62,367 nucleotides of DNA, taken from assembly GCA_023406225.1 (NCBI GenBank), contig JAEXWS010000033.1, positions 1 through 62,367 of the forward strand, in the 5' to 3' direction. The notes under the pieces are model-generated. The model made no database searches and was not told where the DNA came from. It saw only the letters and a program-made list of their open reading frames with translations. The stretch is from Bacillota bacterium (GTDB lineage Bacteria > Bacillota > Clostridia > Oscillospirales > Oscillospiraceae). The position numbers were made by a program, and so were the translations under genes. This document shows, one piece after another, positions 1-62,367 of the stretch (position 1 is its first letter; the number at the start of each line of letters is the position of its first letter).

Positions 1-1195
1 GCTCCAGGCGGAACATTACGCCGGCGCGATGCAGGCCAAGCGGGAGGGAAAGATGGTGGCCTGGGCCACGTCCATCTGCCCCCAGGAGCTGCTGGAGACG
101 CTGGATATCGACGTGGTCTATCCGGAAAACCACGCGGCGGCCATCGGCGCCCGGAAGGACGCGCCCCAGTTCATCGCCAACGCCGAGGCCAAGGGCTATT
201 CCACGGATATCTGCTCTTACGCCCGGGTGAACATGGGCTATGCGGACATCCAGTATTCCGAGGCGGAGAACATCCCTCTGCCGGACCTGATCTTCTGCTG
301 CAGCAACATCTGCAACACGGCCATCAAATGGTATGAGAACCTGGCCAAGACCCTGCATGTGCCCCTGGTGATGTTCGATATGCCCTTCAACCACACGTTC
401 GACATCCCGGAGCACAGCATCAAATACATGCGGGGCCAGATCGAGTACGCCATCGGCCAGCTGGTGGAGATCACCGGCAAAAAGTTCGACTACGACAAGT
501 TCGGAGAGGTCATGAAGGTCTCCTCCGAGAGCGCGCTGTGGTGGCGGCGGGCCACGGACCTGGGGCGGAACCATCCCTCCCCCCTCAACGGCTTCGACAT
601 GTTCAACTACATGGCCATGATCGTCTGCGCCCGGGGCAAGGAGTCCACCAGGGACCTCTTCAAGCTGTGGCACGACGAGATGGCGGAGAAGGTCCGCCTG
701 GGCAAGGGACCCTGGCGGGAGGGCGAGGAGAAGTACCGCATCATGTGGGACGGCATCGCCTGCTGGCCCCATCTGTCCGTCACCTACAAGACTTTGAAAA
801 AGTACGGCATCAACATGGTCACCAGCACCTATCCGGAGTCCTGGACCATCGTGTACGAGAAAAACGATCTGGACGGCATGGCCCGGGCCTACAGCGCAAA
901 CTACGCCAACCGGAACCTGGACTACGGCACCGGCAACGTCATCAAGCTGGTCCGGGACTTCGATCTGGACGGCATCGTTTACCACTCCAACCGGAGCTGC
1001 AAGCTGATGGACTTCCGCCAGTACGAGGTCCAGCGGCGCATCGAGGAGGCCACCGGCGTTCCCTCCGTGGTGTTCGACGGCGACCAGACCGACCCCCGCA
1101 TCTTCTCCCAGGCCCAGTATGAGACCCGCATCCAGGCATTGCTTGAGATGATGGAGGAGAACAAGATCAAAAAGCAGAGAGGTGACCTGAAATGA
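1..1195 (+). CDS. 2-hydroxyacyl-CoA dehydratase subunit (HadB/FldB/HgdA-like), 5'-truncated by the window edge
   Basis: Frame is open from position 2 (LQAEHYAGAM...). Motifs YPENHAAAIGA, DICSYARVN, NICNT..KWYE, HSNRSCK and DGDQTDPR..AQYETR are typical of the family. Confidence 0.9.
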   Translation, partial: LQAEHYAGAMQAKREGKMVAWATSICPQELLETLDIDVVYPENHAAAIGARKDAPQFIANAEAKGYSTDICSYARVNMGYADIQYSEAENIPLPDLIFCCSNICNTAIKWYENLAKTLHVPLVMFDMPFNHTFDIPEHSIKYMRGQIEYAIGQLVEITGKKFDYDKFGEVMKVSSESALWWRRATDLGRNHPSPLNGFDMFNYMAMIVCARGKESTRDLFKLWHDEMAEKVRLGKGPWREGEEKYRIMWDGIACWPHLSVTYKTLKKYGINMVTSTYPESWTIVYEKNDLDGMARAYSANYANRNLDYGTGNVIKLVRDFDLDGIVYHSNRSCKLMDFRQYEVQRRIEEATGVPSVVFDGDQTDPRIFSQAQYETRIQALLEMMEENKIKKQRGDLK

Positions 1196-2319
1196 ACGAC
1201 GCCCGGACGATCATCGACGCCCTCTGCCGCCAGGCGCTGCATCCCGCCCAAACCATCGGGGAGAGCTGCAGATCCTCCGGCAGGGAGGCGGTGGGGTGCT
1301 TCCCCATCTATACGCCCGAGGAGCTGGTTTACGCGGCGGGCTTCCTGCCCGTGGGCATGTGGGGCGGAAACACGGAGATCAAGCTGGCGGACCGCTACCT
1401 CCAGGGCTTTTGCTGCTCCATCATGCGCTCCAACATCGAGTACGGCATGCGGGGGACGTATAACCGGCTGAAGGCCGTTTTGCTGCCCACCCTGTGCGAT
1501 ACCTTGAAATGCATCTGCGAAAACTGGAAGGTGGCGGTGCCCCAGGTGCCCGTTATCCCGGTGGTGTATCCTCAGAACCGGAACCTTCCGGCAGGGGAGC
1601 AGTACTTAAAAGACGAGTTCCAGCGCGTGCGGGGGGAGCTTGCCCGCCTGGCGGGCCGCAGAGTCACCGACGAGGACCTGGAAGCGGCCTTCGCCCTGTA
1701 TGAGGACTGGCGGGCGGCCATGCGGGACTTCTGCGAGGCCGCGGCGGACCATCCCAAAACGGTGGACGCCAAGGCGCGGCATCTGGTCATCAAGGCGGGC
1801 TGGTTCCTGGACAAGGCCGCCTATACCGCCCGCATCCGGGAGCTGACGGCGGCGCTGCGGGCCATGCCCGCCGAGGAATGCGCGGTCCGTGTGGTGGCCA
1901 CCGGACTGATGGCGGAGCCGGTGGGCATCCTGGACCTTTTGACGGAGAACGGCATCGCCGTGGTGGCGGACGATCTGGCCCAGGAAAGCCGCCAGTTCCG
2001 CACGCCCGCCCGGCCCGGAGGGGACGCCCTCTCCCGGATGGCGTGGCGCGTCATGGACCAGCGGGGCTGCCCCTTCCTCTATGAGGAGGGCAAGAGCCGG
2101 GGCCGGATGCTCATCGATCTGGCGGAGACATACAGGGCCGACGCGGTGGTGACCATGCTGATGAAGTTCTGTGATCCGGACGAGTTCGACTATCCCATCT
2201 ACAAGGCGGAGCTGGAAGCGGCGGGGATCCCCCAGCTCTATCTGGAGGTGGAGCAGCAGATGGACAGCTTCGGCCAGGTGGGCACCCGCATCCAGAGCTT
2301 TGCGGAAATGTTGACGTAA
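1192..2319 (+). CDS. 2-hydroxyacyl-CoA dehydratase second subunit (HadC/FldC/HgdB-like)
   Basis: Motifs GCFPIYTPEEL, CCSIMRS, CDTLKC and MKFCDPDEFDYP. ATGA overlap with the upstream gene. Confidence 0.9.
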   Translation: MNDARTIIDALCRQALHPAQTIGESCRSSGREAVGCFPIYTPEELVYAAGFLPVGMWGGNTEIKLADRYLQGFCCSIMRSNIEYGMRGTYNRLKAVLLPTLCDTLKCICENWKVAVPQVPVIPVVYPQNRNLPAGEQYLKDEFQRVRGELARLAGRRVTDEDLEAAFALYEDWRAAMRDFCEAAADHPKTVDAKARHLVIKAGWFLDKAAYTARIRELTAALRAMPAEECAVRVVATGLMAEPVGILDLLTENGIAVVADDLAQESRQFRTPARPGGDALSRMAWRVMDQRGCPFLYEEGKSRGRMLIDLAETYRADAVVTMLMKFCDPDEFDYPIYKAELEAAGIPQLYLEVEQQMDSFGQVGTRIQSFAEMLT

Positions 2320-2328
2320 GGAGGGCCC

Positions 2329-3108
2329 ATGTATTTAGGAATCGACATCGGCTCCTCCTCCTCCAAGGCGGCGCTGCTCAATGAGGAAAAGGTGATCGTG
2401 GGGACCCGGGTGGTGAACCTGGGCACCGGCACCAAGGGCATCCAGACGGCGCTGAGCGAGCTGTATGACCAGGCGGGCATCGCCCCCGGACAGGTCCGTT
2501 ACACGGTGGTCACCGGTTACGGGCGGCTGCTGTACGGCGAGGCCGACAAACAGATTACGGAGATCACCTGCCACGCCAAGGGCATCCACTTTCTGATGCC
2601 CCAGGTGCGGACGGTGGTGGATATCGGCGGCCAGGATTCCAAGGTCATCCGCATGGACGGCGGCGGCAACGTGCAGAACTTCGTCATGAACGAGAAATGC
2701 GCCGCGGGAACGGGCCGGTTCCTGGAGGTCATGGCCCGGGTGCTGGGCTGCTCCATCGGGGAGCTCAGCGATCTGGCGGCCCGGGCCACCCGGGATGTGG
2801 CCATCTCCAGTGTGTGCACCGTGTTCGCGGAGAGTGAGGTCATCTCCCAGCTCTCCCAGGGCCAGCATCCCGACGACGTGGCCCGGGGCGCCCTGCGGGC
2901 GGTGGCCAAGCGGGTGGCGGGACTGTGCGGCCGGGTGGGGGTGGAGGACGCCGTCGCCATGAGCGGCGGCGTGGCCCTCAACCGGACGATGGTGGAGGTC
3001 CTGGGCCAGGAGCTGGACCGGACCGTGATTCCCGCGCCGGACTCCCAGGCGGTGGGCGCCATCGGCGCGGCCATCCTGGCCCGGGAGCAGTACCACAAGA
3101 GCCGCTGA
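2329..3108 (+). CDS. ATP-dependent dehydratase activator (HadI/FldI/HgdC family)
   Basis: Motifs GIDIGSSSSK, TGYGR, DIGGQDSK, MNEKCAAGTGRFLE and CTVFAESEVIS. AGGAGG RBS. Confidence 0.93.
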   Translation: MYLGIDIGSSSSKAALLNEEKVIVGTRVVNLGTGTKGIQTALSELYDQAGIAPGQVRYTVVTGYGRLLYGEADKQITEITCHAKGIHFLMPQVRTVVDIGGQDSKVIRMDGGGNVQNFVMNEKCAAGTGRFLEVMARVLGCSIGELSDLAARATRDVAISSVCTVFAESEVISQLSQGQHPDDVARGALRAVAKRVAGLCGRVGVEDAVAMSGGVALNRTMVEVLGQELDRTVIPAPDSQAVGAIGAAILAREQYHKSR

Positions 3109-3163
3109 AAACAGACCGGGCGGCGGCCCGGACCCCATTAATCAAAGAGAGGAACATGTCATC

Positions 3164-4471
3164 ATGGATTGGAAAGAATATTACAAGCAGCATCTGGTAT
3201 CCGCGGAGGAGGCGGTTTCCCACATCAAGTCCGGAGACTGGGTGGTGCCGTCCCACGCCGCGTCCGAGCCGGAATACCTGTTTGATGCGCTGCTCAAGCG
3301 CAGCGGCGAGCTGCGGGACGTGCGCATCTGGCAGGGGCTGAACATCGGGGCCGCCAAGTACGCCCGCCCCGAGTACACGGAGAGCTTCAAGGTCAGCTCC
3401 GTATTCCTGGGCGGCCAGAACCGGGAATGCATCCAAAACGGCCGGGGCGAGTTCACCCCCATGGCCTTTTCCCTTCAGCCCCGGGCGATGCGCACCGGCG
3501 CGGTGCCCTGCGACGTGTACCTGGGCCAGGTGACGCCTCCCGACGACGAGGGCTATTGCAGCTTCGGCCTGTCCGTGGACTTCGCCCGCTCCTGCGTGGA
3601 GGCCGCCAAGCTGAAGATCGTCCAGGTGAACCGCAACATGCCCCGCACCTGCGGCGACACCAAGGTCCATGTGACGGAGCTGGACTACTTCGTGGAGGCG
3701 GACACCCCCCTCTATGAACTGCCCCTCATCGACAGCAGCGACCCCATTGTGGACCGGATCGGCGCCAACATCGCCTCGCTGATCGACGACGGCGCCACCC
3801 TCCAGATGGGCCAGGGCAAGATCCCCAACGCCATCCTCAAGTGCCTGTTCGACAAGAAGGATCTGGGCATCCACACGGAGGTCTTTTCCGACAACCTTCT
3901 GCCCCTGATCGAGGCGGGCGTGATCAACGGAGCCCGCAAGAGCATCAACCAGGGCAAGATCGTCTCCACCTTCATCCAGGGCACCCGGGCGCTGTACGAT
4001 TTTGCGGACGGCAACGACATGGTGCAGCTCCATCCCGTGGACTATACGAACCACGTGGGCGTCATCGCCCAGAACGACAACATGGTGGCCATCAACTCCG
4101 CCATCGAGGTGGACCTGACCGGCCAGGTGGCGGCGGACGCCATGGGCATGACGCAGTTCTCCGGCATCGGCGGCCAGCTGGACTTTATCCGGGGCGCGGC
4201 GCTGAGCCGCGGCGGCAAGCCCGTCATCGCCCTGCCCGCCACGGCGAAAAAAGGGAGCATTTCCCGCATCGTGGCCCGGATGCAGGCCGGCACCCCCATT
4301 GCAACGCCCCGGAACGACGTCTTTTATGTGGTCACCGAGTACGGCGTGGCGGAGCTGTTCGGCAAGTGCCTGCGGGACCGGGCCAAGGCGCTGATCTCCA
4401 TCGCGGCCCCCCAGTTCCGGGAGGACCTGGAACGGGACTTCTTCGAGCTTTACAAAAAGTCCGGCATCTGA
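3164..4471 (+). CDS. Acetyl-CoA hydrolase/CoA-transferase (4-hydroxybutyrate CoA-transferase-like, family I)
   Basis: Motifs DGATLQMGQGKIPNA, LGIHTE (catalytic Glu), SGIGGQLDF and VVTEYGVA. Confidence 0.88.
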   Translation: MDWKEYYKQHLVSAEEAVSHIKSGDWVVPSHAASEPEYLFDALLKRSGELRDVRIWQGLNIGAAKYARPEYTESFKVSSVFLGGQNRECIQNGRGEFTPMAFSLQPRAMRTGAVPCDVYLGQVTPPDDEGYCSFGLSVDFARSCVEAAKLKIVQVNRNMPRTCGDTKVHVTELDYFVEADTPLYELPLIDSSDPIVDRIGANIASLIDDGATLQMGQGKIPNAILKCLFDKKDLGIHTEVFSDNLLPLIEAGVINGARKSINQGKIVSTFIQGTRALYDFADGNDMVQLHPVDYTNHVGVIAQNDNMVAINSAIEVDLTGQVAADAMGMTQFSGIGGQLDFIRGAALSRGGKPVIALPATAKKGSISRIVARMQAGTPIATPRNDVFYVVTEYGVAELFGKCLRDRAKALISIAAPQFREDLERDFFELYKKSGI

Positions 4472-4521
4472 GCACGCGCTCTGAAAGTATAAGCCATATC
4501 AATTTTTAGGAGGAACACGAC

Positions 4522-5598
4522 ATGAAAAAGACCCGCACTCTTGTATCCCTGGTCCTGGCCCTGGTAATGGTCCTGACCCTGGCCGCCTGCGGCGGCGGCG
4601 ACGCCAAGACGCCCGCGAACGACGGTTCCGGCGGCTCCGGCGGCGCGGCGGACGACACCGTTTACACCATCACCGCCGGCGGCACCGTCCCCGACGAGCA
4701 CCCCATTTCCCAGGGCATGTTCGAGTTTGAACGGGTGGCCGAGGAGCTGTCCGGCGGCCGCATCCAGGTGGAGACTTACGTGAACAACACCCTGGGCGGA
4801 AGCCGGGAGCTGGTGGAGGCCGTGCAGGCGGGCGAGCTCCAGATGTGCGAGACCAGCCAGTCCATGTACGCGAGCTTCACCGAGGAGCTGATGAGCGTGG
4901 GCCTGCCCTTCCTGTTCAAAAACCGCGAGGCCGCCTATGCCTTCTATGACAGCGAGGTGGGCGACCAGATCTCCCAGGCCATCTGCGACCAGACCGGCAT
5001 CCGCATCGTGGGCTATTTTGAAAACGGCATCCGCCAGCTCACCAACTCCAAGCGTCCCATCCTCACCCCCGACGACATGAAGGGCCTGAAGATCCGCGTC
5101 ATGGAGTCCCCCTTGTATATCGAGATGTTCACCGAGATGGGCGCCAACCCCATGCCCATGTCCTTCAGCGAACTGTATACCGCGCTGCAGCAAAAGACCG
5201 TGGACGGCCAGGACAATCCCTACGCCATCACCGCCACCAACGCCTTCTATGAGGTCCAGAAATACATGACCGACCTGAGCCACACCTTTGACATCACCTG
5301 CTACTCCATCAACGACGCGTTCTACCAGAGCCTGCCCGACGACTTGAAGGACGTGGTGGACCAGGCTGCGGCCGCCGCCGTGAAGGTGAACCGCGAGCAG
5401 TCTGTGGAGAAGGAAGCCGAGTATATCAAGACCATCCAGGACGGCGGCTGCGAGATCACCTTCCTGACCGACGAGCAGCGCCAGGTCTTCAAGGACGCCA
5501 CCGCCGGGTGCTATGATTTCTTCACCAAGAACTACAATCCCACCGTTACCCTGGAGACCGTCATGGCCAAGGCCGAGGAAGTGAACGCGGCCAACTGA
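4522..5598 (+). CDS. dctP: TRAP transporter solute-binding lipoprotein (DctP family)
   Basis: Lipobox LAAC; motifs ENGIRQLTN, DMKGLKIRVM and ELYTALQQKTVDGQDN. Confidence 0.9.
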   Translation: MKKTRTLVSLVLALVMVLTLAACGGGDAKTPANDGSGGSGGAADDTVYTITAGGTVPDEHPISQGMFEFERVAEELSGGRIQVETYVNNTLGGSRELVEAVQAGELQMCETSQSMYASFTEELMSVGLPFLFKNREAAYAFYDSEVGDQISQAICDQTGIRIVGYFENGIRQLTNSKRPILTPDDMKGLKIRVMESPLYIEMFTEMGANPMPMSFSELYTALQQKTVDGQDNPYAITATNAFYEVQKYMTDLSHTFDITCYSINDAFYQSLPDDLKDVVDQAAAAAVKVNREQSVEKEAEYIKTIQDGGCEITFLTDEQRQVFKDATAGCYDFFTKNYNPTVTLETVMAKAEEVNAAN

Positions 5599-5611
5599 TG
5601 TTGAAAACGGA

Positions 5612-5641
5612 TTGCGGAGCGGCGGCGGCGCCGCTCCGCAA
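5612..5641 (+). terminator. Intercistronic stem-loop after dctP (probable mRNA stabiliser or attenuator)
   Basis: TTGCGGAGCGGCG-GCGG-CGCCGCTCCGCAA, a perfect 13-bp stem with no U-tract. Confidence 0.55.
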
Positions 5642-5665
5642 AGTCCCAAGGAGAAAGGGAACAGC

Positions 5666-6148
5666 ATGAAAATATTGACCTTTATCGACCGTCATCTGGA
5701 GGAGATGCTCTGCGCCGTGCTGCTGTCGGCCATGACCATCGTGATCTTTATGCAGATCGTCTTCCGCGTTTTCGGCCTGCCTCTGTCTTGGACGGAGGAG
5801 ATCGGCCGCTACATGTTCATCTGGCTCATCTACATCGGCTGCGCCTCCGCCATCCGCAAGCGCAAGCACATCTGCGTGGAGCTGCTGGACCTGGTTTTGA
5901 AGGACCGGGGCCGGTTTGTGCTGAGCATCATTTCCAATGTGATCTTCCTGATTTTTGCGGGCATTTTGACCTATTACGGCTTCTTTGTGGTCCAGAGAGT
6001 CTCCGCGCAGCTCTCTCCCGCCATTCGGATGCCCATGTCCATCCCCTATGCATCCGTCCTGGTGGGCAGCGCGCTGATGTTCATCCGCCTGATCCAGGAC
6101 ACGATCGCCCGGTTTAAAGAGAGAAAGGAGGAACTGAAGGCATTATGA
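5666..6148 (+). CDS. dctQ: TRAP small permease (DctQ)
   Basis: Motifs WTEEIGRYMFIW and HICVELL, four hydrophobic segments. Start moved to the ATG after a purine-rich RBS. Confidence 0.88.
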   Translation: MKILTFIDRHLEEMLCAVLLSAMTIVIFMQIVFRVFGLPLSWTEEIGRYMFIWLIYIGCASAIRKRKHICVELLDLVLKDRGRFVLSIISNVIFLIFAGILTYYGFFVVQRVSAQLSPAIRMPMSIPYASVLVGSALMFIRLIQDTIARFKERKEELKAL

Positions 6149-7434
6149 CGAATCTGATTTTATTCGGCTCCTTCTTTATCCTGCTGCTGTTGAAGGTGCC
6201 CATCGGCGTTTCCGTGGGCATGTCCATCGTACTGTATCTGACCACCTGCAGCACCCAGCCCCTGACCTATCTTGCCACCAACATGTTTACCGCGGTGGAT
6301 TCCTTCCCCCTGATGGCCATCCCCTTCTTTATCCTGGCGGGCGGATTGATGGAGGGCGGCGGATTGAGCAAGCGCCTGGCGGATCTGGGCGGCGCGGCGG
6401 TGGGCCACATCACGGGCGGCTTCGCCATCGTGACGGTGCTCACCTGCATGTTCTTCGGCGCCATCTCCGGCTCCGGTCCGGCCACCGTGGCCGCCATCGG
6501 CGCGGTGATGGTCCCCGCCATGATCGAGCACGGCTATGACAAGGCCTTCTCCGTGGCGCTGATCGCGGCCTCCGGCTGCCTGGGCGTCATCGTGCCGCCC
6601 AGCATCCCCATGGTGCTGTACGGCGTGTCCACCGGCGCGTCTGTGGGCACCATGTTCATGGGCGGCTTCGGTCCCGCCATCGTCCTGGGCGGCGCGCTGT
6701 GCGTGCTGAGCATCGTGGTCTCCAGAAAGCGGGGCTACAAGGGCAACGGACAGAAGTTCTCCCTGGCCAATCTCTGGAAGCAGTTCAAAAACTCCATCTG
6801 GGCCCTGCTGGTGCCGGTCATCATCCTGGGCGGCATCTACGGCGGCTATTTCACCCCCACCGAGGCGGCGGTCATCGCCTGCGTGTACGGCCTGGTGGCC
6901 GGCGCGGTCATCTACCGGGAGCTGAGCTGGAAGAAGCTGTACGATTCCCTGATCGGCTCCGCAGAGACGGTGGGCACCGTGCTCATCATGGTGGGCACCG
7001 GCACCGTGCTGGGCAAGATTTTGGCGCTGGAGCGCATCCCCGACGCCATCATGAACGGCATGACCTCCCTCACCGACAACAAGTTCGTCATTTTGCTGCT
7101 GATCAACCTGCTGCTTTTGGTGGTGGGCTGCATCATGGACACCACCCCCGCCATTTTGATCCTCTCGCCCATCCTGTATCCCGTGGCCCAGGCCTTCGGC
7201 ATCGGCATCTTCCACTTCGGCCTCATCATGATCACCAATATGGCCATCGCCTTCATCACCCCGCCCGTGGGCGTGAACCTGTTCGTGGCCTCCGGCATGA
7301 CCAAGATGAAATTCACCGACCTTTGCAAGGCCATCGTGCCGTTTATTCTGGTGATGTTCGGCGCGCTGATCCTGATCACGTATATCCCCGCCATCACCGA
7401 GGCGCTCCCAAGGCTCTTGGGCATGATCGAGTGA
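6145..7434 (+). CDS. dctM: TRAP large permease (DctM)
   Basis: Motifs AIPFFILAG, FGAISGSGPAT, IVPPSIPM, FTPTEAA and ITPPVGVNLFV. Confidence 0.92.
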   Translation: MTNLILFGSFFILLLLKVPIGVSVGMSIVLYLTTCSTQPLTYLATNMFTAVDSFPLMAIPFFILAGGLMEGGGLSKRLADLGGAAVGHITGGFAIVTVLTCMFFGAISGSGPATVAAIGAVMVPAMIEHGYDKAFSVALIAASGCLGVIVPPSIPMVLYGVSTGASVGTMFMGGFGPAIVLGGALCVLSIVVSRKRGYKGNGQKFSLANLWKQFKNSIWALLVPVIILGGIYGGYFTPTEAAVIACVYGLVAGAVIYRELSWKKLYDSLIGSAETVGTVLIMVGTGTVLGKILALERIPDAIMNGMTSLTDNKFVILLLINLLLLVVGCIMDTTPAILILSPILYPVAQAFGIGIFHFGLIMITNMAIAFITPPVGVNLFVASGMTKMKFTDLCKAIVPFILVMFGALILITYIPAITEALPRLLGMIE

Positions 7435-7435
7435 G

Positions 7436-8191
7436 GTGGACTTCGTGTTTGACATCACAGGGAAGCGGGCCATCGTTACCGGCGGCAGCCGGGGCATCGG
7501 GCTGACCCTGGCAAAGACCCTGTATGACGCGGGGGCGGCCGTGGCGGTCACCGGCAGCGGGGAGAGCATTCACGCCGCGGCGTCTCAGATCGGAGACGCC
7601 GGGCGGGTCCGGGGCTTTATCGCGGACTTCCGGGACAGCGCCGCTGTGGAGCGCTGCTTTGGAGAGGCCAGGGACTTCCTGGGCGGCGTGGATATCCTGG
7701 TGAACAACGCCGGGACCCAGATCCGCCATCCCTGCGAGGATTTTCCCCTGGAGGAATTTTGCCAGGTGATGCAGGTGAACCTGGTCTCAGCCTTTCAGAT
7801 GGCCCAACTGGCCGGACGGGAGATGCTGGCTCAGGGGAGCGGCAAGATCATCAACATCGCCTCCATGCTCAGCTTTTTCGGCGGACACAACGTCCCGGCC
7901 TATACGGCCTCCAAGGGCGGCATCGCCCAGCTGACAAAGGCCCTGTCCAACGGCTGGGCGGCCCGCGGCGTGAACGTGAACGCCATCGCCCCGGGGTATC
8001 TGGCAACAGACAACACCGCCGCCATCCGCGCCGACCCGGTGCGGAACGAGGAGATTCTCAGCCGCATCCCGGCGGGCCGCTGGGGCCGGCCGGAGGATTT
8101 GGCGGGCGCGCTGCTGTTTTTGGCCTCCTCCGCCTCGGATTACCTCTCCGGCGTGGTGCTGCCGGTGGATGGCGGCTTCATGGGCAGATAA
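7436..8191 (+). CDS. kduD: KduD/gluconate 5-dehydrogenase-like short-chain dehydrogenase
   Basis: Motifs TGGSRGIG, NNAG, IASMLSF.GG, YTASK, NAIAPGY and RIPAGRWG. GTG start. Confidence 0.78.
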   Translation: MDFVFDITGKRAIVTGGSRGIGLTLAKTLYDAGAAVAVTGSGESIHAAASQIGDAGRVRGFIADFRDSAAVERCFGEARDFLGGVDILVNNAGTQIRHPCEDFPLEEFCQVMQVNLVSAFQMAQLAGREMLAQGSGKIINIASMLSFFGGHNVPAYTASKGGIAQLTKALSNGWAARGVNVNAIAPGYLATDNTAAIRADPVRNEEILSRIPAGRWGRPEDLAGALLFLASSASDYLSGVVLPVDGGFMGR

Positions 8192-8193
8192 GA

Positions 8194-8234
8194 GGACGGC
8201 CGGCGGAACGGAGCTTCGTTTCGCCGGCCGTTTT
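8194..8234 (+). terminator. Terminator-like hairpin inside the operon after kduD
   Basis: ACGGCCGGCG...CGCCGGCCGT followed by TTT. Confidence 0.5.
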
Positions 8235-8262
8235 ATCAGTTGAAAACGAAAGGAGGCGCGCC

Positions 8263-9255
8263 GTGAGCAGATACCGGATCGTAATCACCGAGAGCGAATA
8301 TGAGGATTTCTCCGCGGAGCGGGAGGTGCTGGAGCCCATCGGCTGTGAGATCGTCAAGCTGAACTGCCGGGACGGGGACGTTTTGAAAGAGGCCCTGCGG
8401 GACGCCGACGGGGTGCTGTTCCAGTGGGCCCGCATGACGGGTCCCGTCATCCGGGCCATGGAGCGGTGCCGGGTCCTGGCCAAATACGCCACCGGCACCG
8501 ACGGCGTGGACCTGGCCGCGGCCACGGGGCGGAACATCTGCGTCACCAACGTAACGGATTACTGCACGGAGGAGGTCTCCGACCACGCCTGCGCCATGCT
8601 GCTGGCGCTGTCCCGGGGACTGAAGCTCCATGACGAGGCCATCCGCCGCGGCCGCTGGGACTACCACGCGGCGAAACCCCTGCCGGACCTGCGGCGGGGC
8701 GTTCTGGGCATCGTGGGCTTCGGGCGCATTTCCCGCCGGGTGATGGAGAAGATGCGTCCCTTCTGCGGAGAGATCTGGGTGTCCAGCGGCGCTTCCGCCG
8801 AAGAGATCGCCGCCGCCGGAGGGGTGAAAAAGACCTTTGAAGAAGTGACGGCGGGGGCGGACTACCTCTCCGTCCACATCCCCGGCACGCCGGAGAACGC
8901 CGGACGGTTCGACCGGGCCGTGTTCGGGCGGATGAAGCATGGCGCGTGCCTTGTGAACGTGGCGAGAGGCTCCGTCCTCCGGGAGGAGGACCTGGCGGAG
9001 GCTTTGCAGAAGGGCCGCCCGGCCTTCGCGGCCCTGGACGTGTTTGAACAGGAGCCGCTGCCGCCTTCCAGCCCCCTGCTGGGGCTGGACAACGTGCTGC
9101 TCTCGCCCCACGCCGGGTGGTATTCCGCCGCGGCCCAGCGGCGGTTGCAGCGGACGGCGGCGGAGCAGGTGCGCGCCGTTTTGGAGGGCCGGCGGCCGGA
9201 GTGCCTGGTGAACCGGGAGGTGGCGGAACGGCTGTTTCCGCCCGAACAACAGTAA
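8263..9255 (+). CDS. D-isomer-specific 2-hydroxyacid dehydrogenase (CtBP-like)
   Basis: GTG start after AGGAGG. Motifs DYCTEEVSDHA, GIVGFGRI, NVARG, LDVFEQEP and SPHAGWYS. Confidence 0.85.
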   Translation: MSRYRIVITESEYEDFSAEREVLEPIGCEIVKLNCRDGDVLKEALRDADGVLFQWARMTGPVIRAMERCRVLAKYATGTDGVDLAAATGRNICVTNVTDYCTEEVSDHACAMLLALSRGLKLHDEAIRRGRWDYHAAKPLPDLRRGVLGIVGFGRISRRVMEKMRPFCGEIWVSSGASAEEIAAAGGVKKTFEEVTAGADYLSVHIPGTPENAGRFDRAVFGRMKHGACLVNVARGSVLREEDLAEALQKGRPAFAALDVFEQEPLPPSSPLLGLDNVLLSPHAGWYSAAAQRRLQRTAAEQVRAVLEGRRPECLVNREVAERLFPPEQQ

Positions 9256-9267
9256 GGAGGAGCGCGC

Positions 9268-10770
9268 ATGATGGATTTTGTGAAGATTTACCCCGCCGAC
9301 AATGTGGCGGTGGCGCTGCGGGACGTGAAGGCGGGAGAGCAGGTCCAGGTGGACGGACGCGGCGTTTCCGTCCTGGAGGACATCCCCAACGGCCATAAGA
9401 TCGCCCTGGCGGACATTCCCCGGGGCGGGGACGTGGTGAAATACGGGAACCGCATCGGAACGGCCGCGGCGGAGATCCCCGCGGGAGGCTACGTCCACGA
9501 CCACAACGTGGCCACCTGCGCCAACAGCCGAAAAAGCTATACCTACACGCCGGACCCGGAGGCGATCTTCCCGGGGACCACGGAGGAGACCTTTTTGGGC
9601 TACCGCCGGAGCGACGGGAGCGTGGGCATCCGGAACCACCTGGCCATCATCCCCACGGTGTTCTGCGCCAACGGGCCGCTGCAAAAACTGGCCCGGATGG
9701 CGGAGGAGCGCTATCCTGCAAGCGGCCATTTCGACGGCGTGCTGCCTTTGACGCATCCCTATGGGTGCAGCCAGACGGGGAAGGACCTGGCGATGACCGC
9801 CGCCACCCTGGCGGGCGTCATCCGCAGCGCCAACTTCGGCGGCGTGCTGGTGGTGAGCCTCGGCTGTGAGATCAACGACCTTGCGACCCTGCGAAAGCAC
9901 ATGGGCCGCGTGGATGAGAGCCGGGTGAAGTTCCTGGTGCTGCAGGACAGCGACGACGAGTTCGCCGACGGGCTCCGGCTGTGCGGCGAGCTGATGGAGC
10001 AGATCGACCGGGACCGGCGGGAGCCGGTGAACCTCAGCGAGCTCCACATCGCCGTCAACTGCGGCGGCTCCGACGGTTTTTCCGGCATCACCGCCAACAA
10101 GCTGGTGGGCCGGGTGACGGAGGAGCTGGTGCGCCGGGGTGCCACCGTGAACATGACCGAGGTGCCGGAGATGTTCGGCGCGGAGCATCTGCTTATGAAC
10201 CGGGCGGCGGACAAGGCGGTGTTCGACGCGGAGGTGGACATGATCCAAAGCTACAACGACTATTTCCGGCGCTACGGAGAGAAGGTCAGCGACAATCCCA
10301 CCCAGGGCAACAAGGCGGGGGGCCTTTCCACCATCGAGGAAAAGTCCCTGGGCTGCATCCAGAAGGGCGGACGCTGCGCGGTGACGGAGGTCCTGCCCTA
10401 CGGCGGGCGGGCCACGCGGCACGGCTTTGTGCTGGTCTCCGGCCCGGGCAACGACCTTACCGGCGTCACCGGGCAGATCGCCGCCGGAGCGGTCCTGACC
10501 ATCTTCACCACCGGGCGGGGCACGCCCTGCGGCTTCGCGGGGCCCACCTTCCGCCTCTCCTCCAACAGCCGCCTGGCGGCCAAGAAGAGCGGGTGGATCG
10601 ACTTTGATGCGGGCGTGCTGTTGGAGCGGGATTCCCCGGAGGACCTGGCGGAGCTGACCGACCGGCTCTACCGGGCGGTCCTGGACACCTGCGGCGGCGC
10701 GTACCGCACCCGGAACGAGGAAAACGGCTATTATCAAATGGGGATCCTCCGGGACGGCGTGACGCTGTGA
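9268..10770 (+). CDS. uxaA: UxaA/GarD-family sugar-acid dehydratase with N-terminal SAF domain
   Basis: Motifs DNVAVAL, GHKIAL, HPYGCSQ, CGGSDGFSGITAN, NKAGGLSTIEEKSLG and FTTGRGTP. Confidence 0.88.
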   Translation: MMDFVKIYPADNVAVALRDVKAGEQVQVDGRGVSVLEDIPNGHKIALADIPRGGDVVKYGNRIGTAAAEIPAGGYVHDHNVATCANSRKSYTYTPDPEAIFPGTTEETFLGYRRSDGSVGIRNHLAIIPTVFCANGPLQKLARMAEERYPASGHFDGVLPLTHPYGCSQTGKDLAMTAATLAGVIRSANFGGVLVVSLGCEINDLATLRKHMGRVDESRVKFLVLQDSDDEFADGLRLCGELMEQIDRDRREPVNLSELHIAVNCGGSDGFSGITANKLVGRVTEELVRRGATVNMTEVPEMFGAEHLLMNRAADKAVFDAEVDMIQSYNDYFRRYGEKVSDNPTQGNKAGGLSTIEEKSLGCIQKGGRCAVTEVLPYGGRATRHGFVLVSGPGNDLTGVTGQIAAGAVLTIFTTGRGTPCGFAGPTFRLSSNSRLAAKKSGWIDFDAGVLLERDSPEDLAELTDRLYRAVLDTCGGAYRTRNEENGYYQMGILRDGVTL

Positions 10771-10793
10771 CCGGAGGAGAAAGGGAGGACGAT

Positions 10794-11441
10794 ATGAGCA
10801 ATTCTGTATTGGAGACGATTTTGGAGACGAAGGTCATCGCCATCGTCCGGGGCGTTCCCAGCGGGCAGATCGCGGCTTTGGCCGGGGCCATCCGGGCGGG
10901 GGGGCTGCGCTGCCTGGAGGTCACCTTCGACCACGCCGCCTCCGGCGGTATCCAGGATACCCTGGCGTCCATCCGGCTGCTGCGCGGGGAATTTCCGGAC
11001 ATGTGCATCGGCGCGGGCACGGTGATGAGCGTGGAGGAGGTCCGCCAGGCCAGGGAGGCGGGCGCGGGCTATATCATCTCCCCCAACACCGACGAGGCCG
11101 TTATCCGGGAGACGAAGGCCCTGGGCCTTACGTCCATCCCCGGGGCCATGACCCCCTCCGAGGCGGCGAACGCCTGGAAGTGGGGGGCGGACCTGGTGAA
11201 GCTGTTCCCCGCGGGCGTGCTGGGACCGGAGTATATCAAGGCGCTGAAGGCGCCCCTCAAGCACATCCCCGTTACCGCCGTGGGCGGCGTTACCCCGCAG
11301 AACGCGCCGGACTTTCTGGCGGCGGGCTGCGCGGGCGTCGGCGTGGGGGGCAATCTGGTGTCCCCGAAGCTGGTGGCCGAGGGGCGGCTGGAGGAGATCG
11401 CGGAGACCGCCCGGGCGTACGGGAAAGCTGTTGGGAGGTGA
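10794..11441 (+). CDS. eda: KDPG/KHG (or KDPGal) aldolase
   Basis: Motifs IAIVRG, LEVT, GAGTV, PGAMTPSE, VKLFPA and GGV. Confidence 0.9.
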   Translation: MSNSVLETILETKVIAIVRGVPSGQIAALAGAIRAGGLRCLEVTFDHAASGGIQDTLASIRLLRGEFPDMCIGAGTVMSVEEVRQAREAGAGYIISPNTDEAVIRETKALGLTSIPGAMTPSEAANAWKWGADLVKLFPAGVLGPEYIKALKAPLKHIPVTAVGGVTPQNAPDFLAAGCAGVGVGGNLVSPKLVAEGRLEEIAETARAYGKAVGR

Positions 11442-11446
11442 GCGCC

Positions 11447-12448
11447 GTGGCGGGAGGACTGACCGCTTATTTCGACGTGGGCACCACGAACCTGCGGCTG
11501 TATCTTCTGGATGAGCGCCTGGAGACGCTGGCGGTCCTGCGCCGCGCGCTGGGGGCCCGGGACGCGGCCATCGCCGGGTCCCGCCGGCCTCTTCTGGAGG
11601 GGATGGGAGAGGCGTACCGCCAGGTTTTGAAAGACGCCGGGGCGGCGGATGGAGACGTGAAGGCCGTCTATGCCTCGGGCATGGTCACCTCGCCTTACGG
11701 CCTGCGGGAGATCCCCCACTTTCCCGCCCCGGCCACGGCGGAGGAATTCGCCCGCGGGGGCGTCACGCCCTGCTTTGAACCCGAGGTGTTCGGGCGGGAG
11801 CTTTGGCTGGTGGCGGGGCTGAAGACCGTGGGCGCGGACATCTCCTCCACCAACAACACCCGGGGAGAGGAGATCGAGACGCTGGGGGTCCTGCCGGAGC
11901 TGGAGCGGCGCTTTCCGGGACGGCAGGCCGCCGTCATCCTGCCCGGGTCCCACACCCATGTCCTGCTGGCGGGGCAGGGGCGGCTGGAGGGCATCCTCTC
12001 CACCTTCACCGGCGAGCTGTTCCAGGCCATCCGGGAGGAGACGGTGCTGGCTCCGGTGCTGGAAACGCCGTCGGACCACCCGGACCCGGACGCGGTGGCC
12101 CTGGGAATGGAGAATCTTGAACGGTACGGCTTCAACCGGGCGCTTTACATCGGCCATGCCATGCGCGTTTTTGAGGAGGGCACGCCCCACAGCCGCCGCT
12201 GTTACTGCGAGGCGGTGATCTCCGGCGGCGTGATCCAGGCCCTGGACGCCTGCTGCCGGGAGCGGTGGAGCGCCTGCGACGTCGCATTGGTGGTGGCGGG
12301 ACCTTATATGGCGGAGCTGTTCGGACTGCTGCTGCGGCGCAGCGAACGCATCCGCCGTTGGGAGAGCCTGACGCCCTCCGGCGAGGACGGCTTTGCCCTG
12401 GAGGGCCTGCGCCGGATCATAAGGATCAGAGAAAGGAACGATTTATGA
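11447..12448 (+). CDS. dgoK: 2-keto-3-deoxy-galactonokinase family kinase
   Basis: Motifs DVGTTNLRLY, SGMVTSPYGL, RGEEIE, LPGSHT and TGELF. GTG start (11438 is also possible). Confidence 0.8.
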   Translation: MAGGLTAYFDVGTTNLRLYLLDERLETLAVLRRALGARDAAIAGSRRPLLEGMGEAYRQVLKDAGAADGDVKAVYASGMVTSPYGLREIPHFPAPATAEEFARGGVTPCFEPEVFGRELWLVAGLKTVGADISSTNNTRGEEIETLGVLPELERRFPGRQAAVILPGSHTHVLLAGQGRLEGILSTFTGELFQAIREETVLAPVLETPSDHPDPDAVALGMENLERYGFNRALYIGHAMRVFEEGTPHSRRCYCEAVISGGVIQALDACCRERWSACDVALVVAGPYMAELFGLLLRRSERIRRWESLTPSGEDGFALEGLRRIIRIRERNDL

Positions 12449-13398
12449 GCAAACGGGTTTTGGTGACCTCACGATCTTTTGGGTCCATCGACTCCACGCC
12501 CCTGGATATTTTGAATGACGCCGGATGCAGCGTGACGCTGATGGGCAGGGACTTTGCGATGGACCGCTTTGAGGCGGCGGTGGTGGACTGCGACGTTCTC
12601 ATTATCGGCGCCCACGAATTTTCCCCCGCGCTGATGGCCCGGTGCAAAAAGCTGCGGCTGATCTGCAAGCACGGCGCGGGGCTGGACAACATCCACCTGG
12701 ACGAGGCGGCGGCCCAGGGCGTGGCGGTGTGCAACGCGCCGGGCACCAACGCGAACGCGGTGGCGGACCTGACGCTGGGCCTGATGCTCTGCTGCGCCCG
12801 GCACATCGCCTTGGCGGACCGCCGGGTGCGGGCGGGGGCGTGGAAGTCCCACACCGGGCGGGATGTGTGCGGCAAGACCCTGGGCCTTCTGGGGTTTGGC
12901 AGCGTGGCCCGGAACGTGGCCCGCCGGGCCGCAGGCTTCGACATGCAGGTGCTGGCCTACGATCCCTTCCTCAAGGAACTGCCCGCGGGCTTTCCCCACG
13001 TCCGCCTCTGCGCCGACGTGATGGAGGTGATCTCCGGATGCGACTTCCTCTCCGCCCATCTCCCCCTGACGGAGGAGACCCGGAACATTGTGGGAGAGAA
13101 GGAGATGGCCGCCATGCGGCCCGGGTCCTATCTCATCAACACCGCCCGGGGCGGCGTGGTGGATGAGGCGGCGCTGTACCGGGCGCTGGTATCCGGCCAT
13201 TTGGCCGGGGCGGCCATGGACGTTGCCGCCGAGGAGCCCATGCCGCCGGACCATCCCCTGCTGACGCTGGACAACGTGGTGGTGACGCCCCACATCGGCA
13301 TGTACTCCAAGGAGGCCATCAACGCGGTCAGCATCATCTGCGCGGAAAACGCCGCCGCCTGCCTGACGGGCGGGGCGCTCAAATTCCAGGTGGTCTGA
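12445..13398 (+). CDS. Second D-2-hydroxyacid (phosphoglycerate-like) dehydrogenase
   Basis: Motifs KHGAGLDNI, NANAVAD, GLLGFGSVA, INTARGGVVDE and TPHIG. Confidence 0.85.
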   Translation: MSKRVLVTSRSFGSIDSTPLDILNDAGCSVTLMGRDFAMDRFEAAVVDCDVLIIGAHEFSPALMARCKKLRLICKHGAGLDNIHLDEAAAQGVAVCNAPGTNANAVADLTLGLMLCCARHIALADRRVRAGAWKSHTGRDVCGKTLGLLGFGSVARNVARRAAGFDMQVLAYDPFLKELPAGFPHVRLCADVMEVISGCDFLSAHLPLTEETRNIVGEKEMAAMRPGSYLINTARGGVVDEAALYRALVSGHLAGAAMDVAAEEPMPPDHPLLTLDNVVVTPHIGMYSKEAINAVSIICAENAAACLTGGALKFQVV

Positions 13399-13404
13399 GA
13401 GAGT

Positions 13405-13435
13405 GGGGCTGAACGGAAGTTCGGCCCCGTTTCTT
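13405..13435 (+). terminator. Rho-independent terminator ending the catabolic operon
   Basis: GGGGCTGAAC-GGAA-GTTCGGCCCC followed by GTTTCTT. Confidence 0.6.
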
Positions 13436-13503
13436 GAAGAAGATGACAAAATGTGATATCATATACCTCGATCCCGAAACCTGCCTCTGGAAAGGAGCCC
13501 GCC

Positions 13504-15255
13504 ATGTGGTCGCTGGATAAGCCCTGTGAATTTCCCTCCTCCGCCCTTCGCGCCGTGATTCGGAACACGCCCAACGGCATCCTGTTTTTTGACGACGATT
13601 TTCAGGTGGTTTTTGCAAATCCGGCGGCGGCCCGGCTGCTGGGTCTGCCCTATCCGCTGGAGGAGAGCCTGGACGTGCGGACGCTGACGGGCCCGCTGGA
13701 CCTGCAGCGCCTGGAGGAGGGGGCGACCCTGATCATGCGCCGGGGGAACGATCTGTTCCATTACAGGCTCTTGTCCATGCAGGAGGGCGGGAGGTCCACG
13801 GGACACGCCCTGATTCTGATGGAGTCCGAAGAGGTGCTGCACTCCAAGTCGGAGCTGGAGGCGGCCTGGAAGCTGACGAGCGAGATGGAGGAGATCCTGG
13901 AAGGCTCCTTCGACGGCATCCTGGTCACGGACGGGGAGGGCAACGTCCAGTTCGTCAACAGCTCTTATGAACGGGTGGCCGCCATCCCGAAAAAAGAGCT
14001 GGCGGGCCGGAACATGAGAGCTCTTATCAACCCGGTGTGGATGGAGAACTCCGTGGCCTTCGTGGTCATGGACGAGCGGAGGCCCGTCTCCAAGCGCCAG
14101 GTGACGAAGGACGGCCGGGATATCATCGTCACCGGCAAGCCCGTCTTTGACGACGCGGGCAACATCAAGCGCATCGTCATCAACGCCCGGGACATTACGG
14201 AGATTTTTCAGCTCCGGGAGGAGCTGCTCAACGCCAAGAACCGGGAGCTGCAGCACTACCAAAGCGTCCTCAGCACCACCGATGTTGAGACGGAAAAGGT
14301 GGTGGCTGTCAGCGAGAACATCAAGAAGGTGTTCACCCTGGCAAAGCGGGTGGGGCCCTTTGACGCCACGGTGCTGATCCTGGGCGAGTCCGGCGCGGGC
14401 AAGGAAGAGGTGGCCCGCCAGATCCACAACAGCAGCATGCGCCGGGACCGCGCCCTGGTGACCATCAACTGCGGCGCCATCCCGGAAAATCTGCTGGAAA
14501 GCGAGCTGTTCGGCTATGAGAGGGGGGCGTTCACCGGAGCCTCCAACGCCGGGAAGATCGGCCTGCTGGAGGCCGCGGACGGCGGCACGGTCTTTTTGGA
14601 CGAGATCGGGGAGATCCCCCTCTCCTTCCAGGTGAAGCTGCTGCGGGTGCTGGAGACGAAACAGGTGACCAGGGTGGGCGGCGTCCGGGCCAAGAGCATC
14701 GATGTGCGCTTCGTGGCGGCCACCAACCGGGACTTGAGCAAAATGGTGCGGGAGGGGACCTTCCGGGAGGACCTCTATTACCGGCTCAACGTCGTCTCCA
14801 TCACCGTGCCGCCCCTGCGCCAGCGGCGGGAGGACATCCTGCCCCTGAGCCTCTATTTCCTCAATATGTTCAACCGCAAGTACAACCAAAACAAGGTCAT
14901 GACGCCGGAGGTCATCAAGCGGATGGAGGAGTACGACTGGGAGGGCAACGTCCGGGAGCTGCGCAACGTCATGGAGCATATGGTCATCATGAGCCACAGC
15001 GTCCAGCTCCAGATCAGCGACGTGCCCTGGATCATCTGCCAATGCGCCGGAAAGGAGCCGGACCCGCTGGCTCCCCCGCCTGCGGCGGAGGCGGAGACGG
15101 AGACGACCGATTTGAACCAGGCGGTGCAGGCGCTGGAGCAGCGGCTGCTGCTTCAGGCCAGGGATGCCTGCGGCTCCACCCGGGAGATGGCCCGCTATTT
15201 GAACGTGGACCAGTCCACCGTGGTCCGCAAGCTGCGCAAATACGGGATGAGCTGA
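13504..15255 (+). CDS. Sigma-54-dependent activator (PAS-PAS-AAA+-TyrR-type HTH)
   Basis: Walker A GESGAGKE, intact GAFTGA, FLDEIGE, FREDLYYRLNV, and C-terminal STREMARYLNVDQSTVVRKL. Confidence 0.93.
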   Translation: MWSLDKPCEFPSSALRAVIRNTPNGILFFDDDFQVVFANPAAARLLGLPYPLEESLDVRTLTGPLDLQRLEEGATLIMRRGNDLFHYRLLSMQEGGRSTGHALILMESEEVLHSKSELEAAWKLTSEMEEILEGSFDGILVTDGEGNVQFVNSSYERVAAIPKKELAGRNMRALINPVWMENSVAFVVMDERRPVSKRQVTKDGRDIIVTGKPVFDDAGNIKRIVINARDITEIFQLREELLNAKNRELQHYQSVLSTTDVETEKVVAVSENIKKVFTLAKRVGPFDATVLILGESGAGKEEVARQIHNSSMRRDRALVTINCGAIPENLLESELFGYERGAFTGASNAGKIGLLEAADGGTVFLDEIGEIPLSFQVKLLRVLETKQVTRVGGVRAKSIDVRFVAATNRDLSKMVREGTFREDLYYRLNVVSITVPPLRQRREDILPLSLYFLNMFNRKYNQNKVMTPEVIKRMEEYDWEGNVRELRNVMEHMVIMSHSVQLQISDVPWIICQCAGKEPDPLAPPPAAEAETETTDLNQAVQALEQRLLLQARDACGSTREMARYLNVDQSTVVRKLRKYGMS

Positions 15256-15342
15256 GAGATCAAACGAGCGCCGGCCAAAAGGCCGGCGCTCGTTTCCGTG
15301 GAAGGACCGCCGCGGGGCCGGGAGGGCGGCTCCGGGCGCGGT

Positions 15343-16203
15343 TTACTGCTTTTCGTACCGGTAGAAGCCCTCGCCGGACTTCCGTCCCAGCATCCCCGCG
15401 TCCACAAAGCGCTGCAGGACCGGGCTGGGGCGGAAGCGGTCGCCGTAGGCGTCGAAGAGAATCTGGTCCACGCTGACGTTCAGATCGTGGCCAAGCTGGT
15501 CCAGCAGCTTGCAGATGCCCACGGGGTGGCCCAGGCCGTACACACAGATCTTGTCGATATCCTCGGGCGTGGCCACACCCTCTTCCACCAGGCGCATGGC
15601 CTCGCCGTAAAAGACGTGGAACAGCCGGTTCAGGGCGAAGCCGGTGACGTCCTTCACCCGCACGGGCTCCTTCCCGATGGAGAGCAGCAGCTCCGTGACG
15701 GCGTCGGCCGTCTCGTCGGAGGTCAGGAGGCCCGGGATGACCTCCACCAGCTTCATGACGCTGGCGGGGGAGTTGAAGTGCATGCCCGCGAAGCGGGCGG
15801 CCCGCTCCCGGCTGACCGCGGCGGCCAGCTTGGTGATGGAGATGCTGGAGGTGTTGGAGGCCAGGATGGTCTCGGACTTGCAGATGCCGTCCAGCTTGCG
15901 GAAGGTGTCGGACTTGATCTCCAGGTTTTCCAGGACCGCCTCGATGATGAGGTCGCAATCCGCCATCAGCGTCAGGTCCGCCGTGGGAGTCACCCGGGCC
16001 AGGACGTCCTGCTTTTGCTCCTCGGTGAGTTTGCCCTTGGCCACCTGCTTGGAGAGGACCGCGTCCTGCTTCTTTTTTCCGCCGTCGGCAAACTCCTGCT
16101 TGATATCCGCCAGCACCACGTCCATGCCGCTGCGGGCAAAGCACAGGGCGATCTCCGCGCCCATCATTCCCGCGCCGACGACACCGATCTTTTGAAAGTT
16201 CAT
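15343..16203 (-). CDS. hbd: 3-hydroxyacyl(butyryl)-CoA dehydrogenase
   Basis: Motifs GVVGAGMMG, IIEAVLE, LASNTSSISI, GMHF, GFALNR and GRKSGEGFY. Confidence 0.9.
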   Translation of the reverse strand: MNFQKIGVVGAGMMGAEIALCFARSGMDVVLADIKQEFADGGKKKQDAVLSKQVAKGKLTEEQKQDVLARVTPTADLTLMADCDLIIEAVLENLEIKSDTFRKLDGICKSETILASNTSSISITKLAAAVSRERAARFAGMHFNSPASVMKLVEVIPGLLTSDETADAVTELLLSIGKEPVRVKDVTGFALNRLFHVFYGEAMRLVEEGVATPEDIDKICVYGLGHPVGICKLLDQLGHDLNVSVDQILFDAYGDRFRPSPVLQRFVDAGMLGRKSGEGFYRYEKQ

Positions 16204-16225
16204 TTCATTCGCTCCTATTCGTTTC

Positions 16226-17434
16226 TTATTCGCAGTTTTCCACGATGACGGCCATGCCCTGGCCGCCGCCGATGCAAAGGCTCTCCAGTCCGTACCGGGC
16301 CCCCCGGCGCTTCATCTCATAGATCAGGGTGGTCAGCAGCCGGGTGCCGCTGTTGGCCAGGGCGTGGCCGTGGGCGATGGCGCCGCCGTTGACGTTGACG
16401 CGCTTATAAAGCTCCGTGCCCATGTCCATGCCCAGCTCCTTCAAGCAGCCCAGGGATTGGGCCGCAAAGGCCTCGTTCAGCTCGATCAGGTCCATGTCCT
16501 CCAGTTGCAGGCCGGTCTTTTTCAAGACCTTCCGGATGGCGGGCACGGGACCCAGGCCCATATACCGGGGGTCCACGCCGGCGCTGGAGGTGGCCAGGAT
16601 GCGCACCAGGGGTTTCAGGCCCAGTTCCCGGGCCTTGTCCTCGCTCATGACCACCACGGCGGAGGAGCCGTCGTTCATGCCGGAGGAGTTGCCCGCGGTA
16701 ACGATGCCGTCGGGCTTGAAGGCGGGCTTCAGCTTGGCCAGGGATTCCATGGTGGTGTCGGGCTTGGGATGCTCGTCGGTGTCGAAAACGAAGCTGCTCC
16801 GGCGGTCCTTCACCTCAAAGGGGAAGATCTCGTCCTTGAATTTTCCGGCGTCCTGGGCGGCCTTGGTCTTGCGCTGGCTGTCCACGGAGAAGGCGTCCAG
16901 CTCCTCCCGGGTCATGTGGTAGCGGGCGGCCACGTTTTCCGCGGTGATGCCCATGTTGGTGCCGGGATACTTGGCCTGGGGCTGGACGATGGTCACGCCG
17001 TGGGAGAAGGTGTCGTACAGGGGCTTGTCGCCCATGCGCAGGGGCTGGTAGCGGGCGGTGGGGGGCAGGTAATAGGTCATGCGGGACATGACCTCCACGC
17101 CGCCCGCCACGATGATGTCCGCCTCGTCGGCGGCGATCTCGTAGCAGGCGCTCTGCACCGCTTGAAGAGAGGACGCGCACTGGCGGTCCACGGTGTAGGC
17201 CGGGGTCTCCTCGGGCACGCCCGCCATCAGCGAGGCGCAGCGGGCCACGTTGGGCGTGTAGCCGTACACGTCTCCGAAAATGACCTGGTCGATCTGGCTC
17301 AGGTCCACGCCGCCCCGCTTGGCGGCCTCCTGGATGGCGGCGGCGCCCAGGTCCTGGGCCTCCACGGTCTTGAGGCTTCCTAAGTACCCGCCCACGGCGG
17401 ACCGGGCCGCGCCGGTGATGACAATGTTTTTCAT
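16226..17434 (-). CDS. Acetyl-CoA C-acyltransferase (thiolase)
   Basis: Motifs QCASSL, TAGNSSGMNDG, ELNEAFAAQ, NGGAIAHGH and CIGGGQG. ATG after AGGAGG. Confidence 0.92.
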   Translation of the reverse strand: MKNIVITGAARSAVGGYLGSLKTVEAQDLGAAAIQEAAKRGGVDLSQIDQVIFGDVYGYTPNVARCASLMAGVPEETPAYTVDRQCASSLQAVQSACYEIAADEADIIVAGGVEVMSRMTYYLPPTARYQPLRMGDKPLYDTFSHGVTIVQPQAKYPGTNMGITAENVAARYHMTREELDAFSVDSQRKTKAAQDAGKFKDEIFPFEVKDRRSSFVFDTDEHPKPDTTMESLAKLKPAFKPDGIVTAGNSSGMNDGSSAVVVMSEDKARELGLKPLVRILATSSAGVDPRYMGLGPVPAIRKVLKKTGLQLEDMDLIELNEAFAAQSLGCLKELGMDMGTELYKRVNVNGGAIAHGHALANSGTRLLTTLIYEMKRRGARYGLESLCIGGGQGMAVIVENCE

Positions 17435-17454
17435 AATTCCTCCTGTTGTCCGGC

Positions 17455-18225
17455 TCAGCGTCCGGTGAATACGGGCTTCCGCTTCTCCAAAAACGCGGCC
17501 ATGCCCTCCTTTTGATCCTGGTGGTTGAACAGCTCCGCCCAAAGAGCGGCCTCGTGGGCGCAGGCGTCGGTGAAGTCCGGGTGGCCCACGCCGTATTCGA
17601 TGGCGTTCTTGGCCGCCGCCAGGGCCAGGCTGCTGCGGGTGCAGAGCTTGGCGGCCCACTTCCGGGCCGTGGGCAGCAGTTCCTCCCGCTCCACCGCCAG
17701 ATTCGCAAGGCCGATGCGCTCCGCCTCCGCGCCGTCCACCACCCGGCTGAGATAGATCAGCTCTTTGGCCTTGGCCTCGCCCACCAGCCGGGGCAGCAGC
17801 ACCGTGCCGCCCGCGCCGGGGATGATGCCCAGGTTCAGCTCCGTCAGTCCCAGCTTGGCGGTCTTTGCGGCGATGCGGAAATCGCACCGGAGGGCCAGCT
17901 CCAGCCCGCCGCCGAAGGCGTAGCCGTCCACCACGGCGATGGTGGGGATGGGCAGGGACTGGATCTTGTTATAGGTGGGGGTGAACAAAAAGGCACGTGC
18001 CCCCGCCTCGTCGCAGGGGGCCATGTCCTTGATGTCCGCGCCGGCGGCGAAGTTCTCCTCGCTGTAAAACAGCAGGACCCGGATGCCCTCGTCCGCCCGT
18101 ACCTCCTCCACCAGCGCGTCCATCTCGTCCACGATGGCGCGGGATAGGGCGTTCAGCGCCTCGGGCCGCAGAACTTTGATGGTGGCCGTCTGGCCGTCCC
18201 GTTCCAGAATGATTTGTCTGCTCAT
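17455..18225 (-). CDS. crt: Enoyl-CoA hydratase (crotonase family)
   Basis: Motifs RPEALNAL, FAAGADI, GYAFGGGLELA, ELNLGIIPGAGGT and EGMAAFLEKR. Confidence 0.88.
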   Translation of the reverse strand: MSRQIILERDGQTATIKVLRPEALNALSRAIVDEMDALVEEVRADEGIRVLLFYSEENFAAGADIKDMAPCDEAGARAFLFTPTYNKIQSLPIPTIAVVDGYAFGGGLELALRCDFRIAAKTAKLGLTELNLGIIPGAGGTVLLPRLVGEAKAKELIYLSRVVDGAEAERIGLANLAVEREELLPTARKWAAKLCTRSSLALAAAKNAIEYGVGHPDFTDACAHEAALWAELFNHQDQKEGMAAFLEKRKPVFTGR

Positions 18226-18387
18226 ATGCGCTCCTTTCCTCTGGGGAAATTCTTTCAAATTCAGGATACCCGCCCCCCCTTTGAGAAAGTTATTTGAAAT
18301 CTTTGCAAATTCTTTGTTTTCATAGAATGCTCTTTGTGATACACTAAAAATGTAAAAATGCATTTAAATTGGAGAGGGGATGGGCGG

Positions 18388-21300
18388 ATGGAACTGGTGT
18401 CGCTGGGCGCGCCCCAGGCCCGGTATGAAGCGGAGCGGCTGCATCTGGAGAGCTGCCTGGAACATGCGGCGCATTTGAAGCTTTTGGCGGTGGAAGCGCC
18501 CACGCTGTCGCCGCAATCCCGGGTGGCGGAGGCGTGCCTGGGCCGTTTGGGGCCCTGCCTCTCGTTCCGAATGCGGGATGCAAAAGAGCGGGACCGTCTT
18601 GCCCGGGCGCTCGGACGGTTTTGGCGGGAGGCGGAGGAGACGCCGTCCGCGCCGCCCTCGGTCCGGGAGCTGATGGAGCTTCAGCCGGATGGGAACTGCT
18701 TTTTGCTGCTGGACGGGGCGGAACGGCTGACGGCGCCCAGTCCCCTGGGGGACTTTCTGGAGGAGCTGCTGCTCCGTTGCCGGGAGGGGCTCCACATCGT
18801 GCTGCTGGCCCCGTCGCCCATCCCGTTTCTCCGGCAGACCGACGCCCTGCCCCGGGAATCGGCGGCGGTGACGCCGGGGACCATGGTGCTGGACTGGGAC
18901 GGGGCGTCCGCATGTCTCCAAAGCGCCTATCCCGGCCTGCTGGAGAGCGACAGGCGCCTGGTGTTCCAGTGCAGCGGCGGCTGGACCGCCGCCATGGACG
19001 CGGTGGCGGGCCGTTTGGCGGCGGACAGCGGAGAAAACGCCCACCGCACGCCCCAGGACCTTGCCCGGTTCCTTCCGGCGGTGGGCGAGCTGCTGGAGCG
19101 GTGGACGGCGGCGGCCTGGACGCGGGAGACGCTGGATCACCTGGAAAAGGTCTGCGTGTGCACAAAGCTGCCGGAGGAGCTGGCGGAGCGGCTGACAGGG
19201 GAGGGGAGCGCCCTTCTGCGCCGTTTGGCGGCGGAGGGCTTTCCCGTCCGGTCCACGGACGATCTGGAGCCGGTGTACACCCTGAACCCGGTGGTGCAGA
19301 CATGGCTGTACCACCAGACCCGCCGGACGCGGGGCTGGGGGTTTTTGCTGGAGCAGCACCGGATTGCCGCCGCCTTCGGACAGGAGCGGGGCGACTGGGG
19401 CGAGGTGTTTCGCCACCAGCTCCGCCGGGGCTACATCGAGGAGGCGGCGCAGAACTTCCGTTATCTGAGCTTTTCCGAGCTGGACGCATCTTTGCTGGAC
19501 GAGTACAGGGCCTTGCTGCGCAGGCAGTCTCCGGCGGCCATGGACCGCCTGCCCTGGGTCCAGCTTGGCTACGCCGTGGCCATGAAATACCGCCATCCCA
19601 ACATCGCCTTCCGGTGTCTGGACCGGGCGCTGGAGCTGTTTCAGGCCGGCGGGGAGCCGGAGGGCGTGGTGCTGGCCTGCTGCCAGAAGATCAGCATGGG
19701 CTTTTTCGCCACGGAGCAAAAGGGCGTGGTGGAGGACTGCCTGCGCATCCTGGCGGAGGAGAAGTTCGCCGACGGGGAATTGGACCCTCTTCTGGACGGC
19801 TATCGGAAGGTGTTCACCGCCTACGCCGTCCTCCAGCGGGGCACGGAGGCCCGCCGGGCGCTGGAGCTTCTGGAGCAGGCCCGGGAAACCGCCATCATCC
19901 GGGAGGACGTGAACCTGCGGCTGTGGGCCTGCTTCGTCCAGCTCCTGACCTACAGCCAGTCCAGCCGGGACCCCGGCGGCCTGCGGACCGTTCTGGACGA
20001 GTCCATGGAGCTGGTGGAGCGGCCGGAGGTCCAGAAGCCGCTGAAGATGTGCTTTTACCAGACGGCGGCCTTTGTCTGCCACATCGAGGGCGGGCGCTAC
20101 GGCGAGGCCTGCGCCTGCTGCGAGCAGGCGGCCCGCATCGCAGACGCCATCGAGGCCACCGGCTACAGCGTCTATATCAATATGATCCACGCCTACGCCC
20201 TGGACTGCCTGGGGCGGTTCCAACGGGCGGAGCAGGTGATCCTGGAGACGGCCAAGCGCTCCGGCAGCATTTTGAACGTCCGCAGCGAGCACCTGTGGGC
20301 CTACTATCTGATCGGCCAGAGCTACCACTACTTCCTGAAGGGGGACTGGGGACTGGCGCTGGACACGGCGGAAAAGGCCGTGAGCTACGCCGCCCGCTCC
20401 GGCCGGACCTCCTATCTGGCCCGGGGGCTTTTGGTGCTGGGCAACATCCTGGCGGACCACGGAGACTGCGGCCGGGCGGAAGCGCTGGCGGAGCAGTGCC
20501 TGGAGCTTTGCGGCGGTCTGGAGCGGTACCGGTTTTACGCCCTGTCCGCCCGGTTTCTCCTGGCTCAGGTGCTGCGCGCCCAGGGCCGGCGGGAGGCGTT
20601 CGCCGCCTGCATGGCGGTCCTGGTGGAGCAGAGCAAGGCTGCGGGCATCTATCATTACAACTTCGCCAAGCCCGCCGTGATCTGTCAGGTGTTCCGGGAC
20701 TATGCCCCGGAAGAGGCGGACAAGCGGTTTTTGATGCAGCTGGAGGCATATAACACCCTGGAGCAAAAGCCCTCCGGCACGCCGATCCTGGAGGAGCTGC
20801 GGCCCCGCACGCCGCTGGAGGTGTGCATCCTGGGGCCGTTCCGGGTCCTGTCCGGGGACAGGGTTTTGGATCCCTGCGCCTCCGCCCGGGCGGGGCTGCT
20901 CCTGCGTCTGCTGGCTCTCAGCGGCGGGACGGTGAGCGTTCACAGGCTGCTGGAGGCCGTCTGGCCCGACTGGGAGGAGAAGGCGGCCATGAACAACTTC
21001 TACTTCACGCTGTACCAGCTCAGGAGCTATCTGGGCCGGAAGGACGCCGTGACGTACCGCCGGGGCCGGTGCGGCCTGGACGGGGCCGTGGTGACGGTGG
21101 ACGCGGCGCTGTTCCAGACCGTGGCGGACCGGGCCCGGCAGTATCTGGCGGCGGGGGACCTGTACGCCGCCGGGAAGTATTTCGATCAGGCGCTGTCGCT
21201 GTACCGGGGGCCCGTGCTGGACGGGGACGATCTGCCGGAGGACGCCCTGCTCCAGCGGGAGGCGCTGGAGCGGCGCGCGTTTGCCGCCATGCGGGAGTAT

Positions 21301-21570
21301 GGCGCGGCCTGCCTTCGCCGCCGCAGGGCGGACAAGGCGGAGGAGATCCTCTCCCGCGCCCTGAAAAATCCCTTTGCCGACGAGGGCGCCGCCCGGCTGC
21401 TGATGCGGGCCCAATACCTATCCGGCAACAAGAGCGGCGCGCTGGCCACCTATGAGCGGCTTTGCCGCCAGCTTCGCTTGGAGCTGGGCGTGGAGCCTCA
21501 CCGCCTGACAGACGCCCTGGCGGACCGCATTCGGAACAACCAGGAGATCGCGGATTTTCATGAGGAGTGA
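18388..21570 (+). CDS. Large transcriptional regulator: degenerate MalT-like STAND region, TPRs, and C-terminal wHTH/BTAD (SARP-like)
   Basis: N-terminal LLLDG and GGW motifs, helical TPR-like middle, then LGPFRV, LLEAVWPD, LYRGPVL, PFADE..RLLM and LELGVEP (BTAD). Confidence 0.75.
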   Translation: MELVSLGAPQARYEAERLHLESCLEHAAHLKLLAVEAPTLSPQSRVAEACLGRLGPCLSFRMRDAKERDRLARALGRFWREAEETPSAPPSVRELMELQPDGNCFLLLDGAERLTAPSPLGDFLEELLLRCREGLHIVLLAPSPIPFLRQTDALPRESAAVTPGTMVLDWDGASACLQSAYPGLLESDRRLVFQCSGGWTAAMDAVAGRLAADSGENAHRTPQDLARFLPAVGELLERWTAAAWTRETLDHLEKVCVCTKLPEELAERLTGEGSALLRRLAAEGFPVRSTDDLEPVYTLNPVVQTWLYHQTRRTRGWGFLLEQHRIAAAFGQERGDWGEVFRHQLRRGYIEEAAQNFRYLSFSELDASLLDEYRALLRRQSPAAMDRLPWVQLGYAVAMKYRHPNIAFRCLDRALELFQAGGEPEGVVLACCQKISMGFFATEQKGVVEDCLRILAEEKFADGELDPLLDGYRKVFTAYAVLQRGTEARRALELLEQARETAIIREDVNLRLWACFVQLLTYSQSSRDPGGLRTVLDESMELVERPEVQKPLKMCFYQTAAFVCHIEGGRYGEACACCEQAARIADAIEATGYSVYINMIHAYALDCLGRFQRAEQVILETAKRSGSILNVRSEHLWAYYLIGQSYHYFLKGDWGLALDTAEKAVSYAARSGRTSYLARGLLVLGNILADHGDCGRAEALAEQCLELCGGLERYRFYALSARFLLAQVLRAQGRREAFAACMAVLVEQSKAAGIYHYNFAKPAVICQVFRDYAPEEADKRFLMQLEAYNTLEQKPSGTPILEELRPRTPLEVCILGPFRVLSGDRVLDPCASARAGLLLRLLALSGGTVSVHRLLEAVWPDWEEKAAMNNFYFTLYQLRSYLGRKDAVTYRRGRCGLDGAVVTVDAALFQTVADRARQYLAAGDLYAAGKYFDQALSLYRGPVLDGDDLPEDALLQREALERRAFAAMREYGAACLRRRRADKAEEILSRALKNPFADEGAARLLMRAQYLSGNKSGALATYERLCRQLRLELGVEPHRLTDALADRIRNNQEIADFHEE

Positions 21571-21921
21571 CCCATGAAAGCGCTTTGGGAAAAAAGAGGC
21601 CGCCGCATCGGCGGGAAAATCTGATTTGAAGGGGATGGCGGCTGTTAAAGAGACGGCCCGGCGTTCGCCGACGAATATGGACCCGCCTGCTTAAAAGACG
21701 TCGTTACGGCCCCAGGCTCCTGGTGAGGGACTGCGCCGGACGCAACGATCCCGTGGACCCCCGCCGGATTTCAGCGGAACAATGTCCGCTTCGATCAGCC
21801 GGCCCATCTTCGCCTGCGCCGCCGGCGGCGCGCGGTTCCGCATGGGCAGCGCTGGCCGCCGCCTTTGCAGCGTCACGGCCTCTCCCTTCGCCGTATTCGG
21901 CGTATGCCGGGATCATAAGCG

Positions 21922-21965
21922 CAAAACGGCCCCTGCCGCCCATATGGGCGGCAGGGGCCGTTTTG
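21922..21965. terminator. 44-bp perfect palindrome, probable bidirectional terminator
   Basis: CAAAACGGCCCCTGCCGCCCAT|ATGGGCGGCAGGGGCCGTTTTG, lying between convergent genes. Confidence 0.75.
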
Positions 21966-21979
21966 AGAAAAGAGAGCCG

Positions 21980-22360
21980 TCAGGTCTTGGAGGCCCGGTT
22001 CAGCTGAACGGCGGGCGCGGTGCTGGAGAGGATATCCACCACGTAGTTGGGGGCGGCGATGAAGTAGTGAACGTCGTTCTCCCGGCCGCACTCCGCCTCG
22101 TAGGGGCAGCCCCGGAGCTTGAAGAAGGTGTTGCCCCGCATGTAGACCTCATGGTCCGCCGCCAGAGCGGCCAGCCGCTTTTCGGCCCGGGCGGTCTCCG
22201 TGACCCGCACCGCCCCCACGCCGCCGGGAAAGCGGATGGTGAACCGGAATACCTCGTTGGACAGCACCGCGGTCAGCGCGCCGCCCTCGGTGGCGAGTGT
22301 TTCCAGAGAAAATCTGCCGAACATCTCCTTTTCAGGCAGCCAGCAATCCAAAGCGACCAT
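21980..22360 (-). CDS. Hypothetical protein (126 aa)
   Basis: GGAGG 8 nt before the ATG, TATAAT upstream, protein-like composition (HYFIAAPNYVVDILS) and a terminator downstream. Confidence 0.6.
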   Translation of the reverse strand: MVALDCWLPEKEMFGRFSLETLATEGGALTAVLSNEVFRFTIRFPGGVGAVRVTETARAEKRLAALAADHEVYMRGNTFFKLRGCPYEAECGRENDVHYFIAAPNYVVDILSSTAPAVQLNRASKT

Positions 22361-22515
22361 TGGTGATTCCTCCCACATTTCTTTTTTCATTCCGCGCGGA
22401 CGGTTTCCACCCGCGGCTGTTGTTCCGACAGCTTTCATTATATCCGGGAGCCTTTGTCTTTTCTTTGCATTTTCTTTGCCGCCCATTTGCCGCCTGACAA
22501 AAAATGACCGGCGGT

Positions 22516-23907
22516 TTAACCGCCGGTCCGTTCTTGTTTTTCCGCATAGGCCCGCTTGCGGGCGCCTGCCGCGGGGATGTTCAGCTCGCTGCGGTATTTG
22601 GCCACCGTCCGGCGGGAGATCTGAAGTCCCGCGTCCGCCAGCGTCTTGCACAGCGCCTCGTCGGACAGCGGCGCGGCGGGCGGTTCGGCGTCGATCAGGC
22701 GGCGGAGCTGGGCGCGGACGGCGTCCGCCGAGACGGCCTGCCCGTCCCCGGAGGGCAGGGCCGTGGTGAACAGGCTCCGCAAAGGCAGCACCCGGCCGTC
22801 GAACTGGATGTACTTTTCCTTCACGGTGCGGCTGACGGTGGAGATATTCAGCTCCAGGGCGTCGGCCATCTGGCTCATGGTCATGGGCTTCAGGGGCGCG
22901 CCCTCCATGAAATAGCCCTCCTGGAACCGCACGATGGCGGAGAGCAGGCGGAACAGCGTGTCCGCCCGGTTTTCCAGGCTCCCGATCAGGGACTTGGCCT
23001 CGGCCCGCTTCTCCTGGAGATAGGCCTGGGTGTCCGGACGGCCCGCCTCCTTCAGCAGCGCGCAGTAGTCCTGGTTCAGCGCCACCTTGGGCATCAGGCG
23101 CTGGTTCATCTCAATGACCGCCTGCCCCCCCTGGCGGTGGATGGTGGCCTCCGGCACGGCGAAGGGCACGTGGCCCTCGGTGTAAAAGCCCCGGGAGGGC
23201 ACGGGGTTCAGCGAGCGGATGACGTCCGACGCCTGGCGGGCCTCCGCCAAAGGCACGTCCAGCAGCTTGGCCAGGCCCTTCATGTCCCCCTCCGCCAGCA
23301 GCGGCAGGCCGGACTGGACCAGATGGACGTTCACCTCGGTAAACAAGCTGCCCTCCGCCAGCTGCAGCAGCAGGCACTCCGAGAGGTTCCGGGCGCCCAC
23401 GCCCGGCGGGTCCAGCGACTGGACCACGTACAGGGCCTGTTCCATATCGAACAGGGACTGGCCCAGCTCCTCCGCCAGCTCCGCCAGGGGACAGTCCAGA
23501 TACCCGGCGGAGTTCAAACAGCCCACCAGGAACCGGCACCGGGCCAGGGTCTCCTCGTCCAGCAGGCGCATCTGGCCCAGCTGGTCGTTCAAATAATCGG
23601 AAAAGGACGCGGGATGAGAGGTGAACGAGGTGAAGCTCTCCCCGCCTCCGCCCAGGTCCCAGATCATCTGCTCCCGGCGCTCGATGGGCAGAGACTCTCC
23701 CAGGTCCGCGCCGCTGGAATCCACCGCCTCCGGCGGCATTTCGCCCAAGGGCTGCTCCGCCACGTCCAGCAGCGGGTTGGAAAGGGCCGCCTCCGCCACA
23801 TAATCCCGCAGTTCCAGCGCAGACATCTGCAAACAGCGCAAAGACAGCTGCATGGCCTGGGTCAGGACCAACTTTTGGGTTTGTATGAGTTGTTGCTCCA
23901 GTGCCAT
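22516..23907 (-). CDS. rpoN: RNA polymerase sigma-54 factor
   Basis: Q/L-rich region I (LTQAMQLSL..LQ, NPLL), DPPGVGAR.L.ECL.LQ, STVSR, PLSD and the RpoN box SRRTVAKYR. Confidence 0.95.
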   Translation of the reverse strand: MALEQQLIQTQKLVLTQAMQLSLRCLQMSALELRDYVAEAALSNPLLDVAEQPLGEMPPEAVDSSGADLGESLPIERREQMIWDLGGGGESFTSFTSHPASFSDYLNDQLGQMRLLDEETLARCRFLVGCLNSAGYLDCPLAELAEELGQSLFDMEQALYVVQSLDPPGVGARNLSECLLLQLAEGSLFTEVNVHLVQSGLPLLAEGDMKGLAKLLDVPLAEARQASDVIRSLNPVPSRGFYTEGHVPFAVPEATIHRQGGQAVIEMNQRLMPKVALNQDYCALLKEAGRPDTQAYLQEKRAEAKSLIGSLENRADTLFRLLSAIVRFQEGYFMEGAPLKPMTMSQMADALELNISTVSRTVKEKYIQFDGRVLPLRSLFTTALPSGDGQAVSADAVRAQLRRLIDAEPPAAPLSDEALCKTLADAGLQISRRTVAKYRSELNIPAAGARKRAYAEKQERTGG

Positions 23908-24011
23908 TTTCATCCTCCAGCTTTCGGCAAAATTCGCTAAAAATGATGATACCACACAATTGCCGGTTTGAAAAGAGGAAAGTGGGGCCTTCCCGCCGCA
24001 AAAACTTTTTC

Positions 24012-24084
24012 TTGACAAGTATTCTTGTCAGTGTTATTATGTGCATGACAAGAAAACTTGTCAACTTGACGTGGAAAGTTGTCA
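24012..24084 (+). promoter_or_regulatory. Sigma-A promoter with three TGACAAG-N4-CTTGTCA operators
   Basis: TTGACA (24012), 17 bp, TATTAT with an extended TG. Palindromes at 24013-24030 and 24046-24063, degenerate copy at 24067-24084. Confidence 0.8.
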
Positions 24085-24101
24085 AGAAAGGAGGCGGTCG
24101 G

Positions 24102-24320
24102 ATGCCGTTATACAACCGGCTCAAAGAGCAGCGGGCCCGGCTGGGCGTGAACCAGCAGGAGATGGGGGCGCTTGCGGGCGTGTCCCGCCAGACCATCAGC
24201 CAGATCGAGCGGGGGGACTACTCTCCCTCTGTGACCCTGGCGCTGAAGCTGGCAAAGATCTGCGGCGTGGCCGTGGAGGAACTTTTTTCCTATGAGGAGG
24301 AAGAGACGGATGAACGATAA
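24102..24320 (+). CDS. Small XRE/Cro-family HTH regulator
   Basis: Motifs NRLKEQRARLG.NQ, VSRQTISQIERGDYSPS and LALKLA. Confidence 0.9.
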   Translation: MPLYNRLKEQRARLGVNQQEMGALAGVSRQTISQIERGDYSPSVTLALKLAKICGVAVEELFSYEEEETDER

Positions 24321-25056
24321 GGTGAAAAAAGAGAACCGCAGGGCTTTGCCGAAATTTTTTCTGGTCATCGTGCTGGCGGGGATCTTCGGCGGCATGCTGG
24401 GCTTTGGGGCCGGCGTGGCGGGCCGGTCGGGCGCTGCGGAAGCGGCGGCGGCCTGGCTGGAGCAGTTCTGGCGGACGGTGACCCCCTGGGCCATCCCGGT
24501 GAGCTCCGCGGTGCTGCTGGGGGGCGGCTGGCGGCAGTACCGGGCGGCCGGGCGGCTTTTCGCCGCCTGGGACGGCGAGGACGAGACGGCCATCGACGCG
24601 GCGGACGAGAAGCTGAACTGGGCGCTGCTTCTGACCGCGCTGACGCTGATCCTGGACTTTTTCTTTATGGCGGCGTCCCAGGTGTACCGGATGAGGGCGT
24701 CCCTGGCCGTGGTGGGCTGCTTTATCCTCTCCATGGCCGCCGTCACGATCCTGCAGCAAAAGACGGTGGATCTGACGAAGCGCATGAACCCGGAGAAGCG
24801 GGGCAGCGTCTACGACATGAAATTTCAGAAGAAGTGGATGGAGAGCTGCGACGAGGCGGAGCAGAGACAGATCGGCCAGGCGGCCTACCGTGCGTACAGC
24901 GTCACCACCCAGGCGTGCATCGGGATCTGGCTGGCCCTGGTGGTGCTGAGCTTCGTGTTCGATCTGGGCATCCTGCCCGTGTTCGTGGTGACGCTGGTGT
25001 GGGGCATCCAGCAGGTGAGCTACATCCTGGCGTGCATCCGCCTGGGGAAGAGATAG
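24310..25056 (+). CDS. DUF3169-like membrane protein
   Basis: About six TM segments and NPEKRGSVYD.KFQKKW.ESCDEAE. The pairing with a small XRE gene is typical. Confidence 0.7.
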   Translation: MNDKVKKENRRALPKFFLVIVLAGIFGGMLGFGAGVAGRSGAAEAAAAWLEQFWRTVTPWAIPVSSAVLLGGGWRQYRAAGRLFAAWDGEDETAIDAADEKLNWALLLTALTLILDFFFMAASQVYRMRASLAVVGCFILSMAAVTILQQKTVDLTKRMNPEKRGSVYDMKFQKKWMESCDEAEQRQIGQAAYRAYSVTTQACIGIWLALVVLSFVFDLGILPVFVVTLVWGIQQVSYILACIRLGKR

Positions 25057-25058
25057 GG

Positions 25059-25092
25059 CAAAGGCGCTCCGCTTGCAAGCGGAGCGCCTTTG
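25059..25092. terminator. 34-bp perfect palindrome, probable terminator
   Basis: CAAAGGCGCTCCGCTTG|CAAGCGGAGCGCCTTTG. Confidence 0.65.
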
Positions 25093-25130
25093 TGGTATCC
25101 TGAAAGCACTGCGGATGATAGGAGCGGACC

Positions 25131-25979
25131 ATGGATCTGACCCAAAAGAAGCTTTTTTTGCTGGACCTGGACGGCACGCTGTACCTGGAGGAGACCCTTT
25201 TGCCCGGCGCGGCGGAATTTCTCCGCTGGGCGCGGGAGAGCGGCGGCACGGTCCGCTATCTCACCAACAACTCCTCCCGGGGCGTGGACGCGGGGCTGGA
25301 GAAGATGCGCCGTCTGGGCGTGCCCGCCCAGAGGGAGGACTTTCTCACCGCCGTGGAGGCCACGGTCCACTATCTGCGCCAAAACCGCGGGCCGTCGGAG
25401 GTCTACTATGTGGTGGGCACCGCCTCCTTCCGCCGCCAGCTGCGAGAGGCGGGGTTTTCCCTGCGGGAGACGCCCGAAGAGGACGTGACCGCGGTGCTCT
25501 GCTGCTTTGACACGGAGCTGACGTATCAGAAGGTGGAGGACGCCTGCCGCCTTCTGGCCCGGGGCGCGGACTTTCTGGCCACCAATCCGGACTGGGCCTG
25601 CCCCACGCTGTTCGGCTTCCTTCCGGACTGCGGCGCCATCTGCGAAATGATCGGCCGGGCCGCCGGCCGGAGGCCGCTGTTCATCGGCAAGCCGGACCCC
25701 GCCATGATCCGCCTGGCCATGGAGCGGACCGGCCATGGCCCCGGCGAGACGCTGATGGTGGGAGACCGGCTGTACACGGACATCGCCTGCGGCGTGAACG
25801 CCGGGGTGGACACGGTCCTGGTCCTCACCGGAGAGGCCACGGCGGAATCGGCCGCCGCCTCGGACATCCGGCCCTCCCTGGTCTGCCGGGATATGGCGGC
25901 GCTGCTGGAGCGGCTGCAAACAGGGAATGACCGGGCCGATCCCGCGCAAACTACCCTATCGGAAAGAGGAGGCGTTTGA
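25131..25979 (+). CDS. HAD-IIA (NagD-like) phosphatase
   Basis: Motifs DLDGTLY, LTNNSS, ATNPD, IGKP and MVGDRLYTDI. Confidence 0.9.
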   Translation: MDLTQKKLFLLDLDGTLYLEETLLPGAAEFLRWARESGGTVRYLTNNSSRGVDAGLEKMRRLGVPAQREDFLTAVEATVHYLRQNRGPSEVYYVVGTASFRRQLREAGFSLRETPEEDVTAVLCCFDTELTYQKVEDACRLLARGADFLATNPDWACPTLFGFLPDCGAICEMIGRAAGRRPLFIGKPDPAMIRLAMERTGHGPGETLMVGDRLYTDIACGVNAGVDTVLVLTGEATAESAAASDIRPSLVCRDMAALLERLQTGNDRADPAQTTLSERGGV

Positions 25980-26891
25980 TTGAAAAAAACAGACAAGAAA
26001 GACCGGAAACGGTTGAAGAAGCAGGAAAAAAAGAGCTTTCGCCAGGCCATGGACCGGGAGCTGCGGGAGCACAAAAGCTCTTTTATCGTCTTTTATATCC
26101 TTAGGCTTTTGGTGATCGTGGTGCTGGTGCGCCAGATCATGCTGCGCAGCTACGAGAGCGCCTTCTTCTGCATTTTGGCGCTGCTCCTGCTCTACGTGCC
26201 CAGCTGGCTCCAGGTGAAGCTGCGCATCGAGCTGCCCCCGGCGCTGGAGATCACCATCCTGTGCTTCATCTTCGCGGCGGAGATCCTGGGCGAAGTGAAC
26301 GCGTTTTACGTGGTGGTGCCCAACTGGGACACCATGCTCCACACCATCAACGGCTTTTTGGCGGCGGCGGTGGGCTTTTCCCTCATCCTGCTGCTCAACG
26401 ACGACGAGCGGCTGACCTTCGACCTCTCCCCGGTCTTTTTGGCCATCGTGGCCTTTTGCTTCTCCATGACCATCGGCGTGCTGTGGGAGTTTTTCGAATT
26501 CGGCATGGACTGGTTTTTCCACACGGACATGCAGAAAGACACGGTGATAAACGCCATCTACACCGTGGCCCTGGACACCACCCGCTCCAACCGGGTGGTG
26601 GCGGTGCGGGGCATCCAGGACGTGGTCGTTAACGGCGAGAGCCTGGGCCTGGGCGGCTATCTGGATATCGGCCTTATCGACACCATGAAGGACCTGTTCG
26701 TGAACTTCATCGGCGCGGCAGTGTTCTCCGTCACTGGCTTTTTCTATGCCAAAAGCAAGGGCAGGCGCAAGACGGCGGCCCAGAGCTTCGTCCCCAGCAA
26801 GAAAACGGCGGAGCAGGATTATCTGGAGCAGGCGCTGCAGGAGAATCTGGCGGAGCCTCCGGTGGAGGAGAAGCCGGAAGAGGAAGCGTAA
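25980..26891 (+). CDS. Conserved membrane protein of unknown function
   Basis: TTG start after GAGGAGG. Multiple TM segments with WDTMLH, VLWEFFEF and DTMKDL, a possible intramembrane metal site. Confidence 0.7.
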   Translation: MKKTDKKDRKRLKKQEKKSFRQAMDRELREHKSSFIVFYILRLLVIVVLVRQIMLRSYESAFFCILALLLLYVPSWLQVKLRIELPPALEITILCFIFAAEILGEVNAFYVVVPNWDTMLHTINGFLAAAVGFSLILLLNDDERLTFDLSPVFLAIVAFCFSMTIGVLWEFFEFGMDWFFHTDMQKDTVINAIYTVALDTTRSNRVVAVRGIQDVVVNGESLGLGGYLDIGLIDTMKDLFVNFIGAAVFSVTGFFYAKSKGRRKTAAQSFVPSKKTAEQDYLEQALQENLAEPPVEEKPEEEA

Positions 26892-27048
26892 AAAATGGGA
26901 CCGGCCCGCCTGGGCCGGTCCCGTTTCATGTCCGGAGCGCGTCCCGGACTAAAAAGAAGGCCTGCCGGCGGCGGCCGGCAGGCCTGAAATGTCACAGCGT
27001 CCCTTTCGGGGCGGGACAGGTTCCTTAAAAGGGGGGCGGACGCTGTTT

Positions 27049-28875
27049 TTAGGACTTTTTCCCGTGCAGGGCCTTCATCCGCTTTTCGTGGTCCAGAATG
27101 GACTTGCGCATCCGCAGGCTCTTGGGGGTGACCTCTAAAAGCTCGTCGTCCGCCAGGAACTCCAGGCACTGCTCCAGGCTCATCTGCTTGGGCGGCGTCA
27201 GGCGCAGCGCGTCGTCAGAGCCGGAGGCCCGGGTGTTGGTGAGCTGCTTTTTCTTGCACACGTTCACCGTCATGTCCTCGCTCCGGGGGTTCACGCCGAT
27301 GATCATGCCGCCGTAGACCGGCACGCCCGCGCCGATGAACAGCACGCCCCGCTCCTGGGCGTTGTACAGGCCGTAGGTGATGGACTCGCCGGTTTCGAAG
27401 GAGATCATGGAGCCGTTGCCCCGGCGGGAGATGTCGCCCTTATAGGGGGCGTAGGAATCAAAGACAGAGGCCATGATGCCCTCGCCCCGGGTATCCGTCA
27501 GGAAGTCGTTGCGGTAGCCGAACAGGCCCCGGGCGGGGACCAGGAACTCGATCTTCATCCGATCGCCCACGGGGGTCATCTCCAGCATGTCGGCCTTGCG
27601 CGCTCCCAGCTTTTCGATGACCGCGCCCACGCAGTCGCCGGGCACGTCCACCACCAGCCGCTCGATGGGCTCGCAGGTCTTGCCGTCGATCTCCTGGTAC
27701 AGCACGCGGGCGGGGGATACCTGGAACTCATAGCCCTCCCGGCGCATGGTCTCGATCAGGATGGAAAGGGACATCTCGCCCCGGCCCGCCACGTTAAAGG
27801 CGGTGTCGGTGCCCGTCTCCGTCACCCGCAGGGATACGTCCTTCAGCGTCTCCCGGAACAGCCGGTCCCGGAGCTGGCGGGAGGTGACGAACTTGCCCTC
27901 CCGGCCCGCGAAGGGGGAGTCGTTGACGGAGAAGGTCATCTCCAGGGTGGGGGCGCTGATCTGCACGAAGGGCAGGGCCTCCACGGCGGCGGGGTCGCAG
28001 ATCGTGTCGCCGATGGTGACGTCGCCGATGCCGCTCATGGCGATGATGTTGCCCGCGGAGGACTCGGGCACCGGCGTCCGGCTCAGGCCCTCGAACTCGT
28101 AGATGGCGGTGGCCTTGGCCTTGCGGAGCACGGCCTCGGGATCGTGGTAGTTGCACACCGCGATCTCCTGGTTCTGCTTCAAAACGCCCCGCTCGATGCG
28201 GCCGATGGCGATCCGGCCCACGAACTCGTTATAGTCGATGGAGCTCACCAGCATCTGGAAGGGGGCCTCCGTGTCCGCCTCGGGGGCGGGGATATACTCC
28301 ATGATCGTCTCGAACAGGGGGGTGAGGTCGTCGCCCGTCACATCGGGGGAGTAGGACGCGGTGCCCTGGCGGCCGGAGCAGAACAGCATGGGGGAATCCA
28401 ACTGCTCGGGCGTGGCGTCCAGGTCCATCAAAAGCTCCAAAACCTCGTCCACTACCTCGTGGATGCGCTGGTCGGGCCGGTCGATCTTGTTCACCACCAC
28501 GATGACCCGGTGGCCCAGCTCCAGGGCCTTGCTCAGCACGAAGCGGGTCTGGGGCATGGGGCCCTCGGCGGCGTCCACCAGCAGGATGACGCCGTTGACC
28601 ATCTTCAAAATGCGCTCCACCTCGCCGCCGAAGTCGGCGTGGCCCGGGGTGTCCACCACGTTGATCTTGGCATCCTTATAACGGACGGCGGTGTTCTTGG
28701 CCAGGATGGTGATGCCCCGCTCCCGCTCCAGATCGCCGGAGTCCATGACGCGCTCCACCGTCTCCTGATTCTCCCGGTACACGCCGCCCTGCTTGAGCAT
28801 CTCATCCACCAGGGTCGTCTTGCCATGGTCGACGTGGGCGATAATGGCGACATTTCTCAATTTCTCATTCTGCAT
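27049..28875 (-). CDS. typA: Translational GTPase TypA/BipA
   Basis: Motifs [35 protein letters not shown] and [13 protein letters not shown]. Confidence 0.97.
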
Positions 28876-29111
28876 ACAACGATCTCCTTAACCTGCACGT
28901 CGGCGCGTACATGGGATTCATAAAATCTTTTTCACACGGCTCATAATTATATCCTGATTTTTCCCGTATTTCAATATAAAAATCTACAATTCTTGAAAAA
29001 AATCCAGGTTTCCCGGAGCGAAAAAGACGAATCCGGCGCTTCCTTCAAAGAAGTAATACCTTTTGACCAAAGAAAGTGTCCGGCTGCCGCGGATTTTCGT
29101 CTTTCCGCGCA

Positions 29112-29140
29112 TTGACCCTGGTTTTCCGCGCTTTTATAAT
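29112..29140 (+). promoter_or_regulatory. Sigma-A promoter of the serA-like gene
   Basis: TTGACC-17 bp-TATAAT. Confidence 0.65.
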
Positions 29141-29230
29141 GAGGGTGCTGCGACGGAAGCGGCGCCAGCGCCGCACGTTCCGCCGCAAGTAACGTGGTCC
29201 GCTGGGACCACCCCAGGAGGCAAATCCGCC

Positions 29231-30397
29231 ATGTACCGTATCAAGACACTCAACAAGATCTCCCCTGTGGGATTGAACCGTCTGGACCCGGATCTTTATT
29301 CCGTCTCTGAGGAGGAGACGGAGGAGGACGGCATCCTCGTCCGCTCCGCGAAGCTGCTGGACTATGAATTCCCCGCCAGCCTGCTGGCCATTTCCCGGGC
29401 GGGCGCGGGCGTGAATAATATCCCCGTCGACCGCTGCTCGGAAGCGGGCATCGCCGTGTTCTCCACCCCCGGCGCCAACGCCAACGCCGTGAAGGAGCTG
29501 GTGCTGTGCGCCATGCTGATGGGCTCCCGGGATGTGGACGGCTCCATCCAGTGGGTCCGGGACCAGGTGGCCGCGGGGGTGGACGTGTCTACCGTGGTGG
29601 AAAAGGGCAAGTCCGCCTTCATCGGGCCGGAGCTTTACCGCAAGACCCTGGGCGTCATCGGGCTGGGGGCCATCGGGTCTTTGGTTTCCAACATCGCCCT
29701 TTCCATGGGCATGGACGTGTACGGCTACGACCCGTTTTTATCCGTGGACAACGCCCTGCGGCTGGACCGCCACATCCATGTGGTGAAGGACGTGGGCGAG
29801 CTTTATAAGCGGGCGGATTACATCACCATCCACATCCACTATACGGAAAAGACCAGGGACATGATCGACGAAAAGGCCATCGCCAATATGAAGCGCGGCG
29901 TCCGGTTCATCAACCTGGCCCGGGGCGAGATCGTGAACGACGACGCCATGCTGGCGGCGCTGGACACCGGCTGGGTGGCCGCCTATATCACCGACTTCCC
30001 CAATAACCGCCTGGTCCAGGCCCCTCATGTCATCGCCATGCCCCATCTGGGGGCCTCCACGCCGGAGAGCGAGCAGAACTGCGCCGTCATGGCGGTGGAG
30101 GAGCTGAGGGACTATCTGGAAAACGGGAATATCCGCAATTCCGTGAACCTGCCCGCCGTCAGCCAGGAGCGCAGCGGCGTGTGCCGGATGTGCATTCTGC
30201 ATAAAAATGTGCCCGCGATGTTGGCGAATATCACGGCGCTGCTGTCCCGGGACAGTGTGAACGTGGAGAATATGAGCAACAAATCCAAGGGCGATTACGC
30301 CTATACCCTGGTGGACCTGAGCGCCCGGGTGGACAAGCGGGTGGTGGAGGACGTGAAAAAGCTGCCCAATGTGATCCGGGTCCGGGTGATCGAATGA
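29231..30397 (+). CDS. serA: D-3-phosphoglycerate dehydrogenase-like protein with C-terminal ACT domain
   Basis: Motifs ILVRS, RAGAGVNNI, GVIGLGAIG, PHLGAST.ESE.NCA, and ACT (HKNVPAML...NKSKGDYAY). Confidence 0.82.
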   Translation: MYRIKTLNKISPVGLNRLDPDLYSVSEEETEEDGILVRSAKLLDYEFPASLLAISRAGAGVNNIPVDRCSEAGIAVFSTPGANANAVKELVLCAMLMGSRDVDGSIQWVRDQVAAGVDVSTVVEKGKSAFIGPELYRKTLGVIGLGAIGSLVSNIALSMGMDVYGYDPFLSVDNALRLDRHIHVVKDVGELYKRADYITIHIHYTEKTRDMIDEKAIANMKRGVRFINLARGEIVNDDAMLAALDTGWVAAYITDFPNNRLVQAPHVIAMPHLGASTPESEQNCAVMAVEELRDYLENGNIRNSVNLPAVSQERSGVCRMCILHKNVPAMLANITALLSRDSVNVENMSNKSKGDYAYTLVDLSARVDKRVVEDVKKLPNVIRVRVIE

Positions 30398-30401
30398 ACG
30401 G

Positions 30402-30436
30402 AACAGGGCCGCCGCTGGTGCGGCGGCCCTGTTTTT
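30402..30436 (+). terminator. Rho-independent terminator after the serA-like gene
   Basis: AACAGGGCCGCCGC-TGGT-GCGGCGGCCCTGTT followed by TTT. Confidence 0.75.
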
Positions 30437-30439
30437 GCA

Positions 30440-30468
30440 TTGACAGCGGCGGCGAAAACGGGTAGAAT
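30440..30468 (+). promoter_or_regulatory. Sigma-A promoter of tRNA-Arg
   Basis: TTGACA-17 bp-TAGAAT. Confidence 0.75.
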
Positions 30469-30505
30469 AACACATGCGGCCTGAAAAAGGCCCTGGAACT
30501 CATAT

Positions 30506-30582
30506 GCGTCAGTAGCTCAGCTGGATAGAGCACCGCCCTCCTAAGGCGGGGGTCATGGGTTCAAATCCCTTCTGGCGTGCCA
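30506..30582 (+). tRNA. tRNA-Arg (anticodon CCT)
   Basis: Acceptor GCGTCAG/CTGGCGT, D arm AGCTCAGCTGGATAGAGC, anticodon arm CCGCC-CT-CCT-AA-GGCGG, T loop GGTTCAAATCC and encoded CCA. 77 nt. Confidence 0.95.
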
Positions 30583-31033
30583 GCTCAGAAATACCCTGTT
30601 TGACACGGGTCCCCGCCTGCGGCGAGGCCCCTTAGTCGGACAGGGTATTTCTTCGCTTTCGGGGCAAATCCGCTTCGCTGGGTTTTGTCCCGAGGAGGAC
30701 GGGGGATACGGATATTGCTTTTACCTTGTGGAGGCAGCTCGGAAACGATTCGGTTTGACACGGGTCCCCGCCTGCGGCGAGACCCCTTAGCCCGACAGAG
30801 TATTTCTTCGCTTTCGGGGCAAATCCGCTCCGCTGGGTTTTGTCCCGAGGAGGACGGGGGGATACGGATATTGCTTTTACCTTGTGGAGACGGCTCGGAA
30901 ACGATTCGGTTTGACACGGGTCCCCGCCTGCGGCGAGGGCCCTTAGCCGAACAGGGTATTTCCTCGCTTTCGGGGCAAATCCGCTGCGCTGGGTTTTGTC
31001 CCGAGGAGGACGGGGATGCGGACATCGCTTTTT
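30583..31033. repeat. Three tandem ~155-bp structured repeats directly after the tRNA
   Basis: Units start at 30583, 30737 and 30893 and share TTTGACACGGGTCCCCGCCTGCGGCGAG and CTTTCGGGGCAAATCCGCT..GCTGGGTTTTGTCCCGAGGAGGACGGGG. Confidence 0.9.
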
Positions 31034-31187
31034 GACAGGACGATAAAACGCGCGGGGATCGCGCTGCGGCGGCGCGGAGACAGGCGCGGCGCCCGCGGGT
31101 ATAATAAAATAGTGCCATAGATCAATTCAGGCGGCCCTGCATCAAAGCAGGGCCGCCTTTTTGACCGCTTAGCCGGATTTGCCGGAA

Positions 31188-34004
31188 TCACCGGGAATCG
31201 CCGCCATGGAGCAGATCGTGCAGCAGGCGGTAGAGGTAGTTCACATCCAGGGGCTTGGGAATGAAGCCGTTCATCCCGGCGGCGGCCGCCGCGTCCACAT
31301 CCTCCTTGAAGGTGTTGGCGGTCATGGCCACGATGGGGACGGCCGCCGCGTCCGGGCGCTCCAAAGCCCGGATGGCGCGGGCGGCCTCCAGGCCGTTCAG
31401 CTCCGGCATCTGGATGTCCATCAAGATCACATGGAATTCACCCGGGCGGCTTGCGGCAAAGCGATCCAGCGCTTGGCGCCCGTCCGCGCACCGGCAGACC
31501 TTTGCGCCCTGGATCTCCAAAAGCTGGACCGCGATCTCGGCGTTCAGGTCGTTGTCCTCCGCCAGGAGGACATGGGCGCCGCACAGCAGTTCTCCCTCCG
31601 CCTGCCCGTCCCGGCTGCTCAAAAGCCCGCCGTCCTGGCTGCTCAGCGGCAGGGAGACGGTGAAGAAGAATTCGCTCCCCCGGCCAAGCTCGCTCCTGAC
31701 CTTCAGCTCGCCGCCCATCTTCTGGACGATGCTGCGGCTGATGGCAAGGCCCAGCCCGGTCCCCTGGCTCTTGGCGTAACTGGCCCCCACCTGCTCGAAG
31801 CTCTCGAAAATGCGTTCCTGGTCCTCCGGCGGGATGCCCGCCCCGGTGTCCCGCACCCGGAAGGTGAAGGCGGTCTCTGCGCCGGTCCCGGCCTCCTCCG
31901 TTACAGTGAGCCTGACCGCGCCTCCCTCCGGGGTGAATTTAAAGGCGTTGGAGAGCAGGTTGGCGAGCACCTGCCGCAGGCGGATGACGTCGCCCGTGAG
32001 GCTCTCGTGCGTGAGGTCCTTTTCCAGCGTGTACCGGATGCCCCGCCGCTGGGCCTCGGGCTCCATCATGGCCTGGACCTCCTCCAGCATCCGCTCCAGG
32101 GAGAAGGGCTCGCTGTCCAGGACCAGCTTTCCGCTGTCGATGCGGCTCATGTCCAGGATGTCGTTGATGAGGTCCAGCATGTAGTGGGAGGAGACGCGCA
32201 GCTTTCCCAGGTTTTCCCGCACGCCGGCCGGAACGCCCTCCATCATGCCGATGAGGTCCGTGAGGCCCACCACGGCGTTCATGGGGGTGCGCAGCTCGTG
32301 GCTCATGCGGGAGAGGAACTCTCCCTTGGCGCGGCTCGCCGCCTCGGCCTTCTCCAGATCGCTCTGCATGACGGCGGCCCGCATCCGGGCGCGGGAGATC
32401 CCCAGCACCGCAGCCACCAGGACCAGCAAAAACAGAGACAGCACGGCGATGAAGGTCAGGGGATTGGCATAGATGAACTCCAGCGTTGAGAGCCGGCTGG
32501 TGCCGATGGAGACCATGTTCCGGTCCAGGATGGTGGAGCGATCCCTGGCGGAGAGGCTGTTGACGGCCTTGTTGAGGATGGTCAGCAGGTCGGAGCCGGC
32601 GGGCCGCCGCATTGCGAAGCTGATGTCACTGCGGTCGTTGACCAGGGTCACGGGCACCAGGTTGGAGAAGTGGTAGCGCTGGATATCCCACTCCATCCGG
32701 CTGGCCAGACCGTAGGTGAAATCCGCCTCGCCCCTGTTCACCGCCATGAGGGCGTCGGTGACGGTGGGGTAGGACCGCACCACGGCCGCCGTGATCTCCG
32801 CGGGCAGCGACTGCCCCGCAACGACGGCGCAGGTCAGGCCCTCGTCCGGATAGGAGGCCGCCTTGTTGCGCACCACGATGTTATTCAGCTCCGCGTAGGG
32901 GGAGGTGAGGGCCAGTCCCTGCCGGACCGACGACTCCTCGTCCCCCAGGTAGAAGCAAAGCAGCTCCGCCTCGCCCTCCCGGACCATGCGGACCGCTTCG
33001 CCATAGCTGTCCGCGGTGACATAGGTAAAGGAGAGGCCCGTGAATTCAGACACCTCGTCCAGAACGTCCGGTACGATCCCGTTATGGAGATTTCCCGCTG
33101 AATTGAGGCAGAACAGGGGGTGGTAGCTCTTGGGCACCACCACGGTCACGGCGCTCCGGTCCTGAACATATCTCCGCTCCGCATCGCTGAGCCGGATATC
33201 GATGGCGCTCTGGTCCTGAAAGTGCGCCGCGTACCGCTCCGCGCTGAAGTTCGGGTTGGAGTCCGCGATCTTCTCCAGAGCCATGTTCAGCCCGTCCAGG
33301 ACCTCCTTGTCGCCCACGCTGGCCACGATGTAGTAGGGCTGTGAGTCGAAGGAGGCGACAATGCGGAAGTCGGCCGGATTTTCAAATCCATTCCCCAGCA
33401 GCAGGTCCACTTCGCCCTTTTGCAGATAGGGATAGAGCGTCCCATCCCTTGTGAGCTGCTCATAGGAATAGGGGCGGATCTCGCAGTCCAGATCGTGCAT
33501 GGACAAAAATTCCCGCAGCCGCCGGATGTTTTCCTCCGCCCGCTCATAGACGCCGATGGTCTTGCCGTTCAGGCACCGGAGATCGTAGCTGTTGATGCGC
33601 TCGTCGTCCAGCCGGGCCATGAGGATCGATTTGCTATATCCGATGTTGTAATCCGGGTAGGCGAAGTACGCCTCAAAACCGGGGGAGTAGTAGGTGCCTC
33701 CCATCAAATCGTACTTTCCGTCCAGAAAGTCCCCGATCATGTAGTCGCTGGAGGTATCGATGTACTCGTATTCCCATCCGGTGTATTTGGCGATCTCGCC
33801 CAGATAGTCCACCACCAGGCCGTGGCGGGTGCCGTCCGCCGCCGTCTCGGTGAGCCCCGCCACCTCGGAGAAAGGGACCCGGAGCACGCGGGGCTTCTGC
33901 TCCGCCGCCAGCGCGCCGGTACACAGCGCCGCGGCCAGAAGCGCCGTCAGCAGCGCGGCGGTCCCCCGTTTGATCCGGTTTTTCAGATGCGTTCCCTTTG
34001 TCAT
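31188..34004 (-). CDS. Hybrid sensor histidine kinase (two PBPb-like domains, HisKA, HATPase, REC)
   Basis: Signal peptide, FLSRMSHELRTPMN, NLLSNAFKFT, DTGAGI, GTGLGL and ILMDIQMP. Confidence 0.92.
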   Translation of the reverse strand: MTKGTHLKNRIKRGTAALLTALLAAALCTGALAAEQKPRVLRVPFSEVAGLTETAADGTRHGLVVDYLGEIAKYTGWEYEYIDTSSDYMIGDFLDGKYDLMGGTYYSPGFEAYFAYPDYNIGYSKSILMARLDDERINSYDLRCLNGKTIGVYERAEENIRRLREFLSMHDLDCEIRPYSYEQLTRDGTLYPYLQKGEVDLLLGNGFENPADFRIVASFDSQPYYIVASVGDKEVLDGLNMALEKIADSNPNFSAERYAAHFQDQSAIDIRLSDAERRYVQDRSAVTVVVPKSYHPLFCLNSAGNLHNGIVPDVLDEVSEFTGLSFTYVTADSYGEAVRMVREGEAELLCFYLGDEESSVRQGLALTSPYAELNNIVVRNKAASYPDEGLTCAVVAGQSLPAEITAAVVRSYPTVTDALMAVNRGEADFTYGLASRMEWDIQRYHFSNLVPVTLVNDRSDISFAMRRPAGSDLLTILNKAVNSLSARDRSTILDRNMVSIGTSRLSTLEFIYANPLTFIAVLSLFLLVLVAAVLGISRARMRAAVMQSDLEKAEAASRAKGEFLSRMSHELRTPMNAVVGLTDLIGMMEGVPAGVRENLGKLRVSSHYMLDLINDILDMSRIDSGKLVLDSEPFSLERMLEEVQAMMEPEAQRRGIRYTLEKDLTHESLTGDVIRLRQVLANLLSNAFKFTPEGGAVRLTVTEEAGTGAETAFTFRVRDTGAGIPPEDQERIFESFEQVGASYAKSQGTGLGLAISRSIVQKMGGELKVRSELGRGSEFFFTVSLPLSSQDGGLLSSRDGQAEGELLCGAHVLLAEDNDLNAEIAVQLLEIQGAKVCRCADGRQALDRFAASRPGEFHVILMDIQMPELNGLEAARAIRALERPDAAAVPIVAMTANTFKEDVDAAAAAGMNGFIPKPLDVNYLYRLLHDLLHGGDSR

Positions 34005-34037
34005 ATGGACTCCTTTATGCGGCCCGGGGGCGTATGT

Positions 34038-36674
34038 TCATTCGCGGCTGCCCTTGCGGATGCAGTCCAACAGTGTTTTGCAGAGCTGCGCCACATCCAG
34101 CGGCTTGCTGACATGGGCGTTCATCCCGGCGGCCAGCGCGGCGGAAATGTCGTCGCTGAACGCGTTGGCCGTCGTGGCGACGATGGGGACGGTCCGCGCC
34201 AGCGGGTGGCTGGAGGCCCGGATGCGCGTCGCGGCCTCGTGCCCGTCCATCACAGGCATCTGCACGTCCATCAAAATGGCGTCGTAATCGCCGGGCCGGG
34301 AGGCCAGGAACGCGTCCAGGGCCTGCCGGCCGTCCTCCACGCAGTCCACCACGGCCCCGTTCATGCGCAGAAGCGTCGCCGCGATCTCCTGATTGAGGGC
34401 GTTATCCTCCGCCACCAGCAGGCGCAGGCCCTCCAGCGGCTTCCCGGCGGGCTTTTCCTCCCCCGCGCCGGACGGCTGCCCCCTGTGCTCCAGCGCGGCC
34501 TTGACGGCGGCATAGACGGAGGAGCGGTAGAGGGGCTTGGGGAGAAAACCGTTGACGCCCGCCGCCCGGGCCTCCTCCTCCACCTCGGAGACGTCGTAGG
34601 CCGAGATCATCACGATGGGCACGTCGTTTCCCACCTCCCGGCGGATGCGGCGGGTCACCTCCACGCCGTCCATATCCGGCATCTTCCAGTCGACGAGGCA
34701 CAGGTCGATGTCCCGTCCCTCCCGGTGGGTCTCCTTCACCCGCGCCACGGCCTCGGCGCCGGACGAGCGCCACTCCGCGGCAATCTTGATCTTCTCAAGC
34801 AGCGCGGCCGTCTGCTCGCAGACCTGCCGCTCGTCGTCCACGATGAGGGCCCGCAGCCCCTGCTGCGCGAAGTCGGGTTCCGGCAGACGGCTCTCCCCGT
34901 CCTTTTCAAAGGGCAGGTCCACGATGCAGGTGGTCCCCGCGCCGGGTTCGCTCTCGATCTGGATCTGGCCGCCCATCAGTGTGACCAGGTTTTTCGTGAT
35001 GGACATGCCCAGGCCCGTGCCGCCAAAGCGCTTCGAGATGGAGGCGTCCGCCTGCTCAAAGGGCTGGAAGATGTGCGCCACGGCCTCCTGCGTCATGCCG
35101 ATCCCGGTGTCGGAGAGGATGAAGCGGAGAACGTCGGTGGTCTTTCCGATCTTGTGCCGGGAGACCTCCAGGCGGATGCGTCCGCCCGGGGCGGTGAACT
35201 TCACCGCGTTGGAGCTGAGGTTTAGAAGGATCTGGTTGAGACGCAGGGAATCGCCGACAAAAACGGTGTCCTCCCCAAAGCCCTCCATGGCCTCCGTGAA
35301 TTCGATGCCCTTTCCCTTCGCCTGTGCGTAAACGGTGGAGACGTACCCGTTGACGATCTCAAAAATATCGAATGGCTCGTTCATCAACACCATCTTGCTG
35401 CTTTCGATCTTGGACATGTCCAGCACGTCGTTGATGAGCATCAGCAGGTGCTTGGAGGAGAAGGTGATCTTTGTGAGGCAGTCCTCCACCCGGGCGGGGT
35501 CCTTGACGGAAGCCGCCGCGATGGCGGTCATGCCGATGATGGCGTTGAGGGGCGTGCGGATCTCATGGCTCATGCGGGAGAGGAAGTCGCTCTTGGCCAT
35601 GTTGGCGCGCTCCGCGGTCAGCATGGCGTCCTGGAGGACCTGACGGGCCCGGACTTCCTCGGTGCGGTCGGAAAAGACGGTGATGAACTGGGGCGTTTGC
35701 GTGTCCTCCACCCGGTAGACCCGGATCTGCATCCAGCACTTTTCCCTGTTGGGCTTGGTGTATTCCACCAGCTTTTCAAAGGGGGAGACGAACCGGGGAT
35801 CGCTGACGCCCTTCCGAAACGCCTCCGCGTCCTCCTCGCTCAGGCCCTGGTAGAGGCTGTTCACGTCCGCCATCTGGTTCCCAACGATCCGTTCCAGGTT
35901 GAGTCCCCGGTAGTTGATGACGCCGGTGGCCGCGTCCCGGATAATAAACGCGTCGTCGATGCTCAGCGAGAGGCTGTCGAAGAGCTTGCTGCGGTAGATC
36001 AGTTCTTTCCGCTGGCGGTGGAGGACGATTTGGGAGACCACCAGCACGGCCATCATCAATCCCATGAGCACGATGGAAGCGACCAGATTGGTGCGCCGCA
36101 GCGCCTCCGCCGTCTCTCCGTAGCCCACCTTTTTCGCCTGGGCGGTGTTGATCATTTCTTCCGTCTGATGGAGCGCCTTGTCATAGAGCGGCTGAAGATG
36201 CTCCTGGGCATAGTCCTCGATCTGCTCCGCCGTGGTATCCAGCCGGACGCAGAAGTTCAGGTAATCCGCCTGCTCCGTCCGCAGCAGCGCCAGCGTATCC
36301 TTCAGCCCCTGTACGTCTGCCGCGTCACCCAGATACAGCTCCTCGATCCGGGCCACCGGGGTATCCAGGGCGCGGTCCAGCTCCTCCAGATTGGCCCGGG
36401 CATAATCCACGTCGTCGACGCTGAAGTGGCGGACCAGCCGCCCGGTCCGCAGGCTCATCTCAGAGACATAGAGCTTCACGTCCCCGGCGGAGATCACCAC
36501 CTCGAAGGGGTGGTTTGAGATGATCTCCGTCTGCTCCGCCAGACTGGCCGAGTTGCTGACGGTCATGACCAGGTAAAAGAGCATCAGCGCAATGAGGACC
36601 GCCGTGCTGATGAGGCTCAGCCGCCGGCTCAGGAGCATGGAGGTTTCTTTTTTTCCCGCAGAGTTCCGCATCAC
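34038..36674 (-). CDS. Hybrid sensor histidine kinase with two REC domains
   Basis: Two TM segments, MSHEIRTPLN, GGTGLGM, LVDWKMPDMDG and LMDVQMP. Start uncertain (36638 is possible). Confidence 0.9.
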   Translation of the reverse strand: MMRNSAGKKETSMLLSRRLSLISTAVLIALMLFYLVMTVSNSASLAEQTEIISNHPFEVVISAGDVKLYVSEMSLRTGRLVRHFSVDDVDYARANLEELDRALDTPVARIEELYLGDAADVQGLKDTLALLRTEQADYLNFCVRLDTTAEQIEDYAQEHLQPLYDKALHQTEEMINTAQAKKVGYGETAEALRRTNLVASIVLMGLMMAVLVVSQIVLHRQRKELIYRSKLFDSLSLSIDDAFIIRDAATGVINYRGLNLERIVGNQMADVNSLYQGLSEEDAEAFRKGVSDPRFVSPFEKLVEYTKPNREKCWMQIRVYRVEDTQTPQFITVFSDRTEEVRARQVLQDAMLTAERANMAKSDFLSRMSHEIRTPLNAIIGMTAIAAASVKDPARVEDCLTKITFSSKHLLMLINDVLDMSKIESSKMVLMNEPFDIFEIVNGYVSTVYAQAKGKGIEFTEAMEGFGEDTVFVGDSLRLNQILLNLSSNAVKFTAPGGRIRLEVSRHKIGKTTDVLRFILSDTGIGMTQEAVAHIFQPFEQADASISKRFGGTGLGMSITKNLVTLMGGQIQIESEPGAGTTCIVDLPFEKDGESRLPEPDFAQQGLRALIVDDERQVCEQTAALLEKIKIAAEWRSSGAEAVARVKETHREGRDIDLCLVDWKMPDMDGVEVTRRIRREVGNDVPIVMISAYDVSEVEEEARAAGVNGFLPKPLYRSSVYAAVKAALEHRGQPSGAGEEKPAGKPLEGLRLLVAEDNALNQEIAATLLRMNGAVVDCVEDGRQALDAFLASRPGDYDAILMDVQMPVMDGHEAATRIRASSHPLARTVPIVATTANAFSDDISAALAAGMNAHVSKPLDVAQLCKTLLDCIRKGSRE

Positions 36675-36955
36675 GTTTTATTCCTCATTTTCCGGTTGGC
36701 GCCCGCCTGATTTGAACATCCGACGCCAAACTGAATTTTCATTTGCCGCCGGGCCCCGCGGCTGTTCCCGCGTTCATCTCGGAGCTTTTGCCGGCAGGAA
36801 TTGTTCACATACATACTTATGTCAAAAGTATAGCAAATAGAAACAGAAATAGCAACTGTCTGTCGAAGAGAAAAAGCCTGTGGAAAACAGGCCCCAAAAA
36901 TGTTATATTTATGTTATCGAAAGCCGAATTTCCGGGAAAGACGGAGGAACCTGCT

Positions 36956-38413
36956 TTGGGAAACAGCACCGAGTTACGCAAGATCGTCCACGATGTTTTA
37001 CTGACTCAGATACAGTTTGGCGCTTACCGCTGCGGTGAGAAGCTCCCCACCATCGAGGAGACCGGCGCGCGGCTCCACGTGTCGGCCGACACGGTCCGCA
37101 CCGCGTATCGGAAGCTCAAGGAGGAGGGATACATCTCCCTGTCCAAAAATGTGGGAGCCGCGGTGAGGGCGGACTATGACGGCCGGGAGGCGGAGGCGTT
37201 TATCCAGACCTTCTTTGCGCGGCGGAAGGACGCCATGCTCGACCTTTCAAACTCCCTGCTCCCGCTGTTTGGAAACGCGCAGTGGATCGGGCTGAAAAAC
37301 GCCTCGGAGGAGACGATGGGGGCGATGGCGTCGCTTTTGGTGGGGGAGCCTGCGTCGGCTCCTTACGCCATGCTGGACTACCTCAATCATAAGTACAGCG
37401 CCCTTGGAAACGACATCTTCATGCGTCTTGTCTGGCAGATCTTCATGTTTCTGCAGGCCCCCTTTTTCAGCGTGAAGGAAAATCTCCAGTATTTTGACCG
37501 GTCCGCGGAACATCTGCCGGAGGTCCTGGCCCTCTGCCAGAAGGAGGACTGGCCTGGGCTGCGCGCCGAAATGGATGGTTCCATGGAGCGGCTGTCCGCG
37601 GCGCTGGACCAGTTTTACCGGTGCAGGATCGTCCCGTCTCCCCCGGGCGGGCAGACGGCCTTTGTCTGGAGCTCCTATAAAAAAAGCCGGCAGCTCTGTT
37701 ATTCCCTGGCCATGGAGCTTCTCGTCTCGATCAGCCGGGGGGTCTATCCGCCCGGAAGCCTGCTCCCCTCCCAGACGGAGCTTGCCAGGCAGAAAAACGT
37801 TTCGCTCAGCACCGTCCGAAGGGCCCTTGAGCTTCTGGGCGGCGTCGGCGCGATCAAATCCGCGAAATACGCGGGCACGCGGGTCCTGCCGCTTGACCGG
37901 GCCACGGAGAACAGCGATTTTACCAAGCCCGCCCTCCAGCGGCGGCTTTTGGACATGGCGGAAAGCACGCAGGTCTTCGCCCTTTCCTGCCGGGAGGTGT
38001 CGCTGCTGACGCTCTCCTCCCTTGACGCCGTTTCGGCCGGAGAGCTGTGCGGGGCGCTGAAAGGACATAAACGGTGGCGGCGCGGAGAGACGCTGCCCTA
38101 TTTCATATTGGACCTGCTCGCACGGCACGCCCCCTATCAGGCCATCCGGACCGTTTATTCCGAGCTGCTGCGTCAGCACTTCTGGGGCTACGCGCTCCGG
38201 GGCATGAAGGGGAGCCAGGAGGCCATCAACGCCAGGTACGATCCCTTTTTCGACAAGCTCATCGGCGCGTTGGAAAAGGTGGATCACGCCCGGTTCGCCG
38301 TCCATCTGGAGGAACTGATGCTCCATGAACTCCGGGAGGCCGTGGACCTCTTATCCCGGCTTGGGATCGCGGGAGTGGACAGGATATTTGTCCCGAAAGA
38401 AAACGGGATCTGA
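36956..38413 (+). CDS. Regulator with two GntR-type wHTH domains
   Basis: TTG start after GGAGG. HTH1 GEKLPTIEE...VS.DTVRTAY..L.EEG; HTH2 YPPGSLLPSQTELA....VS.STVRRAL..L. Confidence 0.82.
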   Translation: MGNSTELRKIVHDVLLTQIQFGAYRCGEKLPTIEETGARLHVSADTVRTAYRKLKEEGYISLSKNVGAAVRADYDGREAEAFIQTFFARRKDAMLDLSNSLLPLFGNAQWIGLKNASEETMGAMASLLVGEPASAPYAMLDYLNHKYSALGNDIFMRLVWQIFMFLQAPFFSVKENLQYFDRSAEHLPEVLALCQKEDWPGLRAEMDGSMERLSAALDQFYRCRIVPSPPGGQTAFVWSSYKKSRQLCYSLAMELLVSISRGVYPPGSLLPSQTELARQKNVSLSTVRRALELLGGVGAIKSAKYAGTRVLPLDRATENSDFTKPALQRRLLDMAESTQVFALSCREVSLLTLSSLDAVSAGELCGALKGHKRWRRGETLPYFILDLLARHAPYQAIRTVYSELLRQHFWGYALRGMKGSQEAINARYDPFFDKLIGALEKVDHARFAVHLEELMLHELREAVDLLSRLGIAGVDRIFVPKENGI

Positions 38414-38414
38414 A

Positions 38415-38444
38415 AAAAGCCCTGTGGATATTCCACAGGGCTTT
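38415..38444. terminator. Bidirectional terminator
   Basis: AAAAGCCCTGTGGA-TAT-TCCACAGGGCTTTT. Confidence 0.7.
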
Positions 38445-38601
38445 TGCTTTTTGCGGCGGCAGCGGTAAAAGGAGGCGGCCCCCTTCGGGTCCGCCTCTTT
38501 GTTTGTATGAACGGTCCGGCTGAAAAACCACGGGCAGGGAAGAAAACGGTTTTCCGCCGGGGCGAAAGGGCCGGCCTGGGACCGCCTGGCGTCCCCGGCG
38601 C

Positions 38602-38727
38602 TTATTTTCCGCAGCCCCTGCAGCGGGCGCAGTTTCCGCCGCAGGTTTTGCCCCGGCGGCGGACGCAGGTTCGCAGGGCGAGGAACAGCCACGCGCCCAG
38701 GGCCGATACGATCAAAAGCTCCAGCAT
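38602..38727 (-). CDS. FeoB-associated Cys-rich small membrane protein (41 aa, absent from the ORF track)
   Basis: Hand translation MLELLIVSALGAWLFLALRTCVRRRGKTCGGNCARCRGCGK. AAGGAGG RBS overlapping the feoB stop. Confidence 0.85.
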   Translation of the reverse strand: MLELLIVSALGAWLFLALRTCVRRRGKTCGGNCARCRGCGK

Positions 38728-38740
38728 GGTTCAAACCTCC

Positions 38741-40743
38741 TTATACAAGCGCCAGCGCCGCATGGTACACCAGGAACGACGCGGCCCAGGCCACCGCGCA
38801 CTGGCTCAGCGCCACGCCCGCCGCCTTCCAGCCGGAGCCCAGCTCCCGCTTCACCGCCGAGATGGCGGCCACGCAGGGGGTGTACAGCAGGGTGAAGATC
38901 AGAAAGCTCAGGGCGGTGACGGGGGTGAACAGCCCGCCCAGGGCCGCGCCCACGTCGGCGGCGGCTCCGGTGAGGATGCCCAGGGTGGAGATGACGGATT
39001 CCTTGGCGATGAAGCCGGTGATGAGGGCGGTGGATACCCGCCAGTCCCCGAAGCCCAGGGGGGCGAACAGCGGCGCCACCCAGGCGCCCATGGTGGCCAG
39101 CAGGCTCTCCGCGCTGTCGCTCACCAGGTTCAGCCGGGTGTCGAAGGTCTGGAGGAACCAGACGATGATGGTGGCGACGAAGATGATGGTGAAGGCCCGG
39201 GTCAAAAAGTCCTTGGCCTTGTCCCAGCAGAGCTGCCACACGCTCTTGGCGGAGGGGAAGCGGTAATTGGGCAGCTCCATGACGAAGGGGACGGGATTGC
39301 CCCGGAAGGCGGTGGCCCCCAGGACCTTGGCGGCGATCACGCCCACCAGGATGCCCGTGACGTACAGCCCGATCATCACCAGCGCGCCGCGGCCGGGGAA
39401 GAAGGCGGCGGTGAACACCGCGTAAATGGGGATCTTGGCGGAGCAGCTCATAAAGGGCGTCAGCAGGATGGTCATCCGCCGGTCCCGCTCCGAGGCGAGG
39501 GTCCGGGTGGCCATGATGGCGGGCACGGAGCAGCCGAAGCCCACCAGCATGGGCACGATGCTCCGGCCGGAGAGGCCGATCTTCCGCAGGAGCTGGTCCA
39601 TGACGAAGGCCACCCGGGCCATATAGCCGGTGTCCTCCAGGATGGAGAGGAAGAAAAACAGAACCACGATGATGGGCAGGAAGCTCAACACGCTGCCCAC
39701 TCCCGCGAACACCCCGTCGATGACCAGGCTGTGGACCACCGGGTTCAGCCCGTAGGCGGTCAGCCCCGCGTCCACCGCGGCGGTGAGGAGGCCGATGCCC
39801 TCCGCCAGCAGATGGGAGAGGAACGCGCCGAACACGTTGAACGTCAGGAAGAAAATGGCCAGCATCACGCCGAAAAACAGCGGCAGGGCCAGATATTTCT
39901 GGGTCACCACCCGGTCGATGGCCTCGCTCCTGGCCCGCTCCCGGGACTGGCGGCACCGCACCACCGTATTCCGGCAGACGTTCTCGATGAAATTGTACCG
40001 CATGTCCGCCAGGCGGCGTTGCGGTCCATGCCCTGCTCGGCCTCCATCTCCTGGATGCTGTGCTCCATCAGCTCCAGCTCGTTCTGGTCCAGCTCCAGCC
40101 GGGTCAGGATGTCCGGGTCGTCCTCGATGAGCTTGGTGGCGGCGAAGCGGACGGGCAGGCGGGCGGCCTCGGCGTGGTCCTCGATCTGGTGGACCACCGC
40201 GTGGATGCAGCGGTGGACCGGGCCGGGGGAGCAGAAATCGTATACCGCGGGATAGACGCGGTTTTTCGCCGTGTGGACCGCCGCCTTCACCAGCTCGTCC
40301 ACGCCCTGGTTTTTCACGGCGGCGATGGGGACCACCGGAATGCCCAGGGCCCGGGACAGGCCCTTTACGTCGATGGTGCCGCCGCTGCCGGACACCTCGT
40401 CCATCATGTTCAGGGCCAGCACCATGGGGATGTGCAGCTCCATGAGCTGGAGGGTGAGGTACAGGTTCCGCTCGATGTTGGTGGCGTCCACGATGTTAAT
40501 GATGCCGTCGGGCCGCTGGTTCAGGATGAAATCCCGGGTGACGATCTCCTCCGGCGTATAGGGGCGGATGGAGTAGATGCCGGGCAGGTCTACCACCGTG
40601 CAGTCCTTCTGTCCCCGGATGACGCCGGACTTCTGATCCACCGTCACGCCGGGAAAGTTGCCCACATGCTGGTTGGCCCCGGTGAGCTGGTTGAACAGCG
40701 TGGTCTTTCCGCAGTTTTGGTTGCCGGCCAATGCAAAGATCAT
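38741..40743 (-). pseudogene. feoB: Ferrous iron transporter FeoB split by a 1-nt deletion at about 40012 (real or assembly error)
   Basis: N-part has GNQNCGKT, DLPG and NMMD; C-part has GYMARVAF, GFGCSVP and LYTPCVA. One extra C restores ...DRNAALADMRY. Confidence 0.85.
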
Positions 40744-40970
40744 GCCTGCCGCACCTCCACCTCGATGTTGCGGGCGTCCTCTTTCCGCAGGGACAGGGCG
40801 TAGCCCCGGACCCGCAGCTCGATGGGGTCCCCCAGGGGCGCGATCTTCTCCACCCGCACCGTCGTCTTGGGGATCAGCCCCATATCCAGCAGCCGGCAGC
40901 GCAGAGGGCCCGCGCCGCCGACCTTGGTGATGGTGGCTTCCCGGCCCAGCGGCAGCGTATCCAACGTCAT
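40740..40970 (-). CDS. feoA: Ferrous iron transport protein FeoA
   Basis: Motifs RLLDMGL, APLGDPIE and LSLRKEDA. Confidence 0.93.
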   Translation of the reverse strand: MTLDTLPLGREATITKVGGAGPLRCRLLDMGLIPKTTVRVEKIAPLGDPIELRVRGYALSLRKEDARNIEVEVRQA

Positions 40971-40988
40971 ATCTGGTCTCCTCCTAAA

Positions 40989-41042
40989 AGTTAGCTCTTT
41001 CTAACTACTTAAGAGTTTACCATGGCTAACTGCCGCCGTCAA
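40989..41042 (-). promoter_or_regulatory. feo promoter with two AGTTAG-N6-CTAACT boxes (candidate metal-repressor operators)
   Basis: Minus-strand TTGACG-17 bp-TAAACT. Palindromes at 40989-41006 (perfect arms) and 41014-41031 (imperfect). Confidence 0.65.
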
Positions 41043-41187
41043 ATAAAAAGCGGCCCAAAAACGCACAAATTTTGGAGAAAGTTTTGCGCAACATGACGAG
41101 AGGACGCCCCATTCCGCCGGAGGGGAAAAACAGCGTTCTTGCAGGGCCGCCGGGAACATGCTATACTGAAAAACCGTGGTGATGATC

Positions 41188-41553
41188 ATGCTGACATTCA
41201 ATCATTTTAATTTCAATGTGACCGATCTGGAACGATCCCTGCAATTTTACAAGGAGGCGCTGGGGCTGGAGCCGGTGCGCCGGAAAGAGGCGGAGGACGG
41301 CAGCTTCGTGATCGTGTTTCTGGGCGACGGCGCCACGGATTTCCGCCTGGAGCTGACGTGGCTGCGGGACCACCCGCAGGCGTACGATCTGGGAGAGTGT
41401 GAGTTCCATCTGGCGCTCCGGGCGGACGATTTCGCCGCCGCCCGTCAAAAGCACGCCGATATGGGCTGCATCTGCTTTGAAAATCCGTCCATGGGCATTT
41501 ATTTCATCGCGGACCCGGACGGCTACTGGATCGAGATCATTCCCACGCGGTGA
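41188..41553 (+). CDS. VOC/glyoxalase (lactoylglutathione lyase-like) protein
   Basis: Motifs HFNFNVTDLERSLQFY, LELT, HLA and DPDGYWIEI. Confidence 0.85.
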   Translation: MLTFNHFNFNVTDLERSLQFYKEALGLEPVRRKEAEDGSFVIVFLGDGATDFRLELTWLRDHPQAYDLGECEFHLALRADDFAAARQKHADMGCICFENPSMGIYFIADPDGYWIEIIPTR

Positions 41554-41621
41554 CGAAGAAGGGGCCGTGTGACGGGGTGATCGGGCCGCACGGAGGGGCG
41601 TGCGGCGGAAAGAGGTGTGGG

Positions 41622-42929
41622 ATGGGCGGATGGAAGCGGGCCTTGGCGGCCGCCGGCGCGGCGGTTTTAACGGCGTCCCTGCTGTCCGGCTGCGCCGCCG
41701 GGGGGCGGAACACCGTGTGGGACGACGGCGAAAACGCGGCTGAGCCGGAGACGTATCTGACGTTTTTCGGCTTCAAGTACGAGGCGCTCAACGTGGCGGC
41801 CATCGAAAACGCGCTCCACGGCTACATGGAGGCGTATCCCGGCGTTTCGATCTCCTATGACGGGATCAAGGGCCTGGACTATTACGACGTGCTGGAAAAG
41901 CGGCTTTCCACCGGCAACGGGGATGATATTTTCATGGTGGACCACGAACGGGTGCTGGAGCTGGGGGCCCGGGGGCTTCTGGCGGACCTCTCCGGCCTGT
42001 CCACGCTGGAGAGCTTCAGCGACCTGGCGAAGAGCCAGATGGCGGCGGGCGGGGCGGTCTATTACGTCCCCACCTCCATCTCCGCCTTCGGTCTGTACTG
42101 CAACCTGGACCTTTTGGCGGAGCACGGGCAGAAGGTCCCGGAGGATCTGGAGGAGTTCCGGGAGGTCTGCGACGCCTTCGTGGCCGAGGGGATCGTCCCC
42201 ATCGTGGCCAACAACGACATCTCCCTTAAGACCGTGGCCATCGCAAAAGCGATGCTGCCCACCTATCAAAGCGCGGACCCGGCCGCGGCCATCGCCCGCT
42301 TCAACAGCGGCGAAACGGACCTGGCGGAGACGCTGCACCCCGGCTTCGCGCTGGTGGAGGAGATGCTGCAAAAGGGCTGGGTGGACGCGGGCGAGGCGCT
42401 GGAGACGGAAAAGACCCGGGACGACCTGACGCTCTTCGCGGCGGGGGCGCGTCCGTTCATGCTGACGGGGGCCTGGGCCGCGCCGCGCCTGCGGGAGCTG
42501 GAGCCGGACTTCCGCTTCGAGGTGCGCCCCTACCCCATCCTGGAGGACGGGAGCGTTCTGGTCATCAACGTGGATACCCGCATCAGCGTCAACGCCGGGA
42601 GCCCCCATGTGGAGCAGGCGAAGGACTTTGTGGAATACATGACGCAAAAAGACGTGGTGCGGGAATTTGTGGAGAGCCAGGCCTCCTTCAGCCCCCTTGC
42701 GGACAGCGGCCTGGCGGGGGACGCGGCGGTCCAGCCCATCGGCCCGTACCTGAACAATGGGCGCAGCGTGCTGGGGGCGGACGATAACCTGCGCCTTCCC
42801 ATCTGGGACCTGACGCGCCAATGCGTGGTCGGGATGCTGGAGGGGGGCGGCGCGGCGGACGCGGCCGCCCAGATGCGGGCGGAGATCCTGGCCTGGGAAG
42901 AGGCGGAGAAGGAGGACAGCGCGCAATGA
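41622..42929 (+). CDS. Carbohydrate-type ABC solute-binding lipoprotein with no transporter in view
   Basis: Lipobox LSGC; motifs DDIFMV, LADLS and GLYCNLDLL.EHG. ATGA overlap with the downstream kinase. Confidence 0.8.
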   Translation: MGGWKRALAAAGAAVLTASLLSGCAAGGRNTVWDDGENAAEPETYLTFFGFKYEALNVAAIENALHGYMEAYPGVSISYDGIKGLDYYDVLEKRLSTGNGDDIFMVDHERVLELGARGLLADLSGLSTLESFSDLAKSQMAAGGAVYYVPTSISAFGLYCNLDLLAEHGQKVPEDLEEFREVCDAFVAEGIVPIVANNDISLKTVAIAKAMLPTYQSADPAAAIARFNSGETDLAETLHPGFALVEEMLQKGWVDAGEALETEKTRDDLTLFAAGARPFMLTGAWAAPRLRELEPDFRFEVRPYPILEDGSVLVINVDTRISVNAGSPHVEQAKDFVEYMTQKDVVREFVESQASFSPLADSGLAGDAAVQPIGPYLNNGRSVLGADDNLRLPIWDLTRQCVVGMLEGGGAADAAAQMRAEILAWEEAEKEDSAQ

Positions 42930-45436
42930 GGGAAAAGCGCATGTGGCGCGTGATCCTGCTGGGCGTGATGCTGGCGGGCCTTTTCGCCGGCGGCGCCGCG
43001 TATTTGAACAGCGTGCACGACGCCTTGTGGACGAAGGCGGTGGCGGACATCCTGGAGGTCACCGACCAGGGGCGGCACGCGCTGGACACCTACATCGAAA
43101 AGGACCGGGAGACGCTGCGATTGCTGGCCGCCTCCATGGAGAGCATGGACCCGGGCGACACGGAAGAGATCCTGGAGACGATGCAGCGGTACGGTGCGGC
43201 GGAGGGGAATTACCTCTGCGTGGATCTGGAGCGCGGCACGGCCTATACCGATCAGCTGAATGAGGAGTACGCCCTGGACGCGGAGCAGCTTGCGCGGCTC
43301 CGGGCGCTGGAGGGGGCGGGGCTTCGCGCGCCGTTTCTGGACGGGTATACCGGCGTGTGGATGATCGGCATGTATGAACGCTTTCTGTTCGCGGACGGAA
43401 CGGAGGGCTGCGTGCAGCGGTCCCAGCCGGTCTCGGCCATTTCGGACCGGTTTTCCATCTCCTTCTACAATGACCGGGGCTTTTCCTATGTGGTCGACCG
43501 GAACGGGGATATTTTGATCCGCTCCCTGCACCGCAACAGCAACCGCACCTTCCAAAACCTGTTCGACATCATCGACCTGCAAAACAACGCCCCCCAGGAG
43601 CTGGATTCCTTCCGCCGCGCGCTGGAGGAAGGGAAGCGGGGCGTGGCCCGCTTCCGGTACCGGACGGAGGACTACGTGTTCTGTTATGTGCCGCTGGAGA
43701 GCGCGGCGGATTGGGATGTGGTCTCCATCATCCCCAACCAGGTCATCATGGAGCAGGCCGACGGCATCGTCCGCCACTCGCAGCTTTTGATCGTCCTCAT
43801 CCTGGCCGGGGCTTTGGCTTCGGCGGCCGTTTTCCTGACCTACCGGGATTCCACCCGGCGGGTGCTCCGGGCCGAGGAGGAGGCCCGCCGGGCGGCGGAG
43901 AGCGCCAGCCTTGCCAAAAGCCGGTTCCTCTCCAACATGTCCCATGATATCCGCACGCCCATGAACGCCGTCATCGGGATGACGGAGCTGGCGGCGGAGC
44001 ATGCCGACGAGCCGGAAAAGGTCCGGGAGTATCTGAAGAACATCAAGGCCTCCGGCCGGCTTCTGGTGGGGCTCATCAACGACATTCTGGACCTTTCCCG
44101 GATCGAGAGCGGGAAAATGACGCTGGATTGCACCGCCGTCTCCCTGGCGGAATTGATGGAGGACCTGGTGAACGTCGTCCAGCCCGCCATGGAGCAAAAG
44201 GGGCAGGCGTTTCGTGTCCGTTTGCACCAGGTGAAGCATGAGACGCTCTGCACCGACGCGCTGCGGCTCAACCAGGTTTTGATGAATCTCCTCTCCAACG
44301 CAGTGAAATTCACGCCCGAGGGCGGGAGCATCCGCGTGGATGTGACGGAGAGCGGCTCTCCCCGCCCCGGCTGCGCGCGCTTCACCTTCCGTGTGGCGGA
44401 CACGGGCATCGGCATGAAGCCGGAATTCCTGCGGGATATCTTCGACTCCTTCACCCGGGAGCAGGATAGCCGGGTCAGCCGGACCGAGGGAAGCGGCCTG
44501 GGAATGGCCATCACGAAGATGATCGTGGACCTGATGGAGGGATCCATCCAGGTGGAGAGCGCCCCCGGCGAGGGGAGCGTGTTCACCGTTACCCTGGACC
44601 TTCCCCCGGCGGAGGAGCCGCGGGAGGAGCCTCTGCCGCCCATGCGGGTCCTGGTGGCGGACGGCGATTCGGAGGACCTGCGGTCCGCGGAGGAGAGCCT
44701 GCGGGCGCTGGGCGTTCAGGCGGACGGCGCGGCCGACGGGCGGAGCGCCGCGGCCATGGCCGCGGCGGGGGGCTATGCGCTGGCGTTTTTGGGCTGGGAG
44801 CTGCCGGATATGGACGGCGGGCAGGCGGTCCGCGCCGTCCGGGAGGCCCTTGGGGAAACGGTCCCGGTGGTGGTCTGTCCGGCCTGCGGCTGGGAGCAGG
44901 TCCGGGAGGAGGCCCTGCAATGCGGCGCGGCGGGTGTGGTGCAAAAGCCCCTGTTCCGGTCCACGCTCCGCCGGAGCCTCCGGCGGTACGCGCTGCACAA
45001 AGAACCCCAGGCGGCCCGGAGCGACTCCGAAACGCTGTCCGGCCTGCAGATCCTGCTGGCGGAGGACAACCGGATGAACCAGGAGATTGCAAGAGAGCTG
45101 CTGGAGAGCTTCGGCGCCCGGGTGGAGGTGGCGGACAACGGCCTGGACTGCGTGGAGCGATTTTCCGGCGCGGCGCCGGGCTGGTTCGATCTGATCTTGA
45201 TGGACGTTCACATGCCGCTCATGGACGGCTACGAGGCCACCCGCCAGATCCGGGAGCTGGAGCGACCCGACGCGGGCACGGTCCCCATCCTCGCCCTGAC
45301 GGCGGACGCCTTTGCCGAGGACGTGGCGGCGGCGAAGGAGGCGGGAATGAACGGCCACCTGGCAAAGCCCCTGGACATTTCGGTGATGCTGAAAGAGATC
45401 CAGGCGTGTATCGGCCGCACCGGATGGCGCGGATAA
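42926..45436 (+). CDS. Hybrid histidine kinase (Cache-like sensor, HisKA, HATPase, degenerate REC, REC)
   Basis: Motifs FLSNMSHDIRTPMN, GSGLGM and ILMDVHMP. The first REC reads FLGWELPDMDG. Confidence 0.9.
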   Translation: MREKRMWRVILLGVMLAGLFAGGAAYLNSVHDALWTKAVADILEVTDQGRHALDTYIEKDRETLRLLAASMESMDPGDTEEILETMQRYGAAEGNYLCVDLERGTAYTDQLNEEYALDAEQLARLRALEGAGLRAPFLDGYTGVWMIGMYERFLFADGTEGCVQRSQPVSAISDRFSISFYNDRGFSYVVDRNGDILIRSLHRNSNRTFQNLFDIIDLQNNAPQELDSFRRALEEGKRGVARFRYRTEDYVFCYVPLESAADWDVVSIIPNQVIMEQADGIVRHSQLLIVLILAGALASAAVFLTYRDSTRRVLRAEEEARRAAESASLAKSRFLSNMSHDIRTPMNAVIGMTELAAEHADEPEKVREYLKNIKASGRLLVGLINDILDLSRIESGKMTLDCTAVSLAELMEDLVNVVQPAMEQKGQAFRVRLHQVKHETLCTDALRLNQVLMNLLSNAVKFTPEGGSIRVDVTESGSPRPGCARFTFRVADTGIGMKPEFLRDIFDSFTREQDSRVSRTEGSGLGMAITKMIVDLMEGSIQVESAPGEGSVFTVTLDLPPAEEPREEPLPPMRVLVADGDSEDLRSAEESLRALGVQADGAADGRSAAAMAAAGGYALAFLGWELPDMDGGQAVRAVREALGETVPVVVCPACGWEQVREEALQCGAAGVVQKPLFRSTLRRSLRRYALHKEPQAARSDSETLSGLQILLAEDNRMNQEIARELLESFGARVEVADNGLDCVERFSGAAPGWFDLILMDVHMPLMDGYEATRQIRELERPDAGTVPILALTADAFAEDVAAAKEAGMNGHLAKPLDISVMLKEIQACIGRTGWRG

Positions 45437-45441
45437 AGGCG

Positions 45442-45478
45442 GCCCCGCGCGGAATATCCCGCGCGGGGCCGTTTTTTT
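45442..45478 (+). terminator. Rho-independent terminator
   Basis: GGCCCCGCGCGG...CCGCGCGGGGCC followed by a T7 run. Confidence 0.75.
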
Positions 45479-45504
45479 ATATCCGCGCCATGGATAAAAG
45501 ATCC

Positions 45505-45569
45505 TTGACAAGCAGAACTGTAACTGATATAGTTACAGCATCAAAACTGAAACTTTTGAAATTACAGTT
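45505..45569 (+). promoter_or_regulatory. Sigma-A promoter with two CTGTAACT-N5-AGTTACAG operators (Rrf2/HypR-like)
   Basis: TTGACA-17 bp-TATAGT with extended TG. Perfect-arm palindrome at 45518-45538 over the -10, and a degenerate copy at 45547-45567. Confidence 0.8.
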
Positions 45570-45581
45570 CTGGAGGTTCCC

Positions 45582-46598
45582 ATGAAACAAAACAGACGAA
45601 TGGCGCTGGCGGCGGCGCTGGCGCTTGCCCTGCTGCTCTCGGCCTGCGGAAATGCCGGCGGGCAGCCGGAACCGGAGGCGCCCGCCGTCCGGAAGATCAC
45701 GGCGGAAGAGGGCAAGGACCTGATGGACGCGGGGGGCGTGGCGGTGGTGGACGTGCGCCGGGCCGACGAATACGAGGCCGGACACATTCCGGGAGCCGTC
45801 AACCTCCCCAATGAGGACATCGGGGACGCTATGCCGGAGGCGCTGCCGGACCTGGACGCGGCGGTGATCGTCTACTGCCGGACCGGCGTGCGGAGCGCGG
45901 ACGCGGCAAAGAAGCTGGCGGCCATGGGATATACCGATGTGGCGGATATGGGCGGCATCGTGGATTGGCCCTATGACACCGTCACCGGCGGCGAACCGGG
46001 GATCTACGGCCAGTCCGTCCCCACGGAGGAACCGGCCATGGCGGAGGAACCGTCCATGACGGAGGGACCGGCGGAGGAGCCCCAGGCCCCGGCGGAGGAG
46101 CCGCCTGCCGCGGAGGAGCCGCCCCAGGCCGGAGAGGAGCCGGGCATCCTCACGGCCTTCACCGCCACGGACCTGGAGGGCGGCGCGGTGGATGAGTCCC
46201 TTCTGGCGGACTATGAGCTGACCATGGTGAACGTGTGGGCCACCTTCTGCGGGCCCTGCCTGCGGGAGATGCCGGACCTGGGGGAGCTTGCGGCGGAGTA
46301 CAAGGACAAGGGCGTGCAGATCGTGGGCATTGTGTCCGACGCGCTGGCCTCCGATGGCACCATCAGCCAGGACCAGGTGGACCTGGCGAGGGACATCGTG
46401 GACCGGACCGGGGCGGACTATCCCCACATCCTGCCGTCCGAGGACCTGTTCGGCATCCTCGCCCAGATCCAGTTCGTGCCCACCACCTTCTTTGTGGACA
46501 GCACGGGCCATCAGGTGGGCAGCGCGGTGGTGAAGTCCATGGGGAAGGATGAATGGGAGAAAGTGATCGACAAAATGCTGGAGGAGGTGGCGCGGTGA
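45582..46598 (+). CDS. Lipoprotein fusing a rhodanese domain, a Pro/Glu linker and a TlpA-like thioredoxin
   Basis: Lipobox LSAC; rhodanese motifs VDVRR.DEY..GHIPGA and YCRTGVRS; thioredoxin motifs NVWATFCGPC..EMP.L and PTTFFVD. Confidence 0.85.
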   Translation: MKQNRRMALAAALALALLLSACGNAGGQPEPEAPAVRKITAEEGKDLMDAGGVAVVDVRRADEYEAGHIPGAVNLPNEDIGDAMPEALPDLDAAVIVYCRTGVRSADAAKKLAAMGYTDVADMGGIVDWPYDTVTGGEPGIYGQSVPTEEPAMAEEPSMTEGPAEEPQAPAEEPPAAEEPPQAGEEPGILTAFTATDLEGGAVDESLLADYELTMVNVWATFCGPCLREMPDLGELAAEYKDKGVQIVGIVSDALASDGTISQDQVDLARDIVDRTGADYPHILPSEDLFGILAQIQFVPTTFFVDSTGHQVGSAVVKSMGKDEWEKVIDKMLEEVAR

Positions 46599-46741
46599 GC
46601 GTTTTGCGGCGGAACCGGGCGGCGGTGCTGTTTGTGGCGCTGGCTCTGGCGTTCCTGGCCATTGGCGTGTGGCGGGGCGAGGCGGAGGTGGTGCTGCGCA
46701 AGGCGGTGAACATCTGCATGGAGTGTATCGGCCTTGGGTAA
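46595..46741 (+). CDS. CD1871A-like small CXXC membrane peptide
   Basis: 48 aa with one TM segment and the ending RGE...VL.KAVNICMECIGLG. Confidence 0.8.
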   Translation: MSVLRRNRAAVLFVALALAFLAIGVWRGEAEVVLRKAVNICMECIGLG

Positions 46742-47621
46742 ACGGCTGGCCGCGGCCCGGCGGCATGTGCGCGCCTGGGTCCAGATCGGCTTCACCGCCC
46801 TGACGAACGGTTACGCCGCCGGCTTCGTCAAGGGCGAGATCTACCGGGGCCCCACCAAGGCCTTTTGCGTGCCCGGGCTGAACTGCTACTCCTGTCCCGG
46901 CGCGCTGGGAAGCTGCCCCATCGGCGCCCTTCAGGCGGTGCTGGGCAGCCGGGATTACCGGTTTGCCTTTTATGTGGTGGGTTTTTTGATGTTTTTCGGC
47001 GCGCTGCTGGGCCGCTTCGTCTGCGGCTGGCTGTGCCCCTTCGGTCTGGTGCAGGACCTTTTGCATAAGATCCCCTTTGTGAAAAAGCTCCGAAAGCTGC
47101 CGGGAGACCGGTGGCTGAAATATTTGAAGTATGTCATCCTGGCGGGCTTCGTCATCGTCCTGCCCCTGACGGTGCTGGACGTGGTGGGCCAGGGCCAGCC
47201 CTGGTTCTGCAAATATATCTGCCCCTCCGGCACCCTGCTGGCGGGGATCCCCCTGGTGGGGACCAACCCGGCGCTCCAGGGGGCCTTGGGGTGGCTCTTC
47301 ACCTGGAAAGCGGCGGTCCTGGCGGTGCTGGTGCTGCTCTCCGTGGCGGTGTACCGGCCCTTCTGCCGCTATCTCTGCCCCCTGGGGGCGGTATACGGGC
47401 TGTTCAACCCCATCGCCTTCCACCGCTTCCAGATCGACGCGGAAAAGTGCACCCGGTGCGGGAAGTGCCAAAAGGCGTGCAAGCTGGACATCCCGGTTTA
47501 CAAAACGCCCAACAGTCCGGAATGCATCCGCTGCGGCGACTGCCGGCGGGCCTGCCCCCACGGGGCGGTGTGCACGGCCCATCAAATGCAAAAGCGGGAA
47601 AAGGAGGCGTCTGGGGCATGA
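46734..47621 (+). CDS. Membrane 4Fe-4S-binding protein (NapH/MauN/FixG-like)
   Basis: Motifs CYSCP..CP, CGWLCP and CRYLCP, plus two CxxCxxCxxxC clusters and TM segments. Confidence 0.88.
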   Translation: MGKRLAAARRHVRAWVQIGFTALTNGYAAGFVKGEIYRGPTKAFCVPGLNCYSCPGALGSCPIGALQAVLGSRDYRFAFYVVGFLMFFGALLGRFVCGWLCPFGLVQDLLHKIPFVKKLRKLPGDRWLKYLKYVILAGFVIVLPLTVLDVVGQGQPWFCKYICPSGTLLAGIPLVGTNPALQGALGWLFTWKAAVLAVLVLLSVAVYRPFCRYLCPLGAVYGLFNPIAFHRFQIDAEKCTRCGKCQKACKLDIPVYKTPNSPECIRCGDCRRACPHGAVCTAHQMQKREKEASGA

Positions 47622-48058
47622 CGGGAGCGTTTTCCCTGGCGGTCCACGCGCTGGTCTACCTAGACCACAAAAAGACCAGCCTCTCCAGCGAGGCGCTGGC
47701 GGAGAATATCTGCACGAACCCCGCCCGGGTGCGCAAGGTCATGGCCCAGCTCAAGCGGGCGGGCATGATCTCCACCAAGGAGGGCTTCGAGGGGGGCTAC
47801 ACGTTCTCCGGCGACCCGGAGAAGCTGACGCTGGCGGAGGTTGCCCGGGCGGTGGACGCCCGGTTTGTGGAGAGCGCCTGGCGCTCCGGCGGCGAGGACA
47901 TGGAGTGCCTGGTGGCCTCCGGCATGGCGCGGATCATGGACGGCATCTATGCGGAGCTGGACGAACAGTGCCTGGCGCGGCTGGACGGCGTCACCATTGG
48001 AGATATCGGCCGGGAGATTTTCGGCGGGCGGACGCCCGGAAAGGAAAAACGAGCATGA
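47618..48058 (+). CDS. Rrf2-family regulator (HypR/YwnA-like)
   Basis: Motifs FSLAVHAL, SSE.LAENICTNPARVRK, EG..GGY and a second Cys in ECLV. Confidence 0.88.
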   Translation: MTGAFSLAVHALVYLDHKKTSLSSEALAENICTNPARVRKVMAQLKRAGMISTKEGFEGGYTFSGDPEKLTLAEVARAVDARFVESAWRSGGEDMECLVASGMARIMDGIYAELDEQCLARLDGVTIGDIGREIFGGRTPGKEKRA

Positions 48059-49422
48059 GAGAGCTTCATTACGACGCGGTGGTTATCGGCTTCGGCAAGG
48101 GCGGCAAGACCCTGGCGGGGAAGCTGGCGGAGAGCGGCAGGACCGTCGCGCTGGCGGAGATGGACGCGGGCATGTACGGCGGCACCTGCATCAACGTGGG
48201 GTGCATCCCCTCCAAGTCCCTTATCGCCAGCGCATCCCGGGTGGACCCCGCCGCGTCCGGAGCGGAGAAGGGCGCGGCCTTCCGCGCGGCGGTGGCGGAG
48301 AAGCGGCGGCTGACCGCCATGCTGCGGCAGAAGAACTTCGATAAGCTGGACCAGCTTGCAAACGTGGACATTTACACTGGGAAGGCCCGGTTTGCCGGTC
48401 CGCTCCGGGTGGAGGCGGCCCTGGAGGGGGAGACGGTCCTGCTGAACGCAAAGCAGGTCTTTCTCAACACCGGCTCCACCCCCCGCCTCCCGCCCATCAA
48501 GGGCCTGGGGGACACGCCGGGCGTTTACACCAGCCGGGAGCTGATGGACCTGGACGAGCGGCCGGGACGGCTGGTGGTCCTGGGCGGCGGCTATATCGGG
48601 CTGGAATTTGCCTCCATGTTCGCCGCCTTCGGCACCGCCGTCACCGTTTTGCAGGACAGCGGGGTGTTTCTGCCCAAGGAGGACGAAGACGTGGCCGCCG
48701 AGATCAAAAAGCTGCTGGAGGCCCAGGGGGTGGATATCCGCCTGAACGCCGGGACCCGCCGGGTGGAGCCCGGCCCGTCGGGCCCGGTGCTCACCGTGGA
48801 GCGGGAAGGCCGGGAGGAGCGGCTGGAGGCCGACGCCGTGCTGGTGGCCACCGGCCGGACGCCCAATACCGCCGGATTGAACTGTCCGGCGGCGGGCGTG
48901 GAGCTGACGCCCCGGGGCGCGGTGAAGGTGGACGCCCTGCTCCGCACCACCGCCCCCAACGTCTGGGCCATGGGCGACGTGGCCGGGGGCTTGCAGCACA
49001 CCTACGTCTCCCTGGACGATTCCCGCATCGTGTGGGCCCAGCTCTCCGGCGGCGGGACGCGCACCGCCGCTGAGCGGAAGAACGTGCCCTACAGCGTGTT
49101 TCTGCGCACGCCATACTCCCGCGTCGGCATGAACGAGCGGGAGGCCCGGGCGGCGGGGCGGAACGTGCGGGTCGTCCGAATGCCCGCCGCCGCCGTGCCC
49201 AAGGCCCAGGTGTTGAAAGCCTCGGCCGGTTTTTTGAAGGCGGTCCTGGACGCGGACAGCGGGGAGATCCTGGGGGCGATGCTGCTGTGCGAGGAGTCCT
49301 ATGAGACGATCAACGTGGTGAAGCTGGCCATGGACCTGGGCGCGGACTACACGGTCCTGCGGGACCAGATATTTACCCATCCCACCATGACCGAGGCGCT
49401 GAACGATCTGTTCGCGGGATGA
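48055..49422 (+). CDS. Flavin disulfide reductase, RclA/Har/staphylococcal MerA-like
   Basis: Motifs IGFGKGGKTLA, YGGTCINVGCIPSK, GGGYIGLEFA, TYVSLDD.RI and IFTHPTMTEALNDL. No C-terminal CC pair. Confidence 0.85.
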   Translation: MRELHYDAVVIGFGKGGKTLAGKLAESGRTVALAEMDAGMYGGTCINVGCIPSKSLIASASRVDPAASGAEKGAAFRAAVAEKRRLTAMLRQKNFDKLDQLANVDIYTGKARFAGPLRVEAALEGETVLLNAKQVFLNTGSTPRLPPIKGLGDTPGVYTSRELMDLDERPGRLVVLGGGYIGLEFASMFAAFGTAVTVLQDSGVFLPKEDEDVAAEIKKLLEAQGVDIRLNAGTRRVEPGPSGPVLTVEREGREERLEADAVLVATGRTPNTAGLNCPAAGVELTPRGAVKVDALLRTTAPNVWAMGDVAGGLQHTYVSLDDSRIVWAQLSGGGTRTAAERKNVPYSVFLRTPYSRVGMNEREARAAGRNVRVVRMPAAAVPKAQVLKASAGFLKAVLDADSGEILGAMLLCEESYETINVVKLAMDLGADYTVLRDQIFTHPTMTEALNDLFAG

Positions 49423-49426
49423 CGGG

Positions 49427-49464
49427 AAACAGGACCGGCCCCCTGGCGGGGCCGGTCCTGTTTC
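49427..49464. terminator. Bidirectional terminator
   Basis: GAAACAGGACCGGCCCC...GGGGCCGGTCCTGTTTC between convergent genes. Confidence 0.7.
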
Positions 49465-49512
49465 GTGCGGCCGTTCGGAGCCGGGCGGCGCGGGGGAACG
49501 CGGGTCCCCGCT

Positions 49513-50208
49513 TTACCAGCGGTCGGGCCAGCACACCCCGTCCCCGTCCTCCCGGAAGGGCTCCGGATCCACGCCCGCCATCTCCCGGCGGACGGCCTCC
49601 GCCACGTCCGGCACGGTGGTTGGACCGTAATCCGCGAAGGCGGCGCTGCTCAGCAGCACCGCGCCCACCCGCTCCATGTCCGCCAGGTTCGCCCGCTGGA
49701 TCTCCTCCGTCTGGGAGGAGCAGCAGTCCGTGAGGACCACGGTGTTATACTCCAGGGCGATGGCGTCGTAGCCGGTGGTGCGGATGCAGTTGGGGGTGGT
49801 GGTCCCCGCCAGGATGACCGTGCGCACGTCCAGCCGCCGGAGGATGAGGTCCAGCTCCGTCTGGAAAAAAGCGCTCCACCGGGGCTTCCAGATCGTATAG
49901 TCCCCGGGCTTGGGGCGCAGGGCCCGGGGCGCCTGGGCGCTGTTGGGGCCCGTGGAGGCGGGCATGCAGGCCCGTCCCCCCGCCTTCCAGGGCGCGTAGC
50001 GGGTCAACTCCACGTCGCTGCCGTCGGCGCGGTAGATGCGCTTGACGAAAAACACGGGGATGCCCTTGGCCCGGGCCAGGTCCAGCGCCCTGGCGCAGGC
50101 GGGGACCGTCGCCTGGGCGCCCTGGATGCAGTGGCCGCCCCGGGGGTCCACGAAGCCGTTTTCCATGTCGATCAGCAGCAGCGCCGACCGGGTGGGATTG
50201 GATGTCAT
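49513..50208 (-). CDS. Isochorismatase-family cysteine hydrolase
   Basis: Motifs LLLIDMENGF, KPRWSAFFQTELD and AGTTTPNCIRTT (D-K-C triad). Confidence 0.88.
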   Translation of the reverse strand: MTSNPTRSALLLIDMENGFVDPRGGHCIQGAQATVPACARALDLARAKGIPVFFVKRIYRADGSDVELTRYAPWKAGGRACMPASTGPNSAQAPRALRPKPGDYTIWKPRWSAFFQTELDLILRRLDVRTVILAGTTTPNCIRTTGYDAIALEYNTVVLTDCCSSQTEEIQRANLADMERVGAVLLSSAAFADYGPTTVPDVAEAVRREMAGVDPEPFREDGDGVCWPDRW

Positions 50209-50353
50209 AGAAGAAGCCCTCCTTTTCTTGTCCCCTTTAGAGTACCACGCGGAGCCCCGTTCGTCCAGGGGGGGCGTCCGGTCCCCGCGGGTTGACTTTT
50301 TTTCGCCGCAATGCTACCCTCAATATAAAACGCGCCGAAGGGAGGAACGCCGG

Positions 50354-51028
50354 ATGTACCGCATTTTCATCGTGGAGGACGACGCCGCCATCTCCGGCGT
50401 GATGCAGCGCCATCTGGAGAGCTGGGGCGACGCTGTCCGCTGCTGCGAACGCTTTGACCGGGTGCTGGAGGAATTTGCCGCCTTTGACCCCCATGTGGTG
50501 CTGCTGGACGTCTCCCTGCCTTTTTTCAACGGCTATCACTGGTGCCGGGAGATCCGAAAGGTCTCCAAGGTCCCCATTTTGTTCATCACCTCCGCGTCGG
50601 ACGATGTGAACGTGGTGATGGCCATGCAGATGGGCGGAGACGACCTGCTGGCCAAGCCCTTCGATCTCCAGGTCCTCTCCGCCAAGGTCCAGGCCATGCT
50701 GCGCAGGGCCTATGACTTCGGCCCGTCCGCCCGGCTGCTCTCCTGGGGACGGGCGGTGATGGACCTTTCCGCGGGGACCCTCTTTGTGGACGGCGGGCGG
50801 GTGGACCTGACCCGCAACGAGTTCCGTATCCTGCAGATGCTGCTGGAGCACAAGGGCGAGGTGGTCAGCCGGGAGGCCATCATGACCCGGCTGTGGGAGT
50901 CGGACAGCTTCGTGGATGAGAACACCCTCTCCGTGAACGTGGCCCGGCTGCGGAAAAAGCTGGACGCCGCCGGACTGCCGGACGCCGTCCGCACGAAAAA
51001 GGGCGCGGGCTACTGGATGGAGGGATAG
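50354..51028 (+). CDS. OmpR-family response regulator (BceR/GraR-like)
   Basis: Motifs IVEDD, LLDVSLPFFNGYHWC, AMQMGGDD and DENTLSVNVARLRKKL. Confidence 0.92.
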   Translation: MYRIFIVEDDAAISGVMQRHLESWGDAVRCCERFDRVLEEFAAFDPHVVLLDVSLPFFNGYHWCREIRKVSKVPILFITSASDDVNVVMAMQMGGDDLLAKPFDLQVLSAKVQAMLRRAYDFGPSARLLSWGRAVMDLSAGTLFVDGGRVDLTRNEFRILQMLLEHKGEVVSREAIMTRLWESDSFVDENTLSVNVARLRKKLDAAGLPDAVRTKKGAGYWMEG

Positions 51029-51031
51029 GGG

Positions 51032-52012
51032 ATGCTGCTGGCCTATTTGAAGCGGCAGTACAAGCTGCTGCTGCTTTTGGCGGGGGCGGTGTGCGTATTC
51101 GCCGCGGTGTTCTCCCTGTACGCGCTGCCGGTGGAGGCGGTGGCCTACGCCGGGGCGCTTTGTCTGGCGCTGGGGGCGATCCTCTTCGCCGTGGGCTACG
51201 TGCGCTTTGTCCGGCGGCACCGGACGCTTTGCGGCCTGCTGCGCCGGGCGGGGGAGACGGTGCTCCCCCTGCCTCCGGCCTCCGGGCTTCTGGAGGAGGA
51301 CTACCAGGCCCTGCTGGGGGCCGTGTGCGCGGACCGGGCCCGCCTGGCGGCGGAGAACGGCCGCCGCCTTCAGGACATGACGGATTACTACACCCTCTGG
51401 GCCCATCAGATCAAAACTCCCATCGCCGCCGCGGGGCTGCTGCTTCAGGAGGAGACGCCCCGGACGGCGGAGGTGGAGGCGGAGCTTCTCAAGATCGAAC
51501 AGTATGTGGAGATGGTGCTCTCCTATTTGCGGCTGGACAGCCCCGCCACGGACTATCTGCTGCGGGCCTGCGGGCTGGACGGCGTCGTGCGCCAGGCCGT
51601 GCGGAAGTACGCCAGGCTCTTTATCCTGAAAAAGATCGCCCTGGATTTCCGCGAGACGGGAAAGACCGTGCTGACGGACGAAAAGTGGCTGCTGTTCGTG
51701 GTGGAACAGGTGCTTTCCAACGCGCTGAAGTACACCCCCGCCGGGGGAAGCATCCGCATCTACGGCGACGGGGACACCCTGGCCGTGGCGGACAGCGGCA
51801 TCGGCATCCGGGAGGAGGACCTGCCCCGGGTGTTCGAGCAGGGCTTCACCGGATACAACGGCCGGGAGGACAAGAAATCCACCGGCATCGGGCTGTACCT
51901 GTGCCGCCGGGTGATGGAGCGGCTGAACCACGGCATCTCCATCACGTCCCGGCCCGGGCAGGGGACCATCGTGCGGCTGGACCTGGGGCGTGAGGAGACG
52001 GTGATGGAGTAG
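51032..52012 (+). CDS. Intramembrane-sensing histidine kinase (BceS/GraS-like)
   Basis: Two adjacent TM segments, WAHQIKTPI, EQVLSNALKY and STGIGLYL. Confidence 0.9.
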   Translation: MLLAYLKRQYKLLLLLAGAVCVFAAVFSLYALPVEAVAYAGALCLALGAILFAVGYVRFVRRHRTLCGLLRRAGETVLPLPPASGLLEEDYQALLGAVCADRARLAAENGRRLQDMTDYYTLWAHQIKTPIAAAGLLLQEETPRTAEVEAELLKIEQYVEMVLSYLRLDSPATDYLLRACGLDGVVRQAVRKYARLFILKKIALDFRETGKTVLTDEKWLLFVVEQVLSNALKYTPAGGSIRIYGDGDTLAVADSGIGIREEDLPRVFEQGFTGYNGREDKKSTGIGLYLCRRVMERLNHGISITSRPGQGTIVRLDLGREETVME

Positions 52013-52013
52013 C

Positions 52014-52049
52014 CTTACGGAATCGTAAGAAACAAAGCCGGACTGTAAG
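52014..52049 (+). promoter_or_regulatory. BceR-type binding site, main plus partial secondary
   Basis: CTTACG-GAAT-CGTAAG palindrome and a downstream TGTAAG half-site. TACAAT -10 at 52083. Confidence 0.65.
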
Positions 52050-52117
52050 CCAAAACGATGGCGGACGGTCCGGCTTTTCGGGTACAATGGTCCCATGAAG
52101 GAACGGGAGGAACCGAT

Positions 52118-52885
52118 ATGCCGATTTTGGAAGTGCAGCATCTGCAAAAAATTTACACCACCCGCTTCGGCGGCAACCAGGTGGAGGCTCTGCAAAACGT
52201 CAATTTCTCCGTGGAGCCGGGAGAGTACGTGGCCATCATGGGGGAGTCCGGCTCCGGCAAGACCACCCTGCTCAACATTCTGGCGGCCCTGGACCGCCCC
52301 ACGGCGGGGGAGGTTTTGCTGAACGGCAAGGCCCTGTCCGATATCCGGGAGCGGGATTTAGCGGCCTTCCGCCGGTCCCACCTGGGGTTCGTGTTTCAGG
52401 ACTTCAACCTGCTGGACACCTTCTCCATCCAGGACAACATCTTTTTGCCCCTGGTGCTGGCGGGGGTGGACTTCCGGGAGATGCGCAGGCGGCTGGAGCC
52501 CATCGCGAAGCAGCTTGGCATCGGGGACATTTTATCCAAGTACCCCTACGAGGTCTCAGGCGGGCAAAAGCAGCGGACGGCGGTGGCCCGGGCCCTCATC
52601 ACCGGCCCCCAGATCGTGCTGGCCGACGAGCCGACGGGGGCGCTGGACTCCCGGGCGTCCGACCACCTGCTGGACCTCTTCGGGGAGATCAACGCCGCGG
52701 GGCAGACGGTGCTGATGGTGACCCACTCCGTGAAGGCGGCCAGCCACGCGGGACGGGTGCTGTTTCTGCGGGACGGCCAGGTGTACCACCAGCTCTACCG
52801 GGGCGGCGAGAGCCTGGAGAGCCAGTTCCGCCGCATCTCCGACACGCTGACGGTGCTGGCGGGAGGCGGTGAGTCCCATGCGTAA
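52118..52885 (+). CDS. ABC ATP-binding protein (BceA-like)
   Basis: Motifs GESGSGKT, FQDFNLLD, VSGGQKQR and LADEPTGALD. Confidence 0.92.
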   Translation: MPILEVQHLQKIYTTRFGGNQVEALQNVNFSVEPGEYVAIMGESGSGKTTLLNILAALDRPTAGEVLLNGKALSDIRERDLAAFRRSHLGFVFQDFNLLDTFSIQDNIFLPLVLAGVDFREMRRRLEPIAKQLGIGDILSKYPYEVSGGQKQRTAVARALITGPQIVLADEPTGALDSRASDHLLDLFGEINAAGQTVLMVTHSVKAASHAGRVLFLRDGQVYHQLYRGGESLESQFRRISDTLTVLAGGGESHA

Positions 52886-54818
52886 GACCGGCTTTTTTCC
52901 CCGGCTGGCCCTCATCAACCTGCTGCGCAACGGCCGGTACTATGGGCCGTACCTGCTCTCCTGCGGCGGCACGGCGGCCATGTTTTACATCCTGCGCTTC
53001 CTGACGTGGAGCGAGGGCATCCGCAGCGTGGGCCGGGGCGCGGCCTATCTGGAGACCATGATGGGCATCGGCTGCTTCGTGGTGGCGCTGTTCGCGGCGG
53101 TGATCCTGCTGTACGCCAACAGCTTCGTTATGAAGCGGCGGCAGCGGGAGCTGGGGCTTTACAACGTGCTGGGCCTGGAAAAGCGCCATATCGCCTGGGT
53201 CATGGTCTGTGAGACGCTGTTTTGCGCGGCCGCCGCCCTGTTGGGCGGCCTGCTGGCGGGGGTCTTGCTCTCCAAGCTCATTTTGCTGCTGCTGCTCAGG
53301 CTGGTGCGTCTGCCGGTGTCCTTCGGCTTTTCGGTGAGCGGCCATGGGCTTTTGGAGACGGCGGCGCTCTTTGGCGTGCTGTTTGGGCTGACGCTCCTGT
53401 GCAACCTGGTCCGCCTGGGCCGGTCCAATCCCATCCAGCTGCTGCGAAGCGGGCAGACCGGAGAGCGGGAGCCCCGGACAAAGCGCCTCCTGGCCCTGCT
53501 GGGCCTCGCGGCCCTGGGCGGGGGATACGCCATCGCCCTCACGGTGCAAGATCCCGTGGAGGCGCTGACGCTGTTTTTCGTGGCGGTGCTGCTGGTGATC
53601 GCGGGCACGTACTGCCTGTTCACCGCCGGTTCCGTGGCCTGGCTGAAGCATCTGCGGAACAAGCCCGCATATTACTATCAAACCCGGCATTTCACCGCCG
53701 TCTCCGGGATGCTGTACCGGATGAAGCAAAACGCCGTGGGCCTTGCCAACATCTGCATCCTGGCGTCCATGGTGCTGGTGACGGTATCCGGCACCGTGTG
53801 TTTGTACCTGGGGGCGGAGGTCTCCCTGGACCGCATGTATCCCAACGACATCCTGGTGACGCAGACGCTGGAGGAGGGGACCGACACGGCGGACACGCTC
53901 CGTCAGGCGCGGGCCGCGGCTGCGGCCACGGGCCGCCGGGTGCGGCTGCTGGAGTATGAAACGGCCGCGTCCTTCCACGCGCGCTACAGCGGAAACACCC
54001 TGCTGACGGATCTGAACGCGGAGGGAACGCTTGTGCGGGTGACGGTGCTGACGGCGGAGGAGTACGGGCGGCTGACCGGGGAGACCGTCTCCCTGGAGGA
54101 GGGGGAGGTGCTGGCCTGCGCCCCGGCCCTCCACCTGCCGGAGACGGTCTACTGGGGCGGGACGGCCATGCAGGTCAAAGACCTGCTGGACGCGTTTCCC
54201 GCCGGGGACTTCGCCATGGTCAGCAATGTGGCCGACGTGGGCCTGGTGGCGGACGGAGCGCTGGCGGAGGCGCTGACGGAGACGGATATAGCCCGCAGGA
54301 CCTTCCGCATCCGCATGGACCTGGACGGGACCGACGCGGAGAAGCTGGACTGCGCGGAGGCGCTGCTGGCGGGGTCCGACGGGGCCTACGGCGTCACCAG
54401 CCGCCAGGATATGGCGGCGGAGTTTTACACCATGTACGGCGGCTTTTTGTTCCTGGGCGTTTTTCTGGGGGTGCTGTTTTTGATGACCACGGTGCTCATC
54501 ATCTACTACAAGCAGATCTCCGAGGGGTACGAGGACCAGCGCCGCTACCGGATCATGCAGCAGGTGGGCATGACGCGGCAGGAGGTCCGGGCCTCCGTCC
54601 GCAGCCAGGTCTTGCTGGTGTTCTTTCTGCCCCTGGGGGCGGCGGGGCTGCACATTCTGGCCGCGTTCCCCATGCTCTCCCACATTCTGGAGCTGTTTGG
54701 GCTGTATAACGTGCCGCTGTTCGCCGCCTGCACGGCGGGGACGCTGCTGGCCTTCTGCGCCGCCTACGCGCTGATCTTCGCCCTGACGGCCCGGACGTAC
54801 GACCGCATCGTGAGCTGA
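52878..54818 (+). CDS. BceB-like FtsX-family permease
   Basis: Motifs YANSF..KRRQRELGLYNVLGL, YRMKQNAVGLANICIL and YYKQISEG; about 10 TM segments with a large loop. Confidence 0.9.
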   Translation: MRKTGFFPRLALINLLRNGRYYGPYLLSCGGTAAMFYILRFLTWSEGIRSVGRGAAYLETMMGIGCFVVALFAAVILLYANSFVMKRRQRELGLYNVLGLEKRHIAWVMVCETLFCAAAALLGGLLAGVLLSKLILLLLLRLVRLPVSFGFSVSGHGLLETAALFGVLFGLTLLCNLVRLGRSNPIQLLRSGQTGEREPRTKRLLALLGLAALGGGYAIALTVQDPVEALTLFFVAVLLVIAGTYCLFTAGSVAWLKHLRNKPAYYYQTRHFTAVSGMLYRMKQNAVGLANICILASMVLVTVSGTVCLYLGAEVSLDRMYPNDILVTQTLEEGTDTADTLRQARAAAAATGRRVRLLEYETAASFHARYSGNTLLTDLNAEGTLVRVTVLTAEEYGRLTGETVSLEEGEVLACAPALHLPETVYWGGTAMQVKDLLDAFPAGDFAMVSNVADVGLVADGALAEALTETDIARRTFRIRMDLDGTDAEKLDCAEALLAGSDGAYGVTSRQDMAAEFYTMYGGFLFLGVFLGVLFLMTTVLIIYYKQISEGYEDQRRYRIMQQVGMTRQEVRASVRSQVLLVFFLPLGAAGLHILAAFPMLSHILELFGLYNVPLFAACTAGTLLAFCAAYALIFALTARTYDRIVS

Positions 54819-54820
54819 AA

Positions 54821-54965
54821 AAGGGCCTGTTGCAAAATAGGAATTTCAAAAAACAAGCTGCGCAAAAAGTGATGGAGAACTTCATTTTTAGAAGTTCTCC
54901 ATCACTTTTTTTAATAGAGCTATCTTTGATTTGGGGCTAAAATCTGCGTTTTGCAACAGGCCCTT
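54821..54965. mobile_element. 145-bp MITE-like element
   Basis: Perfect 17-bp terminal inverted repeats AAGGGCCTGTTGCAAAA / TTTTGCAACAGGCCCTT, an AT-rich interior and an internal 20-bp-arm hairpin (54864-54910). Confidence 0.65.
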
Positions 54966-55075
54966 CAGCTTGTCGAAAAAGCCTCGCAGAGTTCGCGCCC
55001 GGAGGCGCGAAGAAGATCAAATCCATTTTTTCCGACGACATGTGCGCCGGAGAAGGGACGGCCCGCCGCCGGTCC

Positions 55076-55900
55076 TCATTCCGATTTTTGAAACACGTGG
55101 ATGCGGAAGGCGGTGCGCACAGAGAGCCGGTCCAGCGCCGCCAGCCGCGCCGCCCCGGCCTTCGGCGTTTTCCAATAATAGGGCGTCATTTGAAACAGCG
55201 CCGCGATATCCGCCCGGCAGGGCAGGTCGATCCGCCCCTCCACCGGGACCACCGCCTCGTAGGAAAAGCCCCCGTAAGGCGTTTCCTTCTCCTCGTTGGG
55301 ATAGGGCCGGTCATAGAGGACCTCCTTCAGCTCCCACAGGTGGTCCGCCGCGGGCACCACGTACAAAAACGAGCCGCCGGGGCGGAGGACCCGCCGGAAC
55401 TCGTCCAGCGCCAGGGGGGAGAAGCAGTCCAGCAGCAGCTCCACGCTCCCGTCCCCCAAGGGCAGGTGGTAGGAGGAGGCCACGGCGAACTCCACGCCCT
55501 TTTCCAGCTTCGCGGCGGAGCGGAGGATGGGCTTGGAGATGTCGGTCCCCGCCATCCGGGGCGTTTTTCCCGCCTGGATGAGGGCCCGGTAGATGCCCGC
55601 GGTGTAATATCCCTCCCCGCAGCCCGCGTCCAGCACCGCCGGGGCCGCTCCGGTATGGGAGAGGGCCAGGGCGCACAGCGCGTCCAGCAGGGGGCGGTAA
55701 TACCCCTTGGAGAGAAAGGCCCGCCGAGCCGCGGCCATGCCCTTGTCGTCCCCGGGGGCGGCGGAGTGCTTTTGGTTGGGGGGCAACAGATAGGTATAGC
55801 CCTCTTTGGCGATGTCGTAGCTGTGGCCGGCGGGGCAGCGGCAGGCCCGCGCCTCCCGCGTCAGCGGCGCTTTGCAGACGGGGCAGCAAAAAAGGCTCAT
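55076..55900 (-). CDS. RlmA-like 23S rRNA m1G methyltransferase
   Basis: Zn finger CPVC...C..GH, YDIAKEGY, GDDK.M..ARR.FL..GYY, DAGCGEGYY and MTPYYW. Confidence 0.85.
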   Translation of the reverse strand: MSLFCCPVCKAPLTREARACRCPAGHSYDIAKEGYTYLLPPNQKHSAAPGDDKGMAAARRAFLSKGYYRPLLDALCALALSHTGAAPAVLDAGCGEGYYTAGIYRALIQAGKTPRMAGTDISKPILRSAAKLEKGVEFAVASSYHLPLGDGSVELLLDCFSPLALDEFRRVLRPGGSFLYVVPAADHLWELKEVLYDRPYPNEEKETPYGGFSYEAVVPVEGRIDLPCRADIAALFQMTPYYWKTPKAGAARLAALDRLSVRTAFRIHVFQKSE

Positions 55901-57285
55901 GCCTCCGCCCCCCGCGTCACGTCGTTGATCCATTTCCGGCTCCGAAGCCGGAAAACGCCCCAGGGCATCTTACACAGGTTCTCCGTCTGGATGGAGAGGC
56001 ACACCAGCGTCACCGGCGCGTTCAGCACCAGGCCCGTCAGGGCGGTGAGGGGCACCGCCACGCACCAAAGGGGCGTCAGGTCGATGACGGAGGCCATCCG
56101 GGCGTCGCCGCCCGCCCGGAGAAGGCCGGTGATGTTGGTGATGTCAAAGGCCTTTAGGGGCATCATGAAGATATACACCGTGCACATGGTGACGGCGATC
56201 TGCAGCGCCAGTCCCTCCAGGTGGAACAGGGGATAGAGGTGGGGGATGAACAGCGTGGGCAGGGCCGCGGCCAGACACGCCGCCACCACCGCGCCCACCA
56301 GCAGCGACACGGTGAGCAGGCAGCATCCCAGGGAATAGACCTCCTCCTTTTTCGCGCCCTCTCCGATGCGTTTTCCCACGATGACGGCGGTGGCGCCCGC
56401 CACGCCGAAGCAGGTCACGGTGGAGAACTTGTCGATGTTGCCCATGATGGCGTAAGCCGCCAGCATCTCCGTGGAGACGGCCATGTGGCCCATGATGGAG
56501 GTCATGACGGTGGTGCCCAGGCCCCAGAGCGTCTCGTTGAGGATGACGGGGGTGGAGTATTTCACAAAGCTGCGCAAAAACGCCCTGCCGGGGCGGAACA
56601 GGGCGGCGGGCCGCAGGGGCAGGCGGCGGCAACGCAGGGCGTAGACCGTTACGATGGCGAACTCCACGATGCGGGAGGTCAGCGTGGCGATGGCCGCGCC
56701 GGTGACGCCCAGAGCGGGCGCGCCGAATTTGCCGAAGATGAAGATGTAGTTCAAAAGCGTGTTCAGCAGCATGGAGATCGCAAAGACCACCATGCCCATG
56801 GCGGGATTTTCGATGCTGCGCTGCATCCCCACGTACACGGAGCTGACGGCGTTGAACACATAGCTCACGCCCACGATGCGCAGATACGGCGCGCCGATCT
56901 CGATGAGGAGAAGGTTGTCCGTCACCAGGCCCATGACCTCCCGGGGGAACAGAAACAGCGCCAGGGCCATGACCCCAGCGATGAGGAAGCCCGCGTACAT
57001 GGCCACCCCCATGCAGCGGTTGATGGCGTCCTCGTCGCCCTTGCCCCAGTATTGGCTCACCAGAACGGTGAGGCCGCTGATGAGGCCGAAGACGATGACC
57101 TGGATCAGGAAGATGGGGGCGTTGGCGGCGGTGACGGCGGAGAGCTCGTTGTTGCCGAGAAGGCCCACCATGAATGTGTCCACAAAGCCCAGGGAGGTGG
57201 TGATGAGGTTTTGCAGGATCAGGGGCAGGGCCAGCAGCCACATGCGCTTGTAAAAGCCCCGCTCCCGGCGAAGAAAGTGAAACAT
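55897..57285 (-). CDS. MATE family efflux transporter
   Basis: Motifs LALPLILQN, VDTFMVG, GVTGAAIAT and LRAGGDA; about 12 TM segments. Confidence 0.9.
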   Translation of the reverse strand: MFHFLRRERGFYKRMWLLALPLILQNLITTSLGFVDTFMVGLLGNNELSAVTAANAPIFLIQVIVFGLISGLTVLVSQYWGKGDEDAINRCMGVAMYAGFLIAGVMALALFLFPREVMGLVTDNLLLIEIGAPYLRIVGVSYVFNAVSSVYVGMQRSIENPAMGMVVFAISMLLNTLLNYIFIFGKFGAPALGVTGAAIATLTSRIVEFAIVTVYALRCRRLPLRPAALFRPGRAFLRSFVKYSTPVILNETLWGLGTTVMTSIMGHMAVSTEMLAAYAIMGNIDKFSTVTCFGVAGATAVIVGKRIGEGAKKEEVYSLGCCLLTVSLLVGAVVAACLAAALPTLFIPHLYPLFHLEGLALQIAVTMCTVYIFMMPLKAFDITNITGLLRAGGDARMASVIDLTPLWCVAVPLTALTGLVLNAPVTLVCLSIQTENLCKMPWGVFRLRSRKWINDVTRGAEA

Positions 57286-57589
57286 AATCTACCGTTCCTT
57301 AATTTTAAAGTCGTTGTCCGCCCCGGGCGCGGGGGGAGAGGCTCCGGTTTCCCCGGCCCTTTGGCCGCCGGAGAAAGAAGCGGACGCCGTCATGCCCGGC
57401 GGGAGACAAGGGGGATCGCCGCAAAGCGGCAAGAGAAGCCGCCCCGGGGCGTGCGCCCGCCGAACGTTCCCGCGGCCCGTTTGCCTCCGGGGCAAAGGCC
57501 CCGGTCCGCCTTTTGGGTCCCCGCCAAAACCCGCCGGTTTTGACGGAGAGTAGGGAAGTTCGGGGAAGAGGCCCTCCCCCCGGAAATCC

Positions 57590-58720
57590 TCACAGCATCG
57601 GCATCCGCTCGTCGTGGTGCCGCAGCAGCGCCTCCGCGCAGGCGTCGATGTCCCCGGCGGCGGTCTCCGGCCCGAAGCTCAGACGGATCACCCCCGCCGC
57701 CGCCCGCTTGGGCAGCTTCAGGGCCGCCACCACGTGGCTGGGCCTGCCCTGGTGGCAGGCGGACCCGGCGGAGATGCAGATGCCCCGGCTCCCCAGGTCG
57801 TTGACGATGTTCTGGCTGGGCCAGCCCTCCAGGGCGGCGGCCAGGATGTGGGGCGCGCCGCCGCCGATAACGCGCAGGTCCGGGATGGCCGAGAGGCGCT
57901 GCACGGCGTAAGACCGCAGCTCCGCCATGCGGCGGAGCGTGTCCTCCAAATGGGCGCACCGCAGCTCCGCCGCCTTGGCGAAGCCCGCGATCTGGGCGGT
58001 GGCCTCCGTGCCGGAGCGCAGGCCGGATTCCTGCCCGCCCCCCGCCAGCAGGGGCCGGGGATTGCGGACCCGGGGCCCGATGTACAGTCCGCCGACGCCC
58101 TTGGGCCCGCCGATCTTGTGGGCGGACACGGCGATGAAGTCCGCGCCCAGGGTCCCGGCGGAGAAGGGGACCTTCAAAAAGCCCTGGACCGCGTCGGTAT
58201 GCAGAAGGGTCTTGGGATTCCTGGCCCGGAGCCCCGCCGCGATCTCGGCGATGGGGAAGACGTTCCCCAGCTCGTTGTTCACCATCATGACGCTGACCAG
58301 CGCCGTGTCCGGTCGCACGGCGTCCAGCACCTGCTGCGCCGTCAGGTCCCCGTTTTCGTCCGGGACCAGGTACGTCACCTCGCACCCCTGCTTTTCCATC
58401 CAGCGGCAGGCCTCCAAAACCGCGCTGTGCTCCACCGCCGTCGTGACGATGTGGCGGCCCAGGTGGCGGTTTTGCCAGCAGGCGGCGGAAACGGCCCAGT
58501 TGTCCGCCTCCGTGCCGCAGGAGGTGAAGAAAAACCGCTCCGGCCCGCAGCCAAGGGCGCCGGCGATGGTCCGCCGCCACGCCTCCACCCGCTTTTTCAT
58601 CTCCTGCCCCAGGGGATACTGGGAACTGGGATTGCCGAAGTCCTCCGTGAGCACTTCATACATGGCGTCCGCCACGGCCCGGGGGACGGGCGTGGTGGCG
58701 GCGTGGTCCAGATAGATCAT
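57590..58720 (-). CDS. Cysteine desulfurase (IscS/NifS group)
   Basis: Motifs YLDHAATT, GNPSS, HTDAVQ, SAHKIGGPKG, RSGT and SAGSAC. Confidence 0.9.
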   Translation of the reverse strand: MIYLDHAATTPVPRAVADAMYEVLTEDFGNPSSQYPLGQEMKKRVEAWRRTIAGALGCGPERFFFTSCGTEADNWAVSAACWQNRHLGRHIVTTAVEHSAVLEACRWMEKQGCEVTYLVPDENGDLTAQQVLDAVRPDTALVSVMMVNNELGNVFPIAEIAAGLRARNPKTLLHTDAVQGFLKVPFSAGTLGADFIAVSAHKIGGPKGVGGLYIGPRVRNPRPLLAGGGQESGLRSGTEATAQIAGFAKAAELRCAHLEDTLRRMAELRSYAVQRLSAIPDLRVIGGGAPHILAAALEGWPSQNIVNDLGSRGICISAGSACHQGRPSHVVAALKLPKRAAAGVIRLSFGPETAAGDIDACAEALLRHHDERMPML

Positions 58721-58837
58721 ATGAAAAACCTCCTGCGGTTGGGGCTTGCCCAACGGCGAAAATACAGATATAATAAACTCCAAATAAGCGCGTTTAAACA
58801 TTATATAAAGGTTTAGCCGAAAGTGCAAGGAGAATCC

Positions 58838-60127
58838 ATGAAAGTCGCCATCTTCACCCTCGGGTGCAAAGTGAATCAGTATGAGACCCAGGCCATGGAG
58901 CAGGAGCTCCGCCGCCGGGGCCACCAGGTCGTGGACTTCGGGGAGGAGGCGGACGCCTACGTGGTGAACACCTGCTCCGTCACGGCGGTCAGCGACCAGA
59001 AATCCCGCCAGATGCTCCACCGCGTCCGCCGGGAGCACCCTGGCGCGGTGGCGGCGGTGTGCGGGTGCTATCCCCAGACCCACGCGGAGGAGATGGGGGA
59101 GCTGGACGCGGACCTGGTGGCGGGCACCGGGGACCGCCGGGGCTTTATCGGCCTTTTGGAGCAGGCCGCGGCGGAAAAGCGCCGCATCGAGGCCATCGAC
59201 CGCTCCTTTGAGCGCCGCACGTTCGAGGTCCTGCCCGCCGGGGGCATGACGGAGCGCACCCGGGCCATGCTGAAGGTGGAGGACGGGTGCGTGAACTTCT
59301 GCGCCTACTGCATCATCCCCTACGCCCGGGGGCCCGTGCGCTCGCTGCCCGCGGCGGCGGCGGCGGAGCAGGCGGCGCGGCTGAAGGCGGACGGCTACCG
59401 GGAGATCGTGCTCACCGGCATCGAGATCTCCTCCTGGGGCCGGGACCTGGGGACCGGACAGAGCCTCGTGGACCTCATCGAGACCGTGTCCGCCGCCGCG
59501 CCGGGCGTCCGCATCCGCCTGGGCAGCCTGGAGCCCCGGACGGTGACGGAGGAATTCTGCCGCCGCTGCGCGGCCCTGCCGGACCTCTGCCCTCAGTTCC
59601 ACCTGTCCCTGCAAAGCGGGTGCGACGCCACGCTGAAGCGGATGAACCGGAAATACGGCACGGAGCGGTATTACGAGTCCGTGGCGCTGCTGAACCGCTA
59701 TTTCCGCCGTCCCGCCGTCACCACGGACCTCATCACCGGCTTTCCGGAGGAGACGGAGGAGGAGTTTGCCCTGACCCTGGCCTTCCTCCGCCGGTGCGGC
59801 TTCGCCCAGATGCATATCTTCCCTTACTCTGTCCGTCCCGGGACCCCGGCGGCGAAGATGGTCCAGGTGCCCAAAAGCGTCCGGGAGGAGCGGGCCCGGC
59901 GGGCGGCGGAGGCTGCCGCCGGGATGCACCGGGCCTATCTGGAGGGCTGTGTGGGAGAGACGTATCCCGTCCTCTTCGAGCAGCCCAAGGAGGGGCGGTT
60001 CTCCGGCCGCGCCCCCAATTACATGGAGGTGCTGGCGGAGGGAGCGGACCTGCATAACGCGGTGAAAAACGTCCGCATCACCGGGACCGACGGAAAAGCG
60101 CTGCTGGGCGAGATACAGGAGGGATGA
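58838..60127 (+). CDS. mtaB: tRNA t6A37 methylthiotransferase
   Basis: Motifs TLGCKVNQYE, NTCSVT, radical SAM CVNFCAYC, VLTGI, HLSLQSG and HIFPYSVRPGT. Confidence 0.92.
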   Translation: MKVAIFTLGCKVNQYETQAMEQELRRRGHQVVDFGEEADAYVVNTCSVTAVSDQKSRQMLHRVRREHPGAVAAVCGCYPQTHAEEMGELDADLVAGTGDRRGFIGLLEQAAAEKRRIEAIDRSFERRTFEVLPAGGMTERTRAMLKVEDGCVNFCAYCIIPYARGPVRSLPAAAAAEQAARLKADGYREIVLTGIEISSWGRDLGTGQSLVDLIETVSAAAPGVRIRLGSLEPRTVTEEFCRRCAALPDLCPQFHLSLQSGCDATLKRMNRKYGTERYYESVALLNRYFRRPAVTTDLITGFPEETEEEFALTLAFLRRCGFAQMHIFPYSVRPGTPAAKMVQVPKSVREERARRAAEAAAGMHRAYLEGCVGETYPVLFEQPKEGRFSGRAPNYMEVLAEGADLHNAVKNVRITGTDGKALLGEIQEG

Positions 60128-60128
60128 T

Positions 60129-60704
60129 ATGAAAAGCCACTTTTTTGCCTATATCTCCCGGATGCGGTTCATCCAGCGCTGGGCGCTGATGCGCAACACC
60201 GCGCCGGAGAACGTCCAGGAGCACAGCCACCAGGTGGCGGTGCTGGCCCACGCGCTGGCGCTCATCCGAAACGAGAAGTTCGGCGGCCATGCGGACCCCG
60301 GGGCCGTGGCGGCGGCGGCGCTGTACCACGACGCGTCGGAGATCTTGACCGGGGACATGCCCACCCCCATCAAGTATGACAATCCCGCCATCCGCAGCGC
60401 CTATAAAGACGTGGAGTCCGTGGCGGTGCAAAAGCTTGAGCAGATGCTGCCCCCGGAGCTGCGGGCCGTTTACGCCCCCATCCTGGAGGGCGGGGATCAG
60501 GAGGCACGGACGCTGGTGAAGGCGGCGGACAAGCTCTCCGCCTACATCAAGTGCGTGGAGGAGCTGAAGGCCGGAAACGCCGAGTTCCGCCAGGCGGCGG
60601 CGGAGACCCGCCGGGTGCTGGAGGGCTACGGCCTGCCGGAGGTGGCCTATTTCATGGACACGTTTATGGACAGCTTCTCCCTGACGCTGGACGAGCTGAA
60701 ATAA
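60129..60704 (+). CDS. yfbR: HD-domain 5'-deoxynucleotidase
   Basis: Motifs RWALMRN..ENVQEHS, YHDASE.LTGDMPTPIKY and VKAADKLSAYIKC. Confidence 0.92.
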   Translation: MKSHFFAYISRMRFIQRWALMRNTAPENVQEHSHQVAVLAHALALIRNEKFGGHADPGAVAAAALYHDASEILTGDMPTPIKYDNPAIRSAYKDVESVAVQKLEQMLPPELRAVYAPILEGGDQEARTLVKAADKLSAYIKCVEELKAGNAEFRQAAAETRRVLEGYGLPEVAYFMDTFMDSFSLTLDELK

Positions 60705-60723
60705 CTGCGGAAGGAGCCAGGAT

Positions 60724-61152
60724 ATGGAGCCGCGTTTTCAAGAGATGCTGGAGACCCGGGGCGCGCTGGAGTGCGCTCTGGTCTATCTGGCCGCGCAGAA
60801 GGCCGTGCCATCGGACGGGGACAAACTGCGCCAGCCCCTCAGCTATGCCATCGCACGGGACATCGACTATCAGCTGGAGCGGGACTTCGACTTTCATCTG
60901 GCCGTGGCGGACATTGCCGCCAACGACTTCCTCCGGCGGAGCCTGCAAAGCCTCATGGAGCAGATCACGGAGTACCTCAGCCGCAACCGGGCGCTTTTGC
61001 CGGAGGTGGACGACCAGTCCGCCATTCAGCACTGGAACATCATGGTGGCCGTCCTGGCCAACGAGCCGGACCGGGCGGAGCAGGCCATGCGCTCCCACAT
61101 GCAGTACGTGACCCGGCTCTACTCCCGGGAGCTGAACCGGGGGCACCTTTGA
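60724..61152 (+). CDS. Stand-alone FCD (GntR ligand-binding) domain protein
   Basis: Motifs E.R.ALE, DFDFHLAV..IA.N.FL, H..I..A and AEQAMRSH; no N-terminal HTH. AAGGAG RBS. Confidence 0.75.
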   Translation: MEPRFQEMLETRGALECALVYLAAQKAVPSDGDKLRQPLSYAIARDIDYQLERDFDFHLAVADIAANDFLRRSLQSLMEQITEYLSRNRALLPEVDDQSAIQHWNIMVAVLANEPDRAEQAMRSHMQYVTRLYSRELNRGHL

Positions 61153-61290
61153 ACCAAGGGAGGGCGCTGCCATGGACCTGGGGCGGATCGACCGGGAATT
61201 GCGGACCCTGCGGGCGCAGCACGGTGGCTGGACGGCGGGGAAATGAGGACAGGACGGCCGGGGAGATTCCCGGCCGTCCTGTTTTTGCGC

Positions 61291-61833
61291 TCATTTTAAA
61301 AACGTCAGCGCCCCGGTCTCCGAGTCCATCACGTATCCGCTGACGGACACATCCCCGGGCATCAGCGGGTGGCGCCGCAGCAGCTCCACCGTCTCCGCCA
61401 CGGAGTCCTCCACCCGGTCGAAGCCCCGGAACCACGTCTCAAAGTCCACATGGCGGGCGGCCTCGTCGATGGCCTCCTGGGAGACGCCCCGCTCCCGGAG
61501 ACGCTCGAGCATGTGCGCCGCGCCGATGCGGGAGACGCCGCAGTCGGTGTGGCCGATGACCAGAACTTCCTCCACCCGCAGGTCCAGGACCGCCACCAGG
61601 AGGCTCCGCACCGCCCCGTCATAAGGTCCGGTGAGCATGCCTCCGGCGTTTTTGATCATGTTTACGTCGCCGTTCCGGATGCCCAGGGCTGCTGGCAGCA
61701 GCTCCACCAGCCGGGTGTCCATGCAGGTGAGGACGGCCAGTCGCTTGCGGGGGTATTTTCCGGCGGAAAACCGTTCATATTCCCGGCTTTCCACAAACTG
61801 GCGGCCGTGCGCCAGCATCTCTTCCGTTACCAT
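61291..61833 (-). CDS. Beta-class carbonic anhydrase
   Basis: Motifs TCMDTRL, IKNAGG and IGHTDCG. Confidence 0.9.
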   Translation of the reverse strand: MVTEEMLAHGRQFVESREYERFSAGKYPRKRLAVLTCMDTRLVELLPAALGIRNGDVNMIKNAGGMLTGPYDGAVRSLLVAVLDLRVEEVLVIGHTDCGVSRIGAAHMLERLRERGVSQEAIDEAARHVDFETWFRGFDRVEDSVAETVELLRRHPLMPGDVSVSGYVMDSETGALTFLK

Positions 61834-61982
61834 GGGAACGTCCCTCTTTTCTTCCAATTTCAAAATGCTTCTGCGCCGGACGGGGAGGCTCCGCGCCCTT
61901 CCGCCGTCAGCGCGGAGAGCCGTCCCGCCCTGTGGGGAGCGCGGCCATCTTCTTCCGGCATACCGTCCCGTTTTCGCTCTGC

Positions 61983-62367
61983 TTAGTTCATCATATCCGC
62001 GCTCTGGGCGAACAGCTCCGTCACCCGCTCCGCCGTGGCGGGCCAGGCGGCAAGCTCCGGGTCCCGGGCCAGCAGATGGTCCGCCGCCGCCTGGGCCTCC
62101 TGCAAAAGCCGGGTGTCGCAGCCCAGGTCCGCCACCCGCAGCCCCGGCAGCCCGTGCTGCCGCTGGCCGAAAAAGTCCCCGGGCCCCCGGAGGCGCAGGT
62201 CCTCCTCCGCGATTTGAAATCCGTCGCTGCTGCGGGTCATCACCTTCAGCCGCGCCCGGGTCTCCTCGTTTTTGCTGTCCGAGATCAGGATGCAGTAGGA
62301 CTGGTGGCGGCCCCGGCCCACCCGGCCCCGGAGCTGGTGGAGCTGGCTCAGGCCGTAACGGTCGGCG
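61983..62367 (-). CDS. recG: ATP-dependent DNA helicase RecG, C-terminal part (runs off the window)
   Basis: Motifs GLSQLHQLRGRVGRG, DGFQIAEEDLRLRGPGDFFG and QHGLP. Confidence 0.92.
   Translation of the reverse strand, partial: ADRYGLSQLHQLRGRVGRGRHQSYCILISDSKNEETRARLKVMTRSSDGFQIAEEDLRLRGPGDFFGQRQHGLPGLRVADLGCDTRLLQEAQAAADHLLARDPELAAWPATAERVTELFAQSADMMN

Follow-up and report, generated by a model that had tools for sequence, protein, structure and literature searches.

The window, i.e. the whole 62,367-nucleotide stretch analyzed here, is a contig of a Bacillota bacterium of the Oscillospiraceae, and its bases 1 to 18225 hold the 17 genes that an earlier note on this DNA had named, all in the order and orientation given there (Table 1). 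The tight spacing described in that note was also found, with intergenic gaps of -4 to +71 bp across the 13 genes from hadB to the second D-2-hydroxyacid dehydrogenase. The latter is separated by 105 bp from the sigma-54 activator gene. The crt-thl-hbd trio, said to face this plus-strand run, lies on the minus strand and is convergent with it. Several equivalog scores fall below their cut-offs, and the enzyme names are to be read at the family level only.

Table 1. Genes of the locus, with their positions in the window and the domain matches on which the names are based
Feature	Position	Strand	Domain match
hadB-like alpha subunit, 2-hydroxyacyl-CoA dehydratase	2..1195	+	HGD-D 253.7 bits
hadC-like beta subunit	1192..2319	+	HGD-D 276.6 bits
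ATP-dependent activase, HadI/HgdC type	2329..3108	+	BcrAD_BadFG 222 bits
CoA transferase, 4-hydroxybutyrate / butyryl-CoA:acetate type	3164..4471	+	AcetylCoA_hydro + AcetylCoA_hyd_C
TRAP solute-binding lipoprotein DctP	4522..5598	+	DctP 285.3 bits
TRAP small membrane subunit DctQ	5666..6148	+	DctQ 111.9 bits
TRAP large membrane subunit DctM	6145..7434	+	DctM 397 bits
KduD-like short-chain dehydrogenase (SDR)	7436..8191	+	adh_short_C2 185.1 bits
D-2-hydroxyacid dehydrogenase no. 1 (hadh1)	8263..9255	+	2-Hacid_dh_C 156 bits
UxaA/GarD-superfamily sugar-acid dehydratase	9268..10770	+	SAF, GD_AH_second, GD_AH_C
Eda-type KDPG/KHG aldolase	10794..11441	+	Pfam Aldolase 126.7 bits
DgoK-family 2-keto-3-deoxy-acid kinase	11438..12448	+	Pfam DGOK 102.1 bits, above cut-off of 25
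D-2-hydroxyacid dehydrogenase no. 2 (hadh2), PGDH-like	12445..13398	+	2-Hacid_dh_C 202.2 bits
sigma-54 enhancer-binding activator, two PAS	13504..15255	+	Sigma54_activat 231.5 bits, PAS, AAA_lid_14, HTH_50
hbd, 3-hydroxyacyl-CoA dehydrogenase	15343..16203	-	3HCDH_N 212 bits + 3HCDH
thl, thiolase	16226..17434	-	Thiolase_N + Thiolase_C
crt, enoyl-CoA hydratase	17455..18225	-	ECH_1 202.9 bits
rpoN (sigma-54)	22516..24018	-	Sigma54_AID, Sigma54_CBD, Sigma54_DBD

The hadB-like gene is cut at its 5' end by the contig end, and its first ~14 codons lie on contig C54. Its best PDB match is 3O3M_A, HadB of C. difficile (E 1.1e-133). The two subunits score below the cut-offs of the HadB and HadC equivalogs (NF052455, 534.9 bits for a cut-off of 750; NF052456, 438.6 bits for 700) and the activase scores above that of TIGR00241 (270.9 bits for 125.4). 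Three cysteines are invariant in each subunit (Cys71, Cys104 and Cys333 in 73 HadB sequences; Cys75, Cys102 and Cys327 in 67 of HadC), as are Cys124 and Cys163 of the activase in 68. These genes encode a complete predicted Had-type (R)-2-hydroxyacyl-CoA dehydratase set, with two Fe-S subunits and the ATP-dependent activase. The CoA transferase matches 3EH7 (E 3.3e-129) and 3GK7 (E 6.2e-120), both named 4-hydroxybutyrate CoA-transferase, and reaches 330.5 bits on TIGR03948, below its cut-off of 674.8. In the trio, crt starts with an ATG at 18225 preceded by a ribosome-binding site. The thiolase passes TIGR01930 (464.2 bits, cut-off 240.55) and stays below the cut-offs of PRK06205 (431.3 bits), BktB (427.8), PRK05656 (407.6) and PcaF (399.8); the general acyltransferase and BktB models thus outscore the PRK05656 acetoacetyl-CoA thiolase model.

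Among the TRAP genes, DctP passes TIGR00787 (238.4 bits, cut-off 175), has an N-terminus that ends in the lipobox-like motif LAAC in translation, and has 4P47, 7BBR, 4P9K and 4PDH as its best PDB relatives, while dctQ starts with an ATG at 5666 with a ribosome-binding site. The KduD-like SDR matches 4HP8, a '2-deoxy-D-gluconate 3-dehydrogenase' (E 6.6e-64), and scores 291.5 bits on the KduD equivalog TIGR01832, below the cut-off of 338.85. The best PDB matches of hadh1 are glyoxylate reductases and PGDH (E 6.6e-40), and hadh2 matches the PGDH 1WWK (E 3.8e-58). Both group with glyoxylate/hydroxypyruvate/2-ketogluconate reductases and PGDH, enzymes whose substrates are polar 2-oxo acids, and fall outside the D-lactate dehydrogenase/HgdH clade. 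The UxaA-type protein matches GarD (6U7L, E 1.1e-80), with 319.3 bits on the galactarate-dehydratase equivalog TIGR03248 (cut-off 730.85), and its Cys133, 167, 200 and 265 are conserved in 18 of 18 sequences; four conserved cysteines are described for the UxaA/GarD superfamily (PMC6336799). Because the window's genome (88.8% complete) has neither a UxaC nor a UxaB/UxuB-type gene, we ruled out that UxaA is part of the standard hexuronate pathway. Eda passes its subfamily model TIGR01182 (165.7 bits, cut-off 156.05) and is the only PF01081 match in this genome; DgoK has no NCBIfam match at E 1e-10.

Contig C54 abuts the window start, its reverse complement overlapping window bases 1-19. It carries the -24/-12 promoter that the earlier note had proposed to look for upstream, TGGCAC-N5-TTGCG, some 115 bp upstream of the hadB ATG, and all 9 of 9 close relatives have a -24/-12 element in this position, allowing up to 2 mismatches. 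A second, divergent sigma-54 promoter on this contig, TGGCACAGCATTTGCT, precedes a gene pair for a Zn-dependent polyol-type dehydrogenase and a FabZ-like dehydratase. The acyl-CoA dehydrogenase/ETF genes suspected upstream are missing both from C54 and from the island itself. Inside the window we found no -24/-12 site, including in the separate AT-rich region upstream of crt-thl-hbd, and positions 1-13.4 kb also lack a plus-strand intergenic terminator. Together with the promoter before hadB, this lends indirect support to a possible co-transcription of the run. In the loci compared below, such sites lie directly before uxaA in 11 cases and before hadB in 14, and a single local activator gene is common to three of these promoters in L018/L103. 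The closest NCBIfam model of the window's activator is PrdR (423.1 bits, cut-off 795). The rpoN gene lies 4 kb from the island, within the window, and its predicted product is the sigma factor needed by the island's promoters.

Our comparison covered 80 HadB loci, 38 of them with enough flank, and 32 UxaA loci, which were gathered by peptide-pattern scans and are mutually related, such that the counts do not represent independent events. The expectation that the dehydratase and TRAP/sugar-acid blocks are conserved together was largely borne out, albeit unevenly and weakly for Eda/DgoK. At least two of crt/hbd/thl occur in 56 of the 80 HadB loci (29 of the 38 well-flanked ones), mostly as part of one operon with it; for a 4-hydroxybutyrate-type CoA transferase the count is 59. 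By these gene contexts, the trio and the CoA transferase are strongly co-conserved with the Had clade, being co-operonic in most of the 80 loci. The KduD-like SDR is found in 15 of the 80, the window's TRAP type in 15-16 and the UxaA orthologue (at least 50% identity) in 10, and the reverse search placed hadB within 10 kb in 13 of the 32 UxaA loci; for comparison, chance alone would place a single-copy gene of a 2.6-Mb genome in a given 21-kb interval with a frequency of about 0.8%. The co-conservation of these three components with the Had clade is moderate. Eda and DgoK, each present in 4 of the 80 loci, are only weakly co-conserved and behave as a variable, exchangeable cassette.

The KduD-like SDR, the TRAP and the UxaA-hadh1 pair occur near Had in at least six gene arrangements and in several families. 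Identities are 50-83% in the UxaA orthologue group but 34-37% for the two paralogues in the same genome, and the group adjoins Had in four or more families. More precisely, uxaA lies downstream of Had in the same operon (window, L003, L006, L008), divergently and directly before hadB (L011, L013), divergently before acd-etf-thl-hbd-crt-hadB (L009, L076), following abfD, along with a second TRAP in divergent orientation (L018/L103, L034/L096, L104), immediately behind the activase gene (L053), or in one run hadh1-uxaA-...-crt-hbd-thl-hadBC-act-dctP (L107 and L108, two Syntrophomonadaceae MAGs). The hadh1-uxaA pair recurs in L084-86, L089-91, L093, L107 and L108, and L011 has it between the trio and hadB. 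In L104 and L108, uxaA also has an IlvD/EDD-type acid-sugar dehydratase as a neighbour. The genomes titled Emergencia timonensis (L034) and Clostridium aminobutyricum (L026) have the UxaA orthologue near Had and lack, genome-wide, both an Eda-family aldolase and DgoK. Therefore, the UxaA product cannot take the usual cleavage route in these isolates. A Syntrophomonadaceae MAG with the orthologue near Had likewise has no Eda and no DgoK. The region may represent a single catabolic island under sigma-54 control in an Oscillibacter-like gut Clostridium, made of modules that are separable yet repeatedly found together, a view that we hold with some reserve.

Our preferred reading, which we put forward tentatively, has a 2-keto-3-deoxy acid as branch point between Entner-Doudoroff-style cleavage and a route of reduction, CoA activation, radical dehydration and shortening. 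A carboxylic sugar acid of probable length C4-C6, or the corresponding keto form, would enter by the TRAP system and be trimmed by the KduD-like SDR, the Zn-dependent dehydrogenase and a D-2-hydroxyacid dehydrogenase, and the UxaA-type enzyme would dehydrate the product to the 2-keto-3-deoxy acid. Where the Eda/DgoK cassette is present, DgoK would phosphorylate this acid and Eda cleave it to pyruvate and triose phosphate. In the other arm, hadh1, encoded beside UxaA, would reduce it to the (R)-2-hydroxy-3-deoxy acid, the CoA transferase would form the thioester, and HadBC would remove the 2-hydroxyl by a ketyl-radical mechanism to give a 2-enoyl-CoA. Rehydration at C3 by Crt, oxidation by Hbd and thiolysis would then yield acetyl-CoA and a shortened acyl-CoA, i.e. 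an alpha-to-beta hydroxyl shift with loss of a C2 unit. Among the options of the earlier note, dehydration at C2 followed by rehydration at C3, oxidation and thiolysis is the best fit to the Had-Crt-Hbd-Thl core, and the idea of two arms holds in so far as the cassette may serve as the second. Its interpretation stands in part, given the largely positive co-conservation and the missing upstream acyl-CoA dehydrogenase/ETF genes. An engineered route, as excerpted from PMC13180773, uses a BktB thiolase with Clostridium Hbd and Crt on 4-hydroxy-3-oxobutanoyl-CoA, 3,4-dihydroxybutyryl-CoA and 4-hydroxybut-2-enoyl-CoA; by analogy, it suggests that such a path is feasible.

Several observations count against this reading. 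For the D-2-hydroxyacid dehydrogenases, a step ahead of UxaA, as 2-ketoaldonate reductases, is possible instead of one following it. We know of no Had-type enzyme that acts on a polyhydroxylated acyl-CoA. The substrates of the characterized ones are all amino-acid- or lactate-derived in the excerpted text of PMC8473912. The modules are also found apart: in L088 and L094, Had is missing within 10 kb of the sugar-acid block (TRAP, uxaA, SDR/Fe-ADH, eda, dgoK, hadh2, activator), L004, from a close Oscillibacter relative, has Had-coaT-TRAP-kduD-activator without hadh1, uxaA, eda, dgoK and hadh2, and the sugar-acid genes are wholly absent from 23 of the 38 well-flanked Had loci. In other taxa, the Had clade lies within butyrate operons with acd-etfBA-thl-hbd-crt (acd-etfBA in 21-22 of the 80 loci) or beside AbfD (11 of 80), contexts that point to plain crotonyl-CoA as a likely hub.

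The modules found apart and the butyrate-operon contexts fit the main rival, two independent pathways that merely lie side by side, through shared sigma-54 control or island assembly, with no shared intermediate, which we consider a serious possibility, if a somewhat doubtful one. The Had/CoA-transferase/crt-hbd-thl part would ferment a 2-hydroxy or 2-oxo acid of simple structure, with (R)-2-hydroxybutyrate, derived from threonine or methionine or taken up in the gut, as the most straightforward candidate, and LarA-like 2-hydroxyacid-racemase homologues do adjoin the cluster in L009, L010, L015 and L094. The chemistry from 2-hydroxybutyrate through its CoA ester and crotonyl-CoA to butyrate is established, and excerpts of PMC8473912 and PMC10541586 describe the C. 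propionicum lactyl-CoA dehydratase and the C. difficile Had pathway as carrying it out. TRAP/KduD/UxaA/Eda/DgoK would be an ordinary Entner-Doudoroff-type route for a hexonate or keto-hexonate, for which TRAP, UxaA, DgoK and Eda alone suffice. However, side-by-side pathways do not account well for one UxaA orthologue group that keeps adjoining Had across six rearrangements, for hadh1-uxaA placed between the trio and hadB, or for genomes with this orthologue beside Had and neither Eda nor DgoK. Moreover, the gene families that recur around the 80 loci include no threonine dehydratase or other 2-oxobutyrate source, and the general acetyl-CoA C-acyltransferase model gives the thiolase its highest score, with BktB ahead of PRK05656.

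The 2-hydroxyglutarate route of glutamate fermentation, which would run from 2-hydroxyglutaryl-CoA through glutaconyl-CoA to crotonyl-CoA and then crt/hbd/thl, is improbable in our view. Its sodium-pumping decarboxylase would be encoded elsewhere, and the sugar-acid genes may feed 2-oxoglutarate, e.g. from an aldarate; galactarate dehydratase is indeed the best named relative of the UxaA-like protein. HadB is 49-50% identical to its counterparts in the Fusobacterium act-hadB-hadC loci L079 and L080, which we take to be HgdCAB. On contig C172 of the same genome, a 596-aa carboxyltransferase adjoins a sodium-translocating decarboxylase beta subunit, but the latter passes a malonate-decarboxylase model (621.3 bits, cut-off 596.9). 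While the known pathway continues from glutaconyl-CoA decarboxylase to crt/hbd/thl (excerpt of PMC5715108), the families recurring next to the 80 loci include neither a decarboxylase subunit nor a GctAB-type transferase, the island's dehydrogenases are not of the HgdH type, and the route leaves the Eda/DgoK cassette without a role.

Similarly improbable, and the least supported of the three options of the earlier note, is a pure electron sink of the acrylate type, in which pyruvate from Eda would become D-lactate, then acryloyl-CoA by HadBC and finally propionate, balancing sugar-acid oxidation. Pyruvate is the Eda product, D-2-hydroxyacid dehydrogenases and a CoA transferase are at hand, HadBC and lactyl-CoA dehydratase share an enzyme family (excerpt of PMC8473912), and acd-etfBA accompanies the Had clade in other taxa. 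Yet these genes are absent here, Eda is rare among the HadB loci, and the island's dehydrogenases do not belong with D-lactate dehydrogenases. Furthermore, sugar acids are more oxidized than sugars and need no extra sink, and the constant partners crt/hbd/thl would have no role after acryloyl-CoA.

The earlier note had suspected an undescribed pathway, and our literature searches found no characterized pathway of such make-up, nor did full-text searches return a description of Had paired with sugar-acid genes. The pairing of an oxygen-sensitive radical dehydratase with sugar-acid genes is common to many anaerobes, and through this island, sugar acids or hydroxy acids may be turned into acetate and butyrate by a route that would be new.

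The window (GC about 65%) is the entire contig C184 of a 2.65 Mb assembly in 242 contigs that is 88.8% complete and 1.8% contaminated. Pfam and NCBIfam scans recovered all the genes named in the earlier note, in the order it gave, and their starts were refined from ribosome-binding sites (see the table). Intergenic gaps from hadB to dehydrogenase 2 range from -4 to +71 bp, with a 4-bp overlap between eda and dgoK, and the P, Q and M components of the TRAP transporter are all encoded. The genome has one Had system and one Eda. The closest relatives of HadB, at 94-96% amino-acid identity, come from records titled Oscillibacter or Oscillospiraceae. Outside the island, the window encodes a third D-2-hydroxyacid dehydrogenase homologue (a 444-aa ORF at 29063-30397, plus strand) and a feoB split over two overlapping ORFs on the minus strand (38741-40743; one of them, 39904-40743, encodes the N-terminal GTPase and the other, 38741-40003, the membrane part), which suggests a frameshift or an assembly error.

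Genes of the island (window 1-18225), with coordinates and family matches
Gene	Position	Strand	Match or remark
hadB	2-1195	+	HGD-D, PF06050 253.7 bits
hadC	1192-2319	+	HGD-D, PF06050 276.6 bits
activase	2329-3108	+	TIGR00241 270.9 bits, cut-off 125.4
CoA transferase	3164-4471	+	4-hydroxybutyrate CoA-transferase family
dctP	4522-5598	+	PF03480; TIGR00787 above cut-off
dctQ	5666-6148	+	PF04290
dctM	6145-7434	+	PF06808
KduD-like SDR	7436-8191	+	TIGR01832 best-scoring model, below cut-off
D-2-hydroxyacid dehydrogenase 1 (hadh1)	8263-9255	+	
UxaA/GarD-type dehydratase	9268-10770	+	three Pfam domains
Eda	10794-11441	+	TIGR01182 165.7 bits, cut-off 156.05
DgoK	11438-12448	+	DGOK 102.1 bits
D-2-hydroxyacid dehydrogenase 2 (hadh2)	12445-13398	+	
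sigma-54 activator	13504-15255	+	
hbd	15343-16203	-	convergent with plus-strand run
thl	16226-17434	-	convergent with plus-strand run
crt	17455-18225	-	convergent with plus-strand run

Side-by-side paralogous HGD-D subunits, a feature of 2-hydroxyacyl-CoA dehydratases of the Had/Hgd/Fld/Lcd type, are present. Cys71, Cys104 and Cys333 of HadB are invariant in 73 homologues and Cys75, Cys102 and Cys327 of HadC in 67, in both cases at identities down to 49%; we take these residues to be ligands of [4Fe-4S] clusters. Similarly, Cys124 and Cys163 of the activase are invariant in 68 sequences and presumably correspond to the cluster-bridging Cys127 and Cys166 of HgdC. All the features of the Had-type dehydratase family that are open to sequence testing are present, and the enzyme is a predicted member on these grounds. 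Both equivalog models were missed (HadB, 534.9 against a cut-off of 750; HadC, 438.6 against 700), and the enzyme was therefore not filed as the isocaproate enzyme, (R)-2-hydroxyisocaproyl-CoA dehydratase. The CoA transferase falls under the cut-off of the butyryl-CoA:acetate equivalog TIGR03948; judged by its matches to solved structures (3EH7, E 3.3e-129; 3GK7, E 6.2e-120), it is a close relative of 4-hydroxybutyrate CoA-transferases.

The sugar-acid enzymes were assigned in the same manner. Along with its SAF, second and C-terminal domains, the UxaA-like protein keeps, in 18 of 18 orthologues, Cys133, Cys167, Cys200 and Cys265, the four conserved cysteines of the UxaA/GarD superfamily, whose known functions are altronate, galactarate, idonate and arabinonate dehydratase and sulfolactate sulfo-lyase (PMC6336799). 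It misses the GarD equivalog TIGR03248 (319.3 against 730.85), and the SDR misses the KduD equivalog TIGR01832 (291.5 against 338.85), yet this is its best-scoring model. Both D-2-hydroxyacid dehydrogenases cluster with glyoxylate, hydroxypyruvate and 2-ketogluconate reductases and PGDH. The DgoK-family kinase and the KDPG-type aldolase have the features expected of a semi-phosphorylative Entner-Doudoroff (ED) cassette. UxaC (PF02614) and UxaB/UxuB-type (PF01232) proteins, the mark of the Ashwell hexuronate pathway, have no match in this genome (88.8% complete). The thiolase passes the general acyltransferase model and scores higher with BktB (427.8) than with the acetoacetyl-CoA thiolase PRK05656 (407.6) or PcaF (399.8), each under its own cut-off. 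Finally, among the relatives of DctP, 7BBR binds KDG, 4P47 has no ligand, and pantoate or erythronate is bound by others (PMC11668362); with such relatives at about 35-40% identity, estimated from bit scores rather than computed, the predicted ligand is a 'small polyhydroxy carboxylate' at most.

The sequence ahead of the window, where a -24/-12 promoter and genes for an acyl-CoA dehydrogenase/ETF had been expected, was found on contig C54 of the same genome, whose reverse complement ends in the first 19 bases of the window and which provides the N-terminus of HadB. The promoter is there, as a TGGCAC-N5-TTGCG element about 115 bp ahead of the hadB ATG, and C54 has no acyl-CoA dehydrogenase/ETF. 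In 9 of 9 close relatives, too, this position has a -24/-12 element, with no more than 2 mismatches. The opposite strand of C54 has a second such element, TGGCACAGCATTTGCT, ahead of a Zn-dependent dehydrogenase (best models scyllo-inosose, threonine and idonate dehydrogenases, all under cut-off), after which comes a FabZ-like hotdog dehydratase. This polyol-type dehydrogenase and the dehydratase make up a divergent sigma-54 unit adjoining hadB (C54 476-1953, counted as locus L116), and the genes past them are unrelated.

Within the window, the exact motif TGGCAC-N5-TTGCW has no match; with 2 mismatches allowed it has fewer matches than in shuffles, and none in the intergenic gaps of the first 18 kb. 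Plus-strand intergenic terminators are also absent from these 18 kb, where terminator and sigma-70 scans gave counts no higher than in shuffles. With neither an internal -24/-12 site nor a plus-strand terminator, the 13 genes from hadB to dehydrogenase 2 look like one sigma-54 operon. Perfect, GC-rich hairpins lie in the gaps between the activase and transferase genes (3116-3131) and between dctP and dctQ (5612-5641); as their T-runs are confined to the minus strand, they are not plus-strand terminators, and they may be RNA-processing or stability elements. An rpoN gene encoding all three sigma-54 domains lies 4 kb from the island (22516-24018, minus strand) and presumably serves it. Promoter, enhancer-binding activator and rpoN are all present, and control of the island by sigma-54 is predicted. 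The region upstream of crt-thl-hbd is AT-rich and has no -24/-12 match. Divergent from crt, the plus strand encodes a regulator of 1070 aa (18358-21570) that combines MalT-like TPR repeats with a BTAD domain at its C-terminus and may control these three genes.

When species-representative genomes were scanned with HadB, 192 stretches matched; relatives are encoded by 152 of them, and the best 80 of these served for the analysis of neighbours.

Neighbours of hadB in the best 80 of 152 loci, counted by tblastn with at least half of the query covered
Neighbour	Loci (of 80)
hadC	76
activase	75
transferase of the window's family	59 (43 at 50% identity or more)
hbd	61
thl	53
crt	48
at least two of crt/hbd/thl	56
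sigma-54 activator	33
FabZ-like	32
acd / etfA	21 / 22
AbfD-like (after the transferase gene)	11
KduD-like	15
window's TRAP type	15-16
UxaA, 50% identity or more	10
dehydrogenase 1	10
Eda	4
DgoK	4
DHDPS-type aldolase	4

In the 38 of these 80 loci that are well flanked (at least 5 kb upstream and at least 8 kb downstream of hadB), the crt/hbd/thl trio is found in 29, UxaA in 9 and some sugar-acid-type gene in 15. Outside Oscillibacter, the trio mostly stands immediately ahead of hadB, in one operon, and the convergent trio of the window is therefore no chance neighbour. About 20 loci have the operon type activator-hadBC-act-hbd-crt-thl-transferase. The FabZ-like gene of other taxa lies between the activase and CoA transferase genes, with a MaoC-like hydratase instead in loci of the L063-L068 type. 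In Oscillibacter, the hadh1-uxaA and eda-dgoK-hadh2 pieces vary independently between kduD and the activator gene: locus L001 has eda-dgoK-hadh2 only, L003/L084 hadh1-uxaA only, L004 neither, and the window, L006 and L008 have both. The island is carried by records titled Oscillibacter, Oscillospiraceae and Anaerovoracaceae, including cultured isolates (e.g., the L006/L085 record titled Oscillibacter sp. GMB15532). The Had trait is patchy: in a family-level sample of genomes searched with HadB, 20 of 151 have a match at E 1e-100 or better, but just 4 of these matches reach 52% identity, and a same-genus genome (98% complete) has none.

The reverse scan with UxaA gave 32 loci, and hadB lies at most 10 kb away in 13 of them. 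Had or partner genes are on the same contig, just beyond the locus or cut at its end, in 4 more. Another 7 are on contigs shorter than 8 kb and thus uninformative, and two (L088 and L094) have the sugar-acid block with its own activator and no Had within 10 kb. In the remaining 6, with at least about 11 kb of sequence each, hadB is absent; 2 of these carry an activase-thiolase-transferase set or hbd. Members of the UxaA orthologue group are 50-83% identical to the window protein, and two paralogues in the same genome 34-37%. In a class-wide sample, 96 of 301 genomes have UxaA homologues, none above 50% identity, i.e., none in the range of the orthologue group. Some loci have uxaA in the Had operon itself; in others it lies divergently ahead of hadB or of the entire butyrate operon, follows AbfD together with a second TRAP, or comes right behind the activase gene, and in Syntrophomonadaceae it is part of a single run. 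Since these layouts are so different, the proximity of uxaA and Had has been kept through many rearrangements. A -24/-12 site is found directly ahead of uxaA in 11 loci and of hadB in 14.

Several other genes were seen around UxaA. In L096, L097, L101, L102, L103, L104 and L109, the UxaA orthologue mostly comes with a TRAP system of its own, whose binding protein is only 29-35% identical to the window DctP; in five of these loci the two are divergent, with a -24/-12 site on each side. An IlvD/EDD-family acid-sugar dehydratase, a second dihydroxy-acid dehydratase there, adjoins the UxaA orthologue near Had in L104 (8184-9929) and L108 (84-1763). LarA-like proteins (Lar_N domain), with a Zn-ADH adjoining, occur beside Had or UxaA clusters in L009, L010, L015 and L094 and could be 2-hydroxyacid racemases or epimerases. 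In the genome of the window, contig C94 has a UxaA paralogue (1339-2769, 37% identity) with an in-frame TGA, which may reflect decay into a pseudogene, an error in sequencing or codon recoding.

From the family assignments, promoter and co-location observed here we infer all the chemical steps and substrates that follow. The reading that we prefer, tentatively and without calling it probable, places a 2-keto-3-deoxy acid at a branch point between ED-type cleavage and the Had arm. Where the Eda/DgoK cassette exists, the acid would undergo ED-type cleavage. In the other arm it would be reduced and receive CoA, lose its 2-hydroxyl by radical chemistry, be rehydrated at C3, and finally be oxidized and thiolysed. 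The alpha-to-beta hydroxyl shift proposed in the earlier note fits this scheme as its Had arm, its steps being as conjectural as the scheme itself.

The strongest single argument, though not proof, that the 2-keto-3-deoxy acid may pass to the Had arm comes from the genomes of L034 (titled Emergencia timonensis), L026 (titled Clostridium aminobutyricum) and one Syntrophomonadaceae MAG. They have a UxaA orthologue near Had, and Eda-family aldolase and DgoK are absent genome-wide, so the usual kinase-aldolase fate is closed there. A DHDPS-type aldolase with a PfkB kinase is a possible alternative fate of the UxaA product in such genomes. The main rival explanation is that the Had and sugar-acid modules lie side by side and are chemically apart, with Had acting on a simple acid, for instance 2-hydroxybutyrate, a compound known to be dehydrated to crotonyl-CoA (PMC8473912, PMC10541586). 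The butyrate-operon and AbfD contexts of Had in other taxa speak for this separation, the Eda/DgoK-less genomes for the branch point, and we regard the separation as a real possibility, if a somewhat doubtful one. As for the size of the substrate at the branch point, Eda, DgoK, the KduD-like enzyme and the KDG-binding DctP relative 7BBR suggest C6. C4 is suggested by the AbfD neighbours, by the transferase of the 4-hydroxybutyrate type and by those relatives of DctP that bind erythronate or pantoate (where the assignment of particular PDB entries to either ligand is our assumption). BktB, Hbd and Crt handle 4-hydroxylated C4 thioesters in an engineered route, according to an excerpt of its description (PMC13180773).

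A more far-reaching scheme, which we consider improbable, is a CoA-dependent 'beta-oxidation of sugar acids' in repeated rounds, each taking off acetyl-CoA and leaving a sugar acid two carbons shorter. In each round, a UxaA-type enzyme would dehydrate an aldonic acid, the product would be reduced to the (R)-2-hydroxy-3-deoxy acid and activated with CoA, the radical Had enzyme would strip the 2-hydroxyl, and C3 rehydration, oxidation and thiolysis would follow. For example, a hexonate would yield a tetronate, then 2,4-dihydroxybutyryl-CoA and 4-hydroxycrotonyl-CoA, which would end as acetyl-CoA and glycolyl-CoA or, via 4-hydroxybutyryl-CoA and AbfD, as crotonyl-CoA. If this were true, Had-type enzymes would act on polyhydroxylated acyl-CoAs and asaccharolytic anaerobes lacking ED aldolases could ferment sugar acids. 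Other proposals were set aside: Had as a replacement of AbfD, because the two co-occur and their chemistry differs; uptake of (R)-3-hydroxybutyrate as the entire function, which leaves Had unexplained; and a KdgD-type route to 2,5-dioxopentanoate, since the exchange of Eda for a DHDPS-type enzyme argues for an aldolase.

Among known systems, the reductive leucine pathway of C. difficile (LdhA, HadA, HadI, HadBC, AcdB-EtfBA) shares with the island the two-subunit HGD-D dehydratase and the ATP-dependent activase, and its HadB is the best solved relative of the window HadB (3O3M_A, E 1.1e-133). A D-2-hydroxyacid dehydrogenase and a CoA transferase are in both gene sets. However, the transferase of the island is of the 4-hydroxybutyrate/acetyl-CoA-hydrolase family and not of the HadA type, as we presume the family of HadA to be, and the island has no acyl-CoA dehydrogenase/ETF, its partners being crt-hbd-thl, TRAP, sugar-acid enzymes and sigma-54 control. 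The leucine pathway also turns 2-hydroxybutyrate into butyrate, as stated in part of PMC10541586. The 2-hydroxyglutarate pathway (HgdCAB, GctAB, Gcd, crt/hbd/thl) shares the radical dehydratase leading to an enoyl-CoA and, in an extract of PMC5715108, ends in crotonase, 3-hydroxybutyryl-CoA dehydrogenase and thiolase, but its glutaconyl-CoA decarboxylase and GctAB are found neither in the island nor among the recurrent neighbours. A candidate decarboxylase is encoded only on another contig, C172, where the gene for a 596-aa carboxyltransferase adjoins that for the beta subunit of a sodium-pump decarboxylase, with an Ldh_2-family dehydrogenase ahead; the beta subunit scores above the cut-off of the malonate-decarboxylase model. 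A lactyl-CoA dehydratase-type system would link directly to crt/hbd/thl, but the partner genes of that enzyme, presumably Pct and acryloyl-CoA reductase/ETF, are absent from the island, and such systems have no sugar-acid link.

The semi-phosphorylative Entner-Doudoroff/DeLey-Doudoroff and Ashwell routes (UxaA, KduD, DgoK or KdgK, Eda or DgoA) have in common with the island the dehydratase yielding a 2-keto-3-deoxy acid, the kinase and the class I aldolase. Loci L011-L013 have a DHDPS-family aldolase in the place of Eda, and archaeal KD(P)G aldolases exemplify the functional equivalence of the two types. The island differs from these routes in its front end (SDR, Zn-ADH and two D-2-hydroxyacid dehydrogenases, in a genome without UxaC and UxaB/UxuB) and in the fusion of the sugar-acid block to a radical-dehydratase operon. 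With the 4-aminobutyrate/4-hydroxybutyrate fermentation of Clostridium aminobutyricum (AbfT, AbfD) the island shares a transferase that is closely related to solved 4-hydroxybutyrate CoA-transferases, but AbfD is outside the island, where Had is an addition and not a replacement. Contig C121 of the same genome has an AbfD-like 4-hydroxybutyryl-CoA dehydratase (78% identity to the L038 copy) adjoining an acyl-CoA dehydrogenase. Finally, Pseudomonas simiae reportedly (Price and colleagues, in 2019) has an oxidative pathway that converts deoxyribonate, by way of a 3-keto intermediate, to acetyl-CoA and glyceryl-CoA. This pathway provides an earlier example of a deoxy sugar acid being cut down to acetyl-CoA and a hydroxyacyl-CoA, although its beta-keto-acid cleavage enzyme works on the free acid and it has neither a radical dehydratase nor crt/hbd/thl. 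Contig C191 (about 34.1-43.2 kb) has a paralogous cluster without Had, made of a sigma-54 activator, TRAP dctPQM (45-58% identity), a CoA transferase (47%), a thiolase, hbd (69%) and an Fe-ADH, and resembles a pathway that would process a 3-hydroxy or 3-oxo acid after its import.

All the enzyme families involved are known and the Had logic is classical. What is new is the partner set, in which a 4-hydroxybutyrate-type transferase and crt-hbd-thl replace acd/ETF or a decarboxylase, the sigma-54 switch on a Had gene set, and the recurrent ties of Had to a TRAP system and an SDR and to the UxaA-dehydrogenase pair. Among the papers listed by full-text searches, none connects a 2-hydroxyacyl-CoA dehydratase to UxaA, KduD, a TRAP system or any further sugar-acid gene. 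Extracts of a survey of Clostridiales sigma-54 regulons include butyrate operons and a kdgT-uxaA unit, and no Had operon (PMC6615313). The presence of the island in cultured isolates makes the question directly testable. Oscillibacter is described, in an excerpt of PMC5715108, as a core butyrate producer of the human gut. A conserved, sigma-54-switched set linking a radical dehydratase to the import and dehydration of sugar acids would open a new way for acids from the diet or the host to reach acetate and butyrate; by conjecture, these acids could come from the breakdown of pectin, alginate or glycosaminoglycans or from ascorbate, or be 2-hydroxy acids. Should the connection be chemical rather than positional alone, it would widen the substrate range of Had-type enzymes beyond thioesters derived from amino acids and lactate, and would provide natural enzymes for the deoxygenation of sugar acids, which is now done synthetically (compare the hydroxylated C4-CoA route in the excerpt of PMC13180773).

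Follow-up and report, generated by a model that had tools for sequence, protein, structure and literature searches.

Described counterparts of part of the locus analysed here are HypR-MerA of S. aureus, a regulator and a flavoprotein that function alone (PMC6067689), and RclA of E. coli, homologues of which with 47–49% identity protect against HOSCN, according to the available part of that report (PMC9335216). A resembling pair, with a similar operator, was found in the window, that is, the whole 62,367-nt stretch of DNA that was analysed, which comes from a gut-type Clostridia genome. Here, the likely hypothiocyanite reductase and the apparent hypochlorite-type stress repressor are accompanied by a widespread, unstudied membrane triad of redoxin, CXXC peptide, and polyferredoxin. 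We interpret the locus, with modest confidence, as a repressor-controlled operon against thiol-oxidant stress of the HOSCN/HOCl type, which would combine a cytoplasmic reductase with an outward reducing pathway of Fe-S clusters and cysteines. The triad would function like DsbD/CcdA-TlpA, but its membrane protein is of an unrelated Fe-S type.

An ORF and translation check placed five genes on the forward strand at 45582–49422, as in a preliminary description of this DNA: g1 (45582–46598, 338 aa, with the lipobox LLSAC and Cys22), g2 (46595–46741, 48 aa), g3 (46734–47621, 295 aa), g4 (47618–48058, 146 aa), and g5 (48055–49422, 455 aa). Successive genes overlap by 4, 8, 4, and 4 nt, respectively, with GTGA at the g1/g2 junction and ATGA at both g3/g4 and g4/g5, and are thus translationally coupled. 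The GTG start of g2 at 46595 was favoured over position 46553, where the ORF begins in the mechanical list, because its homologues are 44–64 aa long; g3 starts with TTG, and its N-terminal MGK agrees with annotated homologues. On the left, an intrinsic terminator on the forward strand (45436–45482) marks the end of an upstream hybrid histidine-kinase gene; its hairpin (45436–45475) has a 17-bp stem, a folding energy of −36.5 kcal/mol, and a z-score of −6.18, and is followed by U7. On the right, folding revealed a terminator-like hairpin on the same strand (49420–49472; fold at 49425–49465, −40.3 kcal/mol, z-score −5.85) with a weak U-tract, and the next gene (49513–50208) is convergent to the operon. 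None of 200 shuffles reached an equal fold in either case. A sigma-70-type promoter lies at 45505–45533 on the forward strand (TTGACA, 17 nt, and TATAGT preceded by TG), is near-consensus with 11 of 12 positions matching, and was the single site in a scan of 45000–50500, for which shuffles yielded a mean of 0.6. Because of the stop/start overlaps, the sole promoter match, and the flanking hairpins, g1–g5 are assigned to one transcription unit, as had been proposed, and the gene identities given at that time agreed with the Pfam and NCBIfam family assignments.

Overlapping the −10 hexamer of the promoter is an inverted repeat of 12-3-12 layout, GAACTGTAACTGATATAGTTACAGCAT (O1, 45515–45541). By inspection, 16 of its 24 half-site positions are the same as in the published S. 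aureus HypR operator, with which it also shares the layout, the TGTAAC/GTTACA core, the 3-bp spacer, and the overlap with the −10 box (PMC6067689). A second, operator-like element, CTGAAACTTTTGAAATTACAG (O2, 45547–45567), lies within the 5′ leader; it is more likely a DNA site than an RNA hairpin, since the leader RNA was predicted to be unstructured (−3.6 kcal/mol, z-score +1.29). A motif scan of the window returned these two sites only, both at the g1–g5 promoter.

The g4 product belongs to the Rrf2 family (83 bits against a cutoff of 30), and its best NCBIfam match was the HypR model (70 bits, under the equivalog cutoff of 180). Its cysteines, at the corrected positions C32 (in the turn preceding the recognition helix), C97, and C118, were all retained in eight of eight Rrf2 orthologues. 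The C-x5-C-x5-C set of Fe-S ligands (positions from PMC6067689) is absent, C97 being the only cysteine in that region. C97 aligns with a conserved cysteine of 1ylf and 1xd7, and we classify g4 as a cluster-less Rrf2 regulator of the HypR/YwnA type. The g5 product contains Pyr_redox_2 and Pyr_redox_dim domains, the motif CINVGC (C45 and C50), and His442/Glu447, and lacks a C-terminal cysteine pair. It scored 551 bits with the RclA model (under the cutoff of 740) and 468 bits with the model of the HOSCN reductase MerA (under the cutoff of 650). The best solved match was 6kgy, which we take to be E. coli RclA (447 bits, approximately 222 of 449 positions identical, ~49%, versus 214 bits for the next enzyme class). 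By sequence, g5 is thus placed in the RclA/MerA/Har clade of flavoprotein disulfide reductases and is likely a hypothiocyanite reductase. The likeness to HypR-MerA and RclA, suggested in the preliminary description, was real, both in the HypR-type operator at the promoter and in the identity of g5 to its best solved match.

The remaining three genes encode the triad. In g1, a rhodanese domain (residues 40–129; 75 bits against a cutoff of 22) with the catalytic Cys99 in CRTGVRS is joined by a Pro/Glu-rich linker to a TlpA/ResA-like redoxin domain of the Redoxin/AhpC-TSA type (residues 192–331) with FCGPC (C223 and C226). This fusion is common: both Pfam domains and a CxxC were present in all 120 relatives listed, the rhodanese loop motif in 118, and a lipobox-like signal in 103. 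The g2 peptide matched NCBIfam NF040920 (CD1871A_fam, 67 bits against a cutoff of 32) and comprises a basic N-terminus, one TM helix, and a C-terminal C41-M-E-C44-IGLG; G24, C41, E43, C44, G46, and G48 were invariant in 34 aligned homologues. The NapH-like polyferredoxin g3, with four TM helices, contains Fer4_5 and 4Fe-4S domains, with NapH/MauN as its best NCBIfam match (68, under the cutoff of 213), and its AF2 model reached a pLDDT of 89 and a pTM of 0.85; no solved structural analogue of its membrane part was found at E ≤ 0.001. From charge bias, the peptide is predicted to be oriented N-in/C-out, and g3 to have its N-terminus inside and loops 1 and 3 outside. TM1 of g3 is weakly hydrophobic (no Kyte-Doolittle peak above 1.5); the placement of loop 1 outside therefore rests on charge bias and on the natural fusions described below. 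With this topology, CxxCP/CP (C45, C51, C54, and C61) and CX3CP (C159 and C163) would lie in the outer loops, and two further CX3CP pairs (C97/C101 and C211/C215) on the inner face, with a cytoplasmic 2×[4Fe-4S] domain (C239–C274). Fe-S clusters at the outer membrane face would be unusual, which speaks against such an arrangement. All 18 motif cysteines were invariant or nearly so in 28 sequences, and at least three CX3CP motifs were present in 107 of 109 full-length representatives, whereas E. coli NapH lacks the outer-loop cysteines and retains, of all these motifs, just the ferredoxin ones and the CX3CP pairs of the inner face.

At least 595 triad loci were confirmed in GTDB species genomes, and synteny was counted in 80 of them. 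The polyferredoxin was accompanied by the peptide at no more than 300 bp in 76 loci and by a redoxin at no more than 1 kb in 67, and 64 loci had both; nothing else recurred in more than 7 of the 80, the other neighbours being unrelated housekeeping genes. Among 29 longer relatives examined, 13 were natural polyferredoxin-redoxin fusions. In each of these 13, exactly one additional TM helix separates the redoxin CxxC from the ferredoxin domain, so that the two domains lie on opposite membrane sides. A CD1871A module was sought inside 20 polyferredoxin fusions, and none was found. Structure prediction of the polyferredoxin-peptide complex gave a score of 0.50 (best of three controls, 0.00), with at least 98% of contacts agreeing between runs and a partner pLDDT of at least 69. 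Solved complexes passed the mark in 116 of 157 cases and mismatched pairs in 2 of 215, counts that hold only roughly for this pair, for which custom alignments were used; the result was rated as weak support, scores of 0.60 or lower comprising only 18 of the solved complexes and both passing mismatches. Judging from these gene neighbourhoods, the triad is a self-contained, widespread module. It is neither rare nor unrecognised in databases, as NCBI names the peptide family; a literature search returned no paper describing the triad or a function of that family. Synteny, fusions, and cysteine conservation were established directly, as were the gene structure, families, and operator described above.

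In the model that we favour, the Rrf2 dimer would occupy O1, which covers the −10 box, and probably O2 as well, until HOCl, HOSCN, or diamide-like agents oxidise the g4 cysteines; by analogy, a C32–C97′ disulfide between the subunits would form, and the dimer would leave the DNA. In the cytoplasm, g5 would then act on HOSCN or a similar oxidant, reducing it with NAD(P)H through its C45/C50 pair. The triad would export reducing equivalents: the cytoplasmic 2×[4Fe-4S] domain would accept electrons, most likely from reduced ferredoxin, and pass them along the CX3CP-bearing helices to the cysteine motifs of both outer loops. From these loops they would reach one or both of two acceptors, the peptide's CXXC, which faces outward, and the CGPC in the lipid-anchored TlpA-like domain. 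This domain would keep surface thiols reduced and, in the rhodanese variant, may also recycle oxidised or persulfidated Cys99 of the fused domain. What we infer in this model is the nature of the inducer and of the electron donor, the substrates of the enzymes, the sequence of carriers, and the direction of flow. Such an outward wire had been proposed in the preliminary description; it gained comparative support from synteny, the fusions with one TM helix, the outer-loop cysteines absent from NapH, and the weak but control-clean complex prediction, and a role of the triad in delivering reducing power to the cell surface is probable.

The five-gene set itself, whose conservation across genomes had been suggested as a check, was not a conserved unit. 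An Rrf2 gene adjoins the triad in 7 of the 80 loci and an RclA-like gene in 4, in four different gene orders, and 73 and 76 loci, respectively, lack them; the triad is therefore a general module that was recruited into this regulon here and in a few lineages only. Three close relatives with full flanks (L019, at 77% identity, L005, and L015) have neither gene, so the triad is independent of the g4/g5 pair, and the coupling may be only regulatory. These counts, the housekeeping neighbours, and the ability of HypR-MerA to act alone (PMC6067689) would fit two unrelated modules sharing a transcript, with g4/g5 as an ordinary cytoplasmic oxidant defence, the triad as a housekeeping surface thiol reductase or serving another purpose, and no common stressor or hand-over. 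We consider this rather unlikely, since, in the window and in L004 (Lientehia hominis), L009, L022, and L078, the HypR-like operator lies ahead of the triad's first gene instead of ahead of g4, and in L068 it precedes rclA, which the triad follows. Across the 80 loci and the window, the operator motif had 24 matches, where 20 shuffles averaged 7.6, and all of its occurrences at triad promoters were in loci with an Rrf2 gene (L001, L004, L009, L022, L068, and L078, with a variant in L014). The TTGACA and operator arrangement recurred in L004, L009, L014, L068, and L078, and an equivalent of O2 in L068, L009, L001, and L004. Rrf2-linked loci were also scattered on a polyferredoxin tree built by a quick method, where well-supported branches forced at least four changes; this recurrent membership in different gene orders, together with the overlapping start and stop codons, likewise argues against unrelated modules. 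On the other side, the Rrf2 labels clustered on this tree no more strongly than shuffled ones (118 of 500 shuffles as low), a point against the favoured model.

Thioredoxin can serve as the acceptor for single-domain rhodaneses, and g1 combines a CGPC redoxin with an intact rhodanese loop that nearly all relatives keep. On this basis, the operon could serve reactive sulfur or thiosulfate: sulfane sulfur from either thiosulfate or polysulfide would be accepted by the surface rhodanese, TlpA would reduce the persulfide to H2S with polyferredoxin electrons, and the flavoprotein would handle cytoplasmic persulfides or polysulfides. The rhodanese does co-occur with the RclA-like gene (2 of 4 RclA-linked loci versus 1 of 76 others; Fisher p = 0.0056, uncorrected for relatedness), an association that is not significant (p = 0.098) once L078 is excluded by distance thresholds. 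We regard this system as improbable, because only 3 of the 80 triads have a rhodanese, the regulator and its operator belong to the HypR-like kind and not to that of persulfide sensors, and g5 groups with HOSCN-reducing RclA homologues.

The outward thiol-oxidant defence also has to be weighed against inward flow, a DsbA/DsbB-like arrangement where exported cysteines would be oxidised by the TlpA-like protein with the peptide, and a cytoplasmic acceptor would receive the electrons through the polyferredoxin. The direction is not fixed by sequence, and NapH-like proteins are proposed, in the available part of one report, to work with reductases and oxidases alike (PMC8238504). Inward flow is nonetheless very improbable: the thioredoxin-type CGPC occurs in 93 of 120 g1 relatives, the best family matches are the reductants ResA, TlpA, and DsbE, the hosts are fermentative anaerobes, and co-regulation with an oxidant defence favours repair over oxidation. 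CcoG and TlpA have roles in copper handling, and some polyferredoxin fusions match CcoG weakly (E-values of 1e-4 to 1e-7, far under the cutoff). Even so, copper handling, with the RclA-like enzyme as a Cu(II) reductase (as RclA was first reported, according to the available part of PMC7527725), the polyferredoxin acting like the cupric reductase CcoG, and TlpA reducing surface copper-binding cysteines, is the least probable reading, as neither the operon nor the window contains a copper chaperone, P-type ATPase, or CsoR/CopY-type regulator.

Five redoxin-peptide fusion ORFs were also seen. Genuine fusions of this kind would leave the CXXC tail facing the cytoplasm; artefactual read-through between genes that overlap may account for them.

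The five genes formed a compact plus-strand unit: g1 (45582–46598, 338 aa) encodes a rhodanese-redoxin lipoprotein, g2 (46595–46741, 48 aa, GTG start) a CXXC peptide, g3 (46734–47621, 295 aa, TTG start) a polyferredoxin, g4 (47618–48058, 146 aa) an Rrf2 protein, and g5 (48055–49422, 455 aa) a flavoprotein disulfide reductase. Consecutive genes overlapped by 4, 8, 4, and 4 nt, respectively. The promoter scan located a site at 45505–45533 with 11 of 12 consensus positions and an extended -10 element; it was the sole such site within 45000–50500, where shuffled sequences gave 0.6, and a GGAGG lay 5 nt ahead of the ATG of g1. By RNA folding, the upstream histidine-kinase gene ended in a strong terminator (-36.5 kcal/mol, z -6.2), and another hairpin stood 3′ of g5 (-40.3 kcal/mol, z -5.9), followed by a gene in convergent orientation. 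The coordinates, overlaps, promoter scan, and flanking hairpins confirmed the preliminary description of five overlapping genes behind one promoter at 45505–49422. The products it had named, namely a rhodanese-thioredoxin lipoprotein (g1), a CXXC peptide (g2), a membrane polyferredoxin (g3), an Rrf2 regulator (g4), and a CxxxxC flavin reductase (g5), were likewise borne out by the domain and motif matches reported for each protein below.

The five-gene set was not the unit that is conserved across genomes. An alignment of g3 relatives was scanned against one genome per GTDB species, giving at least 601 matching stretches, of which at least 595 were confirmed; the best 80 were kept for neighbourhood analysis. 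The kept loci came from Oscillospiraceae, Lachnospiraceae, Christensenellaceae, Peptostreptococcaceae, and other Clostridia, together with eight from Treponema or other Spirochaetota and one from Synergistaceae. In tblastn searches of these best 80 loci, a CXXC peptide lay at most 300 bp from the polyferredoxin in 76 (with two more recovered by ORF clustering), a redoxin domain lay within 1 kb in 67, and both were present in 64. The corresponding numbers were 7 for Rrf2, 4 for an RclA-like gene (>50% identity), and 3 for rhodanese. When only the 51 loci flanked by at least 3 kb on each side were counted, the peptide was present in 48, the redoxin in 43, Rrf2 in 6, and the RclA-like gene in 3. 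When the 803 neighbour ORFs of the best 80 loci were clustered, no other family recurred in more than 7 loci. These counts indicate that the conserved unit is the triad of redoxin, CXXC peptide, and polyferredoxin, to which the Rrf2 gene and the RclA-like gene (g4 and g5, hereafter module A) are occasionally joined.

The g3 protein comprised a Fer4_5 membrane core and two 4Fe-4S motifs. Its best NCBIfam model, NapH/MauN (TIGR02163), scored 68 bits, far under the cutoff of 213, and its identity to E. coli NapH was 23%; no nap genes were present in the window, and no nap, nos, or pce genes were found near the operon. By its sequence, g3 falls outside the NapH/MauN family and shares with the NapH/NosR/PceC type only the core, made up of the four-helix Fer4_5 part, a pair of inner CX3CP motifs, and a cytoplasmic domain for two 4Fe-4S clusters. 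In the g3 alignment, C51, C54, C61, C97, C101, C159, C163, C211, C215, and the eight ferredoxin cysteines were invariant, and C45 was nearly so. At least three CX3CP motifs were present in 107 of 109 full-length polyferredoxin representatives, whereas E. coli NapH, when aligned to g3, retained, besides its ferredoxin motifs, only the inner pair of CX3CP motifs, with a gap at the loop-1 cluster and WEWINP where g3 has CKYICP; g3 thus carries six extra conserved outer-loop cysteines relative to this protein. Charge bias across 28 sequences predicted the N-terminus, loop 2, and ferredoxin domain to be inside and loops 1 and 3 outside; against this placement, TM1 of g3 was only weakly hydrophobic. 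The AF2 model of g3 was confident (pLDDT 89, pTM 0.85), and a Foldseek search with it against the PDB returned no match for the membrane part at E ≤ 0.001, the ferredoxin domain alone being aligned, weakly. The closest relatives of g3 were 79–83% identical and came from Oscillospiraceae-type genomes and MAGs.

Gene fusions provided a further view of the topology. Of 29 longer polyferredoxin representatives examined, 13 were fused to a redoxin and one to an Rrf2 protein. In every one of the 13 fusions to a redoxin, a single additional TM helix lay between the ferredoxin domain and the redoxin CxxC, which places the ferredoxin and redoxin domains on opposite sides of the membrane. Five other relatives (P0243, P0244, P0245, P0247, and P0255) carried a C-terminal extension of three to six hydrophobic helices that matched nothing in Pfam and contained no CxxC.

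The g2 peptide belonged to the NCBIfam family NF040920, ‘CD1871A family CXXC motif-containing protein’, scoring 67 bits where the cutoff is 32. Both cysteines of its C-terminal CXXC motif (C41 and C44) were invariant across the 34 sequences aligned, and the C-terminus of the family was nearly fixed as IC[LM]ECIG[IL]G. On charge bias, the peptide was predicted to be oriented N-in/C-out. Co-folding of g3 with g2 scored 0.50, compared with 0.00 for the best of three controls, and at least 98% of contacts agreed among runs, with partner pLDDT of at least 69. Of 157 solved complexes, 116 passed the mark that this pair reached, as did 2 of 215 mismatches; these counts are approximate for this comparison, given that our own alignments were used in the run. 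At scores of 0.60 or less, just 18 of the 157 solved complexes passed, along with both of the passing mismatches. The modelling thus lends weak support to a g3–g2 complex.

Fusions that involve the peptide were ambiguous as evidence of topology. An NCBIfam search found the CD1871A module in none of 20 polyferredoxin fusions, and a CXXC-peptide motif search of 150 representatives gave two matches, both within ferredoxin motifs. Two polyferredoxin-TM-CXXC fusions were compatible with an external CXXC, whereas five redoxin-TM-CXXC ORFs would imply an internal one and would contradict that orientation if genuine; read-through of overlapping genes might account for these five. A distinct family, about 255–270 aa in length (P0464, P0489, P0495, P0508, P0472, and P0435), had four N-terminal TM helices without a Pfam domain, then a fifth TM helix and a carboxy-terminus of the form KA..IC.ECIG.G, as in the CD1871A peptide. 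The arrangement of this four-TM family of approximately 260 aa fits an outward-facing CXXC.

The g1 protein carried a predicted lipidation signal (lipobox LLSAC, Cys22), followed by a rhodanese domain, a Pro/Glu-rich linker, and a TlpA/ResA-like redoxin domain with C223-G-P-C226. The rhodanese domain scored 75 bits in Pfam (cutoff 22), with the catalytic Cys99 in the six-residue loop CRTGVRS, and the redoxin part matched Redoxin and AhpC-TSA (43 bits each) and contained WATFCGPC. Its score against the ResA model was 54 bits, compared with a cutoff of 170, so the assignment to TlpA/ResA/DsbE holds at the family level only. At that level, its sequence has the features expected of this kind, that is, a thioredoxin fold, a W..CxxC motif, and an extracytoplasmic anchor. 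Among the 120 g1 relatives listed, both Pfam domains and the CxxC were present in all 120, CGPC in 93, the rhodanese loop motif C-x4-[RK]-[ST] in 118, and a lipobox-like signal in 103; going by these sequences, the rhodanese-redoxin fusion is common in Clostridia.

The triad resembles the DsbD/CcdA systems that work with TlpA/ResA/CcmG or Etrx proteins in that a membrane protein stands beside a lipid- or membrane-anchored thioredoxin-like reductant, and, by analogy, reducing power is probably supplied to the outer face. The likeness would be one of function only. Here, a NapH-like Fe-S protein containing 18 conserved cysteines takes the part of the membrane partner, together with a 48-aa CXXC peptide, and the likely electron currency is ferredoxin as opposed to thioredoxin. 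The DsbD/CcdA domain PF02683 was absent from all five operon proteins, and an NCBIfam search found no DsbD/CcdA protein among the 42 other ORFs of the window; because it lacks a DsbD domain, the triad is not a member of that family. NapH-like proteins have been proposed to act as modular transmembrane electron conduits for flavinylated systems (Meheust et al. 2021, PMC8238504), and NapH/NosR/PceC-type modules to carry electrons across the membrane to extracytosolic redox partners (PMC8238504). The partners of g3 differ from those of that type, being a thioredoxin-like protein and a CXXC peptide and not a flavinylated FMN-binding domain or NapG, and the parts of the account available to us make no mention of a thioredoxin-like or CXXC-peptide partner (PMC8238504).

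These features suggest a probable route for electrons through the triad. Ferredoxin, or an NAD(P)H flavoprotein in some relatives, would feed electrons into the polyferredoxin, and these would cross the membrane through the CX3CP centres, which could act either as cluster ligands or as redox-active pairs. Outside, the CXXC of the peptide and the CGPC of the TlpA-like domain would receive them and reduce surface targets, which in this operon may include the rhodanese Cys99. Ferredoxin:thioredoxin reductase and heterodisulfide reductase perform Fe-S-mediated disulfide reduction as soluble or peripheral enzymes. They offer a possible precedent for passing single electrons from an Fe-S centre to a two-electron dithiol, as a mechanistic lead only, with no sequence relationship to the triad shown.

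As for the donor, the clustering of the 803 neighbour ORFs revealed no conserved cytoplasmic donor gene beside the triad, and Pfam assigned unrelated functions to the 72 adjacent same-strand ORFs. One relative (P0361, 789 aa) had a GltD-like NAD(P)H flavoprotein (Fer4_20 and Pyr_redox_2) fused N-terminally to the polyferredoxin, a sequence arrangement that hints that NAD(P)H can feed the polyferredoxin module in some organisms. Class I disulfide reductases, the class of g5, pass electrons to a dithiol and not to Fe-S centres. Since this chemistry targets dithiols and 76 of the best 80 loci had no RclA-like gene within approximately 6 kb, the idea that the RclA-like protein generally supplies the polyferredoxin with electrons was rejected. 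Most triads occur without module A, so a hand-over from g5 to the triad is unnecessary.

The g5 protein was a class I flavoprotein disulfide reductase (Pyr_redox_2, 202 bits; Pyr_redox_dim, 85 bits) with the CxxxxC pair C45-INVG-C50 and a His442/Glu447 dyad. It scored 550.8 bits against the RclA model and 468.1 bits against the HOSCN-reductase ‘MerA’ model, under the equivalog cutoff of 740 and the cutoff of 650, respectively. Its best solved match was 6kgy/6kyy (447 bits), which we take to be E. coli RclA, followed by 8uub, 8ajj, and 8ajk (346, 339, and 335 bits, respectively), with the next enzyme class at 214 bits. By these comparisons of sequence, the nearest kin of g5 are RclA-clade enzymes and not other flavoprotein disulfide reductase classes. 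It lacks the marks of a true mercuric reductase: it ends in ...NDLFAG without the C-terminal Cys pair of those enzymes and scored 321 bits against TIGR02053 (true MerA), below the cutoff of 454. Approximately 222 of 449 aligned positions were identical between g5 and 6kgy (~49%), which lies within the range of 47–49% identity to E. coli RclA at which homologues from S. aureus, S. pneumoniae, and B. thetaiotaomicron were all reported to protect against HOSCN (Meredith et al., PMC9335216). C43 and C48 were also reported to be essential (PMC9335216), and C45/C50 of g5 are the equivalent pair. The fold, domains, CxxxxC motif, and His/Glu dyad of g5 are shared with the RclA, Har, and MerA HOSCN reductases of E. 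coli, S. pneumoniae, and S. aureus; unlike these, g5 is embedded in an envelope operon, and the setting differs from that of E. coli RclA in having an Rrf2 regulator in place of the AraC-type RclR and in lacking rclB and rclC.

The g4 protein matched the Rrf2 fold over residues 3–130 (Pfam, 83 bits against a cutoff of 30), and the solved proteins nearest to it were 1ylf and 1xd7 (YwnA). The HypR model NF041852 was its top-scoring model at 70.2 bits, yet below the equivalog cutoff of 180. The three-Cys Fe-S ligand set, represented by C93/C99/C105 in NsrR (PMC6067689), was absent: C97 was the only cysteine in that region, the next being C118. C32 lay in ENICTNPARV immediately before the recognition helix, and C97 aligned with the conserved Cys of YwnA-type structures; C32, C97, and C118 were all kept in eight of eight g4 orthologues. 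HypR senses HOCl and diamide through an intersubunit disulfide that joins C33, in the α2–α3 turn, to C99, where the dimer helix begins (Loi et al. 2018, PMC6067689); judged by position and model coordinates, C32 and C97 of g4 may be the counterparts of these residues.

The HypR operator is a 12-3-12 repeat, TAATTGTAACTA-N3-CAGTTACAATTA, over the -10 region (PMC6067689). A candidate counterpart, O1 (45515–45541, GAACTGTAACTGATATAGTTACAGCAT), is a 12-3-12 inverted repeat over the -10 hexamer of the operon promoter, identical by inspection to the published operator at 16 of 24 half-site positions and conserved in five of the related loci (L078, L068, L004, L009, and L022). An imperfect second operator-like copy, O2, lies in the leader at 45547–45567. 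O2 was also considered as a 5′-leader RNA hairpin, which was rejected for the window on its folding energy (-3.6 kcal/mol, z +1.29); as the leader has no RNA fold, a DNA site is the likelier explanation of O2. Module A adds a new member to the HypR-MerA/RclA kind. Shared with HypR-MerA are a cluster-less Rrf2 repressor that, judged by position, has one Cys in the turn leading into the recognition helix and another near residue 99, a palindromic 12-3-12 operator that covers the -10 box and has a TGTAAC/GTTACA core (PMC6067689), and a regulator co-transcribed with an RclA/MerA-clade flavoprotein, as the gene layout here implies. The differences are that the regulator is the first gene there and the fourth here, that the candidate operator here governs three extra envelope genes, that the third conserved Cys is at 118 as opposed to 142 in HypR, and that a second operator-like site occurs in the leader.

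Linkage of the triad to an Rrf2 gene recurred in differing gene orders. The window has the order rhodanese-redoxin, cxxc, polyFd, rrf2, rclA, and L004 and L014 have the same order with a redoxin in the first position. In L068, rclA precedes rhodanese-redoxin, cxxc, polyFd, and rrf2; L078 reads rhodanese-redoxin, rrf2, rclA, cxxc, polyFd, and L001, L009, and L022 have Rrf2 only. The first gene of each Rrf2-linked set was preceded by a TTGACA promoter and the same palindrome, of which L001 retains just the O2-like element, and L078 has a perfect 12-3-12 repeat. A relaxed operator motif had 24 matches in the best 80 loci plus the window, compared with a mean of 7.6 in 20 shuffles, and it was present at the triad promoter in Rrf2-bearing loci only. 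On a quick maximum-likelihood tree of 78 polyferredoxins, from which L020, L030, and L045 were omitted because of in-frame stops in the matched segment, the Rrf2-linked loci were scattered, with at least four changes forced by well-supported branches; the linkage was not clustered on this tree, as 118 of 500 label shuffles were equally low. This recurrence in differing gene orders argues for selection for co-regulation of the triad with module A. The rhodanese fusion occurred in two of four RclA-linked loci (and also in the window) versus one of 76 others (p=0.0056, uncorrected for relatedness), a value that needs L078 to be counted, where rrf2 and rclA sit between the redoxin and the peptide; under strict distance limits, p was 0.098.

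A bolder reading, which we offer tentatively and consider somewhat unlikely as it stands, is that the triad represents a new, Fe-S-based class of transmembrane disulfide reductase and that the window operon is a two-compartment defence against HOSCN/HOCl. A NapH-derived Fe-S protein with cysteine/Fe-S centres on both faces would deliver ferredoxin-level electrons to an external dithiol, in a chemistry akin to that of ferredoxin:thioredoxin reductase but across a membrane, and the 48-aa CXXC peptide would be an obligatory subunit or shuttle. In many Clostridia, and in some Spirochaetes and Synergistetes, the triad might then take the place of DsbD/CcdA or work alongside it. Within the window operon, the HypR-type sensor would wire it into a two-compartment defence against host HOSCN/HOCl, with the cysteine of the fused rhodanese serving as a recyclable surface scavenger. 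The main texts of the literature covered gave no functional description of the triad or the five-gene operon, although transcriptome supplementary tables may differ, in agreement with the preliminary description, which did not know the combination as a described system. The peptide family has already been named by NCBI; no publication was found under the name ‘CD1871A’, and searches for CD1871-type locus tags turned up an unrelated ABC permease only.

Surface-thiol reduction and the survival of host HOSCN/HOCl are poorly understood in strictly anaerobic gut Firmicutes. If the triad exports reducing power by Fe-S chemistry, it would amount to a counterpart of DsbD/CcdA with a new mechanism, one that hundreds of species would possess. 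The operon also carries the HypR/RclA paradigm beyond pathogens into commensal Clostridia, and beyond the cytoplasm to the envelope. This operon and its relatives in cultured strains, Lientehia hominis (L004) and Aminicella lysinilytica (L014), provide a handle for study; with a defined promoter/operator, a predicted inducer class, and a partner enzyme, the function is directly testable.

Several related loci had individual features of their own. In L014 (Aminicella lysinilytica DSM 28287), the RclA-like gene was in two pieces at 7325–8815 (ORFs of 84 and 378 aa), for which a frameshift or a faulty assembly of this draft genome could be responsible. In L047 (2867–5920), a BlaI-like repressor and a 777-aa BlaR1-like M56 sensor lay directly upstream of the CXXC peptide and polyferredoxin, in the position usually occupied by the redoxin. 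The redox chaperone Hsp33 was encoded two genes 3′ of the triad in a Treponema MAG (L070, 8092–9057), and a nitroreductase directly 3′ of it in a Ruminococcaceae genome (L079, 6861–7391), isolated hints of a redox-stress context.

The window is a chromosome segment of amino-acid-fermenting Clostridia with approximately 65% G+C. A HadBC-like 2-hydroxyacyl-CoA (2-hydroxyisocaproyl-CoA) dehydratase cluster with an activator, a CoA-transferase, and a TRAP transporter occupied 29–7434, 13453–15255, and 22516–24018; with a PrdR-like sigma-54 activator and rpoN nearby, it is probably a sigma-54-controlled amino-acid fermentation cluster. FeoB (38741–40743, minus strand) was split into two overlapping ORFs, one for the N-terminal G-domain part (39904–40743) and one for the permease part (38741–40003), which could reflect a frameshift, a pseudogene, or a sequencing error. 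Three hybrid histidine kinase/response-regulator paralogues lay within 15 kb (31188–34004 and 34038–36674, minus strand; 42821–45436, plus strand), the third ending just upstream of the operon with no link to it seen. An 821-aa ORF (57590–60055, minus strand) matched NifS/IscS-like cysteine desulfurases over residues 446–815 only, and the long stretch N-terminal to this match reflects either a start called too far upstream in high-GC DNA or a fused domain that went unrecognised. Two further plus-strand ORFs, of 1070 aa (18358–21570) and 649 aa (52869–54818), had no NCBIfam match at E ≤ 1e-15 and showed coding-like GC3.
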